Source: a virus (Duplodnaviria > Caudoviricetes). Taken from it: a stretch of 64,000 bases of DNA. Where the stretch lies: positions 1 through 64,000 of the IMG/VR virus record IMGVR_UViG_3300033069_001711; one strand, 5' to 3'. The notes under the pieces were generated by a model that saw nothing but the letters and a program-made list of their open reading frames with translations, was not told the origin of the DNA and ran no database searches. Below, in pieces: positions 1 through 64,000 of this stretch. Both the position numbers and the translations under genes were made by a program. Each line of letters begins with the position of its first letter. Within the stretch, counting starts at the first letter, position 1.

Positions 1-15
1 AGCTATTTTAAGCAT
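1..15 (-). CDS. Possible 5' end of a CDS running off the window (MLKIA...), perhaps an SbcD/gp47-like phosphoesterase
   Basis: Reverse complement of 1-15 is ATG CTT AAA ATA GCT, with AAAGGT upstream. Only 5 codons are visible; the product is a guess from the N-terminus and the position after primase. Confidence 0.25.
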
Positions 16-92
16 GCAATACCTTTACACAGTACTGCACCAAAAGAAGCTGTACAAGATCAAACAGATGTGAGCATTGATCTTCAATCTGC

Positions 93-1073
93 TCACAAAG
101 CAACACGAGCTGCTCGATCTAACTTAGCAAGAAATGACTCTTCCCAAGCGTAAGGTTTTGCCGCGGCGAGGGCCGAACGAAATTCACGCTTACTCATGTC
201 TCCTGGATCTGATGGAACATCGACAAGCACGACATCGATATCGTACTCCATCAACTTTTTGGCAATTCTAGGCGTCTTAGACAATCTCATGTCTGCATCA
301 AGCGCCAGTGCAATCGGTGTTCCATGAACTAAGATCGAACTAAACAATGCCGAGGCTTCATTGAGATCGCTTCCCAATAGTGGAACAACATTGTCGCCGC
401 ACTTCATCATGTCAAAGCTTCCTTCACAGATGACTAACCTTCGTCCCCAGTCAACATTCAATTCATTGAAAATGACATGGCTTCTTTCACCGACAGGCGT
501 CTCGTATTTAGGCCTTTTGAACTTATCAACAGTTCGACCAACGTAGTGATTAAGTTCTCCATCCTTATTGAAAGAAGGAACAATGACGCGGCGGCGCCAC
601 ATTGGATCGTCACTACAACCTAACTTGTAGTACCACACATCATCATCACTGATATCTCTACTGATCAGATAACGTCTGATTGCCAACACGTCAGGATCAC
701 GTCCTTCATAGACAGCTAACAGCTTAAAATCTTTAGGCAGTTCAAGTTTTTTAGGTTCATCATCAGTGATCCAAAGTTGAACACATCTACTTCCAGATGA
801 GCCAAATGCACCTGGCATGAAACGACGATACTCGTTGAGTTGTTCCTGTGTTCCAAATTTTCGAATCAATGGCGCAAGAGTGAACGCCTTATAACCACAC
901 ACCCAACAATGCACACGATCATCTTCGGTGTGAATCGCAAGCTTTTTCTTGCTAGGATCTCGGGGCGCACAGATGGGACAACGGACGTCAAAGTTTTTAC
1001 AATTGCGTGCCATTCGACCCGATCCGAAGACAGATTCGTAGAATTTTACCTTATCTGTGAGCGTGATAGCCAA
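93..1073 (-). CDS. Phage DNA primase (Zn-binding + TOPRIM)
   Basis: N-terminal CPIC...HCWVC zinc motif; TOPRIM motifs ICEGSFD and ALDAD...DPGD. Confidence 0.85.
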   Translation of the reverse strand: MAITLTDKVKFYESVFGSGRMARNCKNFDVRCPICAPRDPSKKKLAIHTEDDRVHCWVCGYKAFTLAPLIRKFGTQEQLNEYRRFMPGAFGSSGSRCVQLWITDDEPKKLELPKDFKLLAVYEGRDPDVLAIRRYLISRDISDDDVWYYKLGCSDDPMWRRRVIVPSFNKDGELNHYVGRTVDKFKRPKYETPVGERSHVIFNELNVDWGRRLVICEGSFDMMKCGDNVVPLLGSDLNEASALFSSILVHGTPIALALDADMRLSKTPRIAKKLMEYDIDVVLVDVPSDPGDMSKREFRSALAAAKPYAWEESFLAKLDRAARVAL

Positions 1074-1085
1074 GTTGGCTAAACA

Positions 1086-1712
1086 CTATTCCGAAGTTGC
1101 CTTCTTGGACTTCTTTGGCTTTTTCGCCTGAGGTTCAACTGGTCCGTTAACGGCCGCAGCTCTAGCAATGACGTAGGCATCACAAGCATCACGTGACCAA
1201 TCGACCATTTTGCCGCTCTTCTTCACCGGCCACTGAACATGACTCAGATCGTTCGCGGCCATGTAAGCAAAAACTTGTTCTTTTTGTGGGCCGCCCAAAG
1301 CAGTTCGTTGTAACTTAATTCCGCATAGCTTACGAGCATGTGCAGAACCGATGTATTCAGGTTCACATTTAAAACGATTGCGAGCGAGATAACTCACAAT
1401 GCCATTGAATCTCATTAACGTCGAGATCGTTTGGGCGCTCGACATTCCAGGTCGAAAACCCATCAATGGTTCTTCTAAAACCACTCTATGTACCGGTGGA
1501 ACTCCTCGAGTCATCAAGTATATATCAGACTCAATTTGATTCAATGCTTGTTCAACTCGATCTGCTTTATCCCACAAAGTATTGCAGCCTTTGAATTCAA
1601 TAGCTTCGAGCATCAAGATGTGACTACCTTTGGTGTCTGGGATTATGTCAGAATCCACGACACAAATCCCAGTACACGAAGTTGACACGTCCAGCCCAAG
1701 TATGATCGCCAT
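1086..1712 (-). CDS. RuvC-like Holliday junction resolvase
   Basis: ILGLDVSTSCTG (catalytic D), VVLEEP (E), DACDAYVIA (D..D). Confidence 0.8.
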   Translation of the reverse strand: MAIILGLDVSTSCTGICVVDSDIIPDTKGSHILMLEAIEFKGCNTLWDKADRVEQALNQIESDIYLMTRGVPPVHRVVLEEPLMGFRPGMSSAQTISTLMRFNGIVSYLARNRFKCEPEYIGSAHARKLCGIKLQRTALGGPQKEQVFAYMAANDLSHVQWPVKKSGKMVDWSRDACDAYVIARAAAVNGPVEPQAKKPKKSKKATSE

Positions 1713-1751
1713 CTCTTGATAATGGCTCTAGAATACCCACAGTAAAATTCT

Positions 1752-2153
1752 CTATAAAAGACCTAGGCCTTTCAATTCTACTTCTGTGATAACGCTAAAA
1801 GTGAAATCGTGGGCACGACACCACTCTTCTGCAGCCTTCAGCTTCTTCTGAACGCGAACCTGAGAGACTCGTTTTTTCGGCTTGATTTCTACCAATATGT
1901 CAAACTTGTCTTTCAATCGTACATGAAAATCAGGATAATACTTTCGCATCTTGCCAGTCTTCACGTTGCTAACATATGGAATGATGATAGTTTCATACGA
2001 CCAAGAAGTAACTTCATCTGTCACATCTAAGTGTTTCATGTACACAAGTTCCCAACCTGATCTGTACTTGAAGACGAGACCAGACTTAGACGAAGTATAT
2101 TCGCCTCGCTTGTAACCACGCTTTCTACGGCGTCGCTTTTTGACGACAGTCAC
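1752..2153 (-). CDS. T4 gp4-like head completion nuclease (TnsA_N-type PD-(D/E)XK)
   Basis: YRSGWE...WSYE...IPY...YYPDF...VEIKP signature in a 133 aa basic protein. Confidence 0.75.
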   Translation of the reverse strand: MTVVKKRRRRKRGYKRGEYTSSKSGLVFKYRSGWELVYMKHLDVTDEVTSWSYETIIIPYVSNVKTGKMRKYYPDFHVRLKDKFDILVEIKPKKRVSQVRVQKKLKAAEEWCRAHDFTFSVITEVELKGLGLL

Positions 2154-3130
2154 AGTACCTTCATGATTTTCAAATCATCTCCAGTCAACGTGCGATACAT
2201 TTGAACGCTATTCTGCATACACCATTCTCGAGCAGCAGATTCTTTCAACATGTTCTTTTGGCTTGTGATGAATTCTTTGGGTTTCACTTCCCACATTTCG
2301 CGGTGACCATCTTGAAAGGTGACGATGAAATCAGGTACGTACCAGCGTTTGTTGCTGTCATAGTAATATGCAATTCGAACACACTCATAATCCCATGACA
2401 AGACATCATCATTTACGTCGAGCCAATTCATCAAAGCGAATTCCCAACTAGAACGATAAAATCTTTCTTTGTTGTCACGAATCGATGTGTGATAACCTCT
2501 AATATTTCGTGTACCGTATGGACGAAATCTGCCTTCAATAATTGCTTGCGTTTTTTGCTCAGACATGATAGCACGGCTTGTTTCAGAATGATTTCTTCCA
2601 AACATGCCATTCTTCTCACCCACAGATGGATTTTCCGCCCTGCGTTGACGCATTCGAGCACGAGTTTCAACTGAATGAACTTTGCCCAACAATGGATGCA
2701 CATATCCTGATTCATGTGAACGTTCTAGAGCTCGAGCCTTAATCTTTGCTGCTGATTCAAGCGTATGCATCATTACAGTATTTGCAACATACAGTTCAGG
2801 ATGTTCTGATCGATATTGGTTTAAACACTTCATCGAGCAACATTTACCCCACTTTCGCTCATTTCCAATTCTGCGAAGTTTCATGATTTTCTTACAAGTG
2901 AGACATTGAAGTTCAACAACTTCAGCACCATGGCCACCTAAACCATCTGACGATCTAGATCCGTATACGCACTTATGAGAACATCGATGAACTTTTGCAT
3001 CGAGTTGAACGTGTGAATATGGACGTTCATACGTTTCACTACAAACATCACATTTCAGAACACAGACACGAGGTGCACAACCGCGACCTTTTGGATTTTG
3101 TCGAGGCAAAATTTTGATCTCTAACAGCAT
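2150..3130 (-). mobile_element. Free-standing putative homing endonuclease: Zn-finger repeats + 2 NUMOD3-like motifs + TnsA_N/gp4-type nuclease
   Basis: CDVC/CSHKC and CLTC/CCSMKC; HPLLGKVHSVETRARM and NGMFGRNHSETSRAIM; C-terminal YRSSWE...YVPDF...WEVKP. Confidence 0.7.
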
Positions 3131-3167
3131 GATCTACTGTATCAATCAATGTTCAACTTAGTATCGT

Positions 3168-5687
3168 CTAAAAATCATACTTCGTTTTAATCAAAACTTG
3201 ATCGCCGGGCCTCTTTAGAAGAGGTTGCGCCAACGTTGTCTTCATGACCACGTTCATGTCTCTATCATGGAAATTGATGCCTGTGATGTACACAAACTCT
3301 CCCTCAGGATCATTTGGAAATCCAGTAGGAGGCAAAGCCTGATATGATGGATTACTAGACGAATTCAAATGATTGCTCAATGCTAATGCATCAATCTTCA
3401 TGACATGAATGTTTTGTGTACCGCGGAAGCTAAGATCGTATCTTCGATCTCCGAAAAACATGACATGAGGATTTTTGATGACGATGATGCCTTCGTCATA
3501 GTAGATGTTACCGACGCTGTTCCACATCGATGCACTGGTCAATGAATCCGCTCGATAAACATTACCTCTAGCGTCATCAACCAATGTCATCTGAATTGCA
3601 CCCGCCGAACCAGACATGTTTGAATCTTGCAGTCGCAAAGATCCTGGTTTGATCCTCACACCATAGAACATGTTGCTGATGTCGAAAATGGTGACTTGAT
3701 TTGAGGAGCCGTCTTGTGTGCGTTGGTAGATTGTCAAAGGAGCAGCAAATTCAACATCACTGCCTGAAACAATGTTACGAGTATAATTTGTGAATGCTGG
3801 TCCTGATGATCTAAAAGGAGATTCTGGGGTTTGACCAATTTGCAGGTCAGCAAATTCATTTACATCTGTCGCATCACTATCGCCCGTGTCGAATGAAGAG
3901 CCGCCGAACAATAGCGTTCCAGTATGAACCAAGTTGTCTAGATGAACAAAACTGAGCTCTTCTAGACCCAAGTCGTCAACCGCTCTTCCCAATGTCTCAG
4001 ACGCTAACAGTTGAAAACTAGGCACGAACAAACCATCATCACACGGCAAAATCGTCAAATTACGCTTGACAACAAATGGCTGTCTGTACAAGAATTGGTT
4101 ACATGTCTGGGCCGTCGTCGATCCTTGCAAGGCAACACCAGTCAGATGGTGAAGAATGGGAAAGACGTTGCTAGCAAAATCTCGAACGTAATTTTCTAAG
4201 TTAATGTAGTGACCACCGACGCCGAATGACAAGGCAACACTAAATGGCGTCGAGGTCGCAGCATCGACTTCCTGAAATGGCGTTATTAGAACGCCACCAT
4301 GGGAACCAACGAACGTCCTATACGGTGATTCACTAACAAAAAATGGTGGGACGTAGAGGGCAAAAGTATTGTCTAGATACGTTGGACCTGAACTAGCGCT
4401 GTACTCGATGTCAGCATTGGACATGTAACAACGTCGCATCGCCAGATCGTGCACTTCAGCATTCAATGGGTGATTAAAAGAATAACCGGTGGGCACTTCT
4501 TTACCGGTGTCCGCTAGCAGAATCTGAACACCATCGCGAGCCGCAGGATCAGCGGCAAAAAAACTAGCTTGGGGATTAAGACCGTGATTCGGGCCTTCGT
4601 AGTAATTTCCTACGCACAATACAGAAGGTTCTGCTCTACTTCCCGAAAATATTCTTGGAGTGATTGTCGATGAAGGAATATGGAACGAGCCAACATCAAT
4701 ACCATCGACATTAAAAGTACCACTACCAAAATTGATATCGCTGGTTCCCCAACGTACGACTACGTGATGCCAACGGTTGTGCCACAATGAATTATTGTCA
4801 GACAAAAATACAAGGTCAGAATTCGGAGGTCTAACACCCATCGATGAGGTGGTGATCACACCAGCCGCGCTCTGCTTAATCTTGCTCGGAGGAATGTCAG
4901 CCGAATGGCTTAATTGCAATTGTAGTCGAAATCCAACTGTGCGACCATTGACATCCTTTGACGTACCAGAAACTAAAGACAAACAATAGGTTGACGATAG
5001 ATGCAACAATGTTCCGGCCTTGAATTCACCATTAGGTGAATCTGGCTGGTATCGTGGATTGATGTAGAAATCGAAACTAAATGAACCGCTGGGGGTATAC
5101 GTGCCGCTGCAGTAACCTTGATGATGAACTAAGCCACCATCACCTCCATCAATGTTTGGATACAACAAAACTGATGACGTCGGTACTGACGACGCAGTAA
5201 AGAAATTCAAACTGTTGTAGTTAGTGTAGGCCCAATGTGCAGAAGGATATGACGTCTTGTAATAACTCTGCAGCATGTCCTTGACGACTAACTTACGTAA
5301 GGTATTGCTGTTGAACGTAGCAGGAGGAGAGAAACGATGGACATCCATCACCTGTTGAGTTCGACGTGAAGTTGCAGTCGCATTGACTTTCTGCACATAC
5401 GAAGAAATCATTCTGCCGAACGTTGCTTGCATGGCGTCGGAACCACGTGCTACACGGCCAGCCCACTGCACTTGCCTCAGAATTTCTGCTAAATGCGAAT
5501 CATCATGTGTCGAATCAATGAACGCTGAATCTGGCTCAGAATCTTTCTGAACGCTTGAACGTCTTGCAAACAAATAAACAGAACCAGTAACACCCTCAGT
5601 TGAACTAGAGATGTATGTCCTGATTGGGTTTGTGACGACGGTGAATGATTCAACGTCGGAAGAATCTACTTTGAAAATCGACGTCAT
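3168..5687 (-). CDS. Probable virion structural protein with LamG/ConA-like domain (839 aa)
   Basis: SFSFDFYINP...RWHHVVVRW LamG-like pattern; C-terminal YITGINFHD..MNVVMKTTLAQPLLK motif shared with 5764..6999. Confidence 0.55.
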   Translation of the reverse strand: MTSIFKVDSSDVESFTVVTNPIRTYISSSTEGVTGSVYLFARRSSVQKDSEPDSAFIDSTHDDSHLAEILRQVQWAGRVARGSDAMQATFGRMISSYVQKVNATATSRRTQQVMDVHRFSPPATFNSNTLRKLVVKDMLQSYYKTSYPSAHWAYTNYNSLNFFTASSVPTSSVLLYPNIDGGDGGLVHHQGYCSGTYTPSGSFSFDFYINPRYQPDSPNGEFKAGTLLHLSSTYCLSLVSGTSKDVNGRTVGFRLQLQLSHSADIPPSKIKQSAAGVITTSSMGVRPPNSDLVFLSDNNSLWHNRWHHVVVRWGTSDINFGSGTFNVDGIDVGSFHIPSSTITPRIFSGSRAEPSVLCVGNYYEGPNHGLNPQASFFAADPAARDGVQILLADTGKEVPTGYSFNHPLNAEVHDLAMRRCYMSNADIEYSASSGPTYLDNTFALYVPPFFVSESPYRTFVGSHGGVLITPFQEVDAATSTPFSVALSFGVGGHYINLENYVRDFASNVFPILHHLTGVALQGSTTAQTCNQFLYRQPFVVKRNLTILPCDDGLFVPSFQLLASETLGRAVDDLGLEELSFVHLDNLVHTGTLLFGGSSFDTGDSDATDVNEFADLQIGQTPESPFRSSGPAFTNYTRNIVSGSDVEFAAPLTIYQRTQDGSSNQVTIFDISNMFYGVRIKPGSLRLQDSNMSGSAGAIQMTLVDDARGNVYRADSLTSASMWNSVGNIYYDEGIIVIKNPHVMFFGDRRYDLSFRGTQNIHVMKIDALALSNHLNSSSNPSYQALPPTGFPNDPEGEFVYITGINFHDRDMNVVMKTTLAQPLLKRPGDQVLIKTKYDF

Positions 5688-5763
5688 GCGCTTCCAGTGT
5701 AACTATACCCCGCCGGAGTCGACACGACCACGGATGATCGTAGACACCTGTAATTAGTAACAA

Positions 5764-6999
5764 TTAGAAGTCGAGACGAATTCTGAAAGTCAAATCTCTT
5801 TCGGCACTCTTCTGTACCGGTCTAGACAATTTTGCGACAGCTAACAAATTGTCATTGGCATCATACATACCAACGCTGGTGACGTAGGTAAAAGATTGCT
5901 GTGTGTCTTCTTGACCAACGTCAATGACAACAATACGATTAGTGGAATCCGTAAATGTCGGATTTGATGAGTAATTGAACTCATCAGCTTGTGCCCTACA
6001 GAAGATCAACGTACTATTGATGTTCGTCACATTCTGGAATGTCATCGCTGTCTGACTTCCAGATCCCATGCGGCAGGCCGCGATATGGTCTACTATGTTA
6101 TCGATAGAAGCACTAACAACAAAGTCAGGAATAAATTTAGCTTTATTCGCTGTTTCAGTCAACCTTCCTCCTAGAACAGATGTTCCTAAAGAGGTCATCG
6201 AATCGATGGTTCCAGACATAAATTGGCTGGCACTAGTGATCTTTGCAAGATCTAAAACTAACACACCGCGGTCGTAGAACATCAGACCGACTTCTCGTGA
6301 AGTATCAGCACTGTCAACAACATTGCCTACTTGACCACCGAATGACGCTAGTTTGTTTGTTGCTGCGCCAATGTCAGTGTAGATAGCACTACCAGAAGTT
6401 GACGTAAAATTGATGTTTGGTCTATTGTTGTCACCACCCAACCCAATTCCTTGCGTCTGTCCATTCGGTCCAACTGCGGAGGCAGACTGAAAGAATCGCA
6501 TCGCGAATGTTTCACGTTTGATGCTATCCCTTGCAAAGAGACGCTTGAATGCGATAAAAAGAACTGCATCCATTTCGTCGGCAACGTCAGTTGAATCTAG
6601 AGGCGAGGTGAACGTTGCCGTAGAATCACCAAGCAATTGCTGGGCAAATTCACGATAAACATCCATCTTTTCACGCATCATCAGTGACGAACTAGGAAAC
6701 AGTTCTTTACCAGCAGCATCGACTCCAGTTTGACTGGATTGAACAGTCGTTCCTCCTGGGAGCAATCCGAACGTCATATCAAACAGCGCATTAGCGGTTT
6801 GCAACGTGAAGTCCTGATCGTACACTGTTTGAAACAGTGAACTTGTAACGCCCGGGCCGACGCCACCGGTGACGAAAACCTGAAATTTACGACGAGAACT
6901 AGAACCACTGACGTCTTCTTGAAGCACGTCTACGAGCTGATTTAGAAATGATCGTGCGACCTTGATGTCGCTAGGAAGTACTTCTTTGAATGTTGCCAT
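5764..6999 (-). CDS. Probable virion (tail/baseplate) structural protein (411 aa)
   Basis: C-terminal FNYSSNPTF...YVTSVGMYDANDNLLAVAKLSRPVQK...FRIRLDF, resembling the C-terminal half of tail-collar-fibre (DUF3751)-like proteins. Confidence 0.55.
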   Translation of the reverse strand: MATFKEVLPSDIKVARSFLNQLVDVLQEDVSGSSSRRKFQVFVTGGVGPGVTSSLFQTVYDQDFTLQTANALFDMTFGLLPGGTTVQSSQTGVDAAGKELFPSSSLMMREKMDVYREFAQQLLGDSTATFTSPLDSTDVADEMDAVLFIAFKRLFARDSIKRETFAMRFFQSASAVGPNGQTQGIGLGGDNNRPNINFTSTSGSAIYTDIGAATNKLASFGGQVGNVVDSADTSREVGLMFYDRGVLVLDLAKITSASQFMSGTIDSMTSLGTSVLGGRLTETANKAKFIPDFVVSASIDNIVDHIAACRMGSGSQTAMTFQNVTNINSTLIFCRAQADEFNYSSNPTFTDSTNRIVVIDVGQEDTQQSFTYVTSVGMYDANDNLLAVAKLSRPVQKSAERDLTFRIRLDF

Positions 7000-7073
7000 G
7001 ATGTTTGTGTTATTCCTTCACACAGCACATGCATGCTGCATCGATGAACTTTGCGTACGAATTCATATATGAA

Positions 7074-7790
7074 TCACAGATTCTTGTCAATGATGATGCC
7101 GATGGTTTGCACTGCACCTGACTGAACGCCTGTCACCTTCATAAAAGCTTTGATCTTGGTCTTATCAGCGGTAGTGCCATACACTGTAAACAACGCATCG
7201 GTCAATGACTTGACACTAAGCGTAAACTGAACGCTTGAACCACCGAAAGCATTTTCTGCTGGGGAGCGTGTTAGGATGTAAGTCGCACGTTGATTACCGT
7301 CGATGTTTTCAGGCGTATTCTTCAATACCTGCATGAAAAGATTGGGAACTTCGACAATAAACGTCTGATCTCGAAGTTCAACGTCAATCGTTGTTTCATT
7401 CTGAATAGTCTGTTGAACGTTGATATTCGCGGTCTTTTGAGTATTTCTTCCCAACGTAACGAGATTATTGAGACTGTCAACGTTAGCGTCACCACTCAAT
7501 GACATCACAGGTAGACGTAGCAAGTTTGGATTGCTAACACTGATCAGTTTATACTTTTGCGCAAGTGACTGATTGGTTAGAGCCTCAAAAATGGGCGTGT
7601 TCTTCTCGATCTTTTCTGAACCAACAGTACGACCGTACTTGGTAATGATGCCATAGTTGACTTCATCGTCTCCTAAAGCAAATTTGTGAATCGAAAATGA
7701 CCCATCATTACGAGCTAGAAATTGTCTTCCCACGTCAGTGAGTACAGCGTCCAAAATCACATTGTTCGTTGACGAATCTAAAAATCCCAT
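7074..7790 (-). CDS. Probable virion structural protein (238 aa)
   Basis: N-terminal DAVLTDVGRQFLAR...KFALGDDE, resembling the N-terminal half of DUF3751-like proteins. Confidence 0.5.
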   Translation of the reverse strand: MGFLDSSTNNVILDAVLTDVGRQFLARNDGSFSIHKFALGDDEVNYGIITKYGRTVGSEKIEKNTPIFEALTNQSLAQKYKLISVSNPNLLRLPVMSLSGDANVDSLNNLVTLGRNTQKTANINVQQTIQNETTIDVELRDQTFIVEVPNLFMQVLKNTPENIDGNQRATYILTRSPAENAFGGSSVQFTLSVKSLTDALFTVYGTTADKTKIKAFMKVTGVQSGAVQTIGIIIDKNL

Positions 7791-7818
7791 AAGTACTTGA
7801 TTCCTTTATTCTTATTCT

Positions 7819-7944
7819 TTAGTTCGCCAACGCTAACTTGCTTCGACGATACGTGACAATCGTGGCGTCTTCAAGGGATAGGTATGCAGTTGCGTGCGTC
7901 CCAGCCTGGTCATAGGCAAACACCAATTCTTTTTCAGAGATCAT
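7819..7944 (-). CDS. Small hypothetical protein, 41 aa (MISEKELVFAYDQAGTHATAYLSLEDATIVTYRRSKLALAN)
   Basis: Translated by hand; fills the gap between 7790 and 7934 and its start overlaps the end of the upstream gene; below the ORF-track size cutoff. Confidence 0.35.
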   Translation of the reverse strand: MISEKELVFAYDQAGTHATAYLSLEDATIVTYRRSKLALAN

Positions 7945-8344
7945 GAACCGATGCATCTGTTGTCCTCAACCGAACAATCATGTCATTGCCCAATTTGTAA
8001 AGAGGCATATAGAAAAACATCGCTTGATCTTCGGAATCCAAAAAAGAAATCAATTGATCAACAATTGATTCTACGTTATCTTCAAATTTTGCCTCAGTCA
8101 ATTTAACCTTGTAGGTTTCAACTGTGTCACACATCACGTCAACAGCTGATCCGTCAAATGGCTGAAAATGATACACAAATGTAGGCGTTGATACAGCCCG
8201 AAGTTTGATGCAAGAAGGTAATTTTTTCTCTAATCGAGAAAACACCGCTTGGTTCAATTCATTGAGAAACATTTTGTCTTGCGGTGTGTGGTATCGACAA
8301 ACATACGTTTCAAAGTTTTGCCAAACTTGTTGAAATACGTTCAT
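7934..8344 (-). CDS. Hypothetical protein (136 aa)
   Basis: Co-oriented ORF filling the operon gap; no recognised motif. Confidence 0.55.
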   Translation of the reverse strand: MNVFQQVWQNFETYVCRYHTPQDKMFLNELNQAVFSRLEKKLPSCIKLRAVSTPTFVYHFQPFDGSAVDVMCDTVETYKVKLTEAKFEDNVESIVDQLISFLDSEDQAMFFYMPLYKLGNDMIVRLRTTDASVHDL

Positions 8345-8381
8345 GTCTTTATCCTAATACCACATGCCAGATCGGTAAACA

Positions 8382-10304
8382 TCAGCGGCTGGGTTGAGGC
8401 TTGCGTTTCGGACCAAATTGAACAGTTGGATACCCAATGGTTCTCTGTTGTGCGCTCAATCGATCGTCAATGTTGATCGTCAGATCATGACCTTTCAAGT
8501 TGTCTAAGTTGATGAATTGCAACTTGTAACTACCTCCGCTCTGATTTGTTGACAGGGTGCGCTGAATCCGACCGTTGTCGTCATAGAGAAAGTAGTGCTC
8601 TGGGTTAAAGAACAATTTGAGTCGCTTCGTATGAGGTCCTGAGACCCGAATCGTATTCTCGAAAATATCTCCCTCCAGATACAAATTCGGGTATGGCTTC
8701 GGTGCGCCAGCGTGACTGATCAATTCTTTTTGTAATTTATTCTTGAATCGATCAAACCAAACTCGATACTGAGCAGAGTAATTGCTTGTTTGAGCATGCG
8801 CATCAACTGCACAGATCGTATAGATCATGCCTTTGTCTTTTGCAAAGTTGACGTCTTTCTTAAATTCATCATCAATCCACCAAGTTGCAGGAGACGTCAA
8901 TCTTTCAACTAGCGCAGTGTCAGCAATTTCTGGATTTGGAAATGCCACTACTGAATCATCGAAGTTGTAGACTTTTTGCAACTCAAAACAATGATCAATG
9001 TTTTCTCGTCTGAAAACTTGAAATTGTTTGACATCTCTTTCGCTAGTGACAGGAAATGCCCAAGTGACCATCAATTTGTCGGTTTCATAATTCCAAACAA
9101 AGTTGACATCTGCTGGAGGAGGCGGGTTCCTCAGTTTCAATGTTGAAACATAAATCTTGTTTGACGGCTTGCTACTGATCAAAACCTTGATCATCGCCAA
9201 CCCACCTGAATCTTCATCGATGGCAGGCATGGTTAGCAAAGCTACTGTTCTTACAGTGTAACAATAATTTGCATTAAACTTGACTCGAAAATCAGCAGTT
9301 GATGTCACGTAAGGACTGTCAATGATGATTGGCGAATGAACCTTGGTTGAACCATCGGACAAAATTTCAAATTTGTCAATGATGTAACCAACAATTTGTG
9401 GAGCGTATTTTTCAGCATGAGGCGATGTATCATGCCGTTTGACGTCAATGAAAGGAACAAACGTCTTATAGTCAGATTCAGAAACAGCAGTTGTAAAACG
9501 TTGATTAACAGCTTGTTTTACTTGCTTTGCGTAACCATGCATATGCATGATGTCAGCAGCATTAGTAGATGTAGGATCATCAATAGTCTTATTGATCAAT
9601 TCATCAAGTAACTTGACGTTGATCTGTGTATTGATTCCAACAGCGGCAAGTCGCTGAAAATACGACCGCAATGCCCCTCGTTTAACTGCGCCAGTCTCTT
9701 GTTTCTTAGCGTTAAACGTTCCACCATATGAATTTTGAGGATCAGTAAGCGCCTGTGTCAACCAATGTGGTGAGATGCTCTTAGGTAGCATCGGAATCAA
9801 TCGTTGTGCCAACTTGTAAGGACTGTTGTTCTGATCAACATCTTCAGACAACGACAATTGAGAAATTGATCCTGACACCAGTTGATGAACTTTTTTGTCA
9901 ACGTCACCATCATGAAAGTGAACTGACACGTAGTTGTTAGAGGCAAAGTCATCTTCATTTACGACTTTTCCAATGTTACGTAAAATCAAAGAACCATCTT
10001 GCATGCCGGTCGTTCGAAACGCATTGTCTCGCATCAACTTATCACTGACTTGATTTCCAACATCAGCTAATTTTGGAGCGATAAATGACAGTTGAACGAA
10101 CCTAGGGGCACGAGTGATGGAATACTGAATGAAACTAGAATCAATTTCAGATCCTTGTCGAGCTAACACATTTAGTGGCACTCCGCCAGTTTCATTAACA
10201 CTTTCGTCTGGCACAAAGAAGTTGTAGAAAAATGTCCCTTGAAGTTCCTTAGACTCCGGCACATCGATAACATAGATTTCTCTAGATGGCTGCGAGATGC
10301 TCAT
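8382..10304 (-). CDS. Probable virion protein with FN3/Ig-like C-terminal region (640 aa)
   Basis: PPPPADVNFVWNY..KLMVTWAFP...FQVFRR...YTICAVDAH FN3-like pattern; structural-gene context. Confidence 0.5.
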   Translation of the reverse strand: MSISQPSREIYVIDVPESKELQGTFFYNFFVPDESVNETGGVPLNVLARQGSEIDSSFIQYSITRAPRFVQLSFIAPKLADVGNQVSDKLMRDNAFRTTGMQDGSLILRNIGKVVNEDDFASNNYVSVHFHDGDVDKKVHQLVSGSISQLSLSEDVDQNNSPYKLAQRLIPMLPKSISPHWLTQALTDPQNSYGGTFNAKKQETGAVKRGALRSYFQRLAAVGINTQINVKLLDELINKTIDDPTSTNAADIMHMHGYAKQVKQAVNQRFTTAVSESDYKTFVPFIDVKRHDTSPHAEKYAPQIVGYIIDKFEILSDGSTKVHSPIIIDSPYVTSTADFRVKFNANYCYTVRTVALLTMPAIDEDSGGLAMIKVLISSKPSNKIYVSTLKLRNPPPPADVNFVWNYETDKLMVTWAFPVTSERDVKQFQVFRRENIDHCFELQKVYNFDDSVVAFPNPEIADTALVERLTSPATWWIDDEFKKDVNFAKDKGMIYTICAVDAHAQTSNYSAQYRVWFDRFKNKLQKELISHAGAPKPYPNLYLEGDIFENTIRVSGPHTKRLKLFFNPEHYFLYDDNGRIQRTLSTNQSGGSYKLQFINLDNLKGHDLTINIDDRLSAQQRTIGYPTVQFGPKRKPQPSR

Positions 10305-13300
10305 TTAGACCTCTTCCTGGCCATATGTTTCGATCGTAATGAAGTACTTGTCAGAAATTAGATCGCCTTGATTTTTGTCTCGATCACGGTATCTAAAATT
10401 GTTGATGTTAGACTCTGGCTGACCTGAATTAACAGACGTTTGCTTTTGTCCTGACGACATCATTGAAGCTCTTAATTTGGATGAACTTGAGAGATCAGAC
10501 GGAACTATGTCACCATGATTGATCAACAATTCTAAAGCCTGACGTCCATAAGGTGTTGAAATAGTCTTCTCAACATCGAGTTCAAAATTATGAGGATCAA
10601 CCACAACATTAAAAACACGATCAAATGCTTTAGGAGTCATGACTCTACGTTCTAGAGCAAGAACTGATGATGCCGTTGTCAAAGTCTTTGCCATTCCAGC
10701 TGCGGGACGAAATCCATCGTAAGCTAACATCGTATTACGCGGACTCAAAAGAGATAACTTAGCGCCTAAACCTTGTGCAGGCGTTTGAAATTCAATCGAT
10801 CGAGTTACCGCGGCAGCAGATGACATTGATTTAAAAACAGATGCAGCATTGACAGACCCGGCAACACCGGCTGCATTACTCAATGAAACTTTGGATATAT
10901 TTGCAACACCAGGTCTCTTTGAGGCTGAAGATGTCGATGAAAATAAGATTCCTCCAGAAGGTGGATTAACGCTAGGCTTAAATGTGCCGGCGTGATTTGA
11001 ACTCTGATCAACGATCAGTTGCATTGAATGTTCAGCTAATGTCTTGACAAAGTCATTTTCAATCGTGTCAGGAACTTCTGACATGTCATAGTTGTACTCT
11101 GCAACGTTGATGCCAGTCATCAATTTGATGTAAATTTCTAACAATTGACTGGTAACGTGATTTTTCAAAATTTCAGACTTTTCAGTTGAAGATAGAAAAT
11201 CATATGAAGATTCATTGAACGCTTGGCGCGCGCCTCGAACTCCAGCTTTAGACGTCAAGTTAGTAGAAGCGTATTCGATGCCAGCTGAAGAATATGTTCC
11301 ACCAGACGTAGTGGTTGGATCATTTCCAAAATTATGAGTCGGAATTGCATAAACAACATCATTCAAAGAAGGTCTTGCAGGTAAACTTAGCCACAAAGCA
11401 GTGTTAGGCCTGACTGGGAATCGTGACAACTCAAACAAGAATTGTTGAGGTTTATACACGATATCTGAATTCTGAAGATCAACTTTGTACACGCTAATTC
11501 GAACAATGTCAGCTTGTTTATTGGCAAACGCAGAAGACGTTTGTGACTTTATGTCAACCTTTTGTTTCAAGCGTTGACAAAATCCCAAAGGAATTCCTAC
11601 TGTCAAAATTCGATTGTTAGAACCTCGTTTTGAAGCAAATTGTGGCGCGCCGAAGAGGCCATAAAGTGCTTCTTTGGCATTCGGAGGTACGACCGATTCA
11701 TCTAAAACAACAATGGCATCAGCGTTTGCAGAACCTTCATGATACGATCCATTATCGTCTGAAGACGAAGAAGATGTCTTACTCGCGGCCTCTAAGCTTT
11801 CGATAGTTGAAGCTAACATCATGATCTGCTGTTCGCTGATCAACATTCGAATCATGTCTTTGTTATTTTGTAATACATCAGCGATTTGCTTCAATTTGGT
11901 CTTTGAATCACTGCTATTGAGGTAGCTACTGACGCCCCTAAGAGAACCAGAAAGATTACGCAAAGAATTAATGACCGTCAATAACAATTGTTGTGATGTT
12001 TTTGCCTCAGATGACACCCGTTGTAAAAGCTGTTTGTATGAAGTGTTGTGATTAGTCGACATTGCATTAATCGCAAACACATCCATTCCTTTTGACAACG
12101 ATGATACACTAGAGTGAGAACCTACAAGTGTCTGATTGCTGTATTTTGCAATCATTGCAATCACAAAATCAAACGCTAACATCATAACAACTGTGTCTAG
12201 ATACCCACCGTAACGAGTGAATTCATCTTGAATTGCAGTCGTATTCAACCTAAATTGAGCAATGACAGAACTCATGAATTGTTCGACAATTGTCGACATT
12301 TCAGTGCCGGTTTTCAAAGCATGCTTGATGTTATCGCGAGTGGCAGCAGCTGCATTCATATTTGAAGCTGCTTTCTGCACAACTAGTTGTAAGGTCGCGC
12401 GATTGTCAGAAGCAGATGTCGCTGCCGCGGCGACAATCTTTTCAATGAGATCATCAACTAAAGGAGTATTATCAGCTTTTTCACGTGAAGCAAAGAATGG
12501 CACATTCTTGTTATAGTTACGCGAAATCTTGCTCAAAGTGTACAAAAACAACATAGTCTTGATGTTATTGTCAGTTCTGGCTTTCGTGTAGATAGCTGAC
12601 AATTTATCGTCTGTTGAGACACGTTGAGGCGCGCCAGTTCTGATGTTGATCAGCTTGCTTGCTACTTCGTTAATCGTATCGTATGACGTTGTTAAAAATC
12701 CACTATTTTGTTTTCGACTAGCACCATTGAGTTCAGCATTTGGCATTGAAGGCGTTGAAAACAAATTAAGACCATCGATGATGATGTTCAGTTGTTTTAG
12801 CTGATCATCCATCTGCACCACCAGTTGGTCTAACGTTGTCGTGTTAAATTTGTCTCCTTCGGTATTCAATACTCGATCGATGAAAAATTCGCCACCCGGC
12901 GTCAATGTTCCTGTGTCACCTTCAACATACTTTGTTTCAAATGTTAGAATGCCTAGGCCTTCTTCTTGATTGAGACCAATGCTATTTTGCGCTATTGATG
13001 CAAGTGATTTATCTTGAGTTGCTGGAAAATCAGTAATGTTGTTGCCAAAATTTCCAAAGACGGCGTCCAACATAGTTGTATTGCCGTTTAACGTAACATT
13101 GTAGCCGTAAAAATTCTGTAATGATGTGACAACGGCAGTTTTTGAAAGGCCTACAGAATAACGAAATTCTTGAGTCAACGTATGTGCCAATGCTGCCAAA
13201 CGTGCTTCTTCATTTTTGAAGAAAACGTTCTGATACATGCTAACAAAAACAGGACTCAACAAATTGAGCGTCTTTGAAGAATTTGCAACTTCAAGATTGA

Positions 13301-14465
13301 TCAATTCGGTCAAAGATGGTAACTGTGGTAAATTCTTTGACAAAGAAAAATAGTTGGTCGCTGGAGGCAAAAGAACTGTCGGATTATTGTCACCGCGTTG
13401 TCGAATAGGATCGATATCGATCAATTTCAATGAGTGATTTTTGAGCATGCTCTTCAACTCTGAGAGCAATTGCAACCATATCTTTGTAGAAGAAAAAATG
13501 TGTTTGACAGCATCAACGCTGTAACCTACATCAGTCAAAGAATCAACGCAATCAAAAGTTGATCGCATACCATCACTAATAGATGAGAGATTGATCCTAT
13601 TGAGAGTTGACAGACGTGCAGAACTGTTGTTCTGAGAATAACGTTGTTCGACGTACTGTGCTACTTCTTGAGGATTGACAACGTAAAGACCATGACGAAG
13701 GTCTAGTTGCTTTTTTTGTGCATCAAGAATTCGAACCAGGTTCAAAAGAAAAGAAGAATGACCTTTGAGTTGTGTCAGTGACTGCATAAAATCATTAGAA
13801 CGATTAACGAACTGTTGATTTAAACCTGGATATCGTCGTCTGATAGAGCTTACAGATGATTGCATGTTCCATGATGTCAAATTGCGCATCTGAATTTGTG
13901 AATCGCAATACCGACCAGCGTCAGTCATGTAAGGATTCATAGCATAATCAGTAATAGCGCTATCGCTTTGAACAGAAACAAAATTTGATTCGTTATCGAA
14001 CAAAGGAACAACGTTGGTCAACATCACAATTTCAGGTCGCTCGTGCGCAATTCCTGTCAACTGCTCAAAAGGTTGAAATTTAGTCGTAGTTGTCGCAAAT
14101 GTTTGATTGATACGAGGATCAAAAACTTGACCGGCATCAAGTGACAAGGCATGCGTCGGCATCAATCTTACATTGCCGTTGTACATCGGCATGATAAGCG
14201 AAACTTTATTGGACGAAATTGAGTCAGAGAGTCTTCCCAAAGAAGGTCTAGAAACTTTGAGTGTTGACACACTAGACAAATCATTTGATTTCAACAGCAC
14301 CGGAGAAGAGAGCATTGCCTGTGAAGCCGGTAAAGGAGTCTTCACATTAACTGCAGAAGTCTGTTGTTGAATCAAAAATTGATTGCTGCTTGCTGTGGCA
14401 GGTTGGACAGAAACGTTCGCAAGCTTTGCAAAGCTGTCATTGTTTGTTCGTAGTGTATTAATCAT
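10305..14465 (-). CDS. Large Ser/Thr/Asn-rich hypothetical, probably virion protein (1386 aa)
   Basis: Longest ORF in the window; abuts both neighbours; no enzyme motif. Confidence 0.55.
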   Translation of the reverse strand: MINTLRTNNDSFAKLANVSVQPATASSNQFLIQQQTSAVNVKTPLPASQAMLSSPVLLKSNDLSSVSTLKVSRPSLGRLSDSISSNKVSLIMPMYNGNVRLMPTHALSLDAGQVFDPRINQTFATTTTKFQPFEQLTGIAHERPEIVMLTNVVPLFDNESNFVSVQSDSAITDYAMNPYMTDAGRYCDSQIQMRNLTSWNMQSSVSSIRRRYPGLNQQFVNRSNDFMQSLTQLKGHSSFLLNLVRILDAQKKQLDLRHGLYVVNPQEVAQYVEQRYSQNNSSARLSTLNRINLSSISDGMRSTFDCVDSLTDVGYSVDAVKHIFSSTKIWLQLLSELKSMLKNHSLKLIDIDPIRQRGDNNPTVLLPPATNYFSLSKNLPQLPSLTELINLEVANSSKTLNLLSPVFVSMYQNVFFKNEEARLAALAHTLTQEFRYSVGLSKTAVVTSLQNFYGYNVTLNGNTTMLDAVFGNFGNNITDFPATQDKSLASIAQNSIGLNQEEGLGILTFETKYVEGDTGTLTPGGEFFIDRVLNTEGDKFNTTTLDQLVVQMDDQLKQLNIIIDGLNLFSTPSMPNAELNGASRKQNSGFLTTSYDTINEVASKLINIRTGAPQRVSTDDKLSAIYTKARTDNNIKTMLFLYTLSKISRNYNKNVPFFASREKADNTPLVDDLIEKIVAAAATSASDNRATLQLVVQKAASNMNAAAATRDNIKHALKTGTEMSTIVEQFMSSVIAQFRLNTTAIQDEFTRYGGYLDTVVMMLAFDFVIAMIAKYSNQTLVGSHSSVSSLSKGMDVFAINAMSTNHNTSYKQLLQRVSSEAKTSQQLLLTVINSLRNLSGSLRGVSSYLNSSDSKTKLKQIADVLQNNKDMIRMLISEQQIMMLASTIESLEAASKTSSSSSDDNGSYHEGSANADAIVVLDESVVPPNAKEALYGLFGAPQFASKRGSNNRILTVGIPLGFCQRLKQKVDIKSQTSSAFANKQADIVRISVYKVDLQNSDIVYKPQQFLFELSRFPVRPNTALWLSLPARPSLNDVVYAIPTHNFGNDPTTTSGGTYSSAGIEYASTNLTSKAGVRGARQAFNESSYDFLSSTEKSEILKNHVTSQLLEIYIKLMTGINVAEYNYDMSEVPDTIENDFVKTLAEHSMQLIVDQSSNHAGTFKPSVNPPSGGILFSSTSSASKRPGVANISKVSLSNAAGVAGSVNAASVFKSMSSAAAVTRSIEFQTPAQGLGAKLSLLSPRNTMLAYDGFRPAAGMAKTLTTASSVLALERRVMTPKAFDRVFNVVVDPHNFELDVEKTISTPYGRQALELLINHGDIVPSDLSSSSKLRASMMSSGQKQTSVNSGQPESNINNFRYRDRDKNQGDLISDKYFITIETYGQEEV

Positions 14466-16936
14466 TTTGACTCTACGATAAGTGTATTCGTCATCGCCGC
14501 GGGACCCTCTTTGTAATCATTCATGATCGGAATGATGACATATTTCAATGCCCCGGCATCACGATTTTGGACTTTGTGTAAATATTGACAACTTCCATAC
14601 TCAAACTCTCCATGAGTTTTGCCAAGAAGCGTTCGCATGCCATGAATTTCTTTGAAAATCAAAAAATGATCAATCCGGTGAACGTTACCAAGAATTTTCC
14701 AAGACACAAGGTTCAAATATCGATCAAAAATAGCAGCTTCTGGATCGATGATCTTTGCGGCATCTTCATCAAATGAAACCTCGATATTGACCGGTGAACC
14801 TATGATGCCATATGCCATCGGATCTTTGCCATAACGTTTCTTTGCACCTGCAGAAGAAACCAGCACGCCTCTGTCCAATGTCAAGGGATGCAAAAATTTT
14901 GCAGGTGACCATCGATACGGTTTTTTGGTGACAGAGTCAATGGATTCTTTGACAAATGAATCAAACATCGTTTCCGGAGCACGCAACAATGGGTAAATTT
15001 CATAACGATATCGATGACCGTATTGCAATTGGCCAATAGATTGATTTTTTCTAAGTACAGAATCATTAAAATCAGCTTGTGTCAATACACCGAATGAATC
15101 GACATGACCCGTATTTAGATCAATACGTTTGACACTATGCGCAATGAGATTTTGAAGTTGATCGCGTTGCGTCAATATGTCATCTGTAAAGTACGACAAT
15201 AAACCTTGTCGCTCAAGCATGCGTTTGACCGCGTCGATGTCTGTATCAATAGTTCGAGTGTTGATATTGAATGATACGTTAGGAACATTCGAATCATGGT
15301 CAACTGTTAGATCTGTGACTCGAACATCGACAGTTCCAGGGGAAGGTTTGATAAACTCAACAATTGTCTTGCCGTATACTTCAACATTTCCATCGACGTA
15401 AATAAGTCGAACACTGTATCCGTATGTCACACCGGGCGTCACGCCACTGTCAATTGTAGAGACTAAGTCTAGACGTCTAACGTCATCACTAATGAATCCA
15501 ATTTCTTCATTGATGACCGTGTACTCTTTTTCAAAAGAAGTCAAGTTGAGTCGTAAAAATTGAACAGCGACGACCTTGGGAGGAATGCGACGAATTTCAA
15601 GTTTGACACCGTTATCAACTTGATCAGCTACTAATGATACCGCTCTAGGAGGAGTGTATCTGGCTGGCTTTAAAGCCACATTAGAATATTCGAATCCCAT
15701 CATTGATTGGAGACCCCTAGAGATGACTCGATAAATAATGGGTGATGATCTAGGTTGATCAACTTGGACCAATAGACTTTGATCCGTAGACTTTAAGTCA
15801 TAAGTTCCAATCAAAGTGTAATCTTCAATTTCAGGCGAAGCAATCCAGATGGATTTTTTGTAGACCAGGACTTCTGTCGCGCCAGGGTCAACTTGCTTGA
15901 TTTCCAAATTCACTCGAGTTGAAATATCAGAACCAGTTGCTTTGACACGAGGGGGAACTTTAGGGGTATAGTAAATTCTGACATGTTGTGATATGTCAAG
16001 AACTTTAGTAACCGTATCGATCGGCAAAGAACTCTCTGAGTCGATGAGATCAAATTTGACAAAAACCTGAGTAACATCGCCGCCGCTTTGCGTCAATTTT
16101 CGTCGTGGAATAGTGATTTTTACCGGAACAGCTACATAATCACTCGACAAATTTTGCAATACCGTGACGAGCTCGCCGTCAACTACTTGATTGGTCAGTG
16201 TAGGAGGTAAGCTGTAAATCGGAGGAAACAAATAGTGATTGAGTAATCTAGACGCTGGGTCTGTATTCAATTCCACACCTCCCATGATGGTTGTCAAGCC
16301 ACCTTTTGTCTCTTGTTCTGATGACGTTCGAGATGACAAATTGATCACGTGTGAAGGATCTAATCCTTGTCTATTGATCATGTCTAACATCAACTGTTGA
16401 GGGTCTTCATTGAAAGAAGCAGTCAATGCATGATTGACATCTGGAACTGCCATGGAATTAGCGATTCGATGTAAAATTGGTTGGACGTCATTGGCGTCTT
16501 TCGTGCTGCCAGCAGTCGCCAACATCAATCCAGGACGATTCAATGATCCAATTTGACTGATCGGCATGCGCGAACTCAGTTGAGCCACGATGTCATTACT
16601 AACATAAGCAGTGATATCACTCTCTCGCTGTGCCAACACATACTGACTTTGCGTAATGGTAGCCATCTTAGCGTCTTGAACCGCTGATCGAATGTTATTG
16701 ACCAGAGACGCAGAATTTGACTTAACCTGAGTGTTTGTCAATAAGGATTTTTTGACAATTTGTCGTGATTCAACACTGACCAAGACTCGCGTTGCCTTAC
16801 GTGAGATGGCTTCTTTTTGTGAAACAACATAGATGAACTCAAATTCAAGATCATCATTCTCTAGAACTGTTTTGAGATGAGCAAAATTCTCATCAACCTG
16901 CAACAATTGACCCGCTTTTTGAAACCTAAAATACAT
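14462..16936 (-). CDS. Probable virion protein with tandem FN3/Ig-like domains (824 aa)
   Basis: TPKVPPRV...VLVYKK...YRVISR and TPPRAVSL...GVTYGYSVRL beta-sandwich patterns. Confidence 0.5.
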   Translation of the reverse strand: MYFRFQKAGQLLQVDENFAHLKTVLENDDLEFEFIYVVSQKEAISRKATRVLVSVESRQIVKKSLLTNTQVKSNSASLVNNIRSAVQDAKMATITQSQYVLAQRESDITAYVSNDIVAQLSSRMPISQIGSLNRPGLMLATAGSTKDANDVQPILHRIANSMAVPDVNHALTASFNEDPQQLMLDMINRQGLDPSHVINLSSRTSSEQETKGGLTTIMGGVELNTDPASRLLNHYLFPPIYSLPPTLTNQVVDGELVTVLQNLSSDYVAVPVKITIPRRKLTQSGGDVTQVFVKFDLIDSESSLPIDTVTKVLDISQHVRIYYTPKVPPRVKATGSDISTRVNLEIKQVDPGATEVLVYKKSIWIASPEIEDYTLIGTYDLKSTDQSLLVQVDQPRSSPIIYRVISRGLQSMMGFEYSNVALKPARYTPPRAVSLVADQVDNGVKLEIRRIPPKVVAVQFLRLNLTSFEKEYTVINEEIGFISDDVRRLDLVSTIDSGVTPGVTYGYSVRLIYVDGNVEVYGKTIVEFIKPSPGTVDVRVTDLTVDHDSNVPNVSFNINTRTIDTDIDAVKRMLERQGLLSYFTDDILTQRDQLQNLIAHSVKRIDLNTGHVDSFGVLTQADFNDSVLRKNQSIGQLQYGHRYRYEIYPLLRAPETMFDSFVKESIDSVTKKPYRWSPAKFLHPLTLDRGVLVSSAGAKKRYGKDPMAYGIIGSPVNIEVSFDEDAAKIIDPEAAIFDRYLNLVSWKILGNVHRIDHFLIFKEIHGMRTLLGKTHGEFEYGSCQYLHKVQNRDAGALKYVIIPIMNDYKEGPAAMTNTLIVESK

Positions 16937-16944
16937 GTTTCAGT

Positions 16945-17952
16945 TCACTCAAAGACAAGGGTAAAAAGGTGTAAAAACGTATCAGTGCCTTTGTCATCTA
17001 CGACAACTTTTCCTACAAAGAAAATTTGAGAAACTGGGGCGTTGGGATTACCAGTGGTGAAAGTTCCAAATTCGACTACATCGAGTTTTTTCAGAACGTT
17101 TCTTGTTTTTTCAAAGAATTGTCCAATCAAACGATTGTCGCGCGATGTTGGATCAATGTTAATGGTTCTCATATACCCAAGTTGAGTGTAGTAATTCAAC
17201 TCAGACATTACTTGTGCATATGACAAACCACCCACGTGGGTCCTTCCCCATGGGGTATAACATCCAAAATTTCTATCTTTGAATGCACGAGGATCACTCT
17301 TGTCAAGAGATTGATCGCTCAATTTATTGATAGGCGGCAAGTACTTGAAATTTGGAAGACTACTAAAACGAGGATCACTAAAGATGCTATCAGTTGACCC
17401 TACGTGAGCAGTATGTTGATTTGGATCACTAATCGGTCGATCATTTGTGATCACAAATTCAACTTGATCTGGGCCCAAACCAAATTCTTCATCCTCAAAA
17501 ATTTTGTCTTTTGTGGCGATCAGGTACAATTTTTTGAAATTTTCTAATGAAGAAGCTAACAAAGTGTTAGCAACTGAAGCAAAATTGCTGCCAGTCAAAG
17601 ATGAAACACTTTGTGAAGAACCTTCAATAACAGAACCCGTCGTTGCCGAAAAAGAGTATTCTAGAATGCGACCGCCGGCGACTTGAACGCCGTCACTATT
17701 CCTAAAAGGCAACAAATTTCCGTCATCATCTGCTCGAAAAACAATATCATCTTGCGGCAGTTGACACGATTCAAGATACAGTCGTTTTGTCGCGTCTTGA
17801 CTGCCGCTGATAAGATCTGGTCTGTAAAAACCGGCAGCGTCAGTAAAACTGACATATTGAACATCAATGCCACCAAGGGCTAGTTGGCGACGGCCTTCTG
17901 TGGTGATCACTGTGTCAAGAACACGTGATTTGCTATCAAGGATACCAGACAT
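16945..17952 (-). CDS. Probable virion structural protein, N-terminus paralogous to 7074..7790
   Basis: GILDSKSRVLDTVITTEGRRQLA versus GFLDSSTNNVILDAVLTDVGRQFLA. Confidence 0.5.
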   Translation of the reverse strand: MSGILDSKSRVLDTVITTEGRRQLALGGIDVQYVSFTDAAGFYRPDLISGSQDATKRLYLESCQLPQDDIVFRADDDGNLLPFRNSDGVQVAGGRILEYSFSATTGSVIEGSSQSVSSLTGSNFASVANTLLASSLENFKKLYLIATKDKIFEDEEFGLGPDQVEFVITNDRPISDPNQHTAHVGSTDSIFSDPRFSSLPNFKYLPPINKLSDQSLDKSDPRAFKDRNFGCYTPWGRTHVGGLSYAQVMSELNYYTQLGYMRTINIDPTSRDNRLIGQFFEKTRNVLKKLDVVEFGTFTTGNPNAPVSQIFFVGKVVVDDKGTDTFLHLFTLVFE

Positions 17953-18008
17953 TCTACTGTGACAAATATAACACAGCTAGAATCTCATGGCTGACTCATG
18001 TCAATGAA

Positions 18009-19031
18009 TCAAACAGAATCTGCACGTCTTGCTTTGAAATATGAACCAGATGCAACTGAGAGTGCATTTGAAGTAAGAGTGGCCGGTGCAGTACCAATGT
18101 TAATAGTTCCCGCACTTGAACCCACTTTCACAGTTCCGACAATTCGAACAGGAGAATGAGCTCCTGCGGTCAAACCAAAACCTTGTGTTGAAAGTGTATT
18201 GCCAGCAAATAAGATGCCTTGAACAAGAGAACTGGTGTTGGCGCCAATAGACGTAATTACGGCATCGACATTGCTGCCTGTAGGCGCCATGACAGCAAAC
18301 CTTGCGCCAGCGGCATTAGTCGGACGAAAAGTTCCAATAAATTCGAATTCCCAAATTTCAGATGCATTGACAGAAAATCCAATTCCAGTAATGACCTGAG
18401 CGCCTGTCAAACCATTAGCAGTAGAAGAACCTGACAATGAAAAGAACGTAGAGTTCAATCGCTGTGATACGACTGCGGTGTCTGTCGTTAAAGAATTTCT
18501 GCCATCAAATACTTGAACTCCCGTTGCTGCACCGGCAATGAAGAGACCATACCCGTTAATGTACGTTTGAAAACTGTAATTGCCAAACGTTGTTACAGCA
18601 CTAGAACCGTTGACAGTAATGACGGGATAATCACTACCGCCACTGTCAACGGCCATTATCACCTTATCGCCAAGTAACGGATTGATGAAAATTCTTGATG
18701 AACCTGAAAGATACAGATTCTGACTAGCTACGCTCCAAAATGAACTGCTGACAGCTGTCAATGCAGTTATGGTACCGCTAGTTGCAGATACTGTTCCGGA
18801 AACAGTTAAAGCGCCGGTTACCTTATTGAAGGTAAGTCCGGAGTTTCCACCGATAGAACCGGAATCATTAAAAAGAACATGTGTATTCAAGCCAGGCGAA
18901 ACAGCAGACGCAAAAAGATTAGCTACAGTAATTCTCTTGGTCGTCGGGCCGGTCAGATCTACGATTGGAATGATGTCAGTCGATGCTGCAGCTGACGTGG
19001 ATGGTAAACTAGTGATCTTAATGTTCGTCAT
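18009..19031 (-). CDS. Tail fibre/spike-like protein (340 aa)
   Basis: N-terminal IKITSLP...TDIIPIVD...TKRITVANL fibre-attachment-type motif; Gly/Ser/Thr-rich body; jelly-roll-like C-terminus. Confidence 0.55.
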   Translation of the reverse strand: MTNIKITSLPSTSAAASTDIIPIVDLTGPTTKRITVANLFASAVSPGLNTHVLFNDSGSIGGNSGLTFNKVTGALTVSGTVSATSGTITALTAVSSSFWSVASQNLYLSGSSRIFINPLLGDKVIMAVDSGGSDYPVITVNGSSAVTTFGNYSFQTYINGYGLFIAGAATGVQVFDGRNSLTTDTAVVSQRLNSTFFSLSGSSTANGLTGAQVITGIGFSVNASEIWEFEFIGTFRPTNAAGARFAVMAPTGSNVDAVITSIGANTSSLVQGILFAGNTLSTQGFGLTAGAHSPVRIVGTVKVGSSAGTINIGTAPATLTSNALSVASGSYFKARRADSV

Positions 19032-19037
19032 GTCTAA

Positions 19038-19310
19038 TCATCCCAATTGTTCTGTGATCAATTGATCACTACCTTCTGTCACCAAAAAACTACCATCCTC
19101 TGACAACATCGGTTGTTCTGCCGGCGGTGTCAGAGGAATTATGCGCATCATGACAGGTTGAGATCTTACGGACGAATACGATTTTCGAAATCTCGTCAAA
19201 TCACGTTCTGTGTCTAATGATCTAGTAGTCGTTGGTACAAGAACAGGTGACTGTCTCGAATATGAATACGTTTTTTTGAATCTGGTTAGATCTTGAATGC
19301 GCCGACTCAT
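19038..19310 (-). CDS. Small protein with internal duplication, probable fibre-associated adaptor (90 aa)
   Basis: DLTRFKKTYSYSRQSPV / DLTRFRKSYSSVRSQPV repeat; C-terminal LSEDGSFLVTEGSDQLITE. Confidence 0.5.
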   Translation of the reverse strand: MSRRIQDLTRFKKTYSYSRQSPVLVPTTTRSLDTERDLTRFRKSYSSVRSQPVMMRIIPLTPPAEQPMLSEDGSFLVTEGSDQLITEQLG

Positions 19311-19322
19311 CTTATGTTGGAC

Positions 19323-19330
19323 TTAAATAG
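19323..19330 (-). promoter_or_regulatory. Candidate phage late promoter CTATTTAA
   Basis: 12 nt upstream of the first gene of the structural block; the same octamer precedes other genes (see findings). Confidence 0.4.
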
Positions 19331-19366
19331 TCCTTCCCAAACAAGTCGGCCCCACGATCATCAGTA

Positions 19367-20788
19367 TTAGAGAATCTTAGAGGCGAGAGTAGCAAGCTCT
19401 GATCTTTCGCCTTTCAACAACGTAACGTGACCGGCGATCGGATAGTCTTTAAATTTCTCCACCGCATACGAAAGACCGTTAGTAAAAACGTCAACATGAA
19501 CATTGTCAATTTGTTCAATGTCGCCTGTCAAGACAATCTTTGTGTTATCACCAACACGAGTAATGATTGTCTTCAATTCATGCATTGACAAATTTTGCGC
19601 TTCATCAATGACAATGAAAGCATTTGGGATCGATCGACCACGAATGAAAGTGATGGCCTCGATCTCAATCAAGCCTTTTTCTTGCATTATTTGCAAGTAG
19701 ACATCGTCTGACTTAATTCCGACAGGAGGTCCACCACCTGGACGTGTTTTCTTTGGACGATTTCTGCGACTGTCCATTAGAAAGTTCAAATTATCTCTAA
19801 CGGGAGCGATCCATGGTTCCATTTTTTCTTGCATGGTTCCTGGGAGGAATCCGATATCCTTGCCCACGGGCTGAACAGGACGGGTGACGATAAGTTTATC
19901 GTATTTTGCCATGTTCGAATCACCTAAACCCTTGAGTTGTTCAAGAGCTGCGGCAAGAGCAAGCAATGTCTTGCCCGTTCCACTGGGTCCGACCAATGTC
20001 AGTAATTTGATGTTTTCGTCAAACAACAAATCTAAAGAAAATGACTGCTCTTTATTTCGAGGTTTCAAACCATATGCATGCTCAATCTTAGCGATGGGTA
20101 CCAATGGTTGTTTAGGATCAGTACATTTAGCAATTGCAGATTTGACAGTCTGACCGTCTACTACATTTTTGAGAACCACGATCTGATTGGGGTAAAGTTG
20201 CTGGCCTTTGAGGACCTGATCAGGCAACTCGACCTTTCCGTTGAGGTAGAAATAATCTACTAGTTCTTCGCCAACCTCAATTACCTCAACACCACGAAAA
20301 AACTTCTGTGGGTCATCTGCTACACGCAACTTGAGATAATCTTCGCACTTGATGCCCAAGCTATCGCACTTGATTCGAACGTTAATGTCTTTTGAAACTA
20401 ACGTGGCATCTTTGTAATTCAGAGCAAATGCAATAATCAAATTATCCGGTTTGTCTGATTGAAGATCTGTAGGGATCTTCTTAGACCATGACGGATCATT
20501 GGCTACCACCGACAATGTACCGCCTTCCTTAAGTTGGATTCCTTGAATCAGGCTGCCACGAACTCTCAAGTTATCGAGAGTTCGAGTAATCTGTCGAGCG
20601 TTTTTTCCAACCTCGTCCGGACGACTCTTGTGACGATCAAGCTCTTCAAGAACAACCATCGGAATGATTACATTGTGTTCTTCAAAAGAAAAGATCGAAT
20701 TCGGATCGCTCAGCAGAACGTTAGTGTCTAGGACAAATGTTCTCTTGTCGGTCATGACCTTTTCTTTCTTCATCTGGATGCGCTTCAT
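19367..20788 (-). CDS. phoH: PIN-PhoH (PhoH2/YlaK-like) protein
   Basis: PIN FVLDTNVLL...VVLEELD...DNLII; Walker A GPSGTGKT; RGRS, IDEAQN, GDIEQID. Start moved from 20884 to 20788 (or 20755) to avoid overlap with the divergent gene. Confidence 0.9.
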   Translation of the reverse strand: MKRIQMKKEKVMTDKRTFVLDTNVLLSDPNSIFSFEEHNVIIPMVVLEELDRHKSRPDEVGKNARQITRTLDNLRVRGSLIQGIQLKEGGTLSVVANDPSWSKKIPTDLQSDKPDNLIIAFALNYKDATLVSKDINVRIKCDSLGIKCEDYLKLRVADDPQKFFRGVEVIEVGEELVDYFYLNGKVELPDQVLKGQQLYPNQIVVLKNVVDGQTVKSAIAKCTDPKQPLVPIAKIEHAYGLKPRNKEQSFSLDLLFDENIKLLTLVGPSGTGKTLLALAAALEQLKGLGDSNMAKYDKLIVTRPVQPVGKDIGFLPGTMQEKMEPWIAPVRDNLNFLMDSRRNRPKKTRPGGGPPVGIKSDDVYLQIMQEKGLIEIEAITFIRGRSIPNAFIVIDEAQNLSMHELKTIITRVGDNTKIVLTGDIEQIDNVHVDVFTNGLSYAVEKFKDYPIAGHVTLLKGERSELATLASKIL

Positions 20789-20900
20789 ATGTTTATTGTG
20801 TTTTCCTATCGGTTTCTTGTACACCGATCTACTCTGGTTGACAGTATAACCATCTAGTGACGGATGACTAATGCAAGACAACAAGAGAAGACTTAAAGTA

Positions 20901-21155
20901 ATGCAGACTAAAGAGGCGACAAAAGTCCTCGATGGAACAACGTGTTTTGCAGTTCATGCCAAAGCAGGCGTTGATTGTCAACGTAAACGGTGTCAACATT
21001 GGATCGATCATTCAGAAGGACACAATTGTGTCATGATCGCGGTGCAAGACGGCCCTCATACCTTGCAACAAATTGGTCAAATCTATGGATTGACACGAAT
21101 GAGAATTTGTCAGGTTGAAAAGAGTATCTTTGAAAAGATTCGAAAAGTCAGCTAG
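20901..21155 (+). CDS. Stand-alone sigma-70 region 4-like HTH with Cys/His-rich N-terminus
   Basis: HTLQQIGQIYGLTRMRICQVEKSIFEKIR matches the sigma-4 pattern TLEEIG..FGVTRERIRQIE; CFAVH...CQRKRCQH...HNC. Confidence 0.65.
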   Translation: MQTKEATKVLDGTTCFAVHAKAGVDCQRKRCQHWIDHSEGHNCVMIAVQDGPHTLQQIGQIYGLTRMRICQVEKSIFEKIRKVS

Positions 21156-21525
21156 AAGGTTTGTCTTCTGATTTCTTTGAATCTTTTTCTTTGACAGTTT
21201 TTTCCACAGATTTCTCTGCTTTTTTAGCATCTGTCTTTTTAGTTTCAGGTTTTACAGCCACGATTGGTTGAGTTGTTTCTTCAACATTGGATGCTGTGAC
21301 CTGTTCAATTTCGAGCTCTTGTTGAGAAACAACTTCTTCCGGCGCTGGTGTTGGCTCTACGACTGGCACATTGTTTTGTTCAGGTTCAGTTTGCGCCGGT
21401 TCAACTACTGAGTCTGTAGATGTTTCCAGACGTTTGTATCGTGCGTTAATAACATGAGCCTCTGACGGATCAAGACCTAGTTCCATAATGTCAGTAAGAA
21501 TCGCTCGTTGAGTACGTGTTGCCAT
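21148..21525 (-). CDS. Acidic/low-complexity hypothetical protein (125 aa)
   Basis: Glu/Pro/Thr-rich; AGGAG and CTATTTAA upstream. Confidence 0.55.
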   Translation of the reverse strand: MATRTQRAILTDIMELGLDPSEAHVINARYKRLETSTDSVVEPAQTEPEQNNVPVVEPTPAPEEVVSQQELEIEQVTASNVEETTQPIVAVKPETKKTDAKKAEKSVEKTVKEKDSKKSEDKPSS

Positions 21526-21546
21526 GTCTTGTGTTGTCTCCTGAGG

Positions 21547-21554
21547 TTAAATAG
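21547..21554 (-). promoter_or_regulatory. Candidate late promoter CTATTTAA
   Basis: Lies just downstream of a terminator and 21 nt upstream of the ATG at 21525. Confidence 0.4.
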
Positions 21555-21569
21555 GTTGCTAGAAACGAC

Positions 21570-21598
21570 GAAGCCCCAGCATACATGCTGAGGCCTTC
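21570..21598 (-). terminator. Probable intrinsic terminator after the Hc1 gene
   Basis: Minus-strand GAAG(G)CCTCAGCAT-GT-ATGCTGGGG-CTTC stem followed by GTCGTTTCT (weak U tract). Confidence 0.5.
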
Positions 21599-21620
21599 AT
21601 CATTGGTTTATTTGGTCTTT

Positions 21621-21854
21621 TCAGGCCTTAGGCTTCTTTGCCCGAGGTGGCTTTGTCGCGCGCTTTGACTTGTCAAGATCTACCGTCGTCTTTACGAGTT
21701 CAGCAGCCTTGGTTTTCAAATCACGCAAACCTTTTCGAGCTCGAACACCTGCTGCTGCAACTCCTTTTGCGTTCTTGACAACGTCAAGTTCAAGAGTATC
21801 AACAAGCGCCTTCAATTCCGTCCATTTTGCAATGACTGGGTTATCAGATTCCAT
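21621..21854 (-). CDS. Histone H1-like nucleoid protein Hc1
   Basis: KGVAAAGVRARKGLRDLK matches the Hc1 core GNKAAGTRARK; Lys/Pro tail; SD AGGAGG. Confidence 0.75.
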   Translation of the reverse strand: MESDNPVIAKWTELKALVDTLELDVVKNAKGVAAAGVRARKGLRDLKTKAAELVKTTVDLDKSKRATKPPRAKKPKA

Positions 21855-21873
21855 CTATTCATTACCTCCTACG

Positions 21874-21881
21874 ATAAGTAT
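21874..21881 (-). promoter_or_regulatory. Candidate late promoter variant ATACTTAT
   Basis: Immediately upstream of the Hc1 SD sequence. Confidence 0.35.
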
Positions 21882-21934
21882 ATCGCTCAGAGAGTGTCGT
21901 AAAACAAATGGTGCCTCTAGCGCGCTCTACGAGG

Positions 21935-23635
21935 TTATGTCAATGCAGCTGAAAATTCATCTGGGAACATCGAGCGATTGGTCTTAAAAAATCTTTCCCA
22001 ATCTGAATCTAGGATGTATGAAATTGCATGATCATCAAAATTTCTGATCGATCGACCAAAGGCTTGAATGACAGCTCTAGCTGTCTGACACTGATACCAA
22101 TTGAGGATTCGATTTTTTCTCAATTGAATGACCTTGTCACCCAAGTATGGAAAAGGTACCTTACAAAGAATCTGAAAGCGACTATAGTCGTCAGACAAAT
22201 CGACGCCTTCCATCATTGATGGGCTGATCAACACTGTTGGGTCTGGCGAAGACAGATGAAATTCGATCATCTGTTCGCGATTTTCACTACCGTGGAGTAA
22301 TAAGCGAGGTGATTTAATTGTGTCGACAATCTCTTTAGCGATTCTGTAATTGACACAATGAATGATGCCTTTGTCCTTCTTGTGAAGTTCAAGAAGTTGT
22401 TTGACCACTTTGATCATGTTTGGTAACGTGGTATCGATGTTGTCCTTCGACATGCTTCCCACTCCCAAATAATGAATTGGTCTATTTTTCACCGGAAAAG
22501 GTGAAGGAATGTGAAGAAATGCTACATCTTCTGCAGGAACTCCCACAGATTTACAGAAGGTTTCTTTGTCCACCACGGTTGCAGACATCATAACAATGCG
22601 ACTGCCGTACTTGTAAAGTAAGTCGCTGCCCCAAGATGAAACGTCTATCGGTTTGAATTCAAACTTGCGGCCGCCACGAGTTTCTCCAGGAGGTGGTCTG
22701 ACAAAATTCATGATCCAATTGTCAGGACTATAGACTTCAATGAATCGATTGACTTTGCACATGTGCTTATCAAGCATCTCGTACTTCTTTGAGTACTCAG
22801 TCAATTCCGGACTTCCATCAGCGCTGAAGTTTTCGTTTAACTTCTTTTCGATGGCATTCATATGCTTGCTCAAGGCACGTTTGTATCCATTTTTGATCCA
22901 GTCAAAAACAGACTCTGCAGAATCCAACCGCGGAATTTTACAGTTCAAAACTGTTTTTGCAAAACGTTCAGAAAAAGTCACTTCAATGAACTTGCCCAGT
23001 TCATTCTCGATGTTATGACATTCATCAATGACTAAAAGACTTCGTGCACGCAATTGTTTAGCATACATTGTCTCGGCGAGAAAATAGGAAAAGTTGGTAA
23101 TTCCAATTGGAAATTCCATGAATTCCTGTTTGTCAAGTGTGTATGGACAGCTTCCTCGACAACACTTGAAAAATTCAGTGCCTGCAAGTTGCTGGCCCAT
23201 TTGTTTGAGAAGTCGCCGAGATTCTGCACAACTTTGATCATTGTAGAATCTACATTGATAGTTGTTAGCTGATTTCAAGGACCTCATCAGATTTTTACCA
23301 GATGATGGACCAAAGTCATCCATGTATTGTGCTTGAAGAATTTTCTGTGTGGTCAGGATATAACTGCCTGTCGTATCAACAGGATCACCATTTTCCTGAT
23401 CAGAAACGGATGGAGCATATGTCACTCCACCATGTTCAGCAAGGTACCTTGACAGGGTAATTCCGATGGCTGATTTGCCAACACCGGTCCCAAGTTCTAA
23501 AATGACGAAGCGTTTCTTTTGAACTAAAAAAGCATCAAGCGCGAACTCAATTGCCTTTCGTTGTTCATCCCGAATGTTAGAAAATGGAAAAAATGGGACA
23601 TAATCGGGAAGTGTCATCTCTGCCCAATGTAACAT
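21935..23635 (-). CDS. DinG/XPD-family SF2 DNA helicase
   Basis: Q motif IRDEQ; Walker A ELGTGVGKS; DECH; EGVDL; KVPFP; QAFGRSIR; Cys cluster compatible with an Fe-S site. Start may be 23617. Confidence 0.85.
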   Translation of the reverse strand: MLHWAEMTLPDYVPFFPFSNIRDEQRKAIEFALDAFLVQKKRFVILELGTGVGKSAIGITLSRYLAEHGGVTYAPSVSDQENGDPVDTTGSYILTTQKILQAQYMDDFGPSSGKNLMRSLKSANNYQCRFYNDQSCAESRRLLKQMGQQLAGTEFFKCCRGSCPYTLDKQEFMEFPIGITNFSYFLAETMYAKQLRARSLLVIDECHNIENELGKFIEVTFSERFAKTVLNCKIPRLDSAESVFDWIKNGYKRALSKHMNAIEKKLNENFSADGSPELTEYSKKYEMLDKHMCKVNRFIEVYSPDNWIMNFVRPPPGETRGGRKFEFKPIDVSSWGSDLLYKYGSRIVMMSATVVDKETFCKSVGVPAEDVAFLHIPSPFPVKNRPIHYLGVGSMSKDNIDTTLPNMIKVVKQLLELHKKDKGIIHCVNYRIAKEIVDTIKSPRLLLHGSENREQMIEFHLSSPDPTVLISPSMMEGVDLSDDYSRFQILCKVPFPYLGDKVIQLRKNRILNWYQCQTARAVIQAFGRSIRNFDDHAISYILDSDWERFFKTNRSMFPDEFSAALT

Positions 23636-23646
23636 TCACCATCAGA

Positions 23647-23675
23647 ATTCTACACATGTCTTCAATCAGCGCCAA
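23647..23675 (-). promoter_or_regulatory. Candidate sigma-70-like promoter TTGGCG-N17-TAGAAT for the helicase
   Basis: Read directly on the minus strand upstream of the helicase start. Confidence 0.35.
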
Positions 23676-24291
23676 TGATCTTGTCGACAATTCCCATTTT
23701 GACTGCTTCTTTAGCCGTTAGAAAATAGTCAACCTTGGGATCCATGATTTTCTCTATTGTTGCTTTTGACATCTTGGTTTCTTTTGCCAGTAATGAAACC
23801 ATCAAGTCTTGAAGTCGCCGCTGTTCTTTTGATTGATTTTCAACTTCAAAAACGTTGCCATAAACTCCACCTGAAACGGCATGCATCATGATACGAGAAC
23901 TTCCCCCCATCAGGCGCTTACCTTTCACGCCGGAGGCTAGTAATAACACACCTGCAGACATGATTTTTCCTAGGCCCACCGTGTGGACTGGACAAGGCAA
24001 AAATTTGATGGTGTCATACAAGCTAAACATCTCGTCTATTGATCCGCCATACGTCGACACGATGAGATAAATCGGGTTGTTGTTGATGTTTGCTAACACT
24101 AACAACTGCGCAATGACGTTGGAGATTGAGTGTTCAGTCACATCGCCGTGAAGAAAAACAAGCCTGGAGTTACCTGCTTGCACATTAAGCAGTTGCTCTA
24201 GTCCTTCAATTCCCGGTTCCAGATTTTCTACCCTGTTTTCACTAGGGGATTTGTGTTCAACGGCTCGTGCTTCAAATGTCTGTCTACCCAT
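23662..24291 (-). CDS. clpP: ClpP-like protease subunit
   Basis: STYGGS, catalytic Ser in IMSAG, His in RIMMH, DYFLTAKEAVKMGIVDKI. Confidence 0.85.
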   Translation of the reverse strand: MGRQTFEARAVEHKSPSENRVENLEPGIEGLEQLLNVQAGNSRLVFLHGDVTEHSISNVIAQLLVLANINNNPIYLIVSTYGGSIDEMFSLYDTIKFLPCPVHTVGLGKIMSAGVLLLASGVKGKRLMGGSSRIMMHAVSGGVYGNVFEVENQSKEQRRLQDLMVSLLAKETKMSKATIEKIMDPKVDYFLTAKEAVKMGIVDKIIGAD

Positions 24292-24550
24292 TGTTTTCTC
24301 CGTTGATTTCAGAATCTGGTTCGACTGCCCCTATTAGGAACATGTCAGGTTGAAGTTCACGCGTCAGACGTGTGATGGCACGCATGTGCTCAACATTTTC
24401 TAGTTCAGAAGCCAACAAATGAATGATCAACATTGCTTGACGCTGTGTAATTCCAAAGTTGTTGATTTCTTTGATGATATCTCTACAAGTACGATTTTCT
24501 TCAGCCTGTTTTTCTGACTGTGCTTGGCCGTAAAGAGTTGTGGTTGACAT
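24284..24550 (-). CDS. Hypothetical protein (88 aa)
   Basis: Coupled ORF in the operon. Confidence 0.55.
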   Translation of the reverse strand: MSTTTLYGQAQSEKQAEENRTCRDIIKEINNFGITQRQAMLIIHLLASELENVEHMRAITRLTRELQPDMFLIGAVEPDSEINGENNG

Positions 24551-25014
24551 CAGATTACCTCGTCTCTAGAAAATGACTCAACCTTGAAAAGGTTTTCACC
24601 CATAATTCGTACGTACTTTCCTTGTTTTGTGCCAGATTCTTCATCAGTGGACAAAACAACAAATGATCCCCATTGTTTGTTTTCTACAATGAATGCTGCA
24701 AATTCCCACGTAGCAAGATCAACATCATTGGTCTCCAGCAATCTCACCAAATTGGTAGGCAAGCTAGCTTTTACGTCATCAATGGTCAAAATTGATCCCA
24801 TTGCATCTTTGCCTTGAATGATCTCTGTTCTACAGATGTCAATCACTTTGTGAACGATTCCACAATTATTGCACTGTGAAAATTTATGTTTCACTGTGCC
24901 GTCATCATTGATCTCCGAAAAAACAACAAATTGATGATTAGGGGGATCATCCATTCTCTTAAATTGAGGAAGGATACATCTGCACGTAATCAAATGTTTT
25001 TGGCCACTTGGCAT
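24550..25014 (-). CDS. Hypothetical protein with possible Zn site (CRC...CNNC)
   Basis: Coupled ORF; Cys pairs. Confidence 0.55.
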   Translation of the reverse strand: MPSGQKHLITCRCILPQFKRMDDPPNHQFVVFSEINDDGTVKHKFSQCNNCGIVHKVIDICRTEIIQGKDAMGSILTIDDVKASLPTNLVRLLETNDVDLATWEFAAFIVENKQWGSFVVLSTDEESGTKQGKYVRIMGENLFKVESFSRDEVI

Positions 25015-25070
25015 TCATTCCACCATCTTACGCATTGATAAGCGATTTAACCAACGCCACAATCGAAAAC

Positions 25071-25340
25071 TCAGACTGTTGGTGATTTCTTTTTTTTAGT
25101 CGTTTCTACGTCGTCAATGACTTTATCGACTTCTCTCAAGAAATTTTTTGAACATCTTTGAAATCCAGAGTCGATGGAACCGTTTATGATCGCAATCAAA
25201 TGTTCCAATTGGACGCCTTTTATGTCAACTTGGCCAGATTGTGACGCTTGAACGATATTGTTAGCCACGGCATCTCGAATACTTTCGACGACGACCCAGG
25301 TGGCTTTGTTAATTTGATCACGAGGATTCATCTTGTTCAT
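25071..25340 (-). CDS. Hypothetical protein (89 aa)
   Basis: AGGAG upstream; divergent from 25404. Confidence 0.55.
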   Translation of the reverse strand: MNKMNPRDQINKATWVVVESIRDAVANNIVQASQSGQVDIKGVQLEHLIAIINGSIDSGFQRCSKNFLREVDKVIDDVETTKKKKSPTV

Positions 25341-25403
25341 GGAACTCCTAACTCAGACTCTACTAGCATACTTAGATGTAGTAAACAACGGAGTGAACTA
25401 AAT

Positions 25404-26615
25404 ATGGCACGATCGCTCAAAGAAGGGTACCAGGCACGTAAACTGCGAGCCCTCAAAGAACATGCAATTGAACTTGACCGTCAGATGCTTCATGAAACAA
25501 GGGTCGCGAACACTTTGTTAGAAGCTATGGATCAGAGCGATCTAGACAAAGTCAGTAAGATCATTGAAAAACTGGAACGCATCAAAAACGCAGTTGTTGA
25601 TCTGAAATCACTGAAAAAGGGCATTGAAGCCGCGCAGAATGAGCTCAACAAGTACACCGCAGGTGGACCAATAACCAAAGCATGGACTAAGTTGAAAGGA
25701 AAAGTAGGCATCGACAATCCAGTTGTCAAGATCACTACTTTTGCAAATGCTTTAGAACAAGGATTTGGACAATTGCCACAAATCTTGAAAAATAGTGGAA
25801 TAGATCCGGCTAAACTCAAAGATCAAGCAGATACCATGACGTTGTCAGACGCTATTACTCAGCAATTCGTCAAACAGCGTGATCCTACAGCTGACGCATT
25901 AAAAAAGACGATTCCTAACAAGAAACCAGCTGATATGAATCTTGAAGCTGATGGTGATATTACCGCAGACGACGTAGAAGCAAACGCGGCCGCCGCAGGT
26001 AGCAAAGAAGCACAAAAGAAACTAAAAATCTTGGTTTCATCTTTACAGAAAGCTTTGACACCTGGAGGTGTTTTTGGCGCTTTCAAAAAAGTTCCTTACG
26101 TAGACACTTCGACGCTAGTGAAAGAACTTGCAACAGTCGCCAAAGTCAATGAGCTTCTTAGCATCTTCCGTGCCATCAAAGAAGGTCCTCAAACTGGTGA
26201 GATCGCCGCTGACATCAAACAAAATATCGCCGGTGGAAGTGGGGACGTCGGTTCGGCAAGCACTAGCCCAACCGGTTCTTCGAAACCCACCGGTCAATCG
26301 ACGCCATCTTCGCCAACAGAACCAGCAGTTCCAGGTGGAAGTCCTTCAACACCTACTGGAGCAAAAACACCTGATGCACCCGGTGAAAAAGGCGGGGGAG
26401 GGGCTGAGCCCGAAGACGACAAAGTCAAACAAAAGAAAGCTAGTGACTTGGGCTCTCAACTCGCCAGCATTTTCAAAGGCAATTCAGTCGAACCTGAGGT
26501 TTTAGGAAAGATATTGATGGATTCAGGTTTGAATGTCGATGAATTGATGAAAAATATTGCTTCTCATAAGGCTCAAAAAGATGCTGGCAAAAAACCTAAG
26601 CCGGCAGCAGTTTAA
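25404..26615 (+). CDS. Hypothetical coiled-coil protein with Ser/Thr/Pro/Gly linker
   Basis: Start reassigned to ATG 25404 (MARSLKEG; GGAG upstream; ATACTTAG at 25368-25375), which removes the overlap with 25071..25340. Confidence 0.6.
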   Translation: MARSLKEGYQARKLRALKEHAIELDRQMLHETRVANTLLEAMDQSDLDKVSKIIEKLERIKNAVVDLKSLKKGIEAAQNELNKYTAGGPITKAWTKLKGKVGIDNPVVKITTFANALEQGFGQLPQILKNSGIDPAKLKDQADTMTLSDAITQQFVKQRDPTADALKKTIPNKKPADMNLEADGDITADDVEANAAAAGSKEAQKKLKILVSSLQKALTPGGVFGAFKKVPYVDTSTLVKELATVAKVNELLSIFRAIKEGPQTGEIAADIKQNIAGGSGDVGSASTSPTGSSKPTGQSTPSSPTEPAVPGGSPSTPTGAKTPDAPGEKGGGGAEPEDDKVKQKKASDLGSQLASIFKGNSVEPEVLGKILMDSGLNVDELMKNIASHKAQKDAGKKPKPAAV

Positions 26616-27796
26616 GCCTTGACATAAGCACCCAGTGACGATAACATCTGCATGCATCTTTTTGCATGCAGACCTGAAGCCATTTCTGTGGAAGCAAGTC
26701 GACCATCAATAAGACCATGATCAACTGATGATCTAACCGCTCTTAGAGCGTAATCAATCGATTGTGATCGAACAACAAAATCTTTGTCATCTGGAAGTCT
26801 GATTACGACATGATTAGGTGACAAAGATCTGATTCTGTTGTCTAGCAACTTTCCGACATCGTCAATTTGTTCTAAATTTCTACGTTCACGTAGATGCATT
26901 ACTAATGTCGAAACTGACTTACGAGTTTTAGTGTGAGATATCACTACTTTACCTTTGAACACAGTCACTTGTTCAACTATGGGTTGTTCGTTGAACTTGA
27001 TAGCGCTAATCAACTCGCCTTTCAAACTAGACACTAAATTTGCGCCTGACACGGTGGCAATATCAACCAAAGTGTTCATTCCGTCGAGGTCAAATCGAAC
27101 GCCAATTGGCAGCACTTTTAAACTGCCACGATCATAATTGACTCGCAAAGTCTGTTTAACGTCATCTGAGATTCCTCTAACGAACAAGAGACATGGCTCT
27201 TTGGCTTCAGATATAGCCTCAAGCAAATGATGAATTTCAGAAACACTTTCAATGATGCCATCGATGCAGACGATTCTTGGATTTGTGAAGCTAGCGTCGA
27301 TGTTTAACAATGATTGCAATTGAAAAGTGTAACCTCTCACTAACTCAACTGAAGGCGTTAGCGAAGATGTTTTTTCAACAATGATTCGACCAGCAAATCC
27401 AGCCAACCGAGTGGCGTCACTAACAATTCCAGATATCAAAGCTGAAGAAGAGTATTGTGATATCAATGATTCGATATCATTCAATGTCGTTGTGGCCGCA
27501 TGTACTTCTCTTGGTGTCGAGATCGCATGAGCGTCCATGGACAAAAGTTCAATGCAACGTTTAAATCCGCCAGGACCTAATTTTTCAGCTGCTAAAGCAC
27601 TAGTCATGATCAATTCATAAATTGATCGATCGATCTCTTGGTGGGGTTGTGCCTTGAATGCAATTTGCATGCGAGTAAACAACACAACCCGGTCCGTGGA
27701 AGTCAACGCTTTGTCAATTCCAAGCGATTTTATGTACGCTAAAACACGTCGAATTGATTTTTTCAATTCTGACTCTAGCAAGATCTCCTCACTCAT
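26612..27796 (-). CDS. Degenerate GroEL-like chaperonin (394 aa)
   Basis: Apical-domain motifs VELVRGYTF, NPRIVCIDG..ESVSEIHHLLE, TLRVN..RG, LVDIATVSGA; GDGTTT and N-terminal GPKG not recognisable. Confidence 0.75.
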   Translation of the reverse strand: MSEEILLESELKKSIRRVLAYIKSLGIDKALTSTDRVVLFTRMQIAFKAQPHQEIDRSIYELIMTSALAAEKLGPGGFKRCIELLSMDAHAISTPREVHAATTTLNDIESLISQYSSSALISGIVSDATRLAGFAGRIIVEKTSSLTPSVELVRGYTFQLQSLLNIDASFTNPRIVCIDGIIESVSEIHHLLEAISEAKEPCLLFVRGISDDVKQTLRVNYDRGSLKVLPIGVRFDLDGMNTLVDIATVSGANLVSSLKGELISAIKFNEQPIVEQVTVFKGKVVISHTKTRKSVSTLVMHLRERRNLEQIDDVGKLLDNRIRSLSPNHVVIRLPDDKDFVVRSQSIDYALRAVRSSVDHGLIDGRLASTEMASGLHAKRCMQMLSSLGAYVKA

Positions 27797-27811
27797 GAAG
27801 GAGATCTTATA

Positions 27812-28252
27812 TCATGGAGTGTAGTGGATGTGTCCTGAAATAAACGAATACACCAACTTGATAGCACCAGCCAGAATCGCAGTGCCTAAAATTCCACCAA
27901 ACCAGAGCAGCAATTTATTTGTTGCCTTGATCCAACCGGTATGTCCTTTGACAATTTGGTACAGACCAGTGTCTGGTTCGTAGACTGCAGTGTGAATTGC
28001 ATCCACTTTTTTGAAAGTCTCTTCTTGACTCTTGTTTAGTTGATCAGAAACAGACTCGATCTTGTTGACTTTTTGAACTAAATCATCAAACCCACCATTG
28101 AGAATGGGTGACTCTAACTTTTTTTCAACTCGTACTAGTACTTCGTCCTGCGCTTCAAGCATCGCAGTTGTTTGTTCCTCGAAAGTCGGACGGTGACGAA
28201 AACTTCTACGAAATGGAATTCTTCCTGCCATGTGAATTGAACTCTCGCGCAC
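27812..28252 (-). CDS. Coiled-coil protein with a single C-terminal TM helix (holin/XhlA-like topology)
   Basis: LLLWFGGILGTAILAGAIKLVYSFI; alternative start ATG 28231. Confidence 0.5.
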   Translation of the reverse strand: MRESSIHMAGRIPFRRSFRHRPTFEEQTTAMLEAQDEVLVRVEKKLESPILNGGFDDLVQKVNKIESVSDQLNKSQEETFKKVDAIHTAVYEPDTGLYQIVKGHTGWIKATNKLLLWFGGILGTAILAGAIKLVYSFISGHIHYTP

Positions 28253-28294
28253 ACGTTAAACTAGATCCACTAGTATTAATCTTTAACCCTGTCC

Positions 28295-28344
28295 TCTAGA
28301 TCTCTCTCTAGAGAATCTAGATCTCTTAATTTTCTTAAAGATCT
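28295..28344. repeat. TCTAGA/AGATCT palindrome cluster in the divergent intergenic region
   Basis: TCTAGATCTCT at 28295-28305 and 28316-28326; palindrome TCTCTAGAGA at 28305-28314; AGATCT at 28298, 28319, 28339. Confidence 0.7.
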
Positions 28345-28462
28345 AAGTTACAATCAAAATTTGGACATAGCACACTGGATCACTGTGATAGCGGTAAATA
28401 TCTTTAACGAGAGTTTATCACTACAGATGAACAGATTGATCAACATTAGCTAGAATGTAACG

Positions 28463-30466
28463 GTGCAACCGTTCGATTTTCAAAATAGTGTTTTCAGTGT
28501 TCCACCTAAAGCAAACATTCCAGCAGATGCAAAGGTCATCTTTGTTTCAGATATGTTCGTTGAAGATTACGTCGGAGGCGCTGAATTAACTTCAGAAGCC
28601 CTGATCAGATCTTGTCCAATCCAGGTTTTCAAGCTTCACTCTAGAGATGTCTCTATGAAGTTGTTGGAAGATGGCGTTGATCGATTTTGGATTTTTGGCA
28701 ATTTCGCTGAATTAAATCCTCAGCTAATCCCCAGCATCGTTGCAAATTTGAAATACAGCATCGTTGAATACGATTACAAATTTTGCAAAGCTAGATCACC
28801 TGAAAAACACCTTGAAGTTTTGGGTGTGCCTTGTGATTGTCCTAATCAAGCCAACGGAAAGATCGTTAGTGCATTTTTCTACGGATCAATGGGCTTGTGG
28901 TGGATGAGTGAAAAACAAAAGGAACGTTATTTGACAACGTTCCCATTTCTCGCCGAAAAAGACAACATCGTCCTATCCAGCGTTTTCGATCGTGAAACTT
29001 TGGCAACTATTGGCTGTCTGAGGGCAGTTTCGCCCAAACCAGAAGATCGCAAAAAATGGATTGTTCTCGGTTCTCAATCGTGGATTAAAGGCCTGGATGC
29101 GGCCGAATCATGGTGCAAAACGAACAACAAGGATTACGAAGTAGTTTGGAACCTTTCATACGACAAGGTCCTTGAGAAATTGGCTTCTGCAGAAGGTTTC
29201 GTTTACCTCCCTAAAGGCGGTGATACATGTCCACGCATGGTCATAGAAGCAAAACTATTGGGTTGTCAACTGCAATTGAATGACAACGTCCAACACAGGG
29301 ATGAAGAATGGTTTGCTGGTGATGATATCGAATCAATCAATGAGTACCTCCTTACTGCGCCCAGTATTTTTTGGAAGGGCATCAAGAAGATGATGGATTA
29401 CAAACCCACCATTTCTGGTTACACCACTGCTTACAATGCAGTGGTGCAAGAATATCCATTCAAACAATGTATTCAGTCGATGTTGCAATTCTGTGATGAA
29501 GTTTGTGCAGTTGATGGAGGCAGCACAGATGGCACGTGGGAAGAACTTCGCAATCTTCAAGAAAGTCTTGTGCCTGCCGCGGAAAGTTTACTTTTATTTG
29601 ATTGTGATGAATCACGACTTCAATATTTCAATCAAAAATCTCGATTGAAACTCAAACAAGTCAAACGTGACTGGCGATCAAAACGTCATCCAGTATTCGA
29701 CGGCATGCAGAAAGCTGAAGCCCGTGCCATGTGCACCAAAGAATATTGTTGGCAGATGGACTCTGATGAAATTGTACATGAGGATGACGCTCCAAAAATT
29801 GCTGACTTGTGTCGCAACATTCCAAAAGGAATTGACATCGTTTCACTGCCCGTCATTGAATATTGGGGAGGGCCAGAAAAAGTTCGTCTAGACGTTCAGC
29901 CTTGGAAATGGAGGTTAAGTCGCAATTTGCCACACGTGACTCATGGAATTCCAGTGGAACTTCGCAGAACAGATGCTGATGGTCAATCTTACGCAGAGCC
30001 TGGCACTGACGGGTGTGACATGATTCACAAAGAGACTGGTGAACGCCTTCCTCATGTCAGCTTCTACACTCAAGAGGTCGAAAACGCTCGTCAAGTGGCG
30101 ATGTTAGGGAATGAACAGGCTCGTCTAGAATACGAAGCTTGGTTCAACAACGCAACATCTGCAATTCCAGGTGTCTTTCATTACAGTTGGTATGATCTTC
30201 CACGCAAAATCAAGCTTTATCGTGACTATTGGCAAAATCATTGGAATGCTCTTTGGGACAAAGATGTTTCTGACACCGCAGAGAACAACATGATGTTTGG
30301 TGTGCCTTGGAAAGATGTTACTGATGAAATGATTGAATCTCGTGCCGCTGAAATGAAAGCAAAGCTCGGGGGTTGGATTTGGCATCGCCCGTGGGACGGA
30401 AAGACTCGTACGTCTCACATTTCTTGTAAGCGCACTCAGCCCAAGGTGATGGAATGCAAAAAATGA
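28463..30466 (+). CDS. Two-domain glycosyltransferase (GT-B/GT4-like + GT2-like)
   Basis: DTCPRMVIEAKLLG (GT4-type E motif); GYTTAYN...VDGGSTDGT...QMDSDE (GT2 DxD). Confidence 0.75.
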   Translation: MQPFDFQNSVFSVPPKANIPADAKVIFVSDMFVEDYVGGAELTSEALIRSCPIQVFKLHSRDVSMKLLEDGVDRFWIFGNFAELNPQLIPSIVANLKYSIVEYDYKFCKARSPEKHLEVLGVPCDCPNQANGKIVSAFFYGSMGLWWMSEKQKERYLTTFPFLAEKDNIVLSSVFDRETLATIGCLRAVSPKPEDRKKWIVLGSQSWIKGLDAAESWCKTNNKDYEVVWNLSYDKVLEKLASAEGFVYLPKGGDTCPRMVIEAKLLGCQLQLNDNVQHRDEEWFAGDDIESINEYLLTAPSIFWKGIKKMMDYKPTISGYTTAYNAVVQEYPFKQCIQSMLQFCDEVCAVDGGSTDGTWEELRNLQESLVPAAESLLLFDCDESRLQYFNQKSRLKLKQVKRDWRSKRHPVFDGMQKAEARAMCTKEYCWQMDSDEIVHEDDAPKIADLCRNIPKGIDIVSLPVIEYWGGPEKVRLDVQPWKWRLSRNLPHVTHGIPVELRRTDADGQSYAEPGTDGCDMIHKETGERLPHVSFYTQEVENARQVAMLGNEQARLEYEAWFNNATSAIPGVFHYSWYDLPRKIKLYRDYWQNHWNALWDKDVSDTAENNMMFGVPWKDVTDEMIESRAAEMKAKLGGWIWHRPWDGKTRTSHISCKRTQPKVMECKK

Positions 30467-30795
30467 TGCGAGTTGTTGTGGAGTCACCTTATGCAGGCGA
30501 CATCGAAAAAAACATGAGGTACTTGAGGGCCTGTATGAGGGATTGTTTGCAACGGGGTGAAGCACCTTATGCATCTCATGCTTTGTACACTCAAGAAGGC
30601 GTACTTCGAGATGATGTACCAGAAGAACGTGAACTTGGCATTCTTGCTGGTTTCTCATGGCGAGAAGTCACAGAAAAAACCGTGGTATATACCGATCTTG
30701 GTTACAGCGGAGGAATGAAATACGGAATTGCTCATGCTGAAACAATTCTTCACCCAATTGAATACAGGCAACTTGGTGGAGAGTGGCAATCTTGA
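30463..30795 (+). CDS. Nucleoside 2-deoxyribosyltransferase-like fold protein (DUF4406-like)
   Basis: VVVESPYAGD...APYASH.LY...ERELG...GYSGGMKYGI; ATGA overlap with the GT stop. Confidence 0.55.
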   Translation: MMRVVVESPYAGDIEKNMRYLRACMRDCLQRGEAPYASHALYTQEGVLRDDVPEERELGILAGFSWREVTEKTVVYTDLGYSGGMKYGIAHAETILHPIEYRQLGGEWQS

Positions 30796-31007
30796 CAATC
30801 AAAGAATGCGTACTTAAAGTTCTTCAATCATCTGATCAACCTCTTACAGCTTGTGATTTGAAACGAAATATCGACAATTGTTCATCGTCTGTTAAGTTGT
30901 CGTCTCTTTCAAGTTTGTTGACTAAACTCACAAAAGATGGAACTGTCGAACGACACGATACATACGGCGTTAGAGGAGGTTATGGTTACTCCTTAAGGGA
31001 AAGATGA
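30783..31007 (+). CDS. Small winged-helix protein
   Basis: VLKVLQSSDQPLTACDL...SSLLTKLTKDGTVER. Confidence 0.5.
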   Translation: MAILTIKECVLKVLQSSDQPLTACDLKRNIDNCSSSVKLSSLSSLLTKLTKDGTVERHDTYGVRGGYGYSLRER

Positions 31008-31741
31008 TGAAGATAATCGGTATCAAACAGAAATTGCAAGAGATGGGCGTTGACTTAGACACCATCACGATGGGAGATTTTGATTACATTGGTGAATTCA
31101 CTGCCAAACGTGATCGAAAACCCAACGATCCAAATTACAAAAAGTACGGATCGTTTTATCGTTCAAACTATGAACGTGGCATTCTCATCTATTACCTTAT
31201 TCGTCAATACAATTTGACCTCATTTTTAGAAATTGGATTCGGCCGTGGGTATGCTACTTTTTGCGCCGCGCGAGCATTTTATGACGCTGGCGTGATTGGA
31301 AAGATCACCACAATCGATCCAGAGCTCAACGAAGCCTATGTCAAGGCTTTGAAGGCTGTTTTTCCTGAAGATTGGTTTCGAAACATTGAATTTGTCAAGG
31401 CACGGTCGCAGGATGCGTTACCTCAGATCAATCAATCGTACGACCTTGTTTACATCGATGGCGATCATTCATATGAAGGCACAAAACTTGATTGGGAGGG
31501 AACAAAAGACAAGTGGAACAAATTCCTACTTTTCGACGATTATCACCTTCCCAGTAAAGGAGATCCTGGCATTCAATGTAGTCAATTAATTGATGAAATT
31601 GATGATCCCACAAAGGAACTCATCATCATGGACCGTCGTATGTTCTTTGATGATCGACAATTTTCTGACGACAAAATTGACTATGGTCAAGTATTGCTCA
31701 GTAAAGGTGAAACAAAGGTAGCGCCTCGCGATGACTGGTGA
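31004..31741 (+). CDS. Class I SAM-dependent methyltransferase (Methyltransf_24-like)
   Basis: LEIGFGRGYAT; YDLVYIDGDHSYEG; LLFDDY. Confidence 0.8.
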   Translation: MMKIIGIKQKLQEMGVDLDTITMGDFDYIGEFTAKRDRKPNDPNYKKYGSFYRSNYERGILIYYLIRQYNLTSFLEIGFGRGYATFCAARAFYDAGVIGKITTIDPELNEAYVKALKAVFPEDWFRNIEFVKARSQDALPQINQSYDLVYIDGDHSYEGTKLDWEGTKDKWNKFLLFDDYHLPSKGDPGIQCSQLIDEIDDPTKELIIMDRRMFFDDRQFSDDKIDYGQVLLSKGETKVAPRDDW

Positions 31742-32111
31742 TGCAAAAGAAACATGCACTAAACCCCCATGGGGTTGGCGTTGTACTCGTGATGCCGGGC
31801 ATGAAGGTCCATGTGCTGCACATCGTGCTGATTCACGAGTGTCAGATACTCCCACTCACATAGCTTGTAAGTCGTACACTGAATACAAGCCTGAATTTGG
31901 GCTCTACAAAGAACAATCAGAAGCTGTCAATAAGTGGATGAAACAACATGACGCTGAACGTCACATCCAACCTGGACAAACGCATCGATTTTCCGGACCG
32001 GTGGGTGGAGCATACACCTATGAGTTTACCAGCACAAGTTTAGGAATGTGCATTCATGTTCGATGTACGTGTGGCGAGGAGATCGACGTAAGTGACTATG
32101 ACAACTGGTGA
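31731..32111 (+). CDS. Hypothetical Cys/His-rich phage protein
   Basis: CTRDAGHEGPCAAH; FTSTSLG..VRCTCGEEID. Confidence 0.55.
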   Translation: MTGDAKETCTKPPWGWRCTRDAGHEGPCAAHRADSRVSDTPTHIACKSYTEYKPEFGLYKEQSEAVNKWMKQHDAERHIQPGQTHRFSGPVGGAYTYEFTSTSLGMCIHVRCTCGEEIDVSDYDNW

Positions 32112-32847
32112 AAAACAAAATAGATTCGTTTTTGTCGCTCCGATGTTCAATGCAGCAAAGTACTTGCCTCAATTGCTGCATTCGATTTGTGGACAATCAT
32201 ACGATAACTGGAAACTGATTTTGATTGATGACGTTTCTGACGAAGAGAATCAGAAATTATCAGCACAGATCATTCTGCAATTCCAGTGTTTGATGAACGG
32301 TCGTTACTCCGACAAAATTCATGAAGTTTGGAACAAAGAAAAGAAGTGGGAAGTTGCCAATGTTCTTCATGGAATTTCAATGTGTGATGATGATGACATC
32401 GTCTGTCGTATTGATGCAGATGACTGGTTGACTGAAATCGACGGTCTCAAAATTTTGAACTCGCTCTATAATGCAACCGCCGCTGACTGTTTGTGGACGG
32501 CACATCGCTGGGGATTCTCTGACAAGAACATCAGTGGACCCATGTCACCGGATGCCGATCCTTACAAGCACCCCTGGGTCTCCAGTCATTTGAAAACGTT
32601 TCGAAAACGACTCATTAATGATGTACCTGACATTAACTTCCGAGGCGAAGATGGCGAATACATCAAGAGAGCCGGCGATCAAGCTGTATACTTGCCAGTT
32701 CTTCACAATGCTACTCGAAGAGGATTTTTGCCTCGCGTGATGTATCATTACACAATCAATGACACGCCAGAAACGTATCAGACGCCGGATGCAATGTTTC
32801 AACGAGACGAAGCTTTATTTCTTCGTGCAAGAGGGTACGTAAAGTGA
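32092..32847 (+). CDS. GT2-family glycosyltransferase
   Basis: VAPMFNA...LIDDVSD...RIDADD. Confidence 0.85.
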   Translation: MTMTTGEKQNRFVFVAPMFNAAKYLPQLLHSICGQSYDNWKLILIDDVSDEENQKLSAQIILQFQCLMNGRYSDKIHEVWNKEKKWEVANVLHGISMCDDDDIVCRIDADDWLTEIDGLKILNSLYNATAADCLWTAHRWGFSDKNISGPMSPDADPYKHPWVSSHLKTFRKRLINDVPDINFRGEDGEYIKRAGDQAVYLPVLHNATRRGFLPRVMYHYTINDTPETYQTPDAMFQRDEALFLRARGYVK

Positions 32848-33080
32848 AAAGATTCTATCTACAACGTAACCAAGACGCATCAGGCGTCTCTGGTTTGGGC
32901 AAGGTTGCCGAAGGTTGTCAATTTGATACAGGGTGGTGCGCACTAGTTTGGCTGACCAAAGCGTCATCAATGTGCTACTATCCTAATATCGACACTCTCG
33001 AATCAATCCATGGACACCAAGGAATGACACAAGTCATTTGGGTGGATGATGAATCATCAAATTTCGTGGTTAACGGATGA
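32844..33080 (+). CDS. Conserved phage hypothetical protein (78 aa)
   Basis: RFYLQR..DASGVSG.G.VAEG..F..G...L.W...HGH.G pattern. Confidence 0.55.
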   Translation: MKRFYLQRNQDASGVSGLGKVAEGCQFDTGWCALVWLTKASSMCYYPNIDTLESIHGHQGMTQVIWVDDESSNFVVNG

Positions 33081-33084
33081 CAAC

Positions 33085-33831
33085 ATGAAAAAGATTATCG
33101 CAACTTTCGCAATATGTTTACTTGCATTTTCCTGTGGCGACGCGGACGATCAAACAAACAAACCTGATTCTGGAACACCTGACTCAGGTAAGATTAGTGA
33201 TAGTGGACCTAAAAAACCAGTCAGTCACGCTTGGGGAAATTATCACTGGGGAATTGGTGGACCAACTGAGGTCACTCTGTCACAGAACCTGTCTCCAATT
33301 TGGCAATCTTACTTAACATCTGCATCAATCGATTGGTCAAGATCAAGAGTGATCAACACCTCAATCATTCCAGGAACCGTAGACGTTCAAACATGTCCAC
33401 CGGCGGCGGGAACTGTTGAAGTTTGTAATGCAAAATATGGTGAAAATGGTTGGTTGGGCATGGCAAATGTCTGGTTTGATGATGTTGGTCAAATCACTCA
33501 AGCAACTGTGACTTTCAACGATACGTATTTTGATAAACCTGACTACTCAGGTGCAGATTGGCGAATGTACGTGGCGTGTCATGAGGTTGGTCATGTTTTA
33601 GGACTTAATCACCGTGATGAAACGTTCTCAAATCCAAATTTAGGCTCATGTTTGGATTACACTAATGATCCGGGTGCATTTCCTGCAAACACACATCCCG
33701 ATGCATTTGATTACGAAGTATTGGAAACGATTTATGATGGCGTGACATCAAAAGATACCGTTCCAACTCGAGTTCCAGGCGCCAGAATTGAAGATAGATT
33801 TATCACTCGCATTTTCCCTGTAATGCGCTAA
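33085..33831 (+). CDS. Lipoprotein zinc metallopeptidase (metzincin, matrixin/M10-like)
   Basis: MKKIIATFAICLLAFS-C lipobox; HEVGHVLGLNH = HExxHxxGxxH; PDSG repeats. Start reassigned to 33085. Confidence 0.75.
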   Translation: MKKIIATFAICLLAFSCGDADDQTNKPDSGTPDSGKISDSGPKKPVSHAWGNYHWGIGGPTEVTLSQNLSPIWQSYLTSASIDWSRSRVINTSIIPGTVDVQTCPPAAGTVEVCNAKYGENGWLGMANVWFDDVGQITQATVTFNDTYFDKPDYSGADWRMYVACHEVGHVLGLNHRDETFSNPNLGSCLDYTNDPGAFPANTHPDAFDYEVLETIYDGVTSKDTVPTRVPGARIEDRFITRIFPVMR

Positions 33832-33866
33832 TGCAAAGGTTGGTCAATTAGTGATATGATGAGACT

Positions 33867-34799
33867 ATGAAAGTCTACGTCAATCGTTCTCCTGTTTCTG
33901 GACCTTGGGGCGGGGGAAATTTGTTTATTAAAGCTTTCCACGAATTTTCTTCTCGTAAAGGAATTGAACTTCTGGCGGGATCTCAGACCATCAACATGGT
34001 GCCAGATGTCATGCTTCTCGTGGGTCTAGAAAATCAAAGTCCTGCTGAAATTAGCGTTGAGCAAGCTATCATGTACAAAGCGTACATGAAACCTGATTGC
34101 AAACTTGTATTACGCGTCAATGAAAATGATGCTCGCAAGGGAACCAATCATATGGACTCAATGTTGTTGAAGATGTCAGAACACATCGATGCCACTGTTT
34201 TTGTGTCTAAGTGGTTACAGGACTACTTCAATGAAAAAGGTTGGGCGTGTAAAAATCAAACTGTCATCTACAATGGTGTTGACAGGGGAATCTTTCAATG
34301 TCAACCAAAACTCGACAATGGCAAACTCAATATTGTCGCTCATCATTGGAGTGATAATCGTATGAAGGGCGCAGATATTTATGAAAAGCTTGATGAGTTC
34401 GTTGGAGTTAACTCTGACAAATTCACGTTCACATATATTGGCCGTCACCAGTGCAACTTCAAGCACACACAGGTCATTCAGCCACTTAGTGGAAAGAGCC
34501 TAGGCAAAGAATTAGGCAAATATGATCTATATGTTTCTGCCTCACGGTGGGATCCTGGGCCTAATCATGTTCTCGAAGCGTTAGCATGTGATATGCCGAC
34601 ATGGGTTCACAAAGATGGCGGGGGAGCTGTAGAATTTGCAGGCTACGCTCATGCATATGGTGACTGGGAACAACTCAAAGACATCCTAGAATCTCCTCCT
34701 TACCATGGAAATGTCCAATCTCGCACCCTTCTAACATGGCAAACGTGCGTCGATGAGTATAATGCATTTTTAGAGGCAACATGGAAGGCAAACACATAA
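33867..34799 (+). CDS. GT4/GT-B glycosyltransferase
   Basis: IYNGVD; SRWDPGPNHVLEALAC. Confidence 0.75.
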   Translation: MKVYVNRSPVSGPWGGGNLFIKAFHEFSSRKGIELLAGSQTINMVPDVMLLVGLENQSPAEISVEQAIMYKAYMKPDCKLVLRVNENDARKGTNHMDSMLLKMSEHIDATVFVSKWLQDYFNEKGWACKNQTVIYNGVDRGIFQCQPKLDNGKLNIVAHHWSDNRMKGADIYEKLDEFVGVNSDKFTFTYIGRHQCNFKHTQVIQPLSGKSLGKELGKYDLYVSASRWDPGPNHVLEALACDMPTWVHKDGGGAVEFAGYAHAYGDWEQLKDILESPPYHGNVQSRTLLTWQTCVDEYNAFLEATWKANT

Positions 34800-35170
34800 G
34801 ATTCACTCAATTGTTGGAGACGCATTTAAACTCCGCTATTCAAAAAGAGTTCAATGGTCGTTCAGAATTGACAACCAACGTTCTTAGAGAGGTTAGAGAC
34901 ACTCTCAAAGAAAAAATCACATCTGTTTTTACACGCAGTCAAAAACATAAACTTACACATGACTCAATTGGTTGGTTGACTAATCAGTATTTCAAGTCAA
35001 TCAAGGTCGCTGATGATGTTCATGTCTCTGATTTAGTCGTGATCAACGAATATAACCTGTCCGATCTGCCATACCATGACATTGAAATGCTGCATAATCT
35101 CTATTCAGATTCTAAAGCTCCATGGGTGACGGAACTTCGGGAAGAATTCAAGAAAAGGATGACATCATGA
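34781..35170 (+). CDS. Hypothetical protein (129 aa)
   Basis: Coupled ORF. Confidence 0.55.
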   Translation: MEGKHIRFTQLLETHLNSAIQKEFNGRSELTTNVLREVRDTLKEKITSVFTRSQKHKLTHDSIGWLTNQYFKSIKVADDVHVSDLVVINEYNLSDLPYHDIEMLHNLYSDSKAPWVTELREEFKKRMTS

Positions 35171-35541
35171 AATTGAAACCCGGAGCATTTCACGAGACAA
35201 TCAGTAAATTGTTGAACGCTAAGCTACAGCCGTTGGTAACGGCGGAGCGTGATTTGAATTTGGTTGCATGTACCGAGATCTATACAACCATTTTTGAAAC
35301 CCTGGTAGAGTGCATCAGCGAAGTAGAAATGCCTATCACTAACGAAGGAATGAACTACCTTGCTCAACAGTACTATGATGGTGTTCTTGTCAATGGAAAA
35401 CAGGAACTAGATCCAGAAATTTTTACCAATCGTGCTAAAGTCGAAAACATCGAAACCAAAGAACTAGCGTTGCTTGCGGTTATGTTGAATGGCACTGATT
35501 TTGCAAAACCTATTCTGTACGAGATTAAACGTCGTGCCTAA
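35167..35541 (+). CDS. Hypothetical protein
   Basis: ATGA overlap at 35167 indicates the true start (track start 35122). Confidence 0.55.
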   Translation: MKLKPGAFHETISKLLNAKLQPLVTAERDLNLVACTEIYTTIFETLVECISEVEMPITNEGMNYLAQQYYDGVLVNGKQELDPEIFTNRAKVENIETKELALLAVMLNGTDFAKPILYEIKRRA

Positions 35542-36488
35542 TGCGTATACATTTTGATAATGTCAACTTGAACGCCGGCACTGGGCCAAATACCTTTGCC
35601 AATCGGTTGGCTCGACGATTATTTGAGTCAGGTCATGAGGTAGTTTTTAGCAATGAAAATGCAGATGTTTCTCTGGTTTTCATTGAACGCTCGGGCGCGC
35701 CTCTGGCTTCAAAAGTAGTCCAACGACTGGATGGAATTTGGTTTAAACCTGATGAATTTCACACCAAAAATTTCAACATTCAGTCATTATTTTACGACTG
35801 TGATGCTGTTGTTTTTCAGTCAGAGTTCGACAAGTCATTTATCAAATACTGGTGGGGGAAAGCTGACAATTACTGGAGGCCTGAGGTAGTGATTGGCAAC
35901 GGGATTGACTTAAGTCCCGTCAAGGAATTGACCATTCCAGCCTTGGTCGATCTCCGTGCTCAGTATGAACTGATGTACGTCTGCAGTTCAAATTGGCACC
36001 CTCAAAAGCGTCTAAGTGCCAATGTTGAACTCTTCCGACGTCTTCATGCTAAGAATCCTAACAGTTGTCTCTTAATTTTGGGTAACAATCCCGACGTTCG
36101 AATTGCAAATCCACACGTTTTTTACACAGGTCCAGTCGGTCCGGAGATTTACAATCAAATTTATTCAGCAGCCAATTGGATGTTACATCTGGCCTGGGCC
36201 GACCATTGTCCTAACGTAGTGGTTGAAGCCCTTGCTCAAGGCACGCCGGTTGTTTGTAGTGACGTGGGTGGTACCAAAGAATTAGTGGGTTCATATGGTG
36301 TGGTTCTAAAGGAACAAGCGTACAATTTTGAGTTGACTGATTATGATAACCCGCCACCGATTGACATCACACAAGTGTCAGAACTTCCTGATCGAAGTCA
36401 ATTAGATTACTCATCAATCGCCGACATTGACATCTCTTCTGTCGCAAAACGCTACATCAAGTTGTTCGAAGAGCTCGTCAGGCAGTAA
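35541..36488 (+). CDS. GT4/GT-B glycosyltransferase
   Basis: IGNGID; WHPQKR; DHCPNVVVEALAQGTPVVCSDVGGTKE. Confidence 0.85.
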   Translation: MRIHFDNVNLNAGTGPNTFANRLARRLFESGHEVVFSNENADVSLVFIERSGAPLASKVVQRLDGIWFKPDEFHTKNFNIQSLFYDCDAVVFQSEFDKSFIKYWWGKADNYWRPEVVIGNGIDLSPVKELTIPALVDLRAQYELMYVCSSNWHPQKRLSANVELFRRLHAKNPNSCLLILGNNPDVRIANPHVFYTGPVGPEIYNQIYSAANWMLHLAWADHCPNVVVEALAQGTPVVCSDVGGTKELVGSYGVVLKEQAYNFELTDYDNPPPIDITQVSELPDRSQLDYSSIADIDISSVAKRYIKLFEELVRQ

Positions 36489-36496
36489 GATTACTT

Positions 36497-37231
36497 GTGT
36501 ACGTTGTCTACGTTCATACCAATCTCAACAACACCAAACGTTACATTGGTTGGGCTGCCGTCGAAGAAGGTCAGTCATACTATGATGCTATGATGCGTCG
36601 GTGGAAGGATCATTGTTATGATTCCAAGATTGGGTCAAAACGCTTATTTCACAATGCTATCAGAAAACACGGCGATGTGAACTGGGAACATGAAGTCTTA
36701 GACGTGTTACGAACACTTGATGGTGTCAAACACGCTGAGATTTTGTGGATTACACAACGTCATTCATATGCATTTGATGAAGGTAATCTCGGTTATAACA
36801 TGACGAGAGGAGGTGATGGTGTTCATGGGTATGAACACACACTTGAATCACGTCAGAAGAATAGCTTGTCTCATAAAGGTTTAGTAAAGACAACAATTCA
36901 TCTTGAAAGGTTGCGTATTTCAAACACTGGGAAAAAGCGTTCCAAGATGACATGTGAGAACATTGGTGCTTCAAAACGCGGTGTCAAACATCCATTTTAC
37001 GGTAAGTGTTTAAACAAAGAAATATGCCTTGCAATTAGAGCAGGACAGCCCAATCGTCGATGTATCATGCAGTTCACAAAGAATAGTGAATTCATTGAAA
37101 TACATGCATCGATTGCTGATGCACAACGGAAAACAGGCACACCAGCAACGAACATTGTAAAATGTTGTCGAGGTCACCTAAAGACTGCAGGAAAGTTCGT
37201 ATGGCGTTACGTAGAACAGGAGAAAAAGTGA
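36497..37231 (+). mobile_element. Free-standing GIY-YIG homing endonuclease with NUMOD3/NUMOD1-like motifs
   Basis: VVYVHTN...RYIG; R..H; GYNMTRGGDG; HTLESRQKNSLSH; FIEIHASIADAQRKTG...IVKCCRG. Confidence 0.8.
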
Positions 37232-38217
37232 CGAAGAAAGCAGTGATCACAGGCGTGACTGGACAAGACGGATCGTACCTTGCTGATTTGCTATTAAGCA
37301 AAGGTTACGAGGTTCACGGGTTGGTGCGACAATCCACACAATTCACTCCAGATCGTTGGGGGTATTTACGTGATGCTATGCACAGCAGTCATTTTCATGT
37401 ACATCATGGCGACGTCGCAGACGCTACTGGTATTCGAACGTTGATCGAAGAGATACAACCAGACGAGGTTTACAACCTCGCAGCACAAAGCCATGTCGGC
37501 CAGTCGTTCGAACAACCAATTAACACTGTCAACGTGACGGCAATTGGCCCACTGAACATATTAGAGGCGATTAGACGCTCACATTTGAAGATACGCTTCT
37601 ATGAAGCCAGTTCATCTGAGATGTTTGGAAAAGTGCAAGAAACGCCCCAGCGTGAGTCAACACCTTTTCATCCACGCTCTCCATACGGGTGTGCCAAAGC
37701 TTTTGGTCATTACATCACACAGAACTATCGCGAAGCTTATGGAATCTTCGCTTGTAGCGGAATTCTCTTCAATCATGAGAGCGAACGCCGCGGCGAAAGC
37801 TTCGTCACGAGGAAGATAACACGGGCAGTAGGTCGTATCAAATATGGTCTTCAAAAAGAACTGTTGCTTGGGCCACTGGATATGAAACGTGACTGGGGCT
37901 ATGCCCCCGATTACGTTGAAGCTATGTGGATGATGTTGCAACAAGAAGAAGCTCGCGATTACGTCGTCGGAACGGGCGAACATCACACCGTGCAAGAATT
38001 CGTCGACACTGCTTTTGAATACGCGGGTTTGAAAGCATCTGACTATGTCAAGCTTGATCCCAAACTTGTTCGACCGTCTGAAGTTAACACTTTGCGCGCG
38101 GATCCGACACTAGCACATCAGGTATTAGGTTGGCAACCTAAAGTAGACTTCCACGGCTTAGTGAAGCGAATGGTTGATCATGATGTTGCTCTCGCAGTTA
38201 AGGAGAGAATTGATTGA
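37228..38217 (+). CDS. gmd: GDP-mannose 4,6-dehydratase
   Basis: ITGVTGQDGSYLA; YNLAAQSHV; ASSSEMFG; PRSPYGCAK; FNHESERRGESFVTRKIT; KRDWGYA. GTG start with AGGAG SD. Confidence 0.95.
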   Translation: MTKKAVITGVTGQDGSYLADLLLSKGYEVHGLVRQSTQFTPDRWGYLRDAMHSSHFHVHHGDVADATGIRTLIEEIQPDEVYNLAAQSHVGQSFEQPINTVNVTAIGPLNILEAIRRSHLKIRFYEASSSEMFGKVQETPQRESTPFHPRSPYGCAKAFGHYITQNYREAYGIFACSGILFNHESERRGESFVTRKITRAVGRIKYGLQKELLLGPLDMKRDWGYAPDYVEAMWMMLQQEEARDYVVGTGEHHTVQEFVDTAFEYAGLKASDYVKLDPKLVRPSEVNTLRADPTLAHQVLGWQPKVDFHGLVKRMVDHDVALAVKERID

Positions 38218-39149
38218 AAAAAGTCTTTGTTCTAGCGCCTGGTGAGAATTGGATTGTCGATCGATTTGTGAAAGAATGGAACGACGATAATTGTGATATC
38301 GCTGTAAATCGCCCAGAACAGGCTGACGTCATTTGGTTAATGGCGGATTGGTGCTGGCAGCAAGTTCCTCGCAACATTCTCTTTGACAAGAAGGTGTTGG
38401 TTACGGTGCATCACATCGTACCAGAGAAATTTGGCCCACGTGAACGAATGGAATTTGAATATCGTGATCAAATTGTCACTGCGTATCATGTACCTAACAA
38501 ACATACCGAAGCTTTCATCAAACCTCTGACACAAAAACCAATTCACGTTATCAACTACTGGGCCAATCAAAAGATTTGGCGGCGAACTCATGTTGATCAT
38601 AAAGTCGCAGAGCTTTGGGAAAAATACAAGCTTCCTCGAGGAATGGGAGCTGAATCTCCCACATATTTCATTGGATCTTTTCAACGTGATACCGAAGGTC
38701 ATGATCTGATTAGTCCGAAACTCGAAAAAGGTCCGGACTTGTTGGCTGACGCAATCATTGCTTTTAGAGATCGATGTAAACAGCATTTTCCATTAGAGGT
38801 TGTCCTGGCAGGGTGGCGACGACAATACTTGATGAAGCGTCTAGAGGCTGCAAATATACGGTACCACTACTTCGAGAAACCTTCACAGGAAACCATCAAT
38901 GACCTGTACCAGGTCCTTAATCTTTATCCTGTGACAGCACGACAAGAAGGTGGTCCACAATCACTGATCGAGTGTGGTCTCATAGGAGTTCCTGTGGTTT
39001 CACGTGACATTGGCGTCGCGAGTATGGTTCTATCGACCGGTGCCATCAATGATGATGTTTCAATGGCACGTCCTGAGATTCCAAATGTCGAACACCTGAA
39101 GCTCCCTATGGGTTACGAACCATATCGAAGATTGATTGAATCACTGTGA
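38214..39149 (+). CDS. GT-B-like glycosyltransferase
   Basis: EKGPDLL; ARQEGGPQSLIECGLIGVPVVSRDIG. Confidence 0.7.
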   Translation: MKKVFVLAPGENWIVDRFVKEWNDDNCDIAVNRPEQADVIWLMADWCWQQVPRNILFDKKVLVTVHHIVPEKFGPRERMEFEYRDQIVTAYHVPNKHTEAFIKPLTQKPIHVINYWANQKIWRRTHVDHKVAELWEKYKLPRGMGAESPTYFIGSFQRDTEGHDLISPKLEKGPDLLADAIIAFRDRCKQHFPLEVVLAGWRRQYLMKRLEAANIRYHYFEKPSQETINDLYQVLNLYPVTARQEGGPQSLIECGLIGVPVVSRDIGVASMVLSTGAINDDVSMARPEIPNVEHLKLPMGYEPYRRLIESL

Positions 39150-39961
39150 AAGAACCTGCAATTCTCCTGGTCACATGTTGTCTCGAACAATCACGTTACG
39201 AGTTGGTAAAACAAGTCTTTGACAACATCAAGACGCAATGTCCTCCAGACTGGAAGTCGAGAATTACTGTTTTTGACAACGCTTCGACTTTCTTGAGTTC
39301 AGAAGAAATTCTGAATACAGTCGACAATGTTTATCGATGTGATCGCAATGTAGGCTATTGGACAGCAATCGATTGGTGGCTTGAAAGTTTGAAATCTGAT
39401 CCACCAGTGTATACGTACGTTATTGAATCTGACATGATGCACTATGGCGCTTATCATCTTGATGAGTGCGTTAAATTCCTAGATCGTCACCCAAATTTAG
39501 GTGGCATGCGATTGCATGAATACTCAGTTGAAAATTTTCATCTCTACAACAAAGATGAACCTCGACCTGACTCTAAGCGAAATCTTTGGCAATCACACAC
39601 AAATAAAGTGACCGGTCAAAGCATTAATCTTCAACGTGTTGAAGGCAGTTTTTGGTCAACAAATTTTTTAACACAGCTGCCTGCGCTCAATCGCTATCAA
39701 GCGCTGAAGACAGTTTTCAATCAGTTGCATGATCGCGGACAGTTCACTGAACTAGATTTTCAACACGCATACCACGACATGTATCCTAACATTGCAATCC
39801 ATGACGGTGGCATTTTTAATTGCGATCTGAATCCGTATGGTACGCCTGGCATCACGGGATCATGGACAAGTGCGCAAGATCTACAAAAGATCGGATATCA
39901 AAGCACTCGATTTGCCACGATCGTTCCACGTGACCAGTACATGGTTACTCGCTTAGTTTAA
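39146..39961 (+). CDS. GT-A (GT2-like) glycosyltransferase
   Basis: VFDNAST; RNVGYWTA; VIESD. Confidence 0.6.
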   Translation: MKEPAILLVTCCLEQSRYELVKQVFDNIKTQCPPDWKSRITVFDNASTFLSSEEILNTVDNVYRCDRNVGYWTAIDWWLESLKSDPPVYTYVIESDMMHYGAYHLDECVKFLDRHPNLGGMRLHEYSVENFHLYNKDEPRPDSKRNLWQSHTNKVTGQSINLQRVEGSFWSTNFLTQLPALNRYQALKTVFNQLHDRGQFTELDFQHAYHDMYPNIAIHDGGIFNCDLNPYGTPGITGSWTSAQDLQKIGYQSTRFATIVPRDQYMVTRLV

Positions 39962-39969
39962 AGTTCAAC

Positions 39970-41016
39970 ATGTCTAAGACTCTCATCATCGGCGGCACTG
40001 GATCGCTAGGTCGAAAATTAATCGAACGAATGTTACCTGATGGTGATGTCGCTGTTTGTTCTCGAGACGAGGCAAAACATTGGTCTATTCGAAATGAGTT
40101 GACTAGTTTTACGGCGGCATGTTTACCACATAAGTTAGAATTCTATGTTGGTGACGTAAGAGATCTTTCTCGAATGCGTGACGTCATTCGACAATATCAA
40201 CCCGATACAGTTATTGTCGCAGCTGCGCTCAAACAAGTTGACACGTGTGAATTGAGTCCAAGCGAAAGCGTAGCGACTAATCTAATAGGCACTCAAAATG
40301 TCGTCGATGCCGTCGTTAGTTTATCACCTGCCATCAATGTTCAAAGAGTTCTATTTGTCAGTACCGACAAAGCGTGTTCGCCTGTCAACGTTTATGGCAT
40401 GTGTAAAGCGATCTCTGAACGTATCGTCACCAGTCACTCAAACGTCTTTCCAAGTACCAAATTTCTAGCTGTTCGTTATGGCAATGTACTTGAATCAAGA
40501 GGTAGCATCATTCCACTTTTCAAGTACCAAGCTGAAAATAATGATTGTTTGACAGTCACTGATCCAGACATGACGCGCTTTGTCATGACACTTGATGATA
40601 GCGTAGATTTGATCAAAAAAACTCTTGAACATGGTAAGTCTGGCGAAACATGGATTCCGTGTTTACCCGCAATGAAGATCGGTGATCTAGCTCAGATCTT
40701 CTCAGAAAAATACAATAAACCTGTCAAAATCATCGGTCTCAGACCAGGTGAAAAGAAGCACGAAGATCTGATCAATGAATCTGAATCTGTTCGTACTCGA
40801 AAAGTGTTATTGATACCGCCTAAAGAAAGTTTAAACTACGTTATCGGTCCCGCTTTCATAGCTGGCGGCGGCACACGATTTACTTACGCTAGTTCCGACA
40901 TTGTCATGTCACAAGATGATTTGAAATCTTATCTTGATCGTTTAGGAATTCTTGAACCTGGACTTGATAAGTTTCAGGGCGCGCCGATCGAAGAAATTAT
41001 GACAAATAGGAAATGA
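39970..41016 (+). CDS. UDP-GlcNAc 4,6-dehydratase (PseB/CapD/FnlA-like SDR)
   Basis: GGTGSLG; SRDEAK; AAALKQV; STDKACSPVNVYGMCK; RYGNVLESRGSIIP; MTRF; GLRPGEKKHE. Confidence 0.9.
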   Translation: MSKTLIIGGTGSLGRKLIERMLPDGDVAVCSRDEAKHWSIRNELTSFTAACLPHKLEFYVGDVRDLSRMRDVIRQYQPDTVIVAAALKQVDTCELSPSESVATNLIGTQNVVDAVVSLSPAINVQRVLFVSTDKACSPVNVYGMCKAISERIVTSHSNVFPSTKFLAVRYGNVLESRGSIIPLFKYQAENNDCLTVTDPDMTRFVMTLDDSVDLIKKTLEHGKSGETWIPCLPAMKIGDLAQIFSEKYNKPVKIIGLRPGEKKHEDLINESESVRTRKVLLIPPKESLNYVIGPAFIAGGGTRFTYASSDIVMSQDDLKSYLDRLGILEPGLDKFQGAPIEEIMTNRK

Positions 41017-41017
41017 C

Positions 41018-42160
41018 ATGAAGAACTATCCACTGTTCAAAGTCAACGTCAATTCTGACTTAGCTCTTTCAAAGATTCAAGAGGTCTTTAATTCAGGCTT
41101 CATCAATGAAGGTGTTCAAGTTACTCAATTGACAGAGAAGTTGTCAAAGATCCTTGAAACTAAGCACTTAGCATTGACAAATAGTGGAACAAGCGCTTTG
41201 ACTTTGGCTCTTAAACTTGCGGGCGTAGGACCGGGAGATGAAGTTATTTCTACGCCAATGACATGCGTGGCGTCGAATACGCCCATTGTCAATCTTGGAG
41301 CACACGTAGTTTGGGCAGACATCGATCCTGTTCATGGCATGATAGACCCGCACTCTATCATGAAAAAAGTCACTCACAAGACAAAGGCTGTGATGGCCGT
41401 TGCATGGGCTGGCACGCCTCCAGACCTATTCATGTTGCAAAAATTCTGTCAAGATCTAAAGATCAAATTGATTCTTGATGCCGCCCACGCGTTTGGTGCA
41501 CGATATCAAAACAAGCCTATTCATGAATGGGCAGACTTTACTTGTTACAGCTTTCAAGCAATCAAACACTTCACTACTGGAGATGGCGGCGCGCTGATTA
41601 GCAAATCATCATCTGATTATTCGCGCTCCAAGTCATTGAAGTGGTTTGGTCTAGATCGTGATAAAGCCAAGGACGAAAAGGGGGATTGGAAAGGTCAACA
41701 GTGGGACGTCGATGTTGAAGAAGCCGGCTACAAGTTCAATATGAATAATGTTTCTGCCGCTATTGGTCTCTCGCAAGTTCCATTCATTGATCGCACCATC
41801 GCGGCGCATCGCGCCAATGCTGAACTTTACGATCAGATGTTTAGTGATTGCGAGACTGTAAAACCGACGTCACGTCCTGTTGGTGCAGAATCTAGTTTTT
41901 GGGTTTACACCATGAAAATTGATCCTGCAAAATCATCCATCTCTCGCGATGAGCTGCTTCGTGTATTGAACGCTGAAGGAATCATGGCTGGGGTCGTGCA
42001 TGTACCGAATGACGCATACACTGCCTTCAAGTCTTCACAAACAGATTTACCTGGCGTCCGCGAATTCAGCGACAATCAATTTTCATTGCCTTGCGGGTGG
42101 TGGTTGGAGAACGAAGATCTTGAACACATCGCTAAACGCGTCAAGGAATTGACAAAGTGA
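41018..42160 (+). CDS. DegT/DnrJ/EryC1/StrS PLP sugar aminotransferase
   Basis: NSGTSAL; GPGDEVI; DAAHAFG; SFQAIKHFTTGDGG; GYKFNM. Confidence 0.9.
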   Translation: MKNYPLFKVNVNSDLALSKIQEVFNSGFINEGVQVTQLTEKLSKILETKHLALTNSGTSALTLALKLAGVGPGDEVISTPMTCVASNTPIVNLGAHVVWADIDPVHGMIDPHSIMKKVTHKTKAVMAVAWAGTPPDLFMLQKFCQDLKIKLILDAAHAFGARYQNKPIHEWADFTCYSFQAIKHFTTGDGGALISKSSSDYSRSKSLKWFGLDRDKAKDEKGDWKGQQWDVDVEEAGYKFNMNNVSAAIGLSQVPFIDRTIAAHRANAELYDQMFSDCETVKPTSRPVGAESSFWVYTMKIDPAKSSISRDELLRVLNAEGIMAGVVHVPNDAYTAFKSSQTDLPGVREFSDNQFSLPCGWWLENEDLEHIAKRVKELTK

Positions 42161-42702
42161 TCGTCAAACGTGCAGTAAATCCAGTTCTTTTCAAACTTCG
42201 TCCTGTCACGGATGATGATCACAAGTTTCTTGTGGAACTTCACAATGATCCAGTTGTCTTGAAGAACATGACACACGCAGAACCCATCACAATGGACTCA
42301 CACTTGGCGTGGTGGAACAAAATCAAGAATAATCATAATCAACTACGTCTGATCTTTGAAGTTGGCGATAAACCCGCGGGCTTCACCAAGTTTTACGACG
42401 TCGATTCTGGTAATCGAAACTGTGTCTTGGGTGCCGACATTCATAATGATTTTCGAGGTAAAGGTTACGCTCGATTGATGTGGACGTTGATGTTGCGTCG
42501 ATGTTTTGATGACATGCGCCTACACCGCGTCAGCTTGACGACCGCTGTCTACAATGAAGTTGGACATCACATCTATGAATCGTTGGGATTCAAAGAAGAA
42601 GGTCGATTGACACAATCATTATGGCGTGACGGGACGTATCACGATCAGATCATTATGTACATGTTGAAATCGACATGGGAATCGATGAGTGAGCAGACAT
42701 GA
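42157..42702 (+). CDS. GNAT N-acetyltransferase (PseH/RimL-like)
   Basis: HLAWW; FRGKGYA; YESLGFKEEG. Confidence 0.85.
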   Translation: MIVKRAVNPVLFKLRPVTDDDHKFLVELHNDPVVLKNMTHAEPITMDSHLAWWNKIKNNHNQLRLIFEVGDKPAGFTKFYDVDSGNRNCVLGADIHNDFRGKGYARLMWTLMLRRCFDDMRLHRVSLTTAVYNEVGHHIYESLGFKEEGRLTQSLWRDGTYHDQIIMYMLKSTWESMSEQT

Positions 42703-43427
42703 TTGAATTGCCTCGTATTTTTGTCGGAACCATGTACACGAATGAAGGTGACTTCCAAACGTGTCTAGACCGCATTCAGCATCAAGAAGACGTCACTGTT
42801 ACTCATTTCATCGTAGCTGGACTGAAGGAAAAAGAAGCTCACAATGCATTGTGGCATGCTTGGAAAGATCAGCGTGATGGTCATGAACTTTTTGTCAAAA
42901 TTGACGCGGACACAGTGCTGGCAGAAAAGAATACGCTAGCAGAAATTGCTAAATTGTTTCGCGACAATCCACGAGTGACAGGTCTCCAGGCACCTCTGCA
43001 TGATTACATGACTGATGATCACATTCATGGCCTCAACGTTTTCAGCCCTAAAGTGACGTTCAATGACACTCAAGATGAACTATATTGTGATCGCCAGGTT
43101 GACACAGATCATGATATTGTCCTGCGTGGAACGAGCCTCCCAGCTTCATTGACGCCGGCAGGCCTACATTGTCACTATGCCAATGAATGTCAAGCATTTC
43201 ATTATGGCGTGCATCGTTCATTGAAAGGACAAAAACACGTCATCAATAAAGTGATGGAGGTTTGGCGCAGAGATCAAGATCGAATTAGGGGATTTGCATT
43301 GATCGGCGCCAGTATGTCTGGCATTTTTGCTGAAAATCGTCGTTTCAATTATTCAGATCAAGAATTCAAATTAGCTTTCCAACAAGCATCAGCGTGTTAT
43401 GATCAGATGGTTAAGGTTTGGAAATGA
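42699..43427 (+). CDS. Putative GT-A-like transferase, paralogue of 53135..53857
   Basis: VKIDADTVL DxD motif; motifs shared with the paralogue. Confidence 0.5.
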   Translation: MIELPRIFVGTMYTNEGDFQTCLDRIQHQEDVTVTHFIVAGLKEKEAHNALWHAWKDQRDGHELFVKIDADTVLAEKNTLAEIAKLFRDNPRVTGLQAPLHDYMTDDHIHGLNVFSPKVTFNDTQDELYCDRQVDTDHDIVLRGTSLPASLTPAGLHCHYANECQAFHYGVHRSLKGQKHVINKVMEVWRRDQDRIRGFALIGASMSGIFAENRRFNYSDQEFKLAFQQASACYDQMVKVWK

Positions 43428-44110
43428 TTCTTACTTCGCATAATGATTTTAGTATGGAAACATACGAATGGATCATCAATGACGCATTATGCGAAGGTTA
43501 TCGATTTGTCACACTGTCTGAATTCATTAAACTTGGATGTCCAGACAAGTATTTTTTTGTCATTCGGCATGATCTAGATCATAAACCGTCATCTCTTGAA
43601 CACGTCATCAATTCTGAATTGAAGATGGGCGTTAGATCAACAACGTTCATTCGAGTTGCCGGCGCTGAATACAATCCATTGAGTTATCCATGTTTCAAGC
43701 TTTTGAAACATGCCAGCGAGCACGGAATGGAATTAGGACTTCACACTAATTTTGTCGAATTTGCTGCGATCAATAAGCTCAATCCACGAGACGTTTTAGA
43801 AAGCGAACTCAATATGTTGAGGGCTTTTTTTCCAATTCGAGGATTGGCACCCCACCGTGACATCAATTACCTTCACAATTCACTCCCATGGCTCGAGGAG
43901 CACTGGAAAGAAATCTCTGAAGAGCTAAAGTTAGATTACCATGCCTATGAAGATCGAATTCTCTCGAAGGTTGTCTATGCCAACGAGGGATTCAACCCGC
44001 ACCTTTGCTGGCGCACTCATCCGTCTCAAGGTCTTGCGACCGGTCGATCCATTTACATGTTGACTCACCCACATTGGTGGTTCAAAAATCATCCCTTTGA
44101 GGCGCCATGA
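43418..44110 (+). CDS. Polysaccharide deacetylase-like (NodB fold) protein
   Basis: IRHDLD; RSTTF; ELGLH; PH; MLTHPHWW. Confidence 0.65.
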   Translation: MEMILTSHNDFSMETYEWIINDALCEGYRFVTLSEFIKLGCPDKYFFVIRHDLDHKPSSLEHVINSELKMGVRSTTFIRVAGAEYNPLSYPCFKLLKHASEHGMELGLHTNFVEFAAINKLNPRDVLESELNMLRAFFPIRGLAPHRDINYLHNSLPWLEEHWKEISEELKLDYHAYEDRILSKVVYANEGFNPHLCWRTHPSQGLATGRSIYMLTHPHWWFKNHPFEAP

Positions 44111-44799
44111 AAATTCTATTTGCACTGTATCGAGAATGGGCTGAAAAAGTATTTTTTGCAGTTGCGCCGATGATGCAACAACGCAATCACTTTTACAAAA
44201 TTGTCAAAACGCCTGAAGCATTGTTAGACGAAGTCAATGGTGAATGGGATGTTGTCATCTTGTTAGGATGGAGTTGGAAAGTTCCTGCCGACGTTGTTAA
44301 CAATCGTTTGGTCATTGGAATGCATCCATCTGATTTGCCTCATTACGCCGGCGGATCTCCCATTCAAAATCAAATTCTAGATGGTGTTGAACAAACGTAT
44401 GCAACACTGTTCAAGCTGGATGAAAAATTTGACGAAGGTCAGATCATTGACAAAGAAATGATCGATCTTCGCGGTCACCTTCATGACGTGTTACGCAATA
44501 TTACCGTGGCATCATCAACACTTGTCATACGATTTATCACAAATTTTCCGAATAACACATACGCAAAACAAACTGGCGAAGGGATCAAAGTCAAGCGCTT
44601 GAAACCTGAACACAGCAAATTACCCAACCCAATGCGTCCAGTTCCTAGCCAACCTTATCCCGTGGCTATTGAAGCAATGACTTGTAAGGAATTGTGGAAT
44701 CACATCAGGTGTCGTGAAGACCCATATCCTAATGCGTATTTTGAAGACGCGACTGGCAAATTGATCATCAAACAAGTTGAATTTGAACCCAAGACATGA
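44107..44799 (+). CDS. Formyltransferase (sugar-nucleotide N-formyltransferase / Fmt-like)
   Basis: GMHPSDLPHYAGGSPIQNQI; LDEKFDEGQII. Confidence 0.8.
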   Translation: MKILFALYREWAEKVFFAVAPMMQQRNHFYKIVKTPEALLDEVNGEWDVVILLGWSWKVPADVVNNRLVIGMHPSDLPHYAGGSPIQNQILDGVEQTYATLFKLDEKFDEGQIIDKEMIDLRGHLHDVLRNITVASSTLVIRFITNFPNNTYAKQTGEGIKVKRLKPEHSKLPNPMRPVPSQPYPVAIEAMTCKELWNHIRCREDPYPNAYFEDATGKLIIKQVEFEPKT

Positions 44800-45719
44800 A
44801 GAACATTGTTCAACTAGTTGACACTATTGATTACGTCAGAAGCAATTGTTTTCAACACCAACTAGAGATAGCTTTAGACCAAAAATGTAATCTGATTCAG
44901 GTCGAACTGAAAGACATTTTGTATGCGCCATCGAGTCCTGCTGACGGGTTCATCAGTTGTTTGAAACAGCGGACGTTAATGCGAAATTCTGAAGCTGTTG
45001 GAAAATGGCTCAAAGGGGCTTCATTGGTCGTTTACGATCAAGATCCTTGGCAATCATTCATGGATGACTCGCCTTTCAAAGGCGCATATCATCACATCAT
45101 GCAACACGTCAATGTCAAATCTTTTGCCTTGACGACGCAGTGGTGGGTTGATTATCTCGCTAGTGTTGGCATGCCATCAACCTTTGTCAAGATGGGTGTG
45201 TTGTCTCGCTATTGTGTGCAACGACCTGAATACCTGGAACGTAAGAACACTGTTGGATTCGTAGGGTCTGTTCACCCTCGTAGAAAAATGTTGTTAGATG
45301 CAATTGAGTCATCTGGCATCAAGACATCAGTTCTTGCAAGTAACTCATTAGCGTATCCTGAGTTTCTTGAAAAGCTTTCAGAGCTACGAATCTTCGTGCA
45401 CAATGAAGACATGTTGATTTATGTTGATGGCAAGGAATTGAATTTCAACACTGGCATGTGGGTCAAAGACGTTGAAGCTGCATCACAGGGATGCTTCAGT
45501 ATTCGAAGTAAGGCACAAGGATCTGAAACATACCTTGAAGGCTTGAATTCTGTAATTCTATACGATAACATTGAGCAAGTGCCTGACATCATTCGAGAGA
45601 TTGAGTCAATGAATGCAACAAAACGTCAATCAATCATTGATCATGCAGTGGCACAAATTACAGAAGAAGATGCATGGTCAGGAACGGCGCGTAAATTGAT
45701 TGAACTTGCTAGCCTTTGA
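44796..45719 (+). CDS. GT-B-like glycosyltransferase (CgeB-like)
   Basis: VGFVGSVHPRR; RIFVHNE; EAASQGCF. Confidence 0.55.
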   Translation: MKNIVQLVDTIDYVRSNCFQHQLEIALDQKCNLIQVELKDILYAPSSPADGFISCLKQRTLMRNSEAVGKWLKGASLVVYDQDPWQSFMDDSPFKGAYHHIMQHVNVKSFALTTQWWVDYLASVGMPSTFVKMGVLSRYCVQRPEYLERKNTVGFVGSVHPRRKMLLDAIESSGIKTSVLASNSLAYPEFLEKLSELRIFVHNEDMLIYVDGKELNFNTGMWVKDVEAASQGCFSIRSKAQGSETYLEGLNSVILYDNIEQVPDIIREIESMNATKRQSIIDHAVAQITEEDAWSGTARKLIELASL

Positions 45720-45745
45720 ACAGTTTTCTCAATCTGAAATAGGAT
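45716..45745 (+). promoter_or_regulatory. Candidate sigma-70-like promoter TTGAAC-N18-TAGGAT
   Basis: Directly upstream of ATG 45753. Confidence 0.3.
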
Positions 45746-45752
45746 TGAACGT

Positions 45753-46451
45753 ATGACTTCAAAATATATTGACAGGCTTCGAAATGACATTGTACGAGGC
45801 GAGGCCAAACAGTTGTTCGATCAGCTGGTTATGATTGTGGCTAACATGACGCCGGCAAATTGCTATGCAGTTGAATTACCCAAACAACCCGTCAAAGAAC
45901 TTGACAATGCAATCATCACACGAACACAAGAACTGTTTTTAGAGATCGGAATTACTCTCAATCGATCTATCGGTCTAGACAATGTCGTCTTCACACTCAG
46001 TGAAGCTAGAGAGATCCCCACTAAAATTTTGCACCCGCTCTTTTGGAGCAGAGCACCAGGCAAATTTGTCAATAAGCTTACCGGTAAAGAAGTTAAATTG
46101 ACTGATGAGAAAATCACCGGCCCAATATTCACTGGTACGGTTCGAGAATGGTATGAAACGCTTATTGAAACGCTAATTGACGGCGCTAATTCATTCATGA
46201 AAGAAATCGGTGAATTTCCGACTAGCGTCAGTGTTTCAGATGATCTTTTGTGTATCATAGAATGTTCAGTGCTGTACAAACCATCCTTTACAGTCAATGG
46301 TGACATTCCTCCTTCTTTCGCAGGAACACTTCCTAAGTTCAAAGTCTTTAAAGACGACACGTTGTTATCCAACGTTGCCAAATTGTCTGGCGTTAAGGAT
46401 GGCGTCAAATACACGTTAGATGTCAATGTTCTTGACATGAACATCATCTGA
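45753..46451 (+). CDS. Truncated T4 gp23-type major capsid protein paralogue (232 aa)
   Basis: FWSRAPGKFVNK, FTGTVREWYETLIET, SVLYKP, KVFKD and C-terminal VLDMNII resemble segments I recall from jumbo-myovirus gp23-like capsid proteins; not computed. Confidence 0.65.
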   Translation: MTSKYIDRLRNDIVRGEAKQLFDQLVMIVANMTPANCYAVELPKQPVKELDNAIITRTQELFLEIGITLNRSIGLDNVVFTLSEAREIPTKILHPLFWSRAPGKFVNKLTGKEVKLTDEKITGPIFTGTVREWYETLIETLIDGANSFMKEIGEFPTSVSVSDDLLCIIECSVLYKPSFTVNGDIPPSFAGTLPKFKVFKDDTLLSNVAKLSGVKDGVKYTLDVNVLDMNII

Positions 46452-46460
46452 AGGAACATC

Positions 46461-47441
46461 ATGAAATCAATTGCAGTGATCGGACAAGGTTTTGTGGGTG
46501 GTTCGCTCACTACTGTCTTTGCAGAACGTGGGTTTGACGTCTATACGTACGACAAGGCTGGCAAACAAGCACCAGGAGCGAAACATTCACACGAAGTGAC
46601 TGTTCATTCTGAAGGACTCACGTCATATGATCTCTTACCTGCTTCATCTGTTGAAGATTTAGTTGCCTCATGTGAAGCACTCAAGACATTTTCTGGTGTT
46701 TACTTCGTTTGTCTTCCAACTCCAATGTTTGAAGACGGCGAGGCTGATTTGTCGATTGTAGAGGGCGTTCTAGAACAATTAAGCAAATTACCCGGTAACC
46801 GAATTGCAGTTGTCAAATCAACTGTCCCGCCCGGTACGACAGAACGTTGGAATAAGACGTTTGATAACACCGGACTTCGAGTTGTCTTCAATCCAGAATT
46901 TCTGACAGAAGCAAATGCTCTGGATGATATGCGCAATCAGAATCGCATCATTTTGGGAGGTCCTCGACCATGGATCAACACTGTCAAGCTAGTTTTTCAA
47001 TCTGCATTTCCAAAGGTTCCGCTTGTCAAAACGTCTTCAACAACTGCGGAAATGGTAAAGTACACCATTAATTGTTTTCTCGCAACCAAAGTCTCTTTCG
47101 CTAATGAAATGGCACAGATTTGTGAAGCACTTGACAACAAGGGTCTAAACATTGACTATGATAAAGTTGTTGAATACGCCAAGCTCGACACTCGACTAGG
47201 AAACAGTCATTGGGCCGTGCCAGGACCAGTGCCAGCTCATGATGGTCGTTACGTTCGCGGATTTGGCGGTCATTGTTTTCCAAAAGACTTGAATGCTCTA
47301 ACTTTCATTGCTGAATCTTTAGGCATTGATCCAAAAGTTTTGAAAGGTGTTTGGGCTAAAAATCTAGAAGTTCGTAGTCCTGATGATCGAGATTGGGAAC
47401 ACATGAAAGATCGTGCTGTTAGCAAGAGAAAATTAAATTGA
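46461..47441 (+). CDS. UDP-glucose/GDP-mannose 6-dehydrogenase family
   Basis: GQGFVG; VCLPTP; KSTVPPGTT; NPEFLTE; AEMVKY..N; GFGGHCFPKD. Confidence 0.9.
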   Translation: MKSIAVIGQGFVGGSLTTVFAERGFDVYTYDKAGKQAPGAKHSHEVTVHSEGLTSYDLLPASSVEDLVASCEALKTFSGVYFVCLPTPMFEDGEADLSIVEGVLEQLSKLPGNRIAVVKSTVPPGTTERWNKTFDNTGLRVVFNPEFLTEANALDDMRNQNRIILGGPRPWINTVKLVFQSAFPKVPLVKTSSTTAEMVKYTINCFLATKVSFANEMAQICEALDNKGLNIDYDKVVEYAKLDTRLGNSHWAVPGPVPAHDGRYVRGFGGHCFPKDLNALTFIAESLGIDPKVLKGVWAKNLEVRSPDDRDWEHMKDRAVSKRKLN

Positions 47442-47659
47442 AGTACACCGTTGCGCTCAGCAAGGATTTTATTCTCGACTTACCAACTGTGGCAAAAATT
47501 CATGAACAAATCGACGGCGATAAATGCAAAGTATATGCATGCGTCGTTTGCGAAAATGGTACACAACTTAAGGTACCAATTCGTGTTCGAAAAGATGAGT
47601 CAGATCGTTTGTTCATTACCTTTGACATAGAAGAGTTGAACAACTCTAACGAGAGTTGA
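47438..47659 (+). CDS. Hypothetical protein (73 aa)
   Basis: TTG start overlapping the upstream stop. Confidence 0.45.
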   Translation: MKYTVALSKDFILDLPTVAKIHEQIDGDKCKVYACVVCENGTQLKVPIRVRKDESDRLFITFDIEELNNSNES

Positions 47660-47740
47660 TACGTAATCAATAGATGGCAAACCGCCATCACAGCAAATCA
47701 ATCCAGAGAGGGTTGTGCTGGAACTTTCACGGAGAGTGGC

Positions 47741-48778
47741 ATGTACGAGTTTGGAGTTCTCATTGGGCGTTTTCAGCCATTTCATAATGCGCACCTAGAA
47801 TTGGTGCGCTTTGCGTTTAAACAAGTTGAAACTTTGGTGATTGGTTTGGGCAGTAGCAATCAAGCTCCTGACACTCGTAATCCCTGGTCAGCTGATGAGC
47901 GCGAGGCAATGATTCGGTCTTGCCTCACAAATGAAGAAAATAATCGACTTCGATTTGCACGTCTCGAAGATTATTACTACAACAATCTTCGATGGATCGC
48001 TGGTGTTCAAAAGGCAATTAGTGATCACATTGGCGCATCAAAAGACGTCAAGCTGATCGGTTTCAAGAAAGACGCTTCTAGCTTTTATCTCAACTTGTTT
48101 CCGCAATGGGGACCATGTCTTGAACCAAAGATCGACATCAACCTAGACGCATCTCGCGTTAGAGATCTGATGTTCACGCAAGACAAGATCGGCATCAAGA
48201 ATTTTCTTCCTGAACCAGTCTACGTCGGGATTGCAGCGTGGATGGAAACTGAAGAATTCAAACGTCTTCATGATGAACAACACTTCATCTGGGATGAACA
48301 AGAAAAATGGCGCGATCGATTGCATTCTATCGGTGTCAAGCATCCGCCAACCTTTAACACTGTGGATGCAGTGTGCATATGCAGTGGTCACATCCTAGTT
48401 GTCCGCCGTGGCGGAAAATACGGACGAGGTTTAATCGCACTTCCAGGAGGTTATCTCGACGTAGAAGAGACACTGGAAAAGAGTTGCATTCGTGAGCTCA
48501 AGGAAGAGACGAGTATTAGACTTGCTCGAAGTTATTTGACAAATTCCATTGTCGATCAAGGAACATTCGACCATCCATTGCGCGATCTTCGAGGTCGAGT
48601 AATCACCCAAGCCTTTTGCCTCAAATTACCAGATGGAGAGCTACCCGAGGTGAAAGGCGCGGATGACGCTGACAAGGCTTGGTGGATGCCGTTGAATGAT
48701 GTCAACAATAATCGTGAACGATTCTTCAGTGATCACTGGCATATCATTGACAGATTTGTTGGCGCGCACAAATTCTAA
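47741..48778 (+). CDS. nadM: Bifunctional NMN adenylyltransferase / Nudix ADP-ribose pyrophosphatase (NadM-Nudix)
   Basis: GRFQPFHNAH; NPWSADERE; Nudix box GGYLDVEETLEKSCIRELKEET; DLRGRVITQAF; DDADKAWW; FSDH. Confidence 0.9.
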   Translation: MYEFGVLIGRFQPFHNAHLELVRFAFKQVETLVIGLGSSNQAPDTRNPWSADEREAMIRSCLTNEENNRLRFARLEDYYYNNLRWIAGVQKAISDHIGASKDVKLIGFKKDASSFYLNLFPQWGPCLEPKIDINLDASRVRDLMFTQDKIGIKNFLPEPVYVGIAAWMETEEFKRLHDEQHFIWDEQEKWRDRLHSIGVKHPPTFNTVDAVCICSGHILVVRRGGKYGRGLIALPGGYLDVEETLEKSCIRELKEETSIRLARSYLTNSIVDQGTFDHPLRDLRGRVITQAFCLKLPDGELPEVKGADDADKAWWMPLNDVNNNRERFFSDHWHIIDRFVGAHKF

Positions 48779-48893
48779 CATTGCGAGGAACTTAAATTAT
48801 GAGTATTCGGGAAGAAGATCAACAGAATTCGCAACAATACAATTGTCGCCATGGCCGTCATTGTTATCACGACAATTATCCTAAAATTGATTC

Positions 48894-49430
48894 ATGATTC
48901 ACTACCTCATCGGCGATGCGACTGAACCTCATGGGCATGGTCACAAGATTGTGGCGCACGTCTGCAATGACATCGGTGCGTGGGGACGTGGGTTCGTCTT
49001 GTCTCTGTCACGTAAATGGCCTGAGCCAGAAGCAGTTTATCGTCGTTGGTATCAAGAACAAGACGAAACAAACATCAATGACATGTCAATCAACGTTCGC
49101 CTCGAGCTTGGTCAGACCGTCAACGTTATAGTCGACAAGACTGCTGACAATCAAATCTTTGTCGCCAACATGGTAGCTCAAATGGGTATCATGGCGAAAG
49201 ACGGCATTGAACCGATTAGATACGACGCTCTTCACAAATGTCTCAATGACGTCGCAGCCAACGCTAGAAAATTTCCCGCAACTGTACACATGCCACGCAT
49301 CGGTTGCGGACTTGCAGGTGGCGAATGGAAAAAAGTCGAAGCCATCATCAATGAAGTCATGTCAGACATTGACGTATACGTTTATGATTTTGAAACTCAA
49401 GATGCACGTACGATTCCTTGGAAAAAGTGA
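48894..49430 (+). CDS. Macrodomain ADP-ribosyl hydrolase (Poa1/DarG-like)
   Basis: GDAT...AHVCNDIGAWGRGF; MPRIGCGLAGGEW. Confidence 0.85.
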   Translation: MIHYLIGDATEPHGHGHKIVAHVCNDIGAWGRGFVLSLSRKWPEPEAVYRRWYQEQDETNINDMSINVRLELGQTVNVIVDKTADNQIFVANMVAQMGIMAKDGIEPIRYDALHKCLNDVAANARKFPATVHMPRIGCGLAGGEWKKVEAIINEVMSDIDVYVYDFETQDARTIPWKK

Positions 49431-49585
49431 CCTGTACATCTCGCACTCTTGACAGATAGTTATCTCAAGAATATGACACGCTTCTTGTGAATGCAATGCG
49501 GTTGAACCGCGAGTAAGAGGACCTCCTCCACTAGTTCGTCACGAATTTTCGTTTCGTCATTAGTGTTTGAGTTAAGAGGTTTCAC

Positions 49586-50026
49586 ATGTCGTATAACATC
49601 GGTCTTCAAGTTCTCCGTGCAAAAGTTCGCGGGTTTCACGCTGCGGGTTCAACTATTTCGTTTCGCATCGCTAAGAGCGAAAAGGAACAAAAACATCGTC
49701 TTTGGGAATCCAAACGTATGTTGGGTTCACATGCACGTCATCACATGATTGCCTACGGTTTGCTCCGGGGAATTGCATATCATCAAATTGAAAAATGCGC
49801 GCTAAACAACAAACCAGATCTAAAGTACCTGCTTCGAATCGTACAAGACCACGGAGGAAAGTCGTGGACACTGGAAAGTTTGATGCAACTACTCGAGCGC
49901 TCCTCGACGGTGTCATTGCCTCAAACAGAAGACTTGCAGCAAATCCGGTCTCTCGCACAGACTCCTCAGTCTATCTCGGAAAGAGCGGTTCTGGTCACTC
50001 AAAAGCCTCTAGAAAAAAGAGCGTGA
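49586..50026 (+). CDS. Hypothetical phage protein (RHH.IAY..LRG motif)
   Basis: HARHHMIAYGLLRGIAYHQIE; GAGG SD. Confidence 0.6.
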   Translation: MSYNIGLQVLRAKVRGFHAAGSTISFRIAKSEKEQKHRLWESKRMLGSHARHHMIAYGLLRGIAYHQIEKCALNNKPDLKYLLRIVQDHGGKSWTLESLMQLLERSSTVSLPQTEDLQQIRSLAQTPQSISERAVLVTQKPLEKRA

Positions 50027-50034
50027 GGCGTGCC

Positions 50035-50382
50035 ATGGCCACCATTAAGATGGGTGACAAACTTTACCTAGTGACACGTCGAGACATCGCTCCTGGTTAT
50101 CAAGCTGTTCAATCGTGTCATGCGATGAGGCAATTTACAGCTGAACATCCGGACAGAGACGGTGAATGGTTCACCAACTCGAACTATCTCGCGTTGTTGT
50201 CTGTCGCTGACGAGGTCGAACTCATGCGTCTAATTGCAGACGCAAAAGATCATGGTATTAGATGGTCTGCTTTTCGTGAACCAGATGTCGGCGGACAAAT
50301 TACTGCAATTGCGCTTGAACCACATCCTAAAACTGCTGAGATGTGCAAGAAATTGCCATTAGCGTTGAAAGAACTGTCATGA
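50035..50382 (+). CDS. Peptidyl-tRNA hydrolase PTH2-like protein
   Basis: KLYLVTRRDIAPGYQAVQSCHA; FREPDVGGQITAIAL. Start reassigned to ATG 50035 (GAGG upstream). Confidence 0.75.
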   Translation: MATIKMGDKLYLVTRRDIAPGYQAVQSCHAMRQFTAEHPDRDGEWFTNSNYLALLSVADEVELMRLIADAKDHGIRWSAFREPDVGGQITAIALEPHPKTAEMCKKLPLALKELS

Positions 50383-50525
50383 AAATTTTGAGAATTTTCT
50401 TACTTGCTGTTGGAATTGGAATCACAACATGGTGTATCGTCACGCATCAACCTACGTGGTTGATAGTTTTCAACGTAACGATTGATGCATTTGGCGTTTT
50501 AGACCTATTGACGAGGAAGTCATGA
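50379..50525 (+). CDS. Small two-TM membrane protein (48 aa)
   Basis: ATGA overlap; two hydrophobic segments. Confidence 0.5.
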   Translation: MKILRIFLLAVGIGITTWCIVTHQPTWLIVFNVTIDAFGVLDLLTRKS

Positions 50526-50884
50526 GCGAGATTGAGTCTGTTTCTAACAACATTGCATTTGAAGATTTTATGAAAGTAGACATTCGCGCAGGCTACATTG
50601 TAGCAGCTGAGCGAGTTCCTAAATCAGACAAGCTTTTGAAATTGACAGTTGAATTTGGCGATCTTGGCACTCGCCAAATCCTTGCAGGAATTGGAAAATG
50701 TTATTCTCCTGAAAACATTGTTCGACTAACTGCGGCATTCATCGTAAATCTCGCCCCCAGAAAGATGATGGGTCTTGAGAGCCATGGCATGATTTTGGCA
50801 GCTGAAAACTCTTCTTCCGAGGATGGTGAAATTTCTGCTGTATTCTTGTCTGGTGCTGTAAAAACGGGAGCTAGACTAGGATGA
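50522..50884 (+). CDS. tRNA-binding OB-fold protein (Trbp111/CsaA/MetRS C-terminal type)
   Basis: FEDFMKVDIRAG..ERVPKSDKLLKL..RQILAGI..NLAPRKMMGLESHGMILAA. Confidence 0.9.
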   Translation: MSEIESVSNNIAFEDFMKVDIRAGYIVAAERVPKSDKLLKLTVEFGDLGTRQILAGIGKCYSPENIVRLTAAFIVNLAPRKMMGLESHGMILAAENSSSEDGEISAVFLSGAVKTGARLG

Positions 50885-51309
50885 CATCCCTCTCAGTCGT
50901 CTTTACGTTACTGTTGGCATTTCAACTCAAGCATTTTTTAGCTGACTATCCATTACAACGTCGCTACATGCTTGGCAAATTTAAAGACGATTGGGGCTTT
51001 TTCTTGCCTTTACTGGCACATGCAGCAGTGCACGCTCTTGGCACATTCCTAATTACGTGTTGGTTTGTTGGCCTAGGTAAAGCTCTCTTTTTAGCTGTTT
51101 TTGATGCCGTGATTCACTTCATCATGGATCGCATCAAAGCTTCAAAAAAATACTTGGGACGCTTCAAACCACTTACTGCAGCGGATGCCGCAATTGCAAC
51201 TCCTACGCAATGGAAGCATAATGATTACTTTTGGTGGTCTCTTGGGATTGACCAGCTGGTTCATCATCTCACGCACTATGCTATCATTTGGGTGATCATC
51301 TCACAATGA
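50881..51309 (+). CDS. DUF3307-like membrane protein
   Basis: KHFLADYPLQ; HAAVH; HFIMD; DQLVHH. Confidence 0.7.
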   Translation: MTSLSVVFTLLLAFQLKHFLADYPLQRRYMLGKFKDDWGFFLPLLAHAAVHALGTFLITCWFVGLGKALFLAVFDAVIHFIMDRIKASKKYLGRFKPLTAADAAIATPTQWKHNDYFWWSLGIDQLVHHLTHYAIIWVIISQ

Positions 51310-51920
51310 CAGAAAATCGTGTTAGTTTTTTCAATCGGCTCGAACCATTCTTGGCGCCCAGTGTTCTACTGGATGTTCAACATGCGTATACTCTGGCAAA
51401 ATATGGACACAGAGCACAGGTCAGAAAAGAATTAGATTCAGCCGGAGAACCTCTTCGTTATTTTGAACACGTGAGACGAGTGGCTATTGTTCTAATAGAC
51501 GAAGTCAAGATCATCAGATCAGAAATGATTGTCTGCGCTCTCATGCACGATATCATCGAAGACGCCCCCAATCTCCCACCAGCGCTAATTGAACATTGTT
51601 TTGGTACTGACGTTGTCTGTATCATCAAAACATTGAGTAAGGCACCAAAAGAAGGTTACCTTGAACGTTTCAACATGTGTACTGATTGGCGTCCATATGT
51701 TATCAAAGCATGTGATCGCTTAGATAATCTTAGATCATTGTCTAACTCTAGTCGTGATTTTCGCTTAAAGCAAATTCGTGAAACACGTGACAATTATCTG
51801 CCGTTGTTTGATCGAATGTTGTCATTGACACCGAGCGAATTCAAAGAACAAGTGATGTGTTTACGTGATGCTATTAGGCGTCAGACAGCCCTGCTTGAAG
51901 CACAAAATCCTCCGATTTGA
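51306..51920 (+). CDS. RelA/SpoT-type HD-domain small alarmone hydrolase-like protein
   Basis: H..QVRK...YFEH; ALMHDIIED; KACDRLDNLR; ATGA overlap sets the start. Confidence 0.8.
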   Translation: MTENRVSFFNRLEPFLAPSVLLDVQHAYTLAKYGHRAQVRKELDSAGEPLRYFEHVRRVAIVLIDEVKIIRSEMIVCALMHDIIEDAPNLPPALIEHCFGTDVVCIIKTLSKAPKEGYLERFNMCTDWRPYVIKACDRLDNLRSLSNSSRDFRLKQIRETRDNYLPLFDRMLSLTPSEFKEQVMCLRDAIRRQTALLEAQNPPI

Positions 51921-51932
51921 CTTAAGATTCAT

Positions 51933-52006
51933 GCTCTCGTAGCCTAGCGGTTTAGGCGACCGGCTTTCAATCCGAGTAAAGGTGGGTTCAACTCCCACCG
52001 AGAGCG
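51933..52006 (+). tRNA. tRNA-Glu(UUC)-like gene with irregular anticodon arm; no encoded CCA
   Basis: Perfect acceptor GCTCTCG/CGAGAGC, D arm GCCT/AGGC, T arm GTGGG-TTCAACT-CCCAC; anticodon region ACCGG-CTTTCAAT-CCGAGT. Confidence 0.8.
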
Positions 52007-52016
52007 CAATAGAAAT

Positions 52017-52235
52017 ATGGAACAAGACGATTACACAATTGAACTCATCAATAAATGGACTGCCACCGGTCACCTGATCAATGTCAAAGAACAAGAACAG
52101 ACTTTAGTTGCTCAAAGACTTGAAGCCGCTTATCGTCGAACATTGGGACAAAAAGGTGATTCTGGGGCTTTCGAAAGAGAGTTGCAATCGTTACGCCGCG
52201 AGGGTTTCTTTGGCAAATCAGTGAACTCGAGGTAA
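52017..52235 (+). CDS. Hypothetical protein (72 aa)
   Basis: Co-oriented ORF. Confidence 0.45.
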   Translation: MEQDDYTIELINKWTATGHLINVKEQEQTLVAQRLEAAYRRTLGQKGDSGAFERELQSLRREGFFGKSVNSR

Positions 52236-52255
52236 TAAAGCCATAAGATCTGCAA

Positions 52256-53119
52256 ATGTCAGATCGGAAGCAGATTGAAGAACAACACCTTAAAGGCCAA
52301 GCAGATCTCGTAGAAAAACCAAAATACGAAAACTTGCCTACAGGAAAACCTCATGTCTCTTTTTCAGAGATGGGTGACTGGAATAGTTGTTCGTATCGAC
52401 ATAAACTAAAATACGTTGCCAAAATTGATCTAGGGAAACCTGGTCCTCTTATGGATTTTGGAACAGCGGTTCATGCTTCTTGCGAGGATTTTCTTAGAAC
52501 TCGTGTGATGAAACCTGAAATTGCCGAAGCGATGATTCGGAAAGTTTGGGAAAAGAACAAAGAGATTCAAGGATTTGAACCTAGTTCAGTCGAGCGTTAC
52601 ATCAAAGAAGCTCAAGAAATTTTAGCTGACGTTCCTGCTTGGGTTGATGAAACTTTTCCTGAATGGGAATTTGTTGATGCAGAACATTACCTTTATGAGC
52701 AAATTGGTGATAAACCACATGCTTTCAAGGGATTTATCGACGGTATCATCAAGTGCAAAGGCCCTCGCAACAAGACTCTAATCTGGTTGCTCGACTGGAA
52801 GACTACGGGATGGGGTTGGACTTCAGAAAAGAAGGGCGATCCAAATGTCACAGCCCAACTTGTTCTTTACAAGAACTTTTGGTCGATCAAGACTGGCACT
52901 GATCCTAAAGACATCAGGTGTGGATTCATCTTGTTGAAACGCAGCGCCAAAAAAGACAAACACTGTGAATTAGTGACGACTTCAGTGGGTGAAGTGACTA
53001 CAGCAAGATCACTCAAGGTCATCAATAACATGCTGGCTAGCGTGAAAAAAGGTATTGCGATCAAAAACAGAGCCAACTGTACGTGGTGTGATTATTACAA
53101 CACTCCACATTGCACTTGA
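52256..53119 (+). CDS. PD-(D/E)XK exonuclease (Cas4/RecB-like, phage type)
   Basis: HVSFS...CSYRH; GTAVH; GFIDG; DWKT; QLVLY; C-terminal CTWCDY..HC Fe-S-type cysteines. Confidence 0.8.
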   Translation: MSDRKQIEEQHLKGQADLVEKPKYENLPTGKPHVSFSEMGDWNSCSYRHKLKYVAKIDLGKPGPLMDFGTAVHASCEDFLRTRVMKPEIAEAMIRKVWEKNKEIQGFEPSSVERYIKEAQEILADVPAWVDETFPEWEFVDAEHYLYEQIGDKPHAFKGFIDGIIKCKGPRNKTLIWLLDWKTTGWGWTSEKKGDPNVTAQLVLYKNFWSIKTGTDPKDIRCGFILLKRSAKKDKHCELVTTSVGEVTTARSLKVINNMLASVKKGIAIKNRANCTWCDYYNTPHCT

Positions 53120-53134
53120 TCGCTACCTAATAAC

Positions 53135-53857
53135 ATGACATCACCCCAGTTTTTGATCTGTACGATGTGGTGTGGCGAGTTGGATTATCCTCATCATATT
53201 GAATCACTTGTCAATCAACCCGGGGTAATCATAGAACATCGTGTTTTTAAAGACATGGTCGAAGTGGATGGTCACAACGCAGTTTATCAGGCGTTCAACG
53301 CGGCGCCACCCGACGTAATTCGTGCTAAAATTGATGCTGATGTTGTCTTACACACAAATGTGCTGGCATCTATCGCTCAAATGGTTCATGCCAACACATG
53401 GTTGGACCCTCAGACCCACGATTACTTCACAGATAATGCATTGTTTGCCGGGGTAGCATTCTATGGCCCCACAGTGCGATTTAAACATCAGTCACTGACG
53501 TTGAAATGTGACCGCAACGTGGCTCAATACGGTGATCATAAAACAATGGGAGTGATCGGTACTCATGCTCATCACGCTGATGAATGGACAGGATTTCGTT
53601 ATGGTTTTCACAGAGGACTAAAGAGTCAATTACCTGTGTTTGACATGATGAGTGCGGCGCACCGTAAAAATCAGGACGTTGTTAGGTTAGCTGCCATTCG
53701 TGGATTTGAATTAGCCCAAAGCGACATGTATATTGACTATCACGTCAAAGGCTCTGAGCCCCCGATGGATCACAATTACAGCAATCCAAAATTGCGTGAA
53801 CTGTACGATCTTTATCACGTTCAAGAGAAAAAGATCCCATCTAGAACTTGGCGTTAA
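53135..53857 (+). CDS. Putative GT-A-like transferase, paralogue of 42699..43427
   Basis: AKIDADVVL; HDYFTD; CDRNV; FRYGFHRGLK. Confidence 0.5.
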   Translation: MTSPQFLICTMWCGELDYPHHIESLVNQPGVIIEHRVFKDMVEVDGHNAVYQAFNAAPPDVIRAKIDADVVLHTNVLASIAQMVHANTWLDPQTHDYFTDNALFAGVAFYGPTVRFKHQSLTLKCDRNVAQYGDHKTMGVIGTHAHHADEWTGFRYGFHRGLKSQLPVFDMMSAAHRKNQDVVRLAAIRGFELAQSDMYIDYHVKGSEPPMDHNYSNPKLRELYDLYHVQEKKIPSRTWR

Positions 53858-53864
53858 TTACGTC

Positions 53865-54440
53865 TCAACGAATTGCTAGAGCACAATATCTGCCAAATTT
53901 GTCCAAACTAGCTTCTTTGACGTCAAGCGTGATCATTTTTTGTTCATCAACAATCTTTTCGATTTTTTCAGCTAAGGCTAATTTGTGCATATCGTCAATG
54001 ATGATAGCACCGCCATAGGTTAAAAAATCAAACGCTAACGTACAATTGTCGTAGCGTACGTCCATACGACCCAGATCGTATAGAACAAAGTCAAATTTTT
54101 GAGGTAATTCTACTAAGAATTCTTCCCATAATTTGAACCCAGATAACGTACCGCAGAATTTCTGCGTTAACGCTAAATACTCCGCGTCTGTGTCTATAGA
54201 CGTCACTGGAATTGATCGATCTTGGGCCCACGTTCGAAAAACGTACGAACTATAACCAGATCCTAAATCTAAGATGTTTGTAGGTTTTAGAAGATCACAC
54301 ATCACCCAGATTAGAGCTGCGCACTCAAGAGATATTGCCATGCCTTCAGCACCACTGTGCGTGTTGATGTAAAGTTCATATGACTGCTTGAGATGCTCTC
54401 TTGCAATGGCTAATCGTCTTGCGTCATTTCTGAAGTGCAC
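53865..54440 (-). CDS. Class I SAM-dependent methyltransferase
   Basis: ILDLGSGYSS; FDFVLYD; GGAIIIDD. Confidence 0.75.
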   Translation of the reverse strand: MHFRNDARRLAIAREHLKQSYELYINTHSGAEGMAISLECAALIWVMCDLLKPTNILDLGSGYSSYVFRTWAQDRSIPVTSIDTDAEYLALTQKFCGTLSGFKLWEEFLVELPQKFDFVLYDLGRMDVRYDNCTLAFDFLTYGGAIIIDDMHKLALAEKIEKIVDEQKMITLDVKEASLDKFGRYCALAIR

Positions 54441-54443
54441 AGA

Positions 54444-54451
54444 TTAAATAG
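54444..54451 (-). promoter_or_regulatory. Candidate late promoter CTATTTAA
   Basis: Only 3 nt upstream of the annotated GTG of the lone minus-strand methyltransferase. Confidence 0.35.
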
Positions 54452-54501
54452 GCCAGGAACACCGCCGCAGTTACAACTGATGTCCGCCTGAGTTCCTACA
54501 C

Positions 54502-54529
54502 TTTACAGATTCAACGAACGGATTACCAT
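54502..54529 (+). promoter_or_regulatory. Candidate sigma-70-like promoter TTTACA-N16-TACCAT
   Basis: 9 nt upstream of the endonuclease ATG. Confidence 0.35.
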
Positions 54530-54538
54530 CTAAATCAG

Positions 54539-55459
54539 ATGTTCGTTCGTGTCTGTGAATGTTGCAAACAAACCTTTGAAGCTAAAGTCGCTAACAAGCG
54601 ATTCTGCAAACCAGAATGTTTTGCACAGCATCGCAAAGCTTACGGCATCAAAAATATCGAATCACGTAAAGTGGAACGCGTCTGTCGCCAATGTCGAAAG
54701 GCCTACAGACGCGTCTATGCAAAATCAGGGTTCTGTTCCATTTCTTGCGGTTCTAAATGGAACATGGAACATGGTGTGTTTGATGCATGGAAAACATCAC
54801 AATTAGGCAAACGCTCAGGCAAATACGTTCCGTGCAATGAATGTAGCAAGGCGCTCTACACGGTAGAACATCAATTCAAACAAGAATTGCATTTCTGCGA
54901 TCGAAAATGTAAGGGACGTTACGACTCCAAGCAATACGCCGGCGTTGGCAATCCGATGTTTGGACGCATGCTTAGCGATCGGTCACTAGAAAAACAAAAA
55001 CGTACGCTGCTACAAAATCACGGTGTGACAAATGCTTTTTTCTTGAGCAAGCATCGGACGATATCGAAAGCGCAACGGGAAATTCTCGATCACCTATCAA
55101 GTAGTCTACCATCTGCAGCATTTGAGGGTGAAAAGCTGTTCCATAGTGGAACTCACAAGTACTTCATCGATATCTTCAGCGAAAAAGCAAAGATGGTCAT
55201 CGAGTACAATGGTGATTATTGGCATTGCAATCCATCCCAATTTAGCGGTTCTTTTTTTCATCCTAGAAAACATAAACATGCAGAACAAATTTGGGCTGAA
55301 GATGCAGAACGAATGAGAGTGATGCAACAAAAAGGTTACCACACCGTCACAGTGTGGGAGAGTGAGTACTGTTCTGACAAACAGAATGTGCTTGATAAGT
55401 TGATAGAAACCGCGAAACAGTTGTCAAACAAGGTGAAAAAAGGTAGCGCAAGTGGTTGA
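54539..55459 (+). mobile_element. Putative homing endonuclease: Zn-finger repeats + Vsr/DUF559-like nuclease
   Basis: Three CxxC...C(S)xxC units; NPMFGR; YFIDIF...IEYNGDYWH...VTVWE. Confidence 0.7.
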
Positions 55460-56696
55460 AAAGAAAAAGATTTTGATGTTAAGTGATCACCCGTTATCTA
55501 CGTCAGGTGTCGGTACACAAGCGCGTTGGTTAGCACAAGGATTGATCAATACGGGCAAGTGGACGTTTAGATGTTTTGGCGGTGCTGTACGTCACGAAAA
55601 CTATGACACAGTCAAAGTCAACGATGACATGATCATTAAGCCAACTAATGGATTTGGTGACAAAAATCTGTTGAGATTGACGTTAGCGGCAGAAAAGCCT
55701 GACGTTCTTTTATTGTTCACAGATCCTAGATTTTTTCTGTGGGCGTGGGAGATGGAAGATGAAATTCATCAGGTTTGTCCGATTGCATACAACCACTTAT
55801 GGGACAATCCCCCGTGGCCAGAGTTCAATCGAATTCTATATGAATCAACAGATTTAGTGAACTGCATCAACTACCCAACTTATGATATGGTTCATCAACG
55901 TTTTCCTGAGAAGACGAATTACATTCCACATGCGGTGCCGAACAACATCTTTTTTCCGCTACCAGAAGATGACAAGGTACGTTTGAAAAACATGATCTTA
56001 GGAAAGGATCGAGCAGATCACTTCACGGTCTTGTTTGTTAGCAGGAACGCTAGGCGAAAGATGCCTAGCGACGTCATCATCTCCTTTAAACAATTTCTAG
56101 TCGAGCTAGAGAAAAAACATGGTCACCGTAAAGCAACGTTGGTGATGCACACCGACCCGCTCGATCCAGAGGGTCCCAATTTGCACCATGTCATTGACAT
56201 GCTTCATCTCAAAGAACATGTTGTTTTTTCAAAGGATCGCATTGGATTTCCGGAAATGAACTCCCTTTACAATATTTGCGACACCATCGTTAATCGATCT
56301 TGTAATGAAGGATTTGGTCTTCCTACGTTGGAGATGATGATGTGTGCAAAGCCTATCATTGCACTCAAAACAGGCGGCTTGACTCGACAAGTCGAAGACT
56401 TTGAAACAAAGGAGCAATATGGAATTGCTCTAGAGCCCGAAGTTAGATCGATGGTTGGTAACCAAATGGTTCCGTACATCTATGAAGATTTTGTTTCACA
56501 TGAAACAGTGGCAAAAGCATTCATGAAAATGTTTGAAGAAGGTCCTGATGGGCGAGCAAAATTAGGTGCTAAAGCCCGAGCGCATGCCATCAAAGATTAC
56601 AGTGTTGACAAAATGATTTCAGAATGGGATCGAACTCTTACTGATCTGACCAATACGTGGAAAAATGACAATCGTTGGGAGGCGATTGAAATCTGA
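55452..56696 (+). CDS. GT4 glycosyltransferase
   Basis: LSDHPLSTSGVG; IPHAV; RNARRK; NEGFGLPTLEMMMC. Confidence 0.85.
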   Translation: MVEKKKILMLSDHPLSTSGVGTQARWLAQGLINTGKWTFRCFGGAVRHENYDTVKVNDDMIIKPTNGFGDKNLLRLTLAAEKPDVLLLFTDPRFFLWAWEMEDEIHQVCPIAYNHLWDNPPWPEFNRILYESTDLVNCINYPTYDMVHQRFPEKTNYIPHAVPNNIFFPLPEDDKVRLKNMILGKDRADHFTVLFVSRNARRKMPSDVIISFKQFLVELEKKHGHRKATLVMHTDPLDPEGPNLHHVIDMLHLKEHVVFSKDRIGFPEMNSLYNICDTIVNRSCNEGFGLPTLEMMMCAKPIIALKTGGLTRQVEDFETKEQYGIALEPEVRSMVGNQMVPYIYEDFVSHETVAKAFMKMFEEGPDGRAKLGAKARAHAIKDYSVDKMISEWDRTLTDLTNTWKNDNRWEAIEI

Positions 56697-57856
56697 TGAA
56701 AACAGTTCTCTTTCGAAGCCCTGTATTGACACAATCTGGGTATGGTGTTCATGCTCGCCAAATTGCTCGATGGTTGCTCAAACGACCTGATTTTGATGTG
56801 AAATTTGCTACATTGAACTGGGGCGATACGCCGTGGTTCATCAATGGTGAATCTCATGATGGATTTGTTGGCGAAGTTATGAAAAGATCTGTCAAGCCTG
56901 ATTTCAAGGCTGACATTTCATTTCAATTGCAACTTCCCAACGAATGGGATCCTAGTGTTGCACCCATCAACATCGGCATCACGGCAGGGGTTGAAACCGA
57001 TCGATGCAACCCAGATTGGGTGACCGCATGCAATCAAATGACAGCCGTGGTAGTTCCTTCACAGCACACTAAGTCTGTTCTTACAAGCTCAGGCAACGTA
57101 CTTAAACCATTGTTCGTCATTCCTGAAGCGTACTGCGATTCAATTAGGAATCAAGAATTACCGACACTTCCTACATTTTCCACACCTTTCAACTTCTTGT
57201 TGTTTGGACAATTGACGGGAAATAATGCAGAAAGCGACAGAAAGAACATTTTTTACTCAATCAAGTGGCTGACTGAGGTTTTCAAAAATGATCCTGACGT
57301 AGGAATCGTCATCAAGACAAATGCTGGCAGGTGTAGCAAACTTGACAGAATGATGACCAAAAATTTGTTGACTAACGTTGTCAATGAAGCCCGACGTGAC
57401 GGAAAAGGACCAAAACTTCACTTGCTTCACGGTGACATGTCAGAGCCTGAAGTTGCATCCCTCTATAAACACCCACAAATCAAAGCCTTAGTTGCCTTAA
57501 CGCGTGGAGAAGGTTACGGTTTACCGATTCTCGAAGCTGCAGCCTCAGGTTTACCGGTAGTGGCCACTGACTGGTCTGGGCATTTAGACTTTCTAAACTT
57601 GGGCAAATTCATCAGTGTCTATTACCAACTCACCGACGTCCATCCGTCCAGGATTGATGGAAAGATCTTCATGCCTGGTGCACGATGGGCAAATCCATCA
57701 GAGTCAGATTTCAAAAAACGAATTATGAAATTCAGACAAAGTCACACCATTCCTGGTGAGTGGGCTTCAGAATTGAAAAACGTAATTCTTGAAAAATACA
57801 GTCTCGATAACGTGTCGAAAATGTATGATGAAATTCTCAAGGAGTTCATCGGATGA
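56696..57856 (+). CDS. GT4 glycosyltransferase
   Basis: SGYGVHAR; DRKN; RGEGYGLPILEAAASGLPVVATDWSGHLDF. Confidence 0.85.
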   Translation: MKTVLFRSPVLTQSGYGVHARQIARWLLKRPDFDVKFATLNWGDTPWFINGESHDGFVGEVMKRSVKPDFKADISFQLQLPNEWDPSVAPINIGITAGVETDRCNPDWVTACNQMTAVVVPSQHTKSVLTSSGNVLKPLFVIPEAYCDSIRNQELPTLPTFSTPFNFLLFGQLTGNNAESDRKNIFYSIKWLTEVFKNDPDVGIVIKTNAGRCSKLDRMMTKNLLTNVVNEARRDGKGPKLHLLHGDMSEPEVASLYKHPQIKALVALTRGEGYGLPILEAAASGLPVVATDWSGHLDFLNLGKFISVYYQLTDVHPSRIDGKIFMPGARWANPSESDFKKRIMKFRQSHTIPGEWASELKNVILEKYSLDNVSKMYDEILKEFIG

Positions 57857-58164
57857 TTTGGATTTTGATTGCGTTGTTAGTTATTTTTTTGATCGTATCG
57901 ACGTACGTTAACTACATCGTTATCAAACAGAATTTGCTTCTAGAAGATCAACGTGAATCGTTAGTCGATCAAATTGAAGAGTCACTTGAAATTTTTGATG
58001 TGTGTTATGACCGCGCATGTACTCATGCTGAAATTCCTGTTCTTAGCGATGAACCCATGATCAAGGAAGTCGTCAGTAATTTGCAACTAGTACGTAATGC
58101 GATTTTAGCAATCGCTAGCAAGGTTGTCACATACGGGGCCGACGAAGACGAAGACGGTAATTGA
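57853..58164 (+). CDS. N-terminally anchored membrane protein
   Basis: MIWILIALLVIFLIVSTYV then coiled coil. Confidence 0.55.
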   Translation: MIWILIALLVIFLIVSTYVNYIVIKQNLLLEDQRESLVDQIEESLEIFDVCYDRACTHAEIPVLSDEPMIKEVVSNLQLVRNAILAIASKVVTYGADEDEDGN

Positions 58165-58167
58165 ATC

Positions 58168-58986
58168 ATGTTTAAAAGAAAGAAATTAGTAGATCCAAAT
58201 GCTCCTACAAAGGCTTCGGCGGCTGGTAAAATGCCACCGACGCCTGTTGTTCTTCCTGAAAAAATTCTGACGCCAGAAGAAAAAGCAAAAGCAAAAGAAG
58301 ATCGAAAATACTTCAACGCTAACACACAAGCAGCTATTGTAGCATATCAAAATGCTAAAGATAATCGCAAAGAACGTGAACAATTGTATGTCAAGGGAAT
58401 TTTGCCAGCTTTTGAAAAGCTAACCGAAAATCTCATCAACATTCATAAGTTTACTAGCTTGCATGACACATATGATGATTTGAAGAATGATTGCGTCAAT
58501 TTTTTGTTTGAGACAATTGGTAAATTCGATGGCAATCGTGGCACCAACGCATTCTCATATTTCAATGTGGTAGCCAAAAATTGGCTCATTATCAGAACTA
58601 AACAGAAGACGCAACGCATGCGTAGAACTGTTAGCTTAGATGATCAAGACGCTTTGAATGCAAACGAACTCAGAATCATCGAAGAACACAGTGTAGTTCC
58701 AGGTCAAGATACTGTGTTAGAAAATGAAGCTGCGACCCGCGGACATATTGAAATGCTCTATGAGATTCGCAATAAAGTCAAAACAGAGAATGAACTAGCT
58801 TGCATCAACAGCATTATCACCATCTTTGAAAATGTGGATGAAATTGATCTCTTGAACAAGAGCGCCATTCTTCTGTATATGCGTGAATTATCAGGATTGA
58901 GTCCTAAACAACTTACGACGACGATGCAACAAGTCAAGCGTCATTATCGAAGAATGAAAATTGAACCTAAATTCAAGCTATTCTGA
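58168..58986 (+). CDS. gp55-like (sigma-2 type) phage late sigma factor
   Basis: YFNANTQAAIVAY...DLKNDCVNFLFETIGKFD...AFSYFNVVAKNWLI resembles sigma region 2 of T4 gp55-type factors. Confidence 0.65.
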   Translation: MFKRKKLVDPNAPTKASAAGKMPPTPVVLPEKILTPEEKAKAKEDRKYFNANTQAAIVAYQNAKDNRKEREQLYVKGILPAFEKLTENLINIHKFTSLHDTYDDLKNDCVNFLFETIGKFDGNRGTNAFSYFNVVAKNWLIIRTKQKTQRMRRTVSLDDQDALNANELRIIEEHSVVPGQDTVLENEAATRGHIEMLYEIRNKVKTENELACINSIITIFENVDEIDLLNKSAILLYMRELSGLSPKQLTTTMQQVKRHYRRMKIEPKFKLF

Positions 58987-59006
58987 ACAGAAAGTCACAA
59001 AAGTCT

Positions 59007-59387
59007 ATGTCTGATGAAAAAGACGAAATTGGATTAGTCGAAGTCAGTGAACGTAATCTTGAAGAGAAAATTCGTGATTTCAGTGACTTGTTAGGTGACA
59101 TTGAAAACCTTGATGACAAGGTCAAACATCTCTGTAAAGAGATCTATGAAAATGCAATTGCAGATCGTCAAAACTCATATGTGATGTTCACCAAACTCGC
59201 AAGAATGGTAAGTGACAAAAGCACTGAATTTGCAGTTCATGGTAAGAGCATACGTGACTTCATTGAACGCATGCAAAAAGCCAATGATCAATTAAGTCGA
59301 TTGCTAGAGTTGATCATTAAGGTGAAACACAGTAATGAAGTCATTGATCCTGAATCAATGTTTGATCAAATTAAAAAAGGTCGTTGA
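59007..59387 (+). CDS. Hypothetical coiled-coil protein (126 aa)
   Basis: Helical; lies between the sigma and baseplate genes. Confidence 0.55.
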   Translation: MSDEKDEIGLVEVSERNLEEKIRDFSDLLGDIENLDDKVKHLCKEIYENAIADRQNSYVMFTKLARMVSDKSTEFAVHGKSIRDFIERMQKANDQLSRLLELIIKVKHSNEVIDPESMFDQIKKGR

Positions 59388-59426
59388 ATCATCAATGATT
59401 AGTACGTAAGACTTCGAGGACTTAAC

Positions 59427-60902
59427 TTGGCCGGAGATAGATTTAGCAAACACGACACCAAACACATCTCCGAAGGCCGCTATGCTGAGGTGATGCATGC
59501 TAGGGCTGCATTTCACGATCAAGATGGTGCGCTTCCCAGTTTTGTTAGAATGGTCGTGTTGGATGTAATCAGTGATCCATCGACGCTCGATAAGATCAAA
59601 CTTTCACACTACGAGCATGAATTAGGTGTAGGAAACATTGGTTATGCATCTGTAGCTCCTCGAAATAGCATCATCGCAAGGCGTGTTATGGGGCCAGGAA
59701 TTAGCGCCTCAGAAAAGGTGATGGTTCTTTATCCATTCTTTCCACCTCATCTTTCGTTACCTGCCAAACCTGGAGAACACGTCTGGGCGATGTTTGAACA
59801 CCCAGGAGCCAAATCCAATGATTTGGGCTATTGGATGTGTAAGATTGTACAGCCTAATTTCGTAGAAGATGTCAATCACACCCACGCCGATCGACAATTT
59901 GATCAATCATTTTTACCCGGGTTGACTGATGCTTTTGAAGGCACTGATGATCCAAAATACGAATTTCGAAATGGCGCTGTTGACGAAAAAGACGGAAACC
60001 GTTACGCAATTCCCGAAACAGCTAGTTTGCCAGAAGATGAAAAGGCATATGAAAAACTGCTGACAAAGTCAGATGCTAGCAAAATTACAAAGTACGAATC
60101 TGTTCCGCGTTTTCGAAAAAGGCCAGCAGATATAGCATTTGAAGGATCAAATAACACACTAATCGTGTTAGGAACCGATCGGTCGGGGCCTTTGGCGGAA
60201 TATGAGCCAGATCCATTCAACGGTCAAGTTCCAAAACCCGTTGAAGATGATGTTCAAGATGATGGTGCCGGGACTATCGATTTGGTCGCTGGCCGCGGCC
60301 AAACAGAGGTGACCGGCGGAAAAACTGTCGAGAGTACATTGATTGGAGGAGGTACTTTCAATAAAGAAATTGGCAAGAGCAAGAAAGATCTTGCTGCCAA
60401 AGAAGGTGATGTCGACTTTAAGACAGATAGAAGTCGTGTTATCATTCAACAACGCGTTCCAGTCGACAAAAGATTTGAGCTCACTGAATACAATTCCGGA
60501 ACTAAGATTGGTTCTGGTGTCAAAGATCTGGGCAACGGCGATGGTGCTGTCGTCATTAAAACAGACAAAGTTCGTATCATTGCCAGGTCAGACGTGCAAT
60601 TGTTAGTTGAGGGTTCAGAAGACAGAGATGAAAAGGGCAATTTGAAGCCCGGTACTGATTCTTCAAAGTGGGCCTCCATCACGATCAAAGCAAATGGAGA
60701 TGTCGTAATTGTACCTGCTGAGAAGGGCATTTTGAAACTTGGGGGCGACGATGCTGATCTAGCACCTCTGTGTACAAGAGTCAACAATAAAGGCGCCGAA
60801 GGACAAGTCACAGCAGCACCAATCGTTGACACAATGGCCGGCACCCAAGGTGGCGCCGATGGCTTAAACGGAACATATCCACGCAAAATTTTAATGAAGT
60901 GA
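59427..60902 (+). CDS. gp5-like baseplate hub/spike protein
   Basis: N-terminal OB-like LPAKPGEHVWAMFE..GYWM; GSNNTLIVLGTDR; beta-helix-like IKTDKVRIIAR, ITIKANGDVVI; next to gp25 and gp6. Confidence 0.55.
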   Translation: MAGDRFSKHDTKHISEGRYAEVMHARAAFHDQDGALPSFVRMVVLDVISDPSTLDKIKLSHYEHELGVGNIGYASVAPRNSIIARRVMGPGISASEKVMVLYPFFPPHLSLPAKPGEHVWAMFEHPGAKSNDLGYWMCKIVQPNFVEDVNHTHADRQFDQSFLPGLTDAFEGTDDPKYEFRNGAVDEKDGNRYAIPETASLPEDEKAYEKLLTKSDASKITKYESVPRFRKRPADIAFEGSNNTLIVLGTDRSGPLAEYEPDPFNGQVPKPVEDDVQDDGAGTIDLVAGRGQTEVTGGKTVESTLIGGGTFNKEIGKSKKDLAAKEGDVDFKTDRSRVIIQQRVPVDKRFELTEYNSGTKIGSGVKDLGNGDGAVVIKTDKVRIIARSDVQLLVEGSEDRDEKGNLKPGTDSSKWASITIKANGDVVIVPAEKGILKLGGDDADLAPLCTRVNNKGAEGQVTAAPIVDTMAGTQGGADGLNGTYPRKILMK

Positions 60903-60905
60903 CTT

Positions 60906-61832
60906 ATGGCAGGACCTTACGGTGGCATTTTAACAGGTGTGGGGCTCATTTCAGGTGGGAAACTCACCAACAAAGCACGTGATTCCTATGTTAACGAAGT
61001 TTTAGCTTTGTTGGCAACTGGTAATGCTGACGGCCAAGGCGGATCACCCACCACAAAAATCTTCAGCAGTCTAATACCATTACCCCCAGTACCCGGGCCG
61101 ACAATATTCAATGTCACCACGTTGACTCAGGAGAAACTATTCTGGTTCGATCCAGATCCTTTAGCAACAACAATGGCTTTGTTGATGAAGGACAAAGAAA
61201 AAACGCCCATATGGAATGCGATATTTCCTGACTTGCTCTATGCAAAGACAGCCGAAGCACTCGATGCAAATGGCTCGACGCCTCTGTTCCCCCTCTTTGA
61301 CGTCTCATGTGCATTTCCAGACCTGGAAGGATTTCCAATTCCGATACCAGATCTTGCGATCAAAGCTGGTTTCATGCCTCCTCCAAAATTGTTGATCAAA
61401 CTGGCTGATTTGGGGATCAAATTGTCACCTCCTTCATTGCCAATTCCTCCGATTCCGCCGTCATTACCGAATTTTCTCCCAAACGTTCCGGGACTGACGC
61501 TGCCAGGTTTACCTGCGTTAGCATTGCCAGAATTGTTGATAGGTCTCATCAAGTTGCCATTTGATTTGTTGGTAAAGTTAGCAATTCCTGACGTAGGACT
61601 GATTCTTGATCTATTGTCTTTCAAATTTGACGCCGTTTTCAACCTAGCTTTTGATCTTGTCGTCAAATTGTTGCAACCTTTGATTCCGATTGTTCCTAAA
61701 ATCATCATTGCATCGATTCTCATTTATCTCAAGGACGTTGTTGCAATGGTTATTGTTGACATTGTGGGTCTCATCATCGGTGCCGGCGGCGCGGCGACCA
61801 AATTAGTCGCTGGGGCGACAGGTTTAATTTAA
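60906..61832 (+). CDS. Pro/Leu-rich hydrophobic protein in the baseplate operon
   Basis: PPSLPIPPIPPSLP tract; long apolar C-terminus. Confidence 0.55.
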   Translation: MAGPYGGILTGVGLISGGKLTNKARDSYVNEVLALLATGNADGQGGSPTTKIFSSLIPLPPVPGPTIFNVTTLTQEKLFWFDPDPLATTMALLMKDKEKTPIWNAIFPDLLYAKTAEALDANGSTPLFPLFDVSCAFPDLEGFPIPIPDLAIKAGFMPPPKLLIKLADLGIKLSPPSLPIPPIPPSLPNFLPNVPGLTLPGLPALALPELLIGLIKLPFDLLVKLAIPDVGLILDLLSFKFDAVFNLAFDLVVKLLQPLIPIVPKIIIASILIYLKDVVAMVIVDIVGLIIGAGGAATKLVAGATGLI

Positions 61833-61850
61833 GCCTAGATAGAGACAGCC

Positions 61851-62315
61851 ATGGCGTCATTCAGTTTCAAATCATCGGGTATTACCCAGGCTGATACAGT
61901 TGAAAACGAATTAACTGTCACTGCCTTACCAATCGGAATTAGAACGCCTCTGTCATTGGGAGATAATGACCTTCTACAAACTTCAACTGATATTGCTACG
62001 CAATTAACAGACAATCTTCGAAACTTGATTTTGACAAATTGGGGTGAAAGATTGGGTTTTTACGATTTTGGTGCCAACTTGAGGCCACTAATGTCTGATC
62101 TTGTTTCGCAAGATGATTTTGATGCCGAAGCAATTGATCGAATTAAAACCGCCGTCTCTCGCTGGATGCCATACATTGAGTTACAAGATTTCATGTCAGT
62201 TACTGACAGAAATGAAAATACAAACACCGCCGTCATCAGATTGACCATCACGTTCAACGTTCCTGGCATTAACGTTGTTGGACGAAAACTTCAAGTGACC
62301 TTATACGCAATCTGA
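61851..62315 (+). CDS. gp25-like baseplate wedge protein
   Basis: NLRNLILTNWGERL..DFGANLRPL...IKTAVSRWMPYIEL. Confidence 0.85.
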   Translation: MASFSFKSSGITQADTVENELTVTALPIGIRTPLSLGDNDLLQTSTDIATQLTDNLRNLILTNWGERLGFYDFGANLRPLMSDLVSQDDFDAEAIDRIKTAVSRWMPYIELQDFMSVTDRNENTNTAVIRLTITFNVPGINVVGRKLQVTLYAI

Positions 62316-62322
62316 TACCGGG

Positions 62323-62330
62323 CTATTTAT
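62323..62330 (+). promoter_or_regulatory. Candidate late promoter CTATTTAT
   Basis: 8 nt upstream of the gp6 ATG. Confidence 0.4.
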
Positions 62331-62338
62331 AGACAAAA

Positions 62339-64000
62339 ATGACACTCAAACGAGACGACATCAAGGCAGTCCGCCAAAGAAAATATTTGGCTCGCGATTT
62401 CGATTCGCTTCGTGCGAATCTGTTAGAATATGCTCAGGCATATTACCCTGATCGAATTCGCGACTTCAGCGAATCAAGTTTAGGAGGTCTGTTCTTAGAC
62501 TTCGCCGCGTACGTAGGCGACAACATGTCGTTCTATCTAGATCATCAATATGGTGAACTAAATGCGGATACAGCTGTTGAACCCGCCAATATTCAACGAC
62601 AGTTAGAGGGTTCAGGGGTTCCCATCGTCGGAGCCTCGCCCGCTCTTGTTCCTTTGACTATTTACGTTGAAGTTCCTGCGGTGACAGTGTCAGGCATCAC
62701 TCAACCACATCCCGAAGCGTTGCCAATCGTCAAGTCAAATTCAAGTTTCATAGCCAACAATGGTGTCATCTTCAATTTGCTCGAAGACGTTGATTACACC
62801 TCAACAAGATCTGACGGCACACTGCTAGCCGACGTCAAAGTAGGAACAAAAAGTTCAAGCGGCAACATTCAATCATACATCATGGCCTTGACAGGTTTGT
62901 GTATTTCCGGACTTGAGACTACGGAAAATATCATTGTTGGATCCGCATTCAATCCATTCAATAAGATCACACTTCAAAATGCACACGTTTCAGAAATCAT
63001 TTCTGTCACCGATCTGTTAGGAAACATCTACTATCAGGTTGGTGCTTTGACACACGATGTTGTTTTTCAAAATGTCCTAAATACCAATAAGGACAATGAA
63101 CTAGTTCCAGACACTATTAAGGTGATTCCGGTTCCATATCGTTACATCACATCGGTGGATTTGTCAAGTCGAAGGACTACGCTAACTTTTGGCGGTGGCA
63201 ATGCAGAATCATTGCAAGATGACATCATTCCTGACCCATCTAGTTTTGCTATTTCGTTTCCATACACTCGTACTTTTTCTCGAATTCCGGTCAACCCACA
63301 GCAACTTTTGTCTACGACGACATTAGGCATTGCCGCGGCGGGCACCACTTATTCTATCACCTATCGTTATGGTGGTGGGCTAAATCACAACGTAGGCCCA
63401 AATAACATTCAAACAGTGAACGTTATCAACGTCTTCTTCCCAGGCAATCCACAACCACAAGTTGCGGCTGCTGTTCGAAATAGCATTGAAGTCAATAATA
63501 GAGTACAAGCTTCTGGTGGCGAGGACGCTCCGAGTGCAGATGATCTTAAAGCATTGATACCGTCAATCAAAAATTCCCAAGAACGAATTGTTACTCGTGA
63601 AGATCTACTTGCACGAGTCTATACCATTCCTTCAAATTTTGGTCGTGTGTTTAGGGCGGCTATTCGATCAAATCCTAACAACCCACTAGCGACGCAGCTA
63701 TACATTGTTTCACGTGACACCAACAGTCGCTTGATCACTTCTCCTGACACTTTGAAAAACAATTTAGTCAAATACTTGAATCCATACAGAATGATCAGTG
63801 ATGCAATTGATGTTCTAGATGCTCGAGTTGTCAATCTGACTTTTACGTTCGATGTATTGATCGATCCGTCATTGAATCGAACCATCGTGATTCAAAATGT
63901 TCTGACTAAACTCAACAAGTATTTCAACATCAATAACTTTCACATCGATCAACCGATCGTTTTGTCTGATTTGTCAAACATCATATTTTCCGTTCCGGGA
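62339..64000 (+). CDS. gp6-like baseplate wedge subunit (3' truncated by the window; absent from the ORF track)
   Basis: Spot translation by hand: YLARDFDSLRANLLEYAQAYYPD...DFSESSLGGLFLDFAAYVGDNMSFYLD; later YRYGGG, ASGGEDA, QERIVTREDLLARVY. Confidence 0.85.
   Translation, partial: MTLKRDDIKAVRQRKYLARDFDSLRANLLEYAQAYYPDRIRDFSESSLGGLFLDFAAYVGDNMSFYLDHQYGELNADTAVEPANIQRQLEGSGVPIVGASPALVPLTIYVEVPAVTVSGITQPHPEALPIVKSNSSFIANNGVIFNLLEDVDYTSTRSDGTLLADVKVGTKSSSGNIQSYIMALTGLCISGLETTENIIVGSAFNPFNKITLQNAHVSEIISVTDLLGNIYYQVGALTHDVVFQNVLNTNKDNELVPDTIKVIPVPYRYITSVDLSSRRTTLTFGGGNAESLQDDIIPDPSSFAISFPYTRTFSRIPVNPQQLLSTTTLGIAAAGTTYSITYRYGGGLNHNVGPNNIQTVNVINVFFPGNPQPQVAAAVRNSIEVNNRVQASGGEDAPSADDLKALIPSIKNSQERIVTREDLLARVYTIPSNFGRVFRAAIRSNPNNPLATQLYIVSRDTNSRLITSPDTLKNNLVKYLNPYRMISDAIDVLDARVVNLTFTFDVLIDPSLNRTIVIQNVLTKLNKYFNINNFHIDQPIVLSDLSNIIFSVPG

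Follow-up and report, generated by a model that had tools for sequence, protein, structure and literature searches.

Large islands of glycosyltransferase (GT) genes have been described in several T4-like aquatic myoviruses. The island of cyanomyophage S-SCSM2R comprised 22 genes, 13 of them GTs (PMC12801897), and multi-GT islands were also reported in cyanomyophage P-SSM2 (PMC7824862), pelagimyophages (PMC7029224), and moraphages (PMC12619734); such islands go under the label 'LPS / cell-wall synthesis and modification'. Phage DNA glycan clusters (T4 alpha/beta-GT, RB69/DLP3 arabinosyl-5hoC, RL38J1, and MT/5mYOX-GT) were smaller, with 1-3 GTs adjoining a base-modifying enzyme, and the largest known DNA glycan was a trisaccharide (PMC13326640; 10.1101/2023.12.21.572611). 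Virion proteins can be glycosylated as well. Namely, phage XacN1 encoded two GTs, and at least two of its virion proteins were glycoproteins (PMC5852040). For mycobacteriophages, Freeman et al. (2023; as cited in PMC12619734) reportedly found that phage GTs act in the cytoplasm on capsid and tail-tube proteins of the phage itself. The mycobacteriophage system differs from the locus described here in having 2-4 GTs in small siphoviruses, unrelated enzymes, and no sugar-nucleotide synthesis genes.

We analysed a 64,000-nucleotide stretch of an uncultured giant phage (the window), in which positions 28463-57856 comprised about 20 genes whose products are soluble enzymes that make sugars or join them (Table 1). 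An earlier sequence-only reading had listed GT-like genes at 11 positions, and family searches, orthologues, and a structural model gave them graded support: seven well-supported GT domains in six genes (28463, 32092, 35541, 38214, 55452, and 56696), three probable GTs (33867, 39146, and 44796), and two possible GTs (42699 and 53135). Its gmd, PseB-like, DegT, GNAT, formyltransferase, dehydrogenase, and methyltransferase assignments were likewise matched by Pfam or TIGRFAM profiles. No cluster protein was multi-pass membrane in a Kyte-Doolittle scan, in agreement with the same reading, and its soluble, phage-encoded pathway that makes and joins nucleotide sugars stood on the enzyme families, this solubility, and the failure to find lipid-carrier genes in the window or in five relatives. 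On the other hand, the proposal of a single system across the whole span was right about the GT and sugar genes but not about their unity, since 47741-54538 contained unrelated genes (NadM-Nudix, macro, PTH2, tRNA-binding, DUF3307, HD, PD-(D/E)XK nuclease, and DUF559) with no glycan-pathway domain among them. Genes 33046, 36497, and 54539 were insertions specific to the window.

Table 1. Features of the glycan gene span and supporting matches (positions in the window)
Position	Strand	Feature	Support
28463..30466	+	667-aa bifunctional GT, signature core gene of lineage	PF00535 29.8 bits (cut-off 23.3)
30454..30795	+	DUF7768 protein	PF24963 100.8 bits; translationally coupled to 667-aa GT
31004..31741	+	SAM-dependent methyltransferase (O-methyltransferase-like), core	Methyltransf_24 57.3 bits, Methyltransf_3 25.5 bits
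31731..32111	+	Small conserved protein, no family	9-10 relatives, 31-52% identity
32092..32847	+	GT2, core	PF00535 55 bits; 32 relatives, median 65% identity
33867..34799	+	Probable GT-B, core	PF00534 22.7 bits, PF13439, both below cut-off; 27 relatives
35122..35541	+	~120-139-aa helical protein, constant neighbour of 667-aa GT	35-36 relatives
35541..36488	+	GT4, core	PF13692 51.2 bits, PF00534 44.2 bits; 31 relatives
37162..38217	+	GDP-mannose 4,6-dehydratase (gmd), accessory	TIGR01472 446.2 bits (above 415 cut-off); PF16363 432.6 bits
38214..39149	+	GT4, core	PF13692 30.5 bits, PF00534 28.9 bits; 23 relatives
39146..39961	+	Probable divergent GT2 (GT-A)	PF00535 matches of orthologues
39970..41016	+	UDP-HexNAc 4,6-dehydratase, PseB/FnlA/Polysacc_synt_2 type	PF02719 267 bits
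41018..42160	+	DegT/PseC-like sugar 4-aminotransferase	PF01041 283.5 bits
42157..42702	+	GNAT N-acetyltransferase (PseH-like)	PF13302 59.5 bits
42699..43427	+	Possible GT-A, paralogue of 53135	phrog_4447 glycosyltransferase 8.5e-4
43418..44110	+	Weak polysaccharide-deacetylase lead, window-specific	PDB 7y51 deacetylase E 0.084
44107..44799	+	Formyltransferase, window-specific	PF00551 (Formyl_trans_N) 41.2 bits
44796..45719	+	Probable GT-B-type	PF13524 22.5 bits (below 25 cut-off)
45753..46451	+	232-aa MCP-derived protein (spine-helix remnant and following conserved block)	Identity to G002 MCP
46461..47441	+	NDP-sugar dehydrogenase without C-terminal UDP-binding domain	TIGR03026 201.6 bits (above 189.8 cut-off)
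52256..53119	+	PD-(D/E)XK nuclease, synteny anchor before GT4 pair	PF12705 59.5 bits
53135..53857	+	Possible GT-A, paralogue of 42699	29% identity to 42699
55452..56696	+	GT4, first of ancient pair	PF00534 45.4 bits; 74.5% identity in G002
56696..57856	+	GT4, second of pair	PF00534 34.1 bits

Giant eukaryotic viruses are known to glycosylate autonomously, as in the N-glycans of chlorovirus Vp54 and the fibril glycans of Mimivirus, a subject reviewed in PMC9614988. The locus had in common with them soluble, virus-encoded multi-domain GTs, predicted routes to 4-amino-4,6-dideoxy and 6-deoxy sugars, predicted N-acylation and O-methylation, and a conserved core with variable decoration. There was, however, no sequence relationship and the host is bacterial, so the likeness is only an analogy of working principle. 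The islands of P-SSM2, S-SCSM1, S-SCSM2R, the pelagimyophage host-recognition cluster, and the moraphage core GTs belonged likewise to large myoviruses with a gp23-type capsid. Like them, the locus combined at least 10 GTs of several families with NDP-sugar dehydratases, epimerases, aminotransferases, and methyltransferases, lay among or beside structural genes, differed in content between relatives, and had a putative function. Large aquatic phages were thus already known to have islands of this kind, and the suggestion of an undescribed system was not sustained, given the comparable cyanomyophage, pelagimyophage, and moraphage islands and those annotated in the cultured phages immuto and Mel-JY01. 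Unlike the T4-like islands, this one included an embedded capsid-derived mini-gene, its lineage had a separate hydroxymethylase/GT-B module, and its 667-aa GT, the ~120-aa partner, and the GT2 at 32092 gave no tblastn match in deposited phages.

Of the 38 IMG/VR loci, 37 encoded the 667-aa enzyme, with identities of 50-73%, and its homologues formed 2,545 clusters at E<=1e-5, the best 120 of the 2,545 being full-length at 62% identity or more. Its AlphaFold model (pLDDT 90.5) contained the two GT domains anticipated by the sequence-only reading: a GT-B/GT4-like domain at residues 21-313 and a GT2 GT-A domain at about 315-470, followed by a C-terminal domain. The former matched 6kih (VIA Z 20.3, rmsd 3.3, 276 aligned) as well as BshA, HepE, and PglA, and Foldseek matched the latter to SunS (3e-9) and K4CP (3.4e-8), and also to EXT1/2 and TarS. 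Since these matches mixed peptide/protein GTs (SunS, Gtf3/GtfC) with polysaccharide and teichoic-acid GTs (K4CP, EXT, TarS), the modelled fold does not identify an acceptor. The adjoining DUF7768 protein had 66-81% identity in 10-11 relatives and no sequence match in the PDB. The ~120-aa partner, which gave no match in family and fold searches, is a possible subunit, adaptor, or acceptor. Its gene was directly 3' of the 667-aa gene in L014, L015, and L031, with no other cluster gene in common there, and complex prediction for the partner gave weak support (0.50 versus 0.00 for the best control).

Among the remaining core genes, the methyltransferase had a median identity of 66% in 23 relatives. 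The probable GT-B-type gene at 44796 had an orthologue in G002, a relative collinear with the window (43% identity). The 39146 protein had no Pfam match itself and only a weak PDB profile match, to chondroitin synthase (E 0.24), but PF00535 was matched by 4 of its 12 orthologues (best 2.9e-4), and the FDNxS and ESD motifs were invariant. The paralogues 42699 and 53135 shared a DxD-like KIDAD motif, which hhalign aligned with the GT2 DxD at E 0.017 and a probability of 2.7%; seven members of their family had no Pfam match, and 53135 itself matched no family.

With respect to sugar synthesis, the PseB/FnlA-like, PseC-like, and PseH-like proteins all scored under the equivalog cut-offs (TIGR03589 251.7 versus 407.75 bits, TIGR03588 242.5 versus 423.5, and TIGR03585 67.6 versus 93.1, respectively), and the PseC-like protein was 32% identical to an aminotransferase of immuto. 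The gmd gene occurred in 11-13 of 38 loci and was absent from G002. Residues 41-229 of the formyltransferase matched PRK07579, a dTDP-4-amino-4,6-dideoxyglucose formyltransferase (1.2e-9); its gene context points to a sugar N-formyltransferase, and it did not match immuto DpdN, nor was TGT/DpdA found in the relatives searched. The 'deacetylase-like' call for 43418 survived as a lead: besides the PDB match, one Atlas cluster, 11% of whose members had PF01522, scored 0.96, and the gene had no relatives among the loci fetched. The NDP-sugar dehydrogenase retained PF03721 and PF00984, lacked PF03720, and was 65-76% identical to its counterparts in G002 and L059.

A core consisting of the 667-aa GT, the ~120-aa partner, the GT2, GT4s, and the methyltransferase was kept in 38 IMG/VR relatives with GC contents of 33-64%, at 40-75% identity and thus on par with the helicase, while the sugar-tailoring part differed between them. 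Host glycans would be expected to differ over such a range, and so this conservation favours a phage-owned acceptor. The lack of Wzx/Wzy/WecA in the window, noted in the sequence-only reading, was confirmed by family searches: Wzx, Wzy, WecA, and WbaP were found neither in the window nor in five relatives, and PF00953, PF02397, PF01943, and PF04932 were not found in the five relatives, of which the complete 369,475-bp genome also had no multi-TM protein of Wzx/Wzy size. Two of the five relatives had a small EamA/DMT protein that could act as an ArnE/F-like flippase.

The embedded capsid paralogue of the sequence-only reading was real: the 45753-46451 product was 49% identical over 116 aa to residues 452-567 of the G002 MCP, a Gp23-family protein (PF07068, 5.9e-78). 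A 232-aa homologue (33% identity) recurred at the same cluster position in L058 and L059, whose copies were near-identical to each other. This gene could be a remnant or have another role. In G002, the MCP gene lay upstream of the locus and late-sigma-like and baseplate genes downstream, of which the window covered only the downstream side. The cluster also adjoined DNA-metabolism genes for a helicase, PhoH, and the PD-(D/E)XK nuclease.

The nuclease-GT4-GT4 order was shared with Flavobacterium phage vB_FspM_immuto and Microcystis phage Mel-JY01, in which the triplet was orthologous (28-38% identity) and the MCP related. Orthologues of 55452 were found in immuto (34%), Mel-JY01, uncultured LR756508, and Rhodothermus phage RM378, and for 56696 the identity to the second GT was 30-33% in immuto and Mel-JY01. 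Homologues of the pair spanned phages of three bacterial phyla. In its evolutionary distribution the pair was unlike the 28463-47441 block. In both cultured phages a GT2/GT-A-type gene and a methyltransferase followed the triplet, and immuto additionally had an aminotransferase, an acetyltransferase-like gene, and an epimerase. Unlike the window, their clusters were contiguous, about 11 kb long, and devoid of the 667-aa enzyme, gmd, and the formyltransferase. According to LC-MS, immuto DNA contained only dA, dC, dT, and fdPreQ1 (bioRxiv 10.1101/2023.04.13.536721), and no hydroxymethylase homologue was among the matches listed for this phage. Since this DNA had no glycosylated base, the module in immuto is not a cytosine glycosylation system.

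As the probable target of the glycan, we tentatively favour an acceptor that belongs to the phage and is modified in the cytoplasm; proteins of the virion, from the capsid and/or tail, are the likeliest. Modification of DNA, where some or all cluster GTs would extend a glycan on 5-hydroxymethylcytosine and the variable sugar cassette would counter modification-dependent restriction, seems unlikely, but it is a live option because four of five large relatives encoded a T4 gp42-like dCMP hydroxymethylase (PDB 1b49, E 3.5e-74). In its RSND..ND motif Asp169 was kept and Asn177 was Asp, which is the 5hmC type rather than the 5hoC type (PMC13326640, section 28); judging from this sequence, 5hmC is very probably present in the DNA of the lineage. 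Like known DNA glycan clusters, the lineage thus had a thymidylate-synthase-family hydroxymethylase, and soluble GT4-like enzymes combined with phage sugar-nucleotide genes; known DNA GTs also look GT4-type (PMC13326640, Table 1), a helicase and a nuclease adjoined the cluster, and T4 AGT/BGT families were not found in a search run without a positive control. However, the window itself had no hydroxymethylase. In G002 this gene was ~130 kb from the GT cluster. Throughout G001-G004 it was accompanied by a GT-B gene of its own, no more than 1.4-4.3 kb away, and in G002 an SDR epimerase gene separated the two. It is this locus, with hydroxymethylase, epimerase, and a 454-aa GT-B, that resembled the known arrangement, and it is the likelier DNA-glycosylation unit. 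Moreover, at least six conserved GT domains and a methyltransferase suggest a glycan longer than any known on DNA, large glycans on about one fifth of the bases would burden packaging, and the orthologous GT4 pair occurred in immuto with its canonical dC.

Most O-antigen GTs are peripheral, and those of O-antigen and teichoic acid normally have no TM helices. Missing helices in the phage proteins therefore do not exclude host-surface glycans, as the host could prime and export them. Soluble GTs might act on host undecaprenyl-linked intermediates at the inner membrane face, after which host priming, flippase, and ligase would bring a changed O-antigen or capsule to the cell surface that could, for example, block superinfection. 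Such remodelling is the usual literature reading of analogous islands (PMC7824862, PMC7029224, PMC12801897), although it was without experimental support in any phage having one. GT2, GT4, gmd, PseB/C-like, and formyltransferase are O-antigen locus families, fold neighbours included WaaG, PglA, TarS, RmlT, and K4CP, and the small EamA protein would also fit. We nevertheless regard it as improbable, since lipid-linked acceptors should differ across the GC range of the core and the three phyla of the GT4 pair, and searches of the five large relative records, one of them complete, found neither a priming transferase nor a flippase, polymerase, or ligase. Finally, there may be two or more unrelated modules with different acceptors, or the product may be no part of the virion, for instance a glycoconjugate that is soluble or secreted, or a non-structural phage protein that is glycosylated. 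The interruption of the span by ~7 kb of unrelated genes and the separate distribution of the GT4 pair agree with this, as do the sugar dehydrogenase and the two-domain architecture that the 667-aa enzyme shares with bifunctional polymerases (K4CP, EXT1/2, and LARGE1). It appears quite unlikely, given that nothing positive pointed to a free polymer or metabolite, an export system was not found, and genes 33867-47441 form a tight operon, as would suit one pathway.

The preference for phage proteins thus draws on the soluble enzymes, the lack of lipid-carrier families in the window and the five relatives, and the conserved core, together with the triplet shared with immuto and the separate module by which DNA glycosylation can be explained. 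It also follows from the capsid-derived gene in the variable part, the position of the G002 locus between MCP and baseplate genes, and the precedents of mycobacteriophages and XacN1, whose helicase and MCP mark it as distantly related. Under cytoplasmic glycosylation of virion proteins, for which we infer the acceptor, the sugars, and the sequence of steps, accessory enzymes would convert host UDP-GlcNAc, GDP-mannose, and UDP-glucose to N-acetylated or N-formylated 4-amino-4,6-dideoxy sugars and to a 6-deoxy-4-keto-mannose derivative; a uronic acid may be formed as well. The lineage-conserved set, namely the 667-aa GT-B and GT-A enzyme and the ~120-aa partner together with a single GT2, 3-4 GT4-type enzymes, and the methyltransferase, would build a conserved methylated core oligosaccharide, to which the variable GTs would add a strain-specific outer part. 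The GT4 pair at 55452 and 56696 may represent an older, separately inherited module of the same kind that is common to cultured phages.

The window came from an uncultured jumbo myovirus (GC content 43%), and no near match to it was found in the phage collection or in IMG/VR. Its glycan island consisted of a densely packed block of plus-strand genes, about 7 kb of other genes and a terminal pair of GT4 glycosyltransferase (GT) genes. In scans against Pfam, NCBIfam and PHROGs, GT2 domains were assigned by Pfam to genes 28463 and 32092 (genes are named by their start coordinates), and GT4/GT1-type domains scored above the cut-off in 35541, 38214, 55452 and 56696 and below it in 33867 and 44796. 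Gene 39146 had no match itself; GT2 matches were present in 4 of its 12 orthologues. Genes 42699 and 53135 were paralogues sharing a DxD-like motif, with weak support as GTs. Sequence-profile searches of the PDB with the 39146, 42699/53135 and 35122 families gave no significant match, hhalign comparison of alignment A1 with GT2 gave no support, and an Atlas search with 35122 was uninformative. The sequence-only reading had counted about 11 GT genes; family scans, orthologues and folds left six firm ones (seven domains), with three probable and two possible genes making up the rest. The island clustered enzymes of more than one family, namely GT2 and GT4/GT-B, in nine supported genes plus two possible ones.

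The first gene encoded a 667-aa enzyme whose AlphaFold model (pLDDT 90.5) contained two GT domains. For residues 21-313 the predicted fold was GT-B/GT4-like (first match 6kih, with VIA Z 20.3, rmsd 3.3 and 276 aligned residues; BshA, HepE and PglA next), and in the remainder a GT-A domain was modelled that continued into a C-terminal extension. Foldseek neighbours of the GT-A part included the S-glycosyltransferases SunS/ThuS (3e-9), the chondroitin polymerase K4CP, exostosins, TarS and RmlT.

The lineage carrying this enzyme was abundant. We found it in 38 IMG/VR relatives at 50-73% identity, on contigs of up to 369 kb, and in 2,545 clusters of a large protein collection at E<=1e-5, the best 120 of which were full-length with at least 62% identity. 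One relative (G002) was a complete genome of 369,475 bp with terminal repeats and a GC content of 56%, collinear with the whole window. The carrier was a large myovirus of the T4 superfamily, as indicated by the Gp23 major capsid protein (MCP) of G002 (PF07068, 5.9e-78) and by the Baseplate_J/gp6-like and gp55-like genes of the window. Across the 38 loci, whose GC content ranged from 0.33 to 0.64, a fixed set of genes retained 40-75% identity, a level similar to that of the helicase: the 667-aa enzyme, a helical protein of about 120 aa (the 35122 family), the GT2 gene 32092, the GT4 genes 33867, 35541 and 38214, and the methyltransferase. The sugar-tailoring genes were patchy in the presence/absence matrix. 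Namely, gmd occurred in 11-13 of the 38 loci, the formyltransferase and gene 43418 (for which a deacetylase was the leading, weak assignment) only in the window, and in two loci (L014 and L059) unrelated genes occupied the corresponding slot. Conservation of the core across phages of very different hosts argued for an acceptor owned by the phage.

In three loci (L014, L015 and L031), no cluster genes were in common except those for the 667-aa enzyme and this protein of about 120 aa, which were directly adjacent. Complex prediction supported the pair weakly, with a score of 0.50 (0.00 for the best control). Of the reference cases, 58 of 80 solved complexes and 2 of 110 mismatches had reached the mark, and scores of 0.60 or less were held by only 7 of those 80 complexes plus both mismatches. 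Agreement between the runs covered 100% of contacts, and the partner pLDDT was at least 77. Thus, the 120-aa protein was a constant neighbour and, as a lead from modelling only, a candidate partner of the 667-aa GT.

Nucleotide-sugar synthesis and tailoring were encoded in the same island as the GTs. The gmd gene was genuine (446 bits; cut-off 415), and the 4,6-dehydratase (PseB/FnlA-type), the DegT/PseC-like aminotransferase and the PseH-like GNAT protein were each under the equivalog cut-off; a formyltransferase and a Methyltransf_24 enzyme were also present. The NDP-sugar dehydrogenase exceeded the TIGR03026 cut-off and was missing the C-terminal UDP-binding domain, a shortened form that was kept in relatives at 65-76% identity. 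In G002, a second, full-length copy was located upstream. Judging from these family assignments, UDP-GlcNAc would be converted through a 4-keto-6-deoxy intermediate to a 4-amino sugar and then to its N-acetyl or N-formyl form, GDP-mannose would yield a 4-keto-6-deoxy sugar, and a uronic acid might be a further product. A pseudaminic-acid pathway was rejected because neither a NeuB-type synthase nor a CMP-transferase was found by family scans among all ORFs of 28463-60902; the PseB/C/H-like proteins were below their cut-offs, and gene 47741 encoded a NadM-Nudix protein. We also rejected the formyltransferase as DpdN, the enzyme of 7-deazaguanine formylation of DNA, as the DpdA/TGT family PF01702 was not found in five large relatives and the window gene had no tblastn match in vB_FspM_immuto (immuto), a phage of Flavobacterium.

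The capsid paralogue that had been noticed within the island proved to be real, a 232-aa protein 49% identical to residues 452-567 of the G002 MCP. A homologue with 33% identity and the same C-terminal VLDMNII lay between a 38214-type GT and the dehydrogenase in two further loci (L058 and L059), and therefore the gene appeared to be maintained rather than debris. In the MCPs of relatives (alignment A5), a variable loop of 10-11 residues was located between invariant NKxTG and GPxFTGTVREWYETL. The capsid-derived 232-aa mini-protein retained the invariant WSRAPGKF...GTVREWYETLIET block and, inside it, the variable loop. The MCP loop was about twofold enriched in Ser/Thr (0.29 vs 0.14), in a sample too small to count as evidence.

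As to extent, glycan genes were indeed found along the span that the sequence-only reading had taken as one system; the single system did not hold, since Pfam identified other genes towards its end. Additionally, the endonuclease-like and zincin-like genes at 33046, 36497 and 54539 were not present there in relatives, and this pointed to mobile-element traffic in the island. The palindromes in the divergent intergenic region before the cluster may act as an operator or as a promoter. The T4 late promoter TATAAATA occurred once (0.9 expected), scans for sigma-70 promoters and terminators stayed at or near shuffle level, and no intergenic k-mer was enriched except ACAATTGT. Outside the island, the large minus-strand proteins matched no Pfam or PHROG family, were kept in G002 and are presumed to be structural.

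Coordinates of features in the window, in large IMG/VR relatives (G001-G004) and in relative loci (L048, L065)
Feature	Source	Coordinates	Strand	Content
Large proteins	window	3168-19031	minus	seven proteins, 335-1386 aa
Divergent intergenic region	window	28253-28462		repeated TCTAGATCT-type palindromes (ctctagatctctctctagagaatctagatctc)
Span read as one system	window	28463-57856		
Densely packed block	window	28463-47441	plus	
667-aa enzyme	window	28463-30466		
Insertion	window	33046-33831		zincin-like HExxH protein
120-aa protein	window	35122-35541		
Insertions	window	36497-37231; 54539-55459		NUMOD3-type and DUF559/MTES_1575-type endonuclease-like genes
Capsid-derived gene	window	45753-46451		
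NDP-sugar dehydrogenase	window	46461-47441		
Other genes	window	47741-54538		NadM-Nudix, macro-like, PTH2, tRNA-binding, DUF3307, HD hydrolase, PD-(D/E)XK nuclease, weak methyltransferase, DUF559-type endonuclease
GT4 pair	window	55452-57856		genes 55452 and 56696
308-aa protein	window	60906-61832		about four C-terminal TM-like segments
Region collinear with window	G002	284.7-347.5 kb		
Hydroxymethylase and 454-aa protein	G002	L048:1786-5493		
Hydroxymethylase and 454-aa protein	G001	63.6-67.9 kb		
Hydroxymethylase and 454-aa protein	G003	224.7-227.9 kb		
Hydroxymethylase and 454-aa protein	G004	136.3-142.6 kb		
EamA/DMT protein	G002	158325-158741		
EamA/DMT protein	G001	294449-294853		
MCP (example)	L065	6001-6609		

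The proposed lack of membrane export machinery was supported by sequence. Hydropathy scanning of the cluster detected no multi-pass membrane protein, and no phage-encoded priming transferase, flippase or polymerase, as used in serotype conversion and O-antigen export, was found in five large relatives when WecA-type, WbaP-type, Wzx and Wzy_C families (PF00953, PF02397, PF01943 and PF04932) were searched with working positive controls; GtrA and ABC-2 families lay outside this search. In the complete genome, six proteins had at least three TM-like segments: a 138-aa EamA protein, a fatty-acid-hydroxylase-like protein, the homologue of gene 60906 in the window, a 399-aa protein that matched no Pfam family, a 124-aa protein and a 1249-aa protein with weak segments. 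None of them resembled a Wzx/Wzy-type protein. The 60906 protein itself, encoded between unknown late genes and a baseplate gene and kept in G002, had no family match and was too small, with too few TM segments, for Wzx/Wzy. One caveat concerned the small single-domain EamA/DMT proteins (138-146 aa) of two of the five relatives, since this size class and family include Und-P-sugar flippase subunits. Export genes elsewhere, which would have directed the glycan to the host surface, were thus not found as far as sequence can show. Host machinery could still serve, and remodelling of the host envelope through host export was kept as an unlikely reading.

DNA was another potential acceptor. A thymidylate-synthase-family protein closely homologous to T4 dCMP hydroxymethylase (PDB 1b49, E 3.5e-74) was encoded by four of the five relatives (G001-G004), and the window itself was without one. 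Its active-site stretch RSND..ND, with Asp169 kept and Asp at position 177, predicts 5hmC rather than 5hoC by published criteria (PMC13326640). Therefore, the DNA of this lineage was probably hypermodified, and an acceptor for the GTs would be available. However, the hydroxymethylase of G002 was about 130 kb from the cluster and had a GT-B neighbour of its own. It adjoined an SDR epimerase and was near a dCMP deaminase. In all four genomes a conserved 454-aa protein was encoded 1.4-4.3 kb away from it, with the epimerase between them in G002. This 454-aa protein had no name or Pfam family by sequence and was identified by fold search: its model (pLDDT 92.6) showed a GT-B fold similar to sucrose-phosphate synthase (Foldseek 4.9e-12) and to BshA and MshA (TM up to 0.73). 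The trio was arranged like known DNA glycosylation clusters, and it was the simpler candidate for this function. The window cluster had no base-modifying enzyme beside its GTs, the neighbour of the hydroxymethylase being this different GT-B protein; the T4 alpha- and beta-GT families (PF11440 and PF09198) had no match in the five relatives, nor in the control genomes. Extension of a DNA glycan by the cluster GTs was judged improbable.

The MCP and helicase of the lineage were most similar to those of Microcystis phage Mel-JY01, immuto, Rhodothermus phage RM378, uncultured megaphages, XacN1 and RsoM2USA. Orthologues of GT4 gene 55452 were present in immuto, Mel-JY01, RM378 and the uncultured megaphage LR756508, and the gene order PD-(D/E)XK nuclease-GT4-GT4 was kept in immuto and Mel-JY01; there, more GTs and aminotransferases came next, together with a methyltransferase, an acetyltransferase-like gene and an epimerase (over about 11 kb in immuto). 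By LC-MS, immuto DNA contained dA, dC, dT and fdPreQ1 (bioRxiv 10.1101/2023.04.13.536721), and therefore the homologous module does not glycosylate cytosine in that phage. XacN1 encoded two GTs and had at least two virion glycoproteins (PMC5852040).

We tentatively favoured a phage-owned protein, most likely on the virion, as the acceptor because of the core-plus-variable architecture, the conservation across very different hosts and the number of conserved GT domains, together with the separate DNA module, the DNA composition measured for immuto, the location among virion genes and the capsid paralogue within the island. We gave a small share of our confidence to a mixed or other product. A much more specific proposal, which we consider a long shot, is that a widespread uncultured jumbo-phage lineage glycosylates its own MCP entirely by soluble phage enzymes. 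Here, the 667-aa GT would work with its 120-aa partner, a methylated conserved core oligosaccharide would carry strain-variable N-acyl amino-sugar caps, and the 232-aa protein, as a mimic of the acceptor, a primer or an adaptor, would present the variable Ser/Thr-rich loop of the capsid.

In big aquatic phages, few unexplained gene sets are as large as multi-GT islands. To our knowledge, the label "LPS/cell-wall" is given to their genes as a matter of routine and without any test. Islands of comparable kind have been described in cyanomyophages (PMC7824862, PMC12801897), pelagimyophages (PMC7029224) and moraphages (PMC12619734). Particular to this one were a lineage-specific core that, by sequence comparison, appeared to be without a counterpart among deposited phages, the gene derived from the capsid protein, a clear separation from the hydroxymethylase/GT-B module and the link to cultured phages. 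Since the lineage has a better-placed, separate candidate for DNA glycosylation, it is possible to distinguish the two functions. Moreover, the link to cultured phages makes the target testable: the presence of the GT4 pair and the downstream cluster in immuto and Mel-JY01 makes glycoproteomics of virions and knock-outs feasible, and the DNA composition of immuto is already known. If true, glycosylation of the phage's own MCP would give the capsid glycosylation of chloroviruses a counterpart among bacterial viruses. Virion glycosylation, if confirmed, would be a source of new GTs that are soluble and act on unusual amino sugars, and it would bear on how phages are recognised by grazers, by the defences of their hosts and by immune systems.

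What the first reader, a model, noticed from the sequence alone, without database searches (positions are those of the whole stretch)
45753..46451. Capsid-derived mini-protein embedded in the glycosylation operon
Seen: a 232-aa ORF between a GT and the sugar dehydrogenase, with FWSRAPGKFVNK..G, GP.FTGTVREWYETL.ET, V.VS.D...I.E.SVLYKP, GTL..F.VFKD and terminal VLDMNII. Recalled: the same ordered segments occur in gp23-like major capsid proteins of related jumbo myoviruses, where a GYVYAPY..PRKG..TRY segment lies before the C-terminus. That segment and the N-terminal half are missing here, leaving roughly the A-domain. Inference: (i) an adaptor or mimic that targets GTs to capsomers, (ii) a vertex or decoration subunit, or (iii) a decoy for capsid-sensing defences. 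It is the best sequence-level link between the glycan island and the capsid.
Basis: partly seen in the sequence, partly recalled or inferred. Interest (0 to 1): 0.8.

Follow-up and report, generated by a model that had tools for sequence, protein, structure and literature searches.

The report
Free-standing capsid A-domain mini-protein
This jumbo-phage gene encodes only the central "axial" domain of the phage-type head protein plus a small unrelated domain; it belongs to a large, fast-evolving, undescribed family of capsid mimics, and its position among sugar genes is conserved in close relatives but is neither universal nor required by those genes.

Summary
Observation confirmed. Residues ~94-232 are homologous to the A-domain of ~635-aa gp23-type capsid proteins (MCPs) (BLASTP 2e-32; hhalign 1.4e-53). 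The AlphaFold model (pLDDT 89.6) matches HK97-fold capsid A-domains (Z about 10). The P-domain hairpin is cleanly excised and the MCP's last strand is kept. Residues 1-93 are an unrelated alpha/beta domain.

The gene is real. The family has 551 clusters at 50% identity, mostly 120-200-aa A-domains. It evolves much faster than the MCP but keeps one MCP-identical face.

The glycan link is only partly supported. All six 232-aa-class relatives with enough flanking sequence lie in sugar/GT operons. Two of six short members lie clearly outside, and two more are ambiguous. Related genomes, one of them complete (369 kb), keep the same GT and dehydrogenase without the gene.

I read it as an accessory soluble mimic of unassembled capsid protein. 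The partner is unknown: a host capsid sensor, a GT or the capsid itself.

This scan met the same family before on other DNA (e1-3642768), along with other capsid-fragment mini-genes. I found no paper describing it. The closest analogue is the archaeal 'A-domain encapsulins'.

The parts
45753..46451 (+). Whole gene, 232 aa: N-terminal alpha/beta domain plus capsid-derived A-domain
   Evidence: ORF list. There are 161 homologues in the near length class and 551 clusters in the exhaustive profile search. AlphaFold model: pLDDT 89.6, pTM 0.80.
45753..46028 (+). N-terminal domain, residues 1-92 (helix 2-30, strand 37-43, helix 50-64, hairpin 67-84); not detectably capsid-derived; present only in the ~230-250-aa class
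   Evidence: hhalign aligns only residues 94-213 to the MCP. Folded alone it gives pLDDT 68 and a best structural Z of 7.0 to generic winged-helix/R3H folds. The Atlas finds ~90-aa free-standing phage proteins of similar shape, TM 0.6-0.74.
46029..46448 (+). HK97-fold A-domain, residues 93-232, homologous to residues ~443-582 plus 625-633 of ~635-aa gp23-type MCPs (about T4 gp23 285-448 plus the C-terminal strand)
   Evidence: BLASTP 2e-32. hhalign E 1.4e-53. MCP-to-T4 gp23 mapping. VIA-align: 7x30 Z 10.6, 6uzc Z 10.1, 1yue Z 10.0.
46041..46085 (+). Conserved block 1, FWSRAPGKFVNKLTG (residues 97-111): end of the first strand and start of the long loop; identical to the MCP in at least 80-90% of family members
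   Evidence: Column statistics.
46086..46118 (+). Variable Ser/Thr-enriched loop (residues 112-122), variable in both MCPs and minis
   Evidence: S/T fraction is 0.32 in MCPs and 0.23 in minis, against 0.16 and 0.14 for the whole domain.
46119..46181 (+). Conserved block 2, GPIFTGTVREWYETLIETLID (residues 123-143): end of the loop and first half of A-domain helix alpha5
   Evidence: According to PMC8346489, the two main A-domain helices form the subunit interfaces within a capsomer.
46413..46418 (+). Approximate junction (residues ~221/222) where the MCP's ~43-residue P-domain hairpin (TGYVYAPY...PRKG..TRYG...) has been excised; the MCP's last strand (V.VLDMNII) follows
   Evidence: Alignment of minis against MCPs.
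44796..45719 (+). Upstream neighbour, 307 aa, weakly CgeB-like GT-B glycosyltransferase; same strand, 33-nt gap
   Evidence: PF13524 E 1.2e-4, below the curated cut-off. A second neighbour type, BLAST-unrelated, in other loci hits the same family. It is 42-46% identical to its counterparts in L001 and L003.
46461..47441 (+). Downstream neighbour, 326-aa UDP-sugar dehydrogenase lacking the C-terminal UDP-binding domain; 9-nt gap
   Evidence: PF03721 and PF00984 only. It is 65-82% identical in relatives. It is present without any mini gene in G002, G003, G005, G011 and G012.

Best explanation
The gene encodes an accessory, soluble mimic of one face of the phage's own type of major capsid protein (MCP).

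Shown:
- It is a free-standing copy of the MCP A-domain.
- The P-domain hairpin is excised, and the N-arm, E-loop, insertion domain and P-domain are gone, so it cannot tile into a capsid lattice.
- An unrelated ~90-residue domain is attached in front.
- The family is large and under selection, yet patchy among related phages.
- It evolves several-fold faster than the MCP. The exceptions are the first strand, the two ends of the long loop and helix alpha5, which stay identical to the nearly invariant MCP.

Inferred:
- The retained face is pinned to an invariant outside partner rather than free to co-drift. The protein therefore works by occupying something that normally recognises unassembled MCP.
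- My pick for that partner is a host factor that senses or binds capsid protein (a decoy or antagonist of capsid-sensing immunity), or a neighbouring MCP subunit of a competing phage.
- It is probably not an integral part of the sugar pathway. The glycan-operon position in this lineage would then reflect an old insertion into an accessory gene block.
For: - Domain anatomy.
- Fold: model pLDDT 89.6; the top 50 structural matches are almost all HK97 capsid proteins or encapsulins, with Z up to 10.6.
- Real gene: 551 clusters at 50% identity, 400 of them at E<=1e-10. About 115 of the best 150 hits are 120-200-aa proteins aligned end to end.
- One origin and fast evolution: all minis separate from the MCPs on one branch (support 99/98). 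Mini branch lengths are 0.3-2.0 against 0.01-0.16 for MCPs. MCPs collapse to about 12 clusters at 50% identity, minis to more than 100.
- Pinned face: minis match the MCP consensus at 0.59-0.63 of positions in the loop and helix alpha5, but only 0.31 in the sheet strands, which are 0.91 conserved in MCPs.
- Accessory status: 14 MCP-bearing contigs of the clade have no mini. These include a complete 369-kb genome with the MCP subgroup nearest the minis.
- Not needed by its neighbours: in G012 the GT-like gene is followed directly by the short dehydrogenase; in G011 other sugar genes fill the slot.
- Varied neighbourhoods: other family members sit among macro-domain/methylase genes or nucleotide-metabolism genes.
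- A second capsid-derived fragment gene (72 aa, similar to the MCP N-terminal propeptide; hhalign probability 81%, E 1.2e-5) lies 5.5 kb downstream, outside the sugar genes.
- Hosts do sense MCPs directly: Avs7/Dsr1 (bioRxiv 10.64898/2026.01.04.697583). CapRel and Lit/Gol I cite from my own knowledge.
Against: - There is no direct evidence of any binding partner.
- No phage-encoded capsid decoy has been described, and a fragment might trigger a sensor rather than block it.
- I could not check on coordinates whether the conserved face is an interface or an exposed surface.
- All six 232-aa-class members with enough flanking sequence sit in glycan operons. Two of them overlap the stop codon of the GT-like gene.
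- The mini and the GT-like gene are the two fastest-evolving genes of the island. This fits a GT partnership as well as it fits an arms race.
- No genome holding both the mini and its own MCP was recovered.
Confidence: 0.4

Rival explanations
1. Glycosylation accessory. The A-domain docks on, or imitates, the MCP, and the N-terminal domain docks on the adjacent CgeB-like glycosyltransferase. Sugars made by the island are thereby directed to the capsid protein, or built on the mini-protein itself as an acceptor or carrier.
For: - It is co-directional and tightly spaced with sugar genes in the window and in L001, L003, L004/L009, L005, L006, L007, L008 and L117.
- Stop and start codons overlap with the upstream GT-like gene in L004 and L005.
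- Both upstream neighbour types hit PF13524 (CgeB-like) weakly.
- The mini and the GT-like gene share the lowest conservation in the island, 41-46% against 62-84% for the other genes.
- The loop between the conserved motifs is Ser/Thr-enriched in MCPs and minis.
- Phage capsid glycosylation has a precedent in mycobacteriophages (Freeman et al. 2023, as cited in PMC12619734).
Against: - Related genomes keep the same GT-like gene and short dehydrogenase with no mini.
- P0118 and P0109 lie outside glycan islands. P0113 sits between a Band_7 gene and thyX, with dTDP-sugar genes 2.3 kb downstream. P0287, which has the N-domain, has no GT within 3 kb upstream on its short contig.
- No known glycosylation sequon is present.
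- No evidence exists that these capsids are glycosylated.
- Much of the conserved position may be one inherited insertion, because the whole region is collinear among relatives.
Confidence: 0.25
2. Capsid-associated structural accessory: a decoration, vertex-associated or capping subunit, or an assembly helper that caps the free A-domain interface of MCP before or during head assembly.
For: - It retains the helix that forms intra-capsomer contacts in HK97-fold shells.
- There is a precedent for MCP paralogues with structural roles (T4 gp24, 1yue, Z 10.0).
- Fast evolution is typical of exposed decoration proteins.
- A tandem double-module form exists (P0253).
Against: - It is absent from a complete genome and many large contigs with the same, nearly invariant MCP, so it is not needed to build the head.
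- In an assembled capsomer both sides of every A-domain are already occupied, so there is no obvious docking site.
- It is encoded among metabolic and accessory genes, not with head genes.
- One member carries a Tat-like signal peptide (P0317).
Confidence: 0.2
3. Enzyme-associated A-domain scaffold, analogous to archaeal Family 4 'A-domain encapsulins'. The mini oligomerises and binds the adjacent NAD-dependent sugar dehydrogenase, which lacks its C-terminal domain, to stabilise or organise it.
For: - Free-standing HK97 A-domains in two-gene operons with enzymes, including GAPDH, are known, and a GAPDH complex has been reported (PMC8346489).
- The structure resembles 2PK8: Z 7.7, 85 of 94 residues aligned.
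- The mini is directly next to the short dehydrogenase in 7 of 9 island loci.
Against: - The same short dehydrogenase (55-61% identical in three contigs) occurs without any mini in G002, G003, G005, G011 and G012.
- The dehydrogenase is slow-evolving while the mini is fast-evolving.
- L005 keeps the mini but has no dehydrogenase next to it.
- There is no sequence membership in PF08967.
Confidence: 0.05
4. Non-functional remnant of a partial capsid-gene duplication.
For: It is a fragment of a longer gene and diverges quickly.
Against: - Intact ORFs occur in hundreds of clusters down to 33% identity, with 12 invariant and more than 15 near-invariant positions.
- The domain boundaries are precise and the internal excision is clean.
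- The fold is confidently predicted.
- The locus is identical in at least three independent studies.
Confidence: 0.03

Closest known systems
gp23-type major capsid protein (Pfam PF07068; T4 gp23, PDB 6uzc/5vf3/7vrt), specifically the ~635-aa MCPs of an uncultured jumbo-myovirus clade
   Same: The A-domain is homologous: 44-54% identity, with the same strand/loop/helix order, the same WSRAPGKFVNK.TG and GTVREWYETL.ET motifs, and the same C-terminal VLDMNII strand.
   Different: It lacks the propeptide, N-arm, E-loop, insertion domain, spine helix and P-domain sheet, including the excised hairpin. It has an unrelated N-terminal domain, evolves far faster, and is accessory.
T4 gp24 vertex protein (PDB 1yue), a full-length paralogue of gp23
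   Same: Both are capsid-protein paralogues encoded in addition to the MCP. Structural match Z 10.0.
   Different: gp24 keeps the whole HK97 fold and is built into the vertices. This protein is a single domain that cannot occupy a lattice position.
Family 4 'A-domain encapsulins' (PF08967/DUF1884; PF0899, PDB 2PK8; Andreas & Giessen 2021, PMC8346489)
   Same: Both are free-standing HK97 A-domains of ~100-150 residues, encoded next to enzymes, with unknown function. Z 7.7 with 85 residues aligned.
   Different: They are an independent lineage with no sequence relation (no PF08967 hit). They are cellular (thermophilic archaea, a few Bacteroidota) and lie downstream of GAPDH, DeoC, OsmC or hydrogenase. 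This family is phage-encoded and recently derived from the phage's own MCP type.
Virus-encoded capsid glycosylation (mycobacteriophage virion glycosylation, Freeman et al. 2023, cited in PMC12619734; chlorovirus PBCV-1 Vp54, PMC7826918)
   Same: A virus-encoded set of GTs and sugar-nucleotide enzymes with no export machinery, a plausible way to modify virion proteins.
   Different: Those systems have no capsid-derived accessory protein. No evidence here shows that the capsid is glycosylated.
Capsid-sensing bacterial immunity (Avs7/Dsr1, bioRxiv 10.64898/2026.01.04.697583; CapRel and Lit/Gol from my own knowledge)
   Same: These systems recognise unassembled MCP or MCP fragments, which is the kind of partner that a soluble MCP-face mimic could occupy.
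   Different: No phage-encoded MCP decoy is described there. The link is inference only.

Membership tests
gp23-type major capsid protein (PF07068) | Significant sequence homology to the family | tested here: met
   BLASTP 2e-32 to P0125 and P0157. hhalign probability 100%, E 1.4e-53, over mini residues 94-213. Relatives P0003 and P0113 carry weak PF07068 hits.
gp23-type major capsid protein (PF07068) | Reaches the Pfam gathering score | tested here: not met
   The window ORF has no Pfam hit at E<=0.1.
gp23-type major capsid protein (PF07068) | Complete HK97 fold (N-arm, E-loop, P-domain with spine helix, A-domain) able to tile a shell | tested here: not met
   Only the A-domain is present, and the P-domain hairpin is deleted. 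Length is 232 aa against ~635 aa. Structural alignments cover model residues 64/88-232 only.
Family 4 A-domain encapsulins (PF08967/DUF1884) | Free-standing HK97 A-domain fold | tested here: met
   2pk8_A: Z 7.7, rmsd 2.9, 85 residues aligned of 94.
Family 4 A-domain encapsulins (PF08967/DUF1884) | Sequence membership in PF08967 | tested here: not met
   No Pfam hit at E<=0.1. The nearest sequence relatives are gp23-type MCPs.
Family 4 A-domain encapsulins (PF08967/DUF1884) | Conserved two-gene operon with a partner enzyme | tested here: inconclusive
   The mini is adjacent to a short UDP-sugar dehydrogenase in 7 of 9 island loci. The enzyme occurs without the mini in five related contigs.
Component of a capsid-directed glycosylation system | Co-transcription or operon membership with GTs and sugar-nucleotide enzymes | tested here: met
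   Same strand, with 33-nt and 9-nt gaps in the window. ATGA overlaps in L004 and L005. This is operon architecture only; no RNA data were available.
Component of a capsid-directed glycosylation system | Co-occurrence with the system across genomes (present when the system is present, absent otherwise) | tested here: not met
   G011 and G012 have the GT-like gene and the dehydrogenase but no mini. P0118 and P0109 have the mini outside any island.
Component of a capsid-directed glycosylation system | The capsid or the mini-protein is actually glycosylated | not testable with these tools
   This needs virion or recombinant glycoproteomics.
Virion decoration or vertex protein | Presence in purified virions | not testable with these tools
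   No cultured member: no near relative among 50,697 phage records.

The most novel reading that the evidence does not exclude
The family is a phage-encoded decoy or antagonist. It displays the invariant A-domain face of the capsid protein to blunt host immune sensors that detect unassembled capsid protein (Avs7-, Dsr1- or CapRel-type). It would be one of several capsid-fragment mini-genes that jumbo T4-like phages use this way. That would be the first structural-protein decoy described in phages.
Probability: 0.25. Interest if true: 0.85.

Novelty: new variant of a known kind. Interest (0 to 1): 0.6.

Why it matters
Capsid proteins are usually treated as single-purpose building blocks. Here, a large clade of uncultured jumbo phages has cut one domain out of its capsid protein and kept it for a long time as a separate, rapidly evolving gene that preserves one capsid-identical surface.

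Whatever the partner turns out to be (a host sensor, a glycosyltransferase or the assembling head), the family gives a compact ~140-residue handle on how unassembled capsid protein is recognised inside the cell. If it antagonises capsid-sensing immunity, it would be a new class of counter-defence. If it targets sugars to the head, it would be the first substrate-derived adaptor in virion glycosylation.

The family has no Pfam or PHROG model, and I found no paper describing it.

Tried and rejected
- Pfam and PHROGs gave no hit for the ORF.
- The phage collection holds no near relative. The only tblastn hit was a spurious fibritin match at E 0.03.
- A PDB sequence search did not find gp23. The best hit, a plant C2 domain at E 0.016, is noise.
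- Foldseek against the PDB stayed above E 1e-3, although gp23 and gp24 ranked at the top. VIA-align gave the clear result.
- The Atlas feature search returned nothing usable.
- The N-domain folded alone gave only generic winged-helix/R3H matches, Z <= 7.0.
- Whole-genome search was not possible because no genome is held for the window. Metagenome loci could not be used as handles.
- I never obtained a genome holding both a mini and its own MCP. The L009 contig (29% complete) has no MCP, and 14 MCP-bearing contigs have no mini.
- P0120 (DnaJ plus Gp23) looked like an informative fusion. It is most likely an assembly chimera with a frameshifted tail on a 1.3-kb contig. No enzyme fusion was found among longer hits.
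- The T4 late-promoter motif TATAAATA occurs once, as expected by chance. Sigma-70-like and terminator-like sites are not above the shuffled controls. So there is no information on expression timing.
- No RNA holder is listed among the sequencing runs.
- Laid contigs show no variation inside the ORF, so a short-range dN/dS could not be computed.
- The nearest cultured phages by helicase (Tunturi_5, phage G) lack this MCP type. They say nothing about the window's own MCP.

Full report
**1.
The ORF lies at 45753-46451 on the + strand and encodes 232 aa. It sits 33 nt after a 307-aa gene with a weak CgeB-like glycosyltransferase signature (PF13524, E 1.2e-4). It lies 9 nt before a 326-aa UDP-sugar dehydrogenase that has the NAD-binding and central domains but no C-terminal UDP-binding domain. 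Neither Pfam nor PHROGs recognises the ORF. No record among 50,697 phage genomes is close to it.

**2. It is capsid-derived, and precisely so.**
- A search of 5.8 billion proteins returned 161 hits in the near length class. Many carry PF07068 (Gp23).
- The longer class returned 1,532 hits, nearly all 600-670-aa PF07068 proteins.
- BLASTP aligns ORF residues 52-217 with residues 411-583 of 633-641-aa MCPs (2e-32, 44% identity).
- Those MCP residues correspond to about 285-448 of T4 gp23.
- Profile against profile, only residues 94-213 align, to MCP 443-572 (probability 100%, E 1.4e-53). The first ~93 residues are therefore not detectably capsid-derived.
- The alignment shows a clean ~43-residue gap where MCPs have the TGYVYAPY...PRKG..TRYG hairpin. 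After the gap, the MCP's last strand (V.VLDMNII) is retained.
- So the protein is the A-domain with the P-domain excursion removed.

**3. The fold agrees.**
The AlphaFold model built on a 51-sequence alignment is confident (pLDDT 89.6, pTM 0.80). An exhaustive structural comparison puts HK97-fold capsid proteins first:
- jumbo phage S6 MCP, Z 10.6, model residues 88-232
- T4 gp23, Z 10.1
- T4 gp24, Z 10.0

Dozens of other capsids and encapsulins follow. Foldseek against predicted viral structures likewise gives gp23-type MCPs and vertex proteins, plus a few small uncharacterised phage proteins. The N-terminal domain folded alone is only moderately confident. It has no informative match: best Z 7.0, generic winged-helix/R3H shapes. 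The Atlas relates it to ~90-aa free-standing phage proteins of unknown function.

**4. It is a working gene in a large, fast-evolving family.**
- An exhaustive profile search of 1.84 billion cluster representatives (50% identity) found 551 proteins at E<=1e-3 and 400 at E<=1e-10.
- Of the best 150, about 115 are 120-200-aa proteins that align end to end with the A-domain part. About 17 are 228-245-aa proteins with the N-domain. Only about 12 are full MCPs.
- On a tree of the shared 147 columns, all minis separate from the MCPs on one branch (99/98 support). Mini branch lengths are 0.3-2.0 against 0.01-0.16 for MCPs.
- The long and short forms are intermixed, so the N-domain was gained or lost more than once.
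- The drift is uneven. Minis match the MCP consensus at 59-63% of positions in the long loop and helix alpha5, with WSR.PGKFVNK.TG and G..F.GTVREWYETL.ET..D nearly fixed.
- They match at only 31% of positions in the sheet strands, which are 91% conserved among MCPs.
- The middle of the loop (residues 112-122) is variable in both groups and about twice as Ser/Thr-rich as the rest of the domain.
- According to Andreas & Giessen (PMC8346489), the two main A-domain helices form the subunit interfaces within a capsomer.

**5. Which phage.**
- The window holds no full MCP, and no whole genome is held for it.
- Its helicase is at most 32% identical to any cultured phage; Tunturi_5 and phage G are nearest. 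Those two lack this MCP type.
- The helicase is 44-47% identical to helicases on IMG/VR contigs that do carry the ~635-aa MCP. The window's phage therefore belongs to that uncultured clade.
- The MCP subgroup closest to the minis (P0123, P0131, P0168, P0208, P0221; 'NKLTG...L.SSLSI' loop) comes from 113-370-kb contigs.
- The locus occurs almost unchanged in wastewater and river metagenomes from at least three studies.
- In two of those runs, separate short contigs at similar depth match the 44 nt that encode FTGTVREWYETLIET. They continue into MCP-type sequence (matched to MCP fragments). This may be the phage's own MCP, but that is unproven.

**6. The glycan link is real for this subfamily, but not universal and not obligatory.**

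For the link:
- Orthologues at 33-45% identity in five other lineages lie inside sugar-nucleotide/GT operons (P0003/L001, P0002/L003, P0010/L004 and L009, P0012/L005, P0006/L006). This holds even though the island content differs: PseB/DegT/GNAT type, or methyltransferase/2OG-oxygenase type.
- Three short members lie in sugar-nucleotide/GT islands too: P0089/L007, P0014/L008 and P0026/L117.
- The upstream neighbour is usually one of two BLAST-unrelated ~300-330-aa proteins. Both hit PF13524 weakly. In L004 and L005 its stop codon overlaps the mini's start.
- Between the window and L001 or L003, the mini (41-45%) and this GT-like gene (42-46%) are the least conserved genes. The sugar enzymes are 62-84% identical.

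Against an essential link:
- P0118 sits among small ORFs, a macro-domain gene and a DNA methylase.
- P0113 sits between a Band_7 gene and thyX, with dTDP-sugar genes 2.3 kb away.
- P0109 is next to a GIY-YIG gene.
- The most divergent N-domain-bearing member, P0287, has no GT within 3 kb upstream on its short contig.
- Five related contigs have the short dehydrogenase without any mini.
- In G012 the GT-like gene (40% identical to the window's) is followed directly by the dehydrogenase. In G011, a complete 369-kb genome with terminal repeats and the nearest MCP subgroup, a full-length dehydrogenase and a GT2-like gene fill the slot.
- In all, 14 MCP-bearing contigs of the clade lack a mini.
- The gene is therefore accessory. 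The head, the GT-like gene and the dehydrogenase all exist without it.

**7. A second capsid fragment.**
A conserved 72-aa ORF at 52017-52235 has 44%-identical counterparts in L001 and L003. It resembles residues 22-57 of the MCP, the N-terminal propeptide region (hhalign probability 81%, E 1.2e-5; BLASTP alone gives E 0.055). It lies outside the sugar genes. This fits a broader habit of these phages of keeping capsid-protein pieces as separate genes.

Earlier notes of this scan describe the following on other genomes:
- the same A-domain family next to a thymidylate synthase gene of a ~328-kb phage (e1-3642768), which matches the P0113 context that I found independently
- several other MCP-fragment mini-genes, one of them inside a sugar-transferase operon (e1-5377248)

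These notes are leads. I did not re-test them.

**8. Mechanism.**

Shown:
- a soluble single-domain copy of the MCP A-domain that cannot tile a lattice
- a conserved MCP-identical face on a fast-drifting body
- an accessory distribution
- operon membership with sugar genes in this lineage

Inferred: the face stays pinned to the nearly invariant MCP rather than co-drifting, so the protein probably engages something that also recognises MCP.

| Reading | Probability |
|---|---|
| Accessory mimic or competitor for an MCP-recognising partner outside the sugar pathway (host capsid sensor, or a rival phage's assembling MCP) | 0.40 |
| Glycosylation adaptor or acceptor | 0.25 |
| Capsid-associated accessory or assembly cap | 0.20 |
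| Enzyme scaffold like the archaeal A-domain encapsulins | 0.05 |
| Relic | 0.03 |

The patchy distribution, the speed of change and the varied accessory neighbourhoods are what one expects of counter-defence genes. Hosts are known to sense MCPs directly (Avs7/Dsr1). No decoy of this kind has been described, however, and none of this was tested.

**9. Known or new.**
I found no paper describing a phage-encoded free-standing gp23 A-domain. The closest described thing is the Family 4 'A-domain encapsulin' group (PF08967, 2PK8). It shares the architecture and the unknown function, but it is an unrelated cellular lineage. I classify the finding as a new variant of a known kind. It is interesting mainly as a family. 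The specific idea that it ties the glycan island to the capsid is weakened.

Noticed in passing
window 52017-52235 (+); L001 18733-18948; L003 18770-18985: A conserved 72-aa ORF between a tRNA and a PD-(D/E)XK nuclease gene resembles the N-terminal propeptide region (residues 22-57) of the ~635-aa MCP. hhalign gives probability 81%, E 1.2e-5; BLASTP alone gives E 0.055. It is a second possible capsid-fragment gene in the same phage.
   Followed up: partly
window 46461-47441 (+) and homologues in L001, L003, L004, L006-L009, L109-L111, L203, L204: A UDP-glucose/GDP-mannose dehydrogenase homologue of 287-335 aa consistently lacks the C-terminal UDP-binding domain (PF03720). It is well conserved (55-82% identity) across the clade. 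How it binds its nucleotide sugar is unclear. Some genomes also carry a full-length paralogue (L004, L117, G011).
   Followed up: partly
L088 4771-6669 and 6763-8652: One IMG/VR contig carries two tandem full-length MCP genes (632 and 629 aa) of this type. This may be a gp23/gp24-like hexon/penton pair, or a recent duplication.
   Followed up: no
P0253, P0317, P0294, P0257 (hits): Family variants. P0253 is a tandem double A-domain (432 aa). P0317 begins with a Tat-like RRSFF signal peptide. P0294, P0257 and P0113 carry CxxC...CxxC zinc-ribbon-like insertions or extensions.
   Followed up: partly
window 46128-46171, runs X2 and X7: Separate short contigs at similar depth to the phage match the 44 nt that encode FTGTVREWYETLIET (5 mismatches). 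They continue into MCP-type sequence (LANSLAIGPN before, IIDVGNTIHR after). This may be the phage's own MCP gene. The DNA-level similarity of this stretch is high.
   Followed up: partly
window 44796-45719 versus L004 9015-10004 and L007 6997-7995: Two ~300-330-aa protein types with no BLAST similarity to each other occupy the position upstream of the mini in different lineages. Both give sub-threshold hits to PF13524 (CgeB-like GT) in their C-terminal halves. They are probably divergent GT-B enzymes with different acceptor domains.
   Followed up: partly
window 45863-46510 (-): A 215-aa antisense ORF fully overlaps the gene. All homologues support the + strand frame, so this is a shadow ORF.
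   Followed up: yes
window 3168-16936 (-): Five large ORFs (411-1386 aa) have no PHROG match at all. They could be structural or fibre proteins of this uncultured lineage.
   Followed up: no
window 45479 and 45494: The only two differences from the window seen in contigs of other studies lie in the GT-like gene (T>C and C>T). None lies in the mini gene.
   Followed up: no
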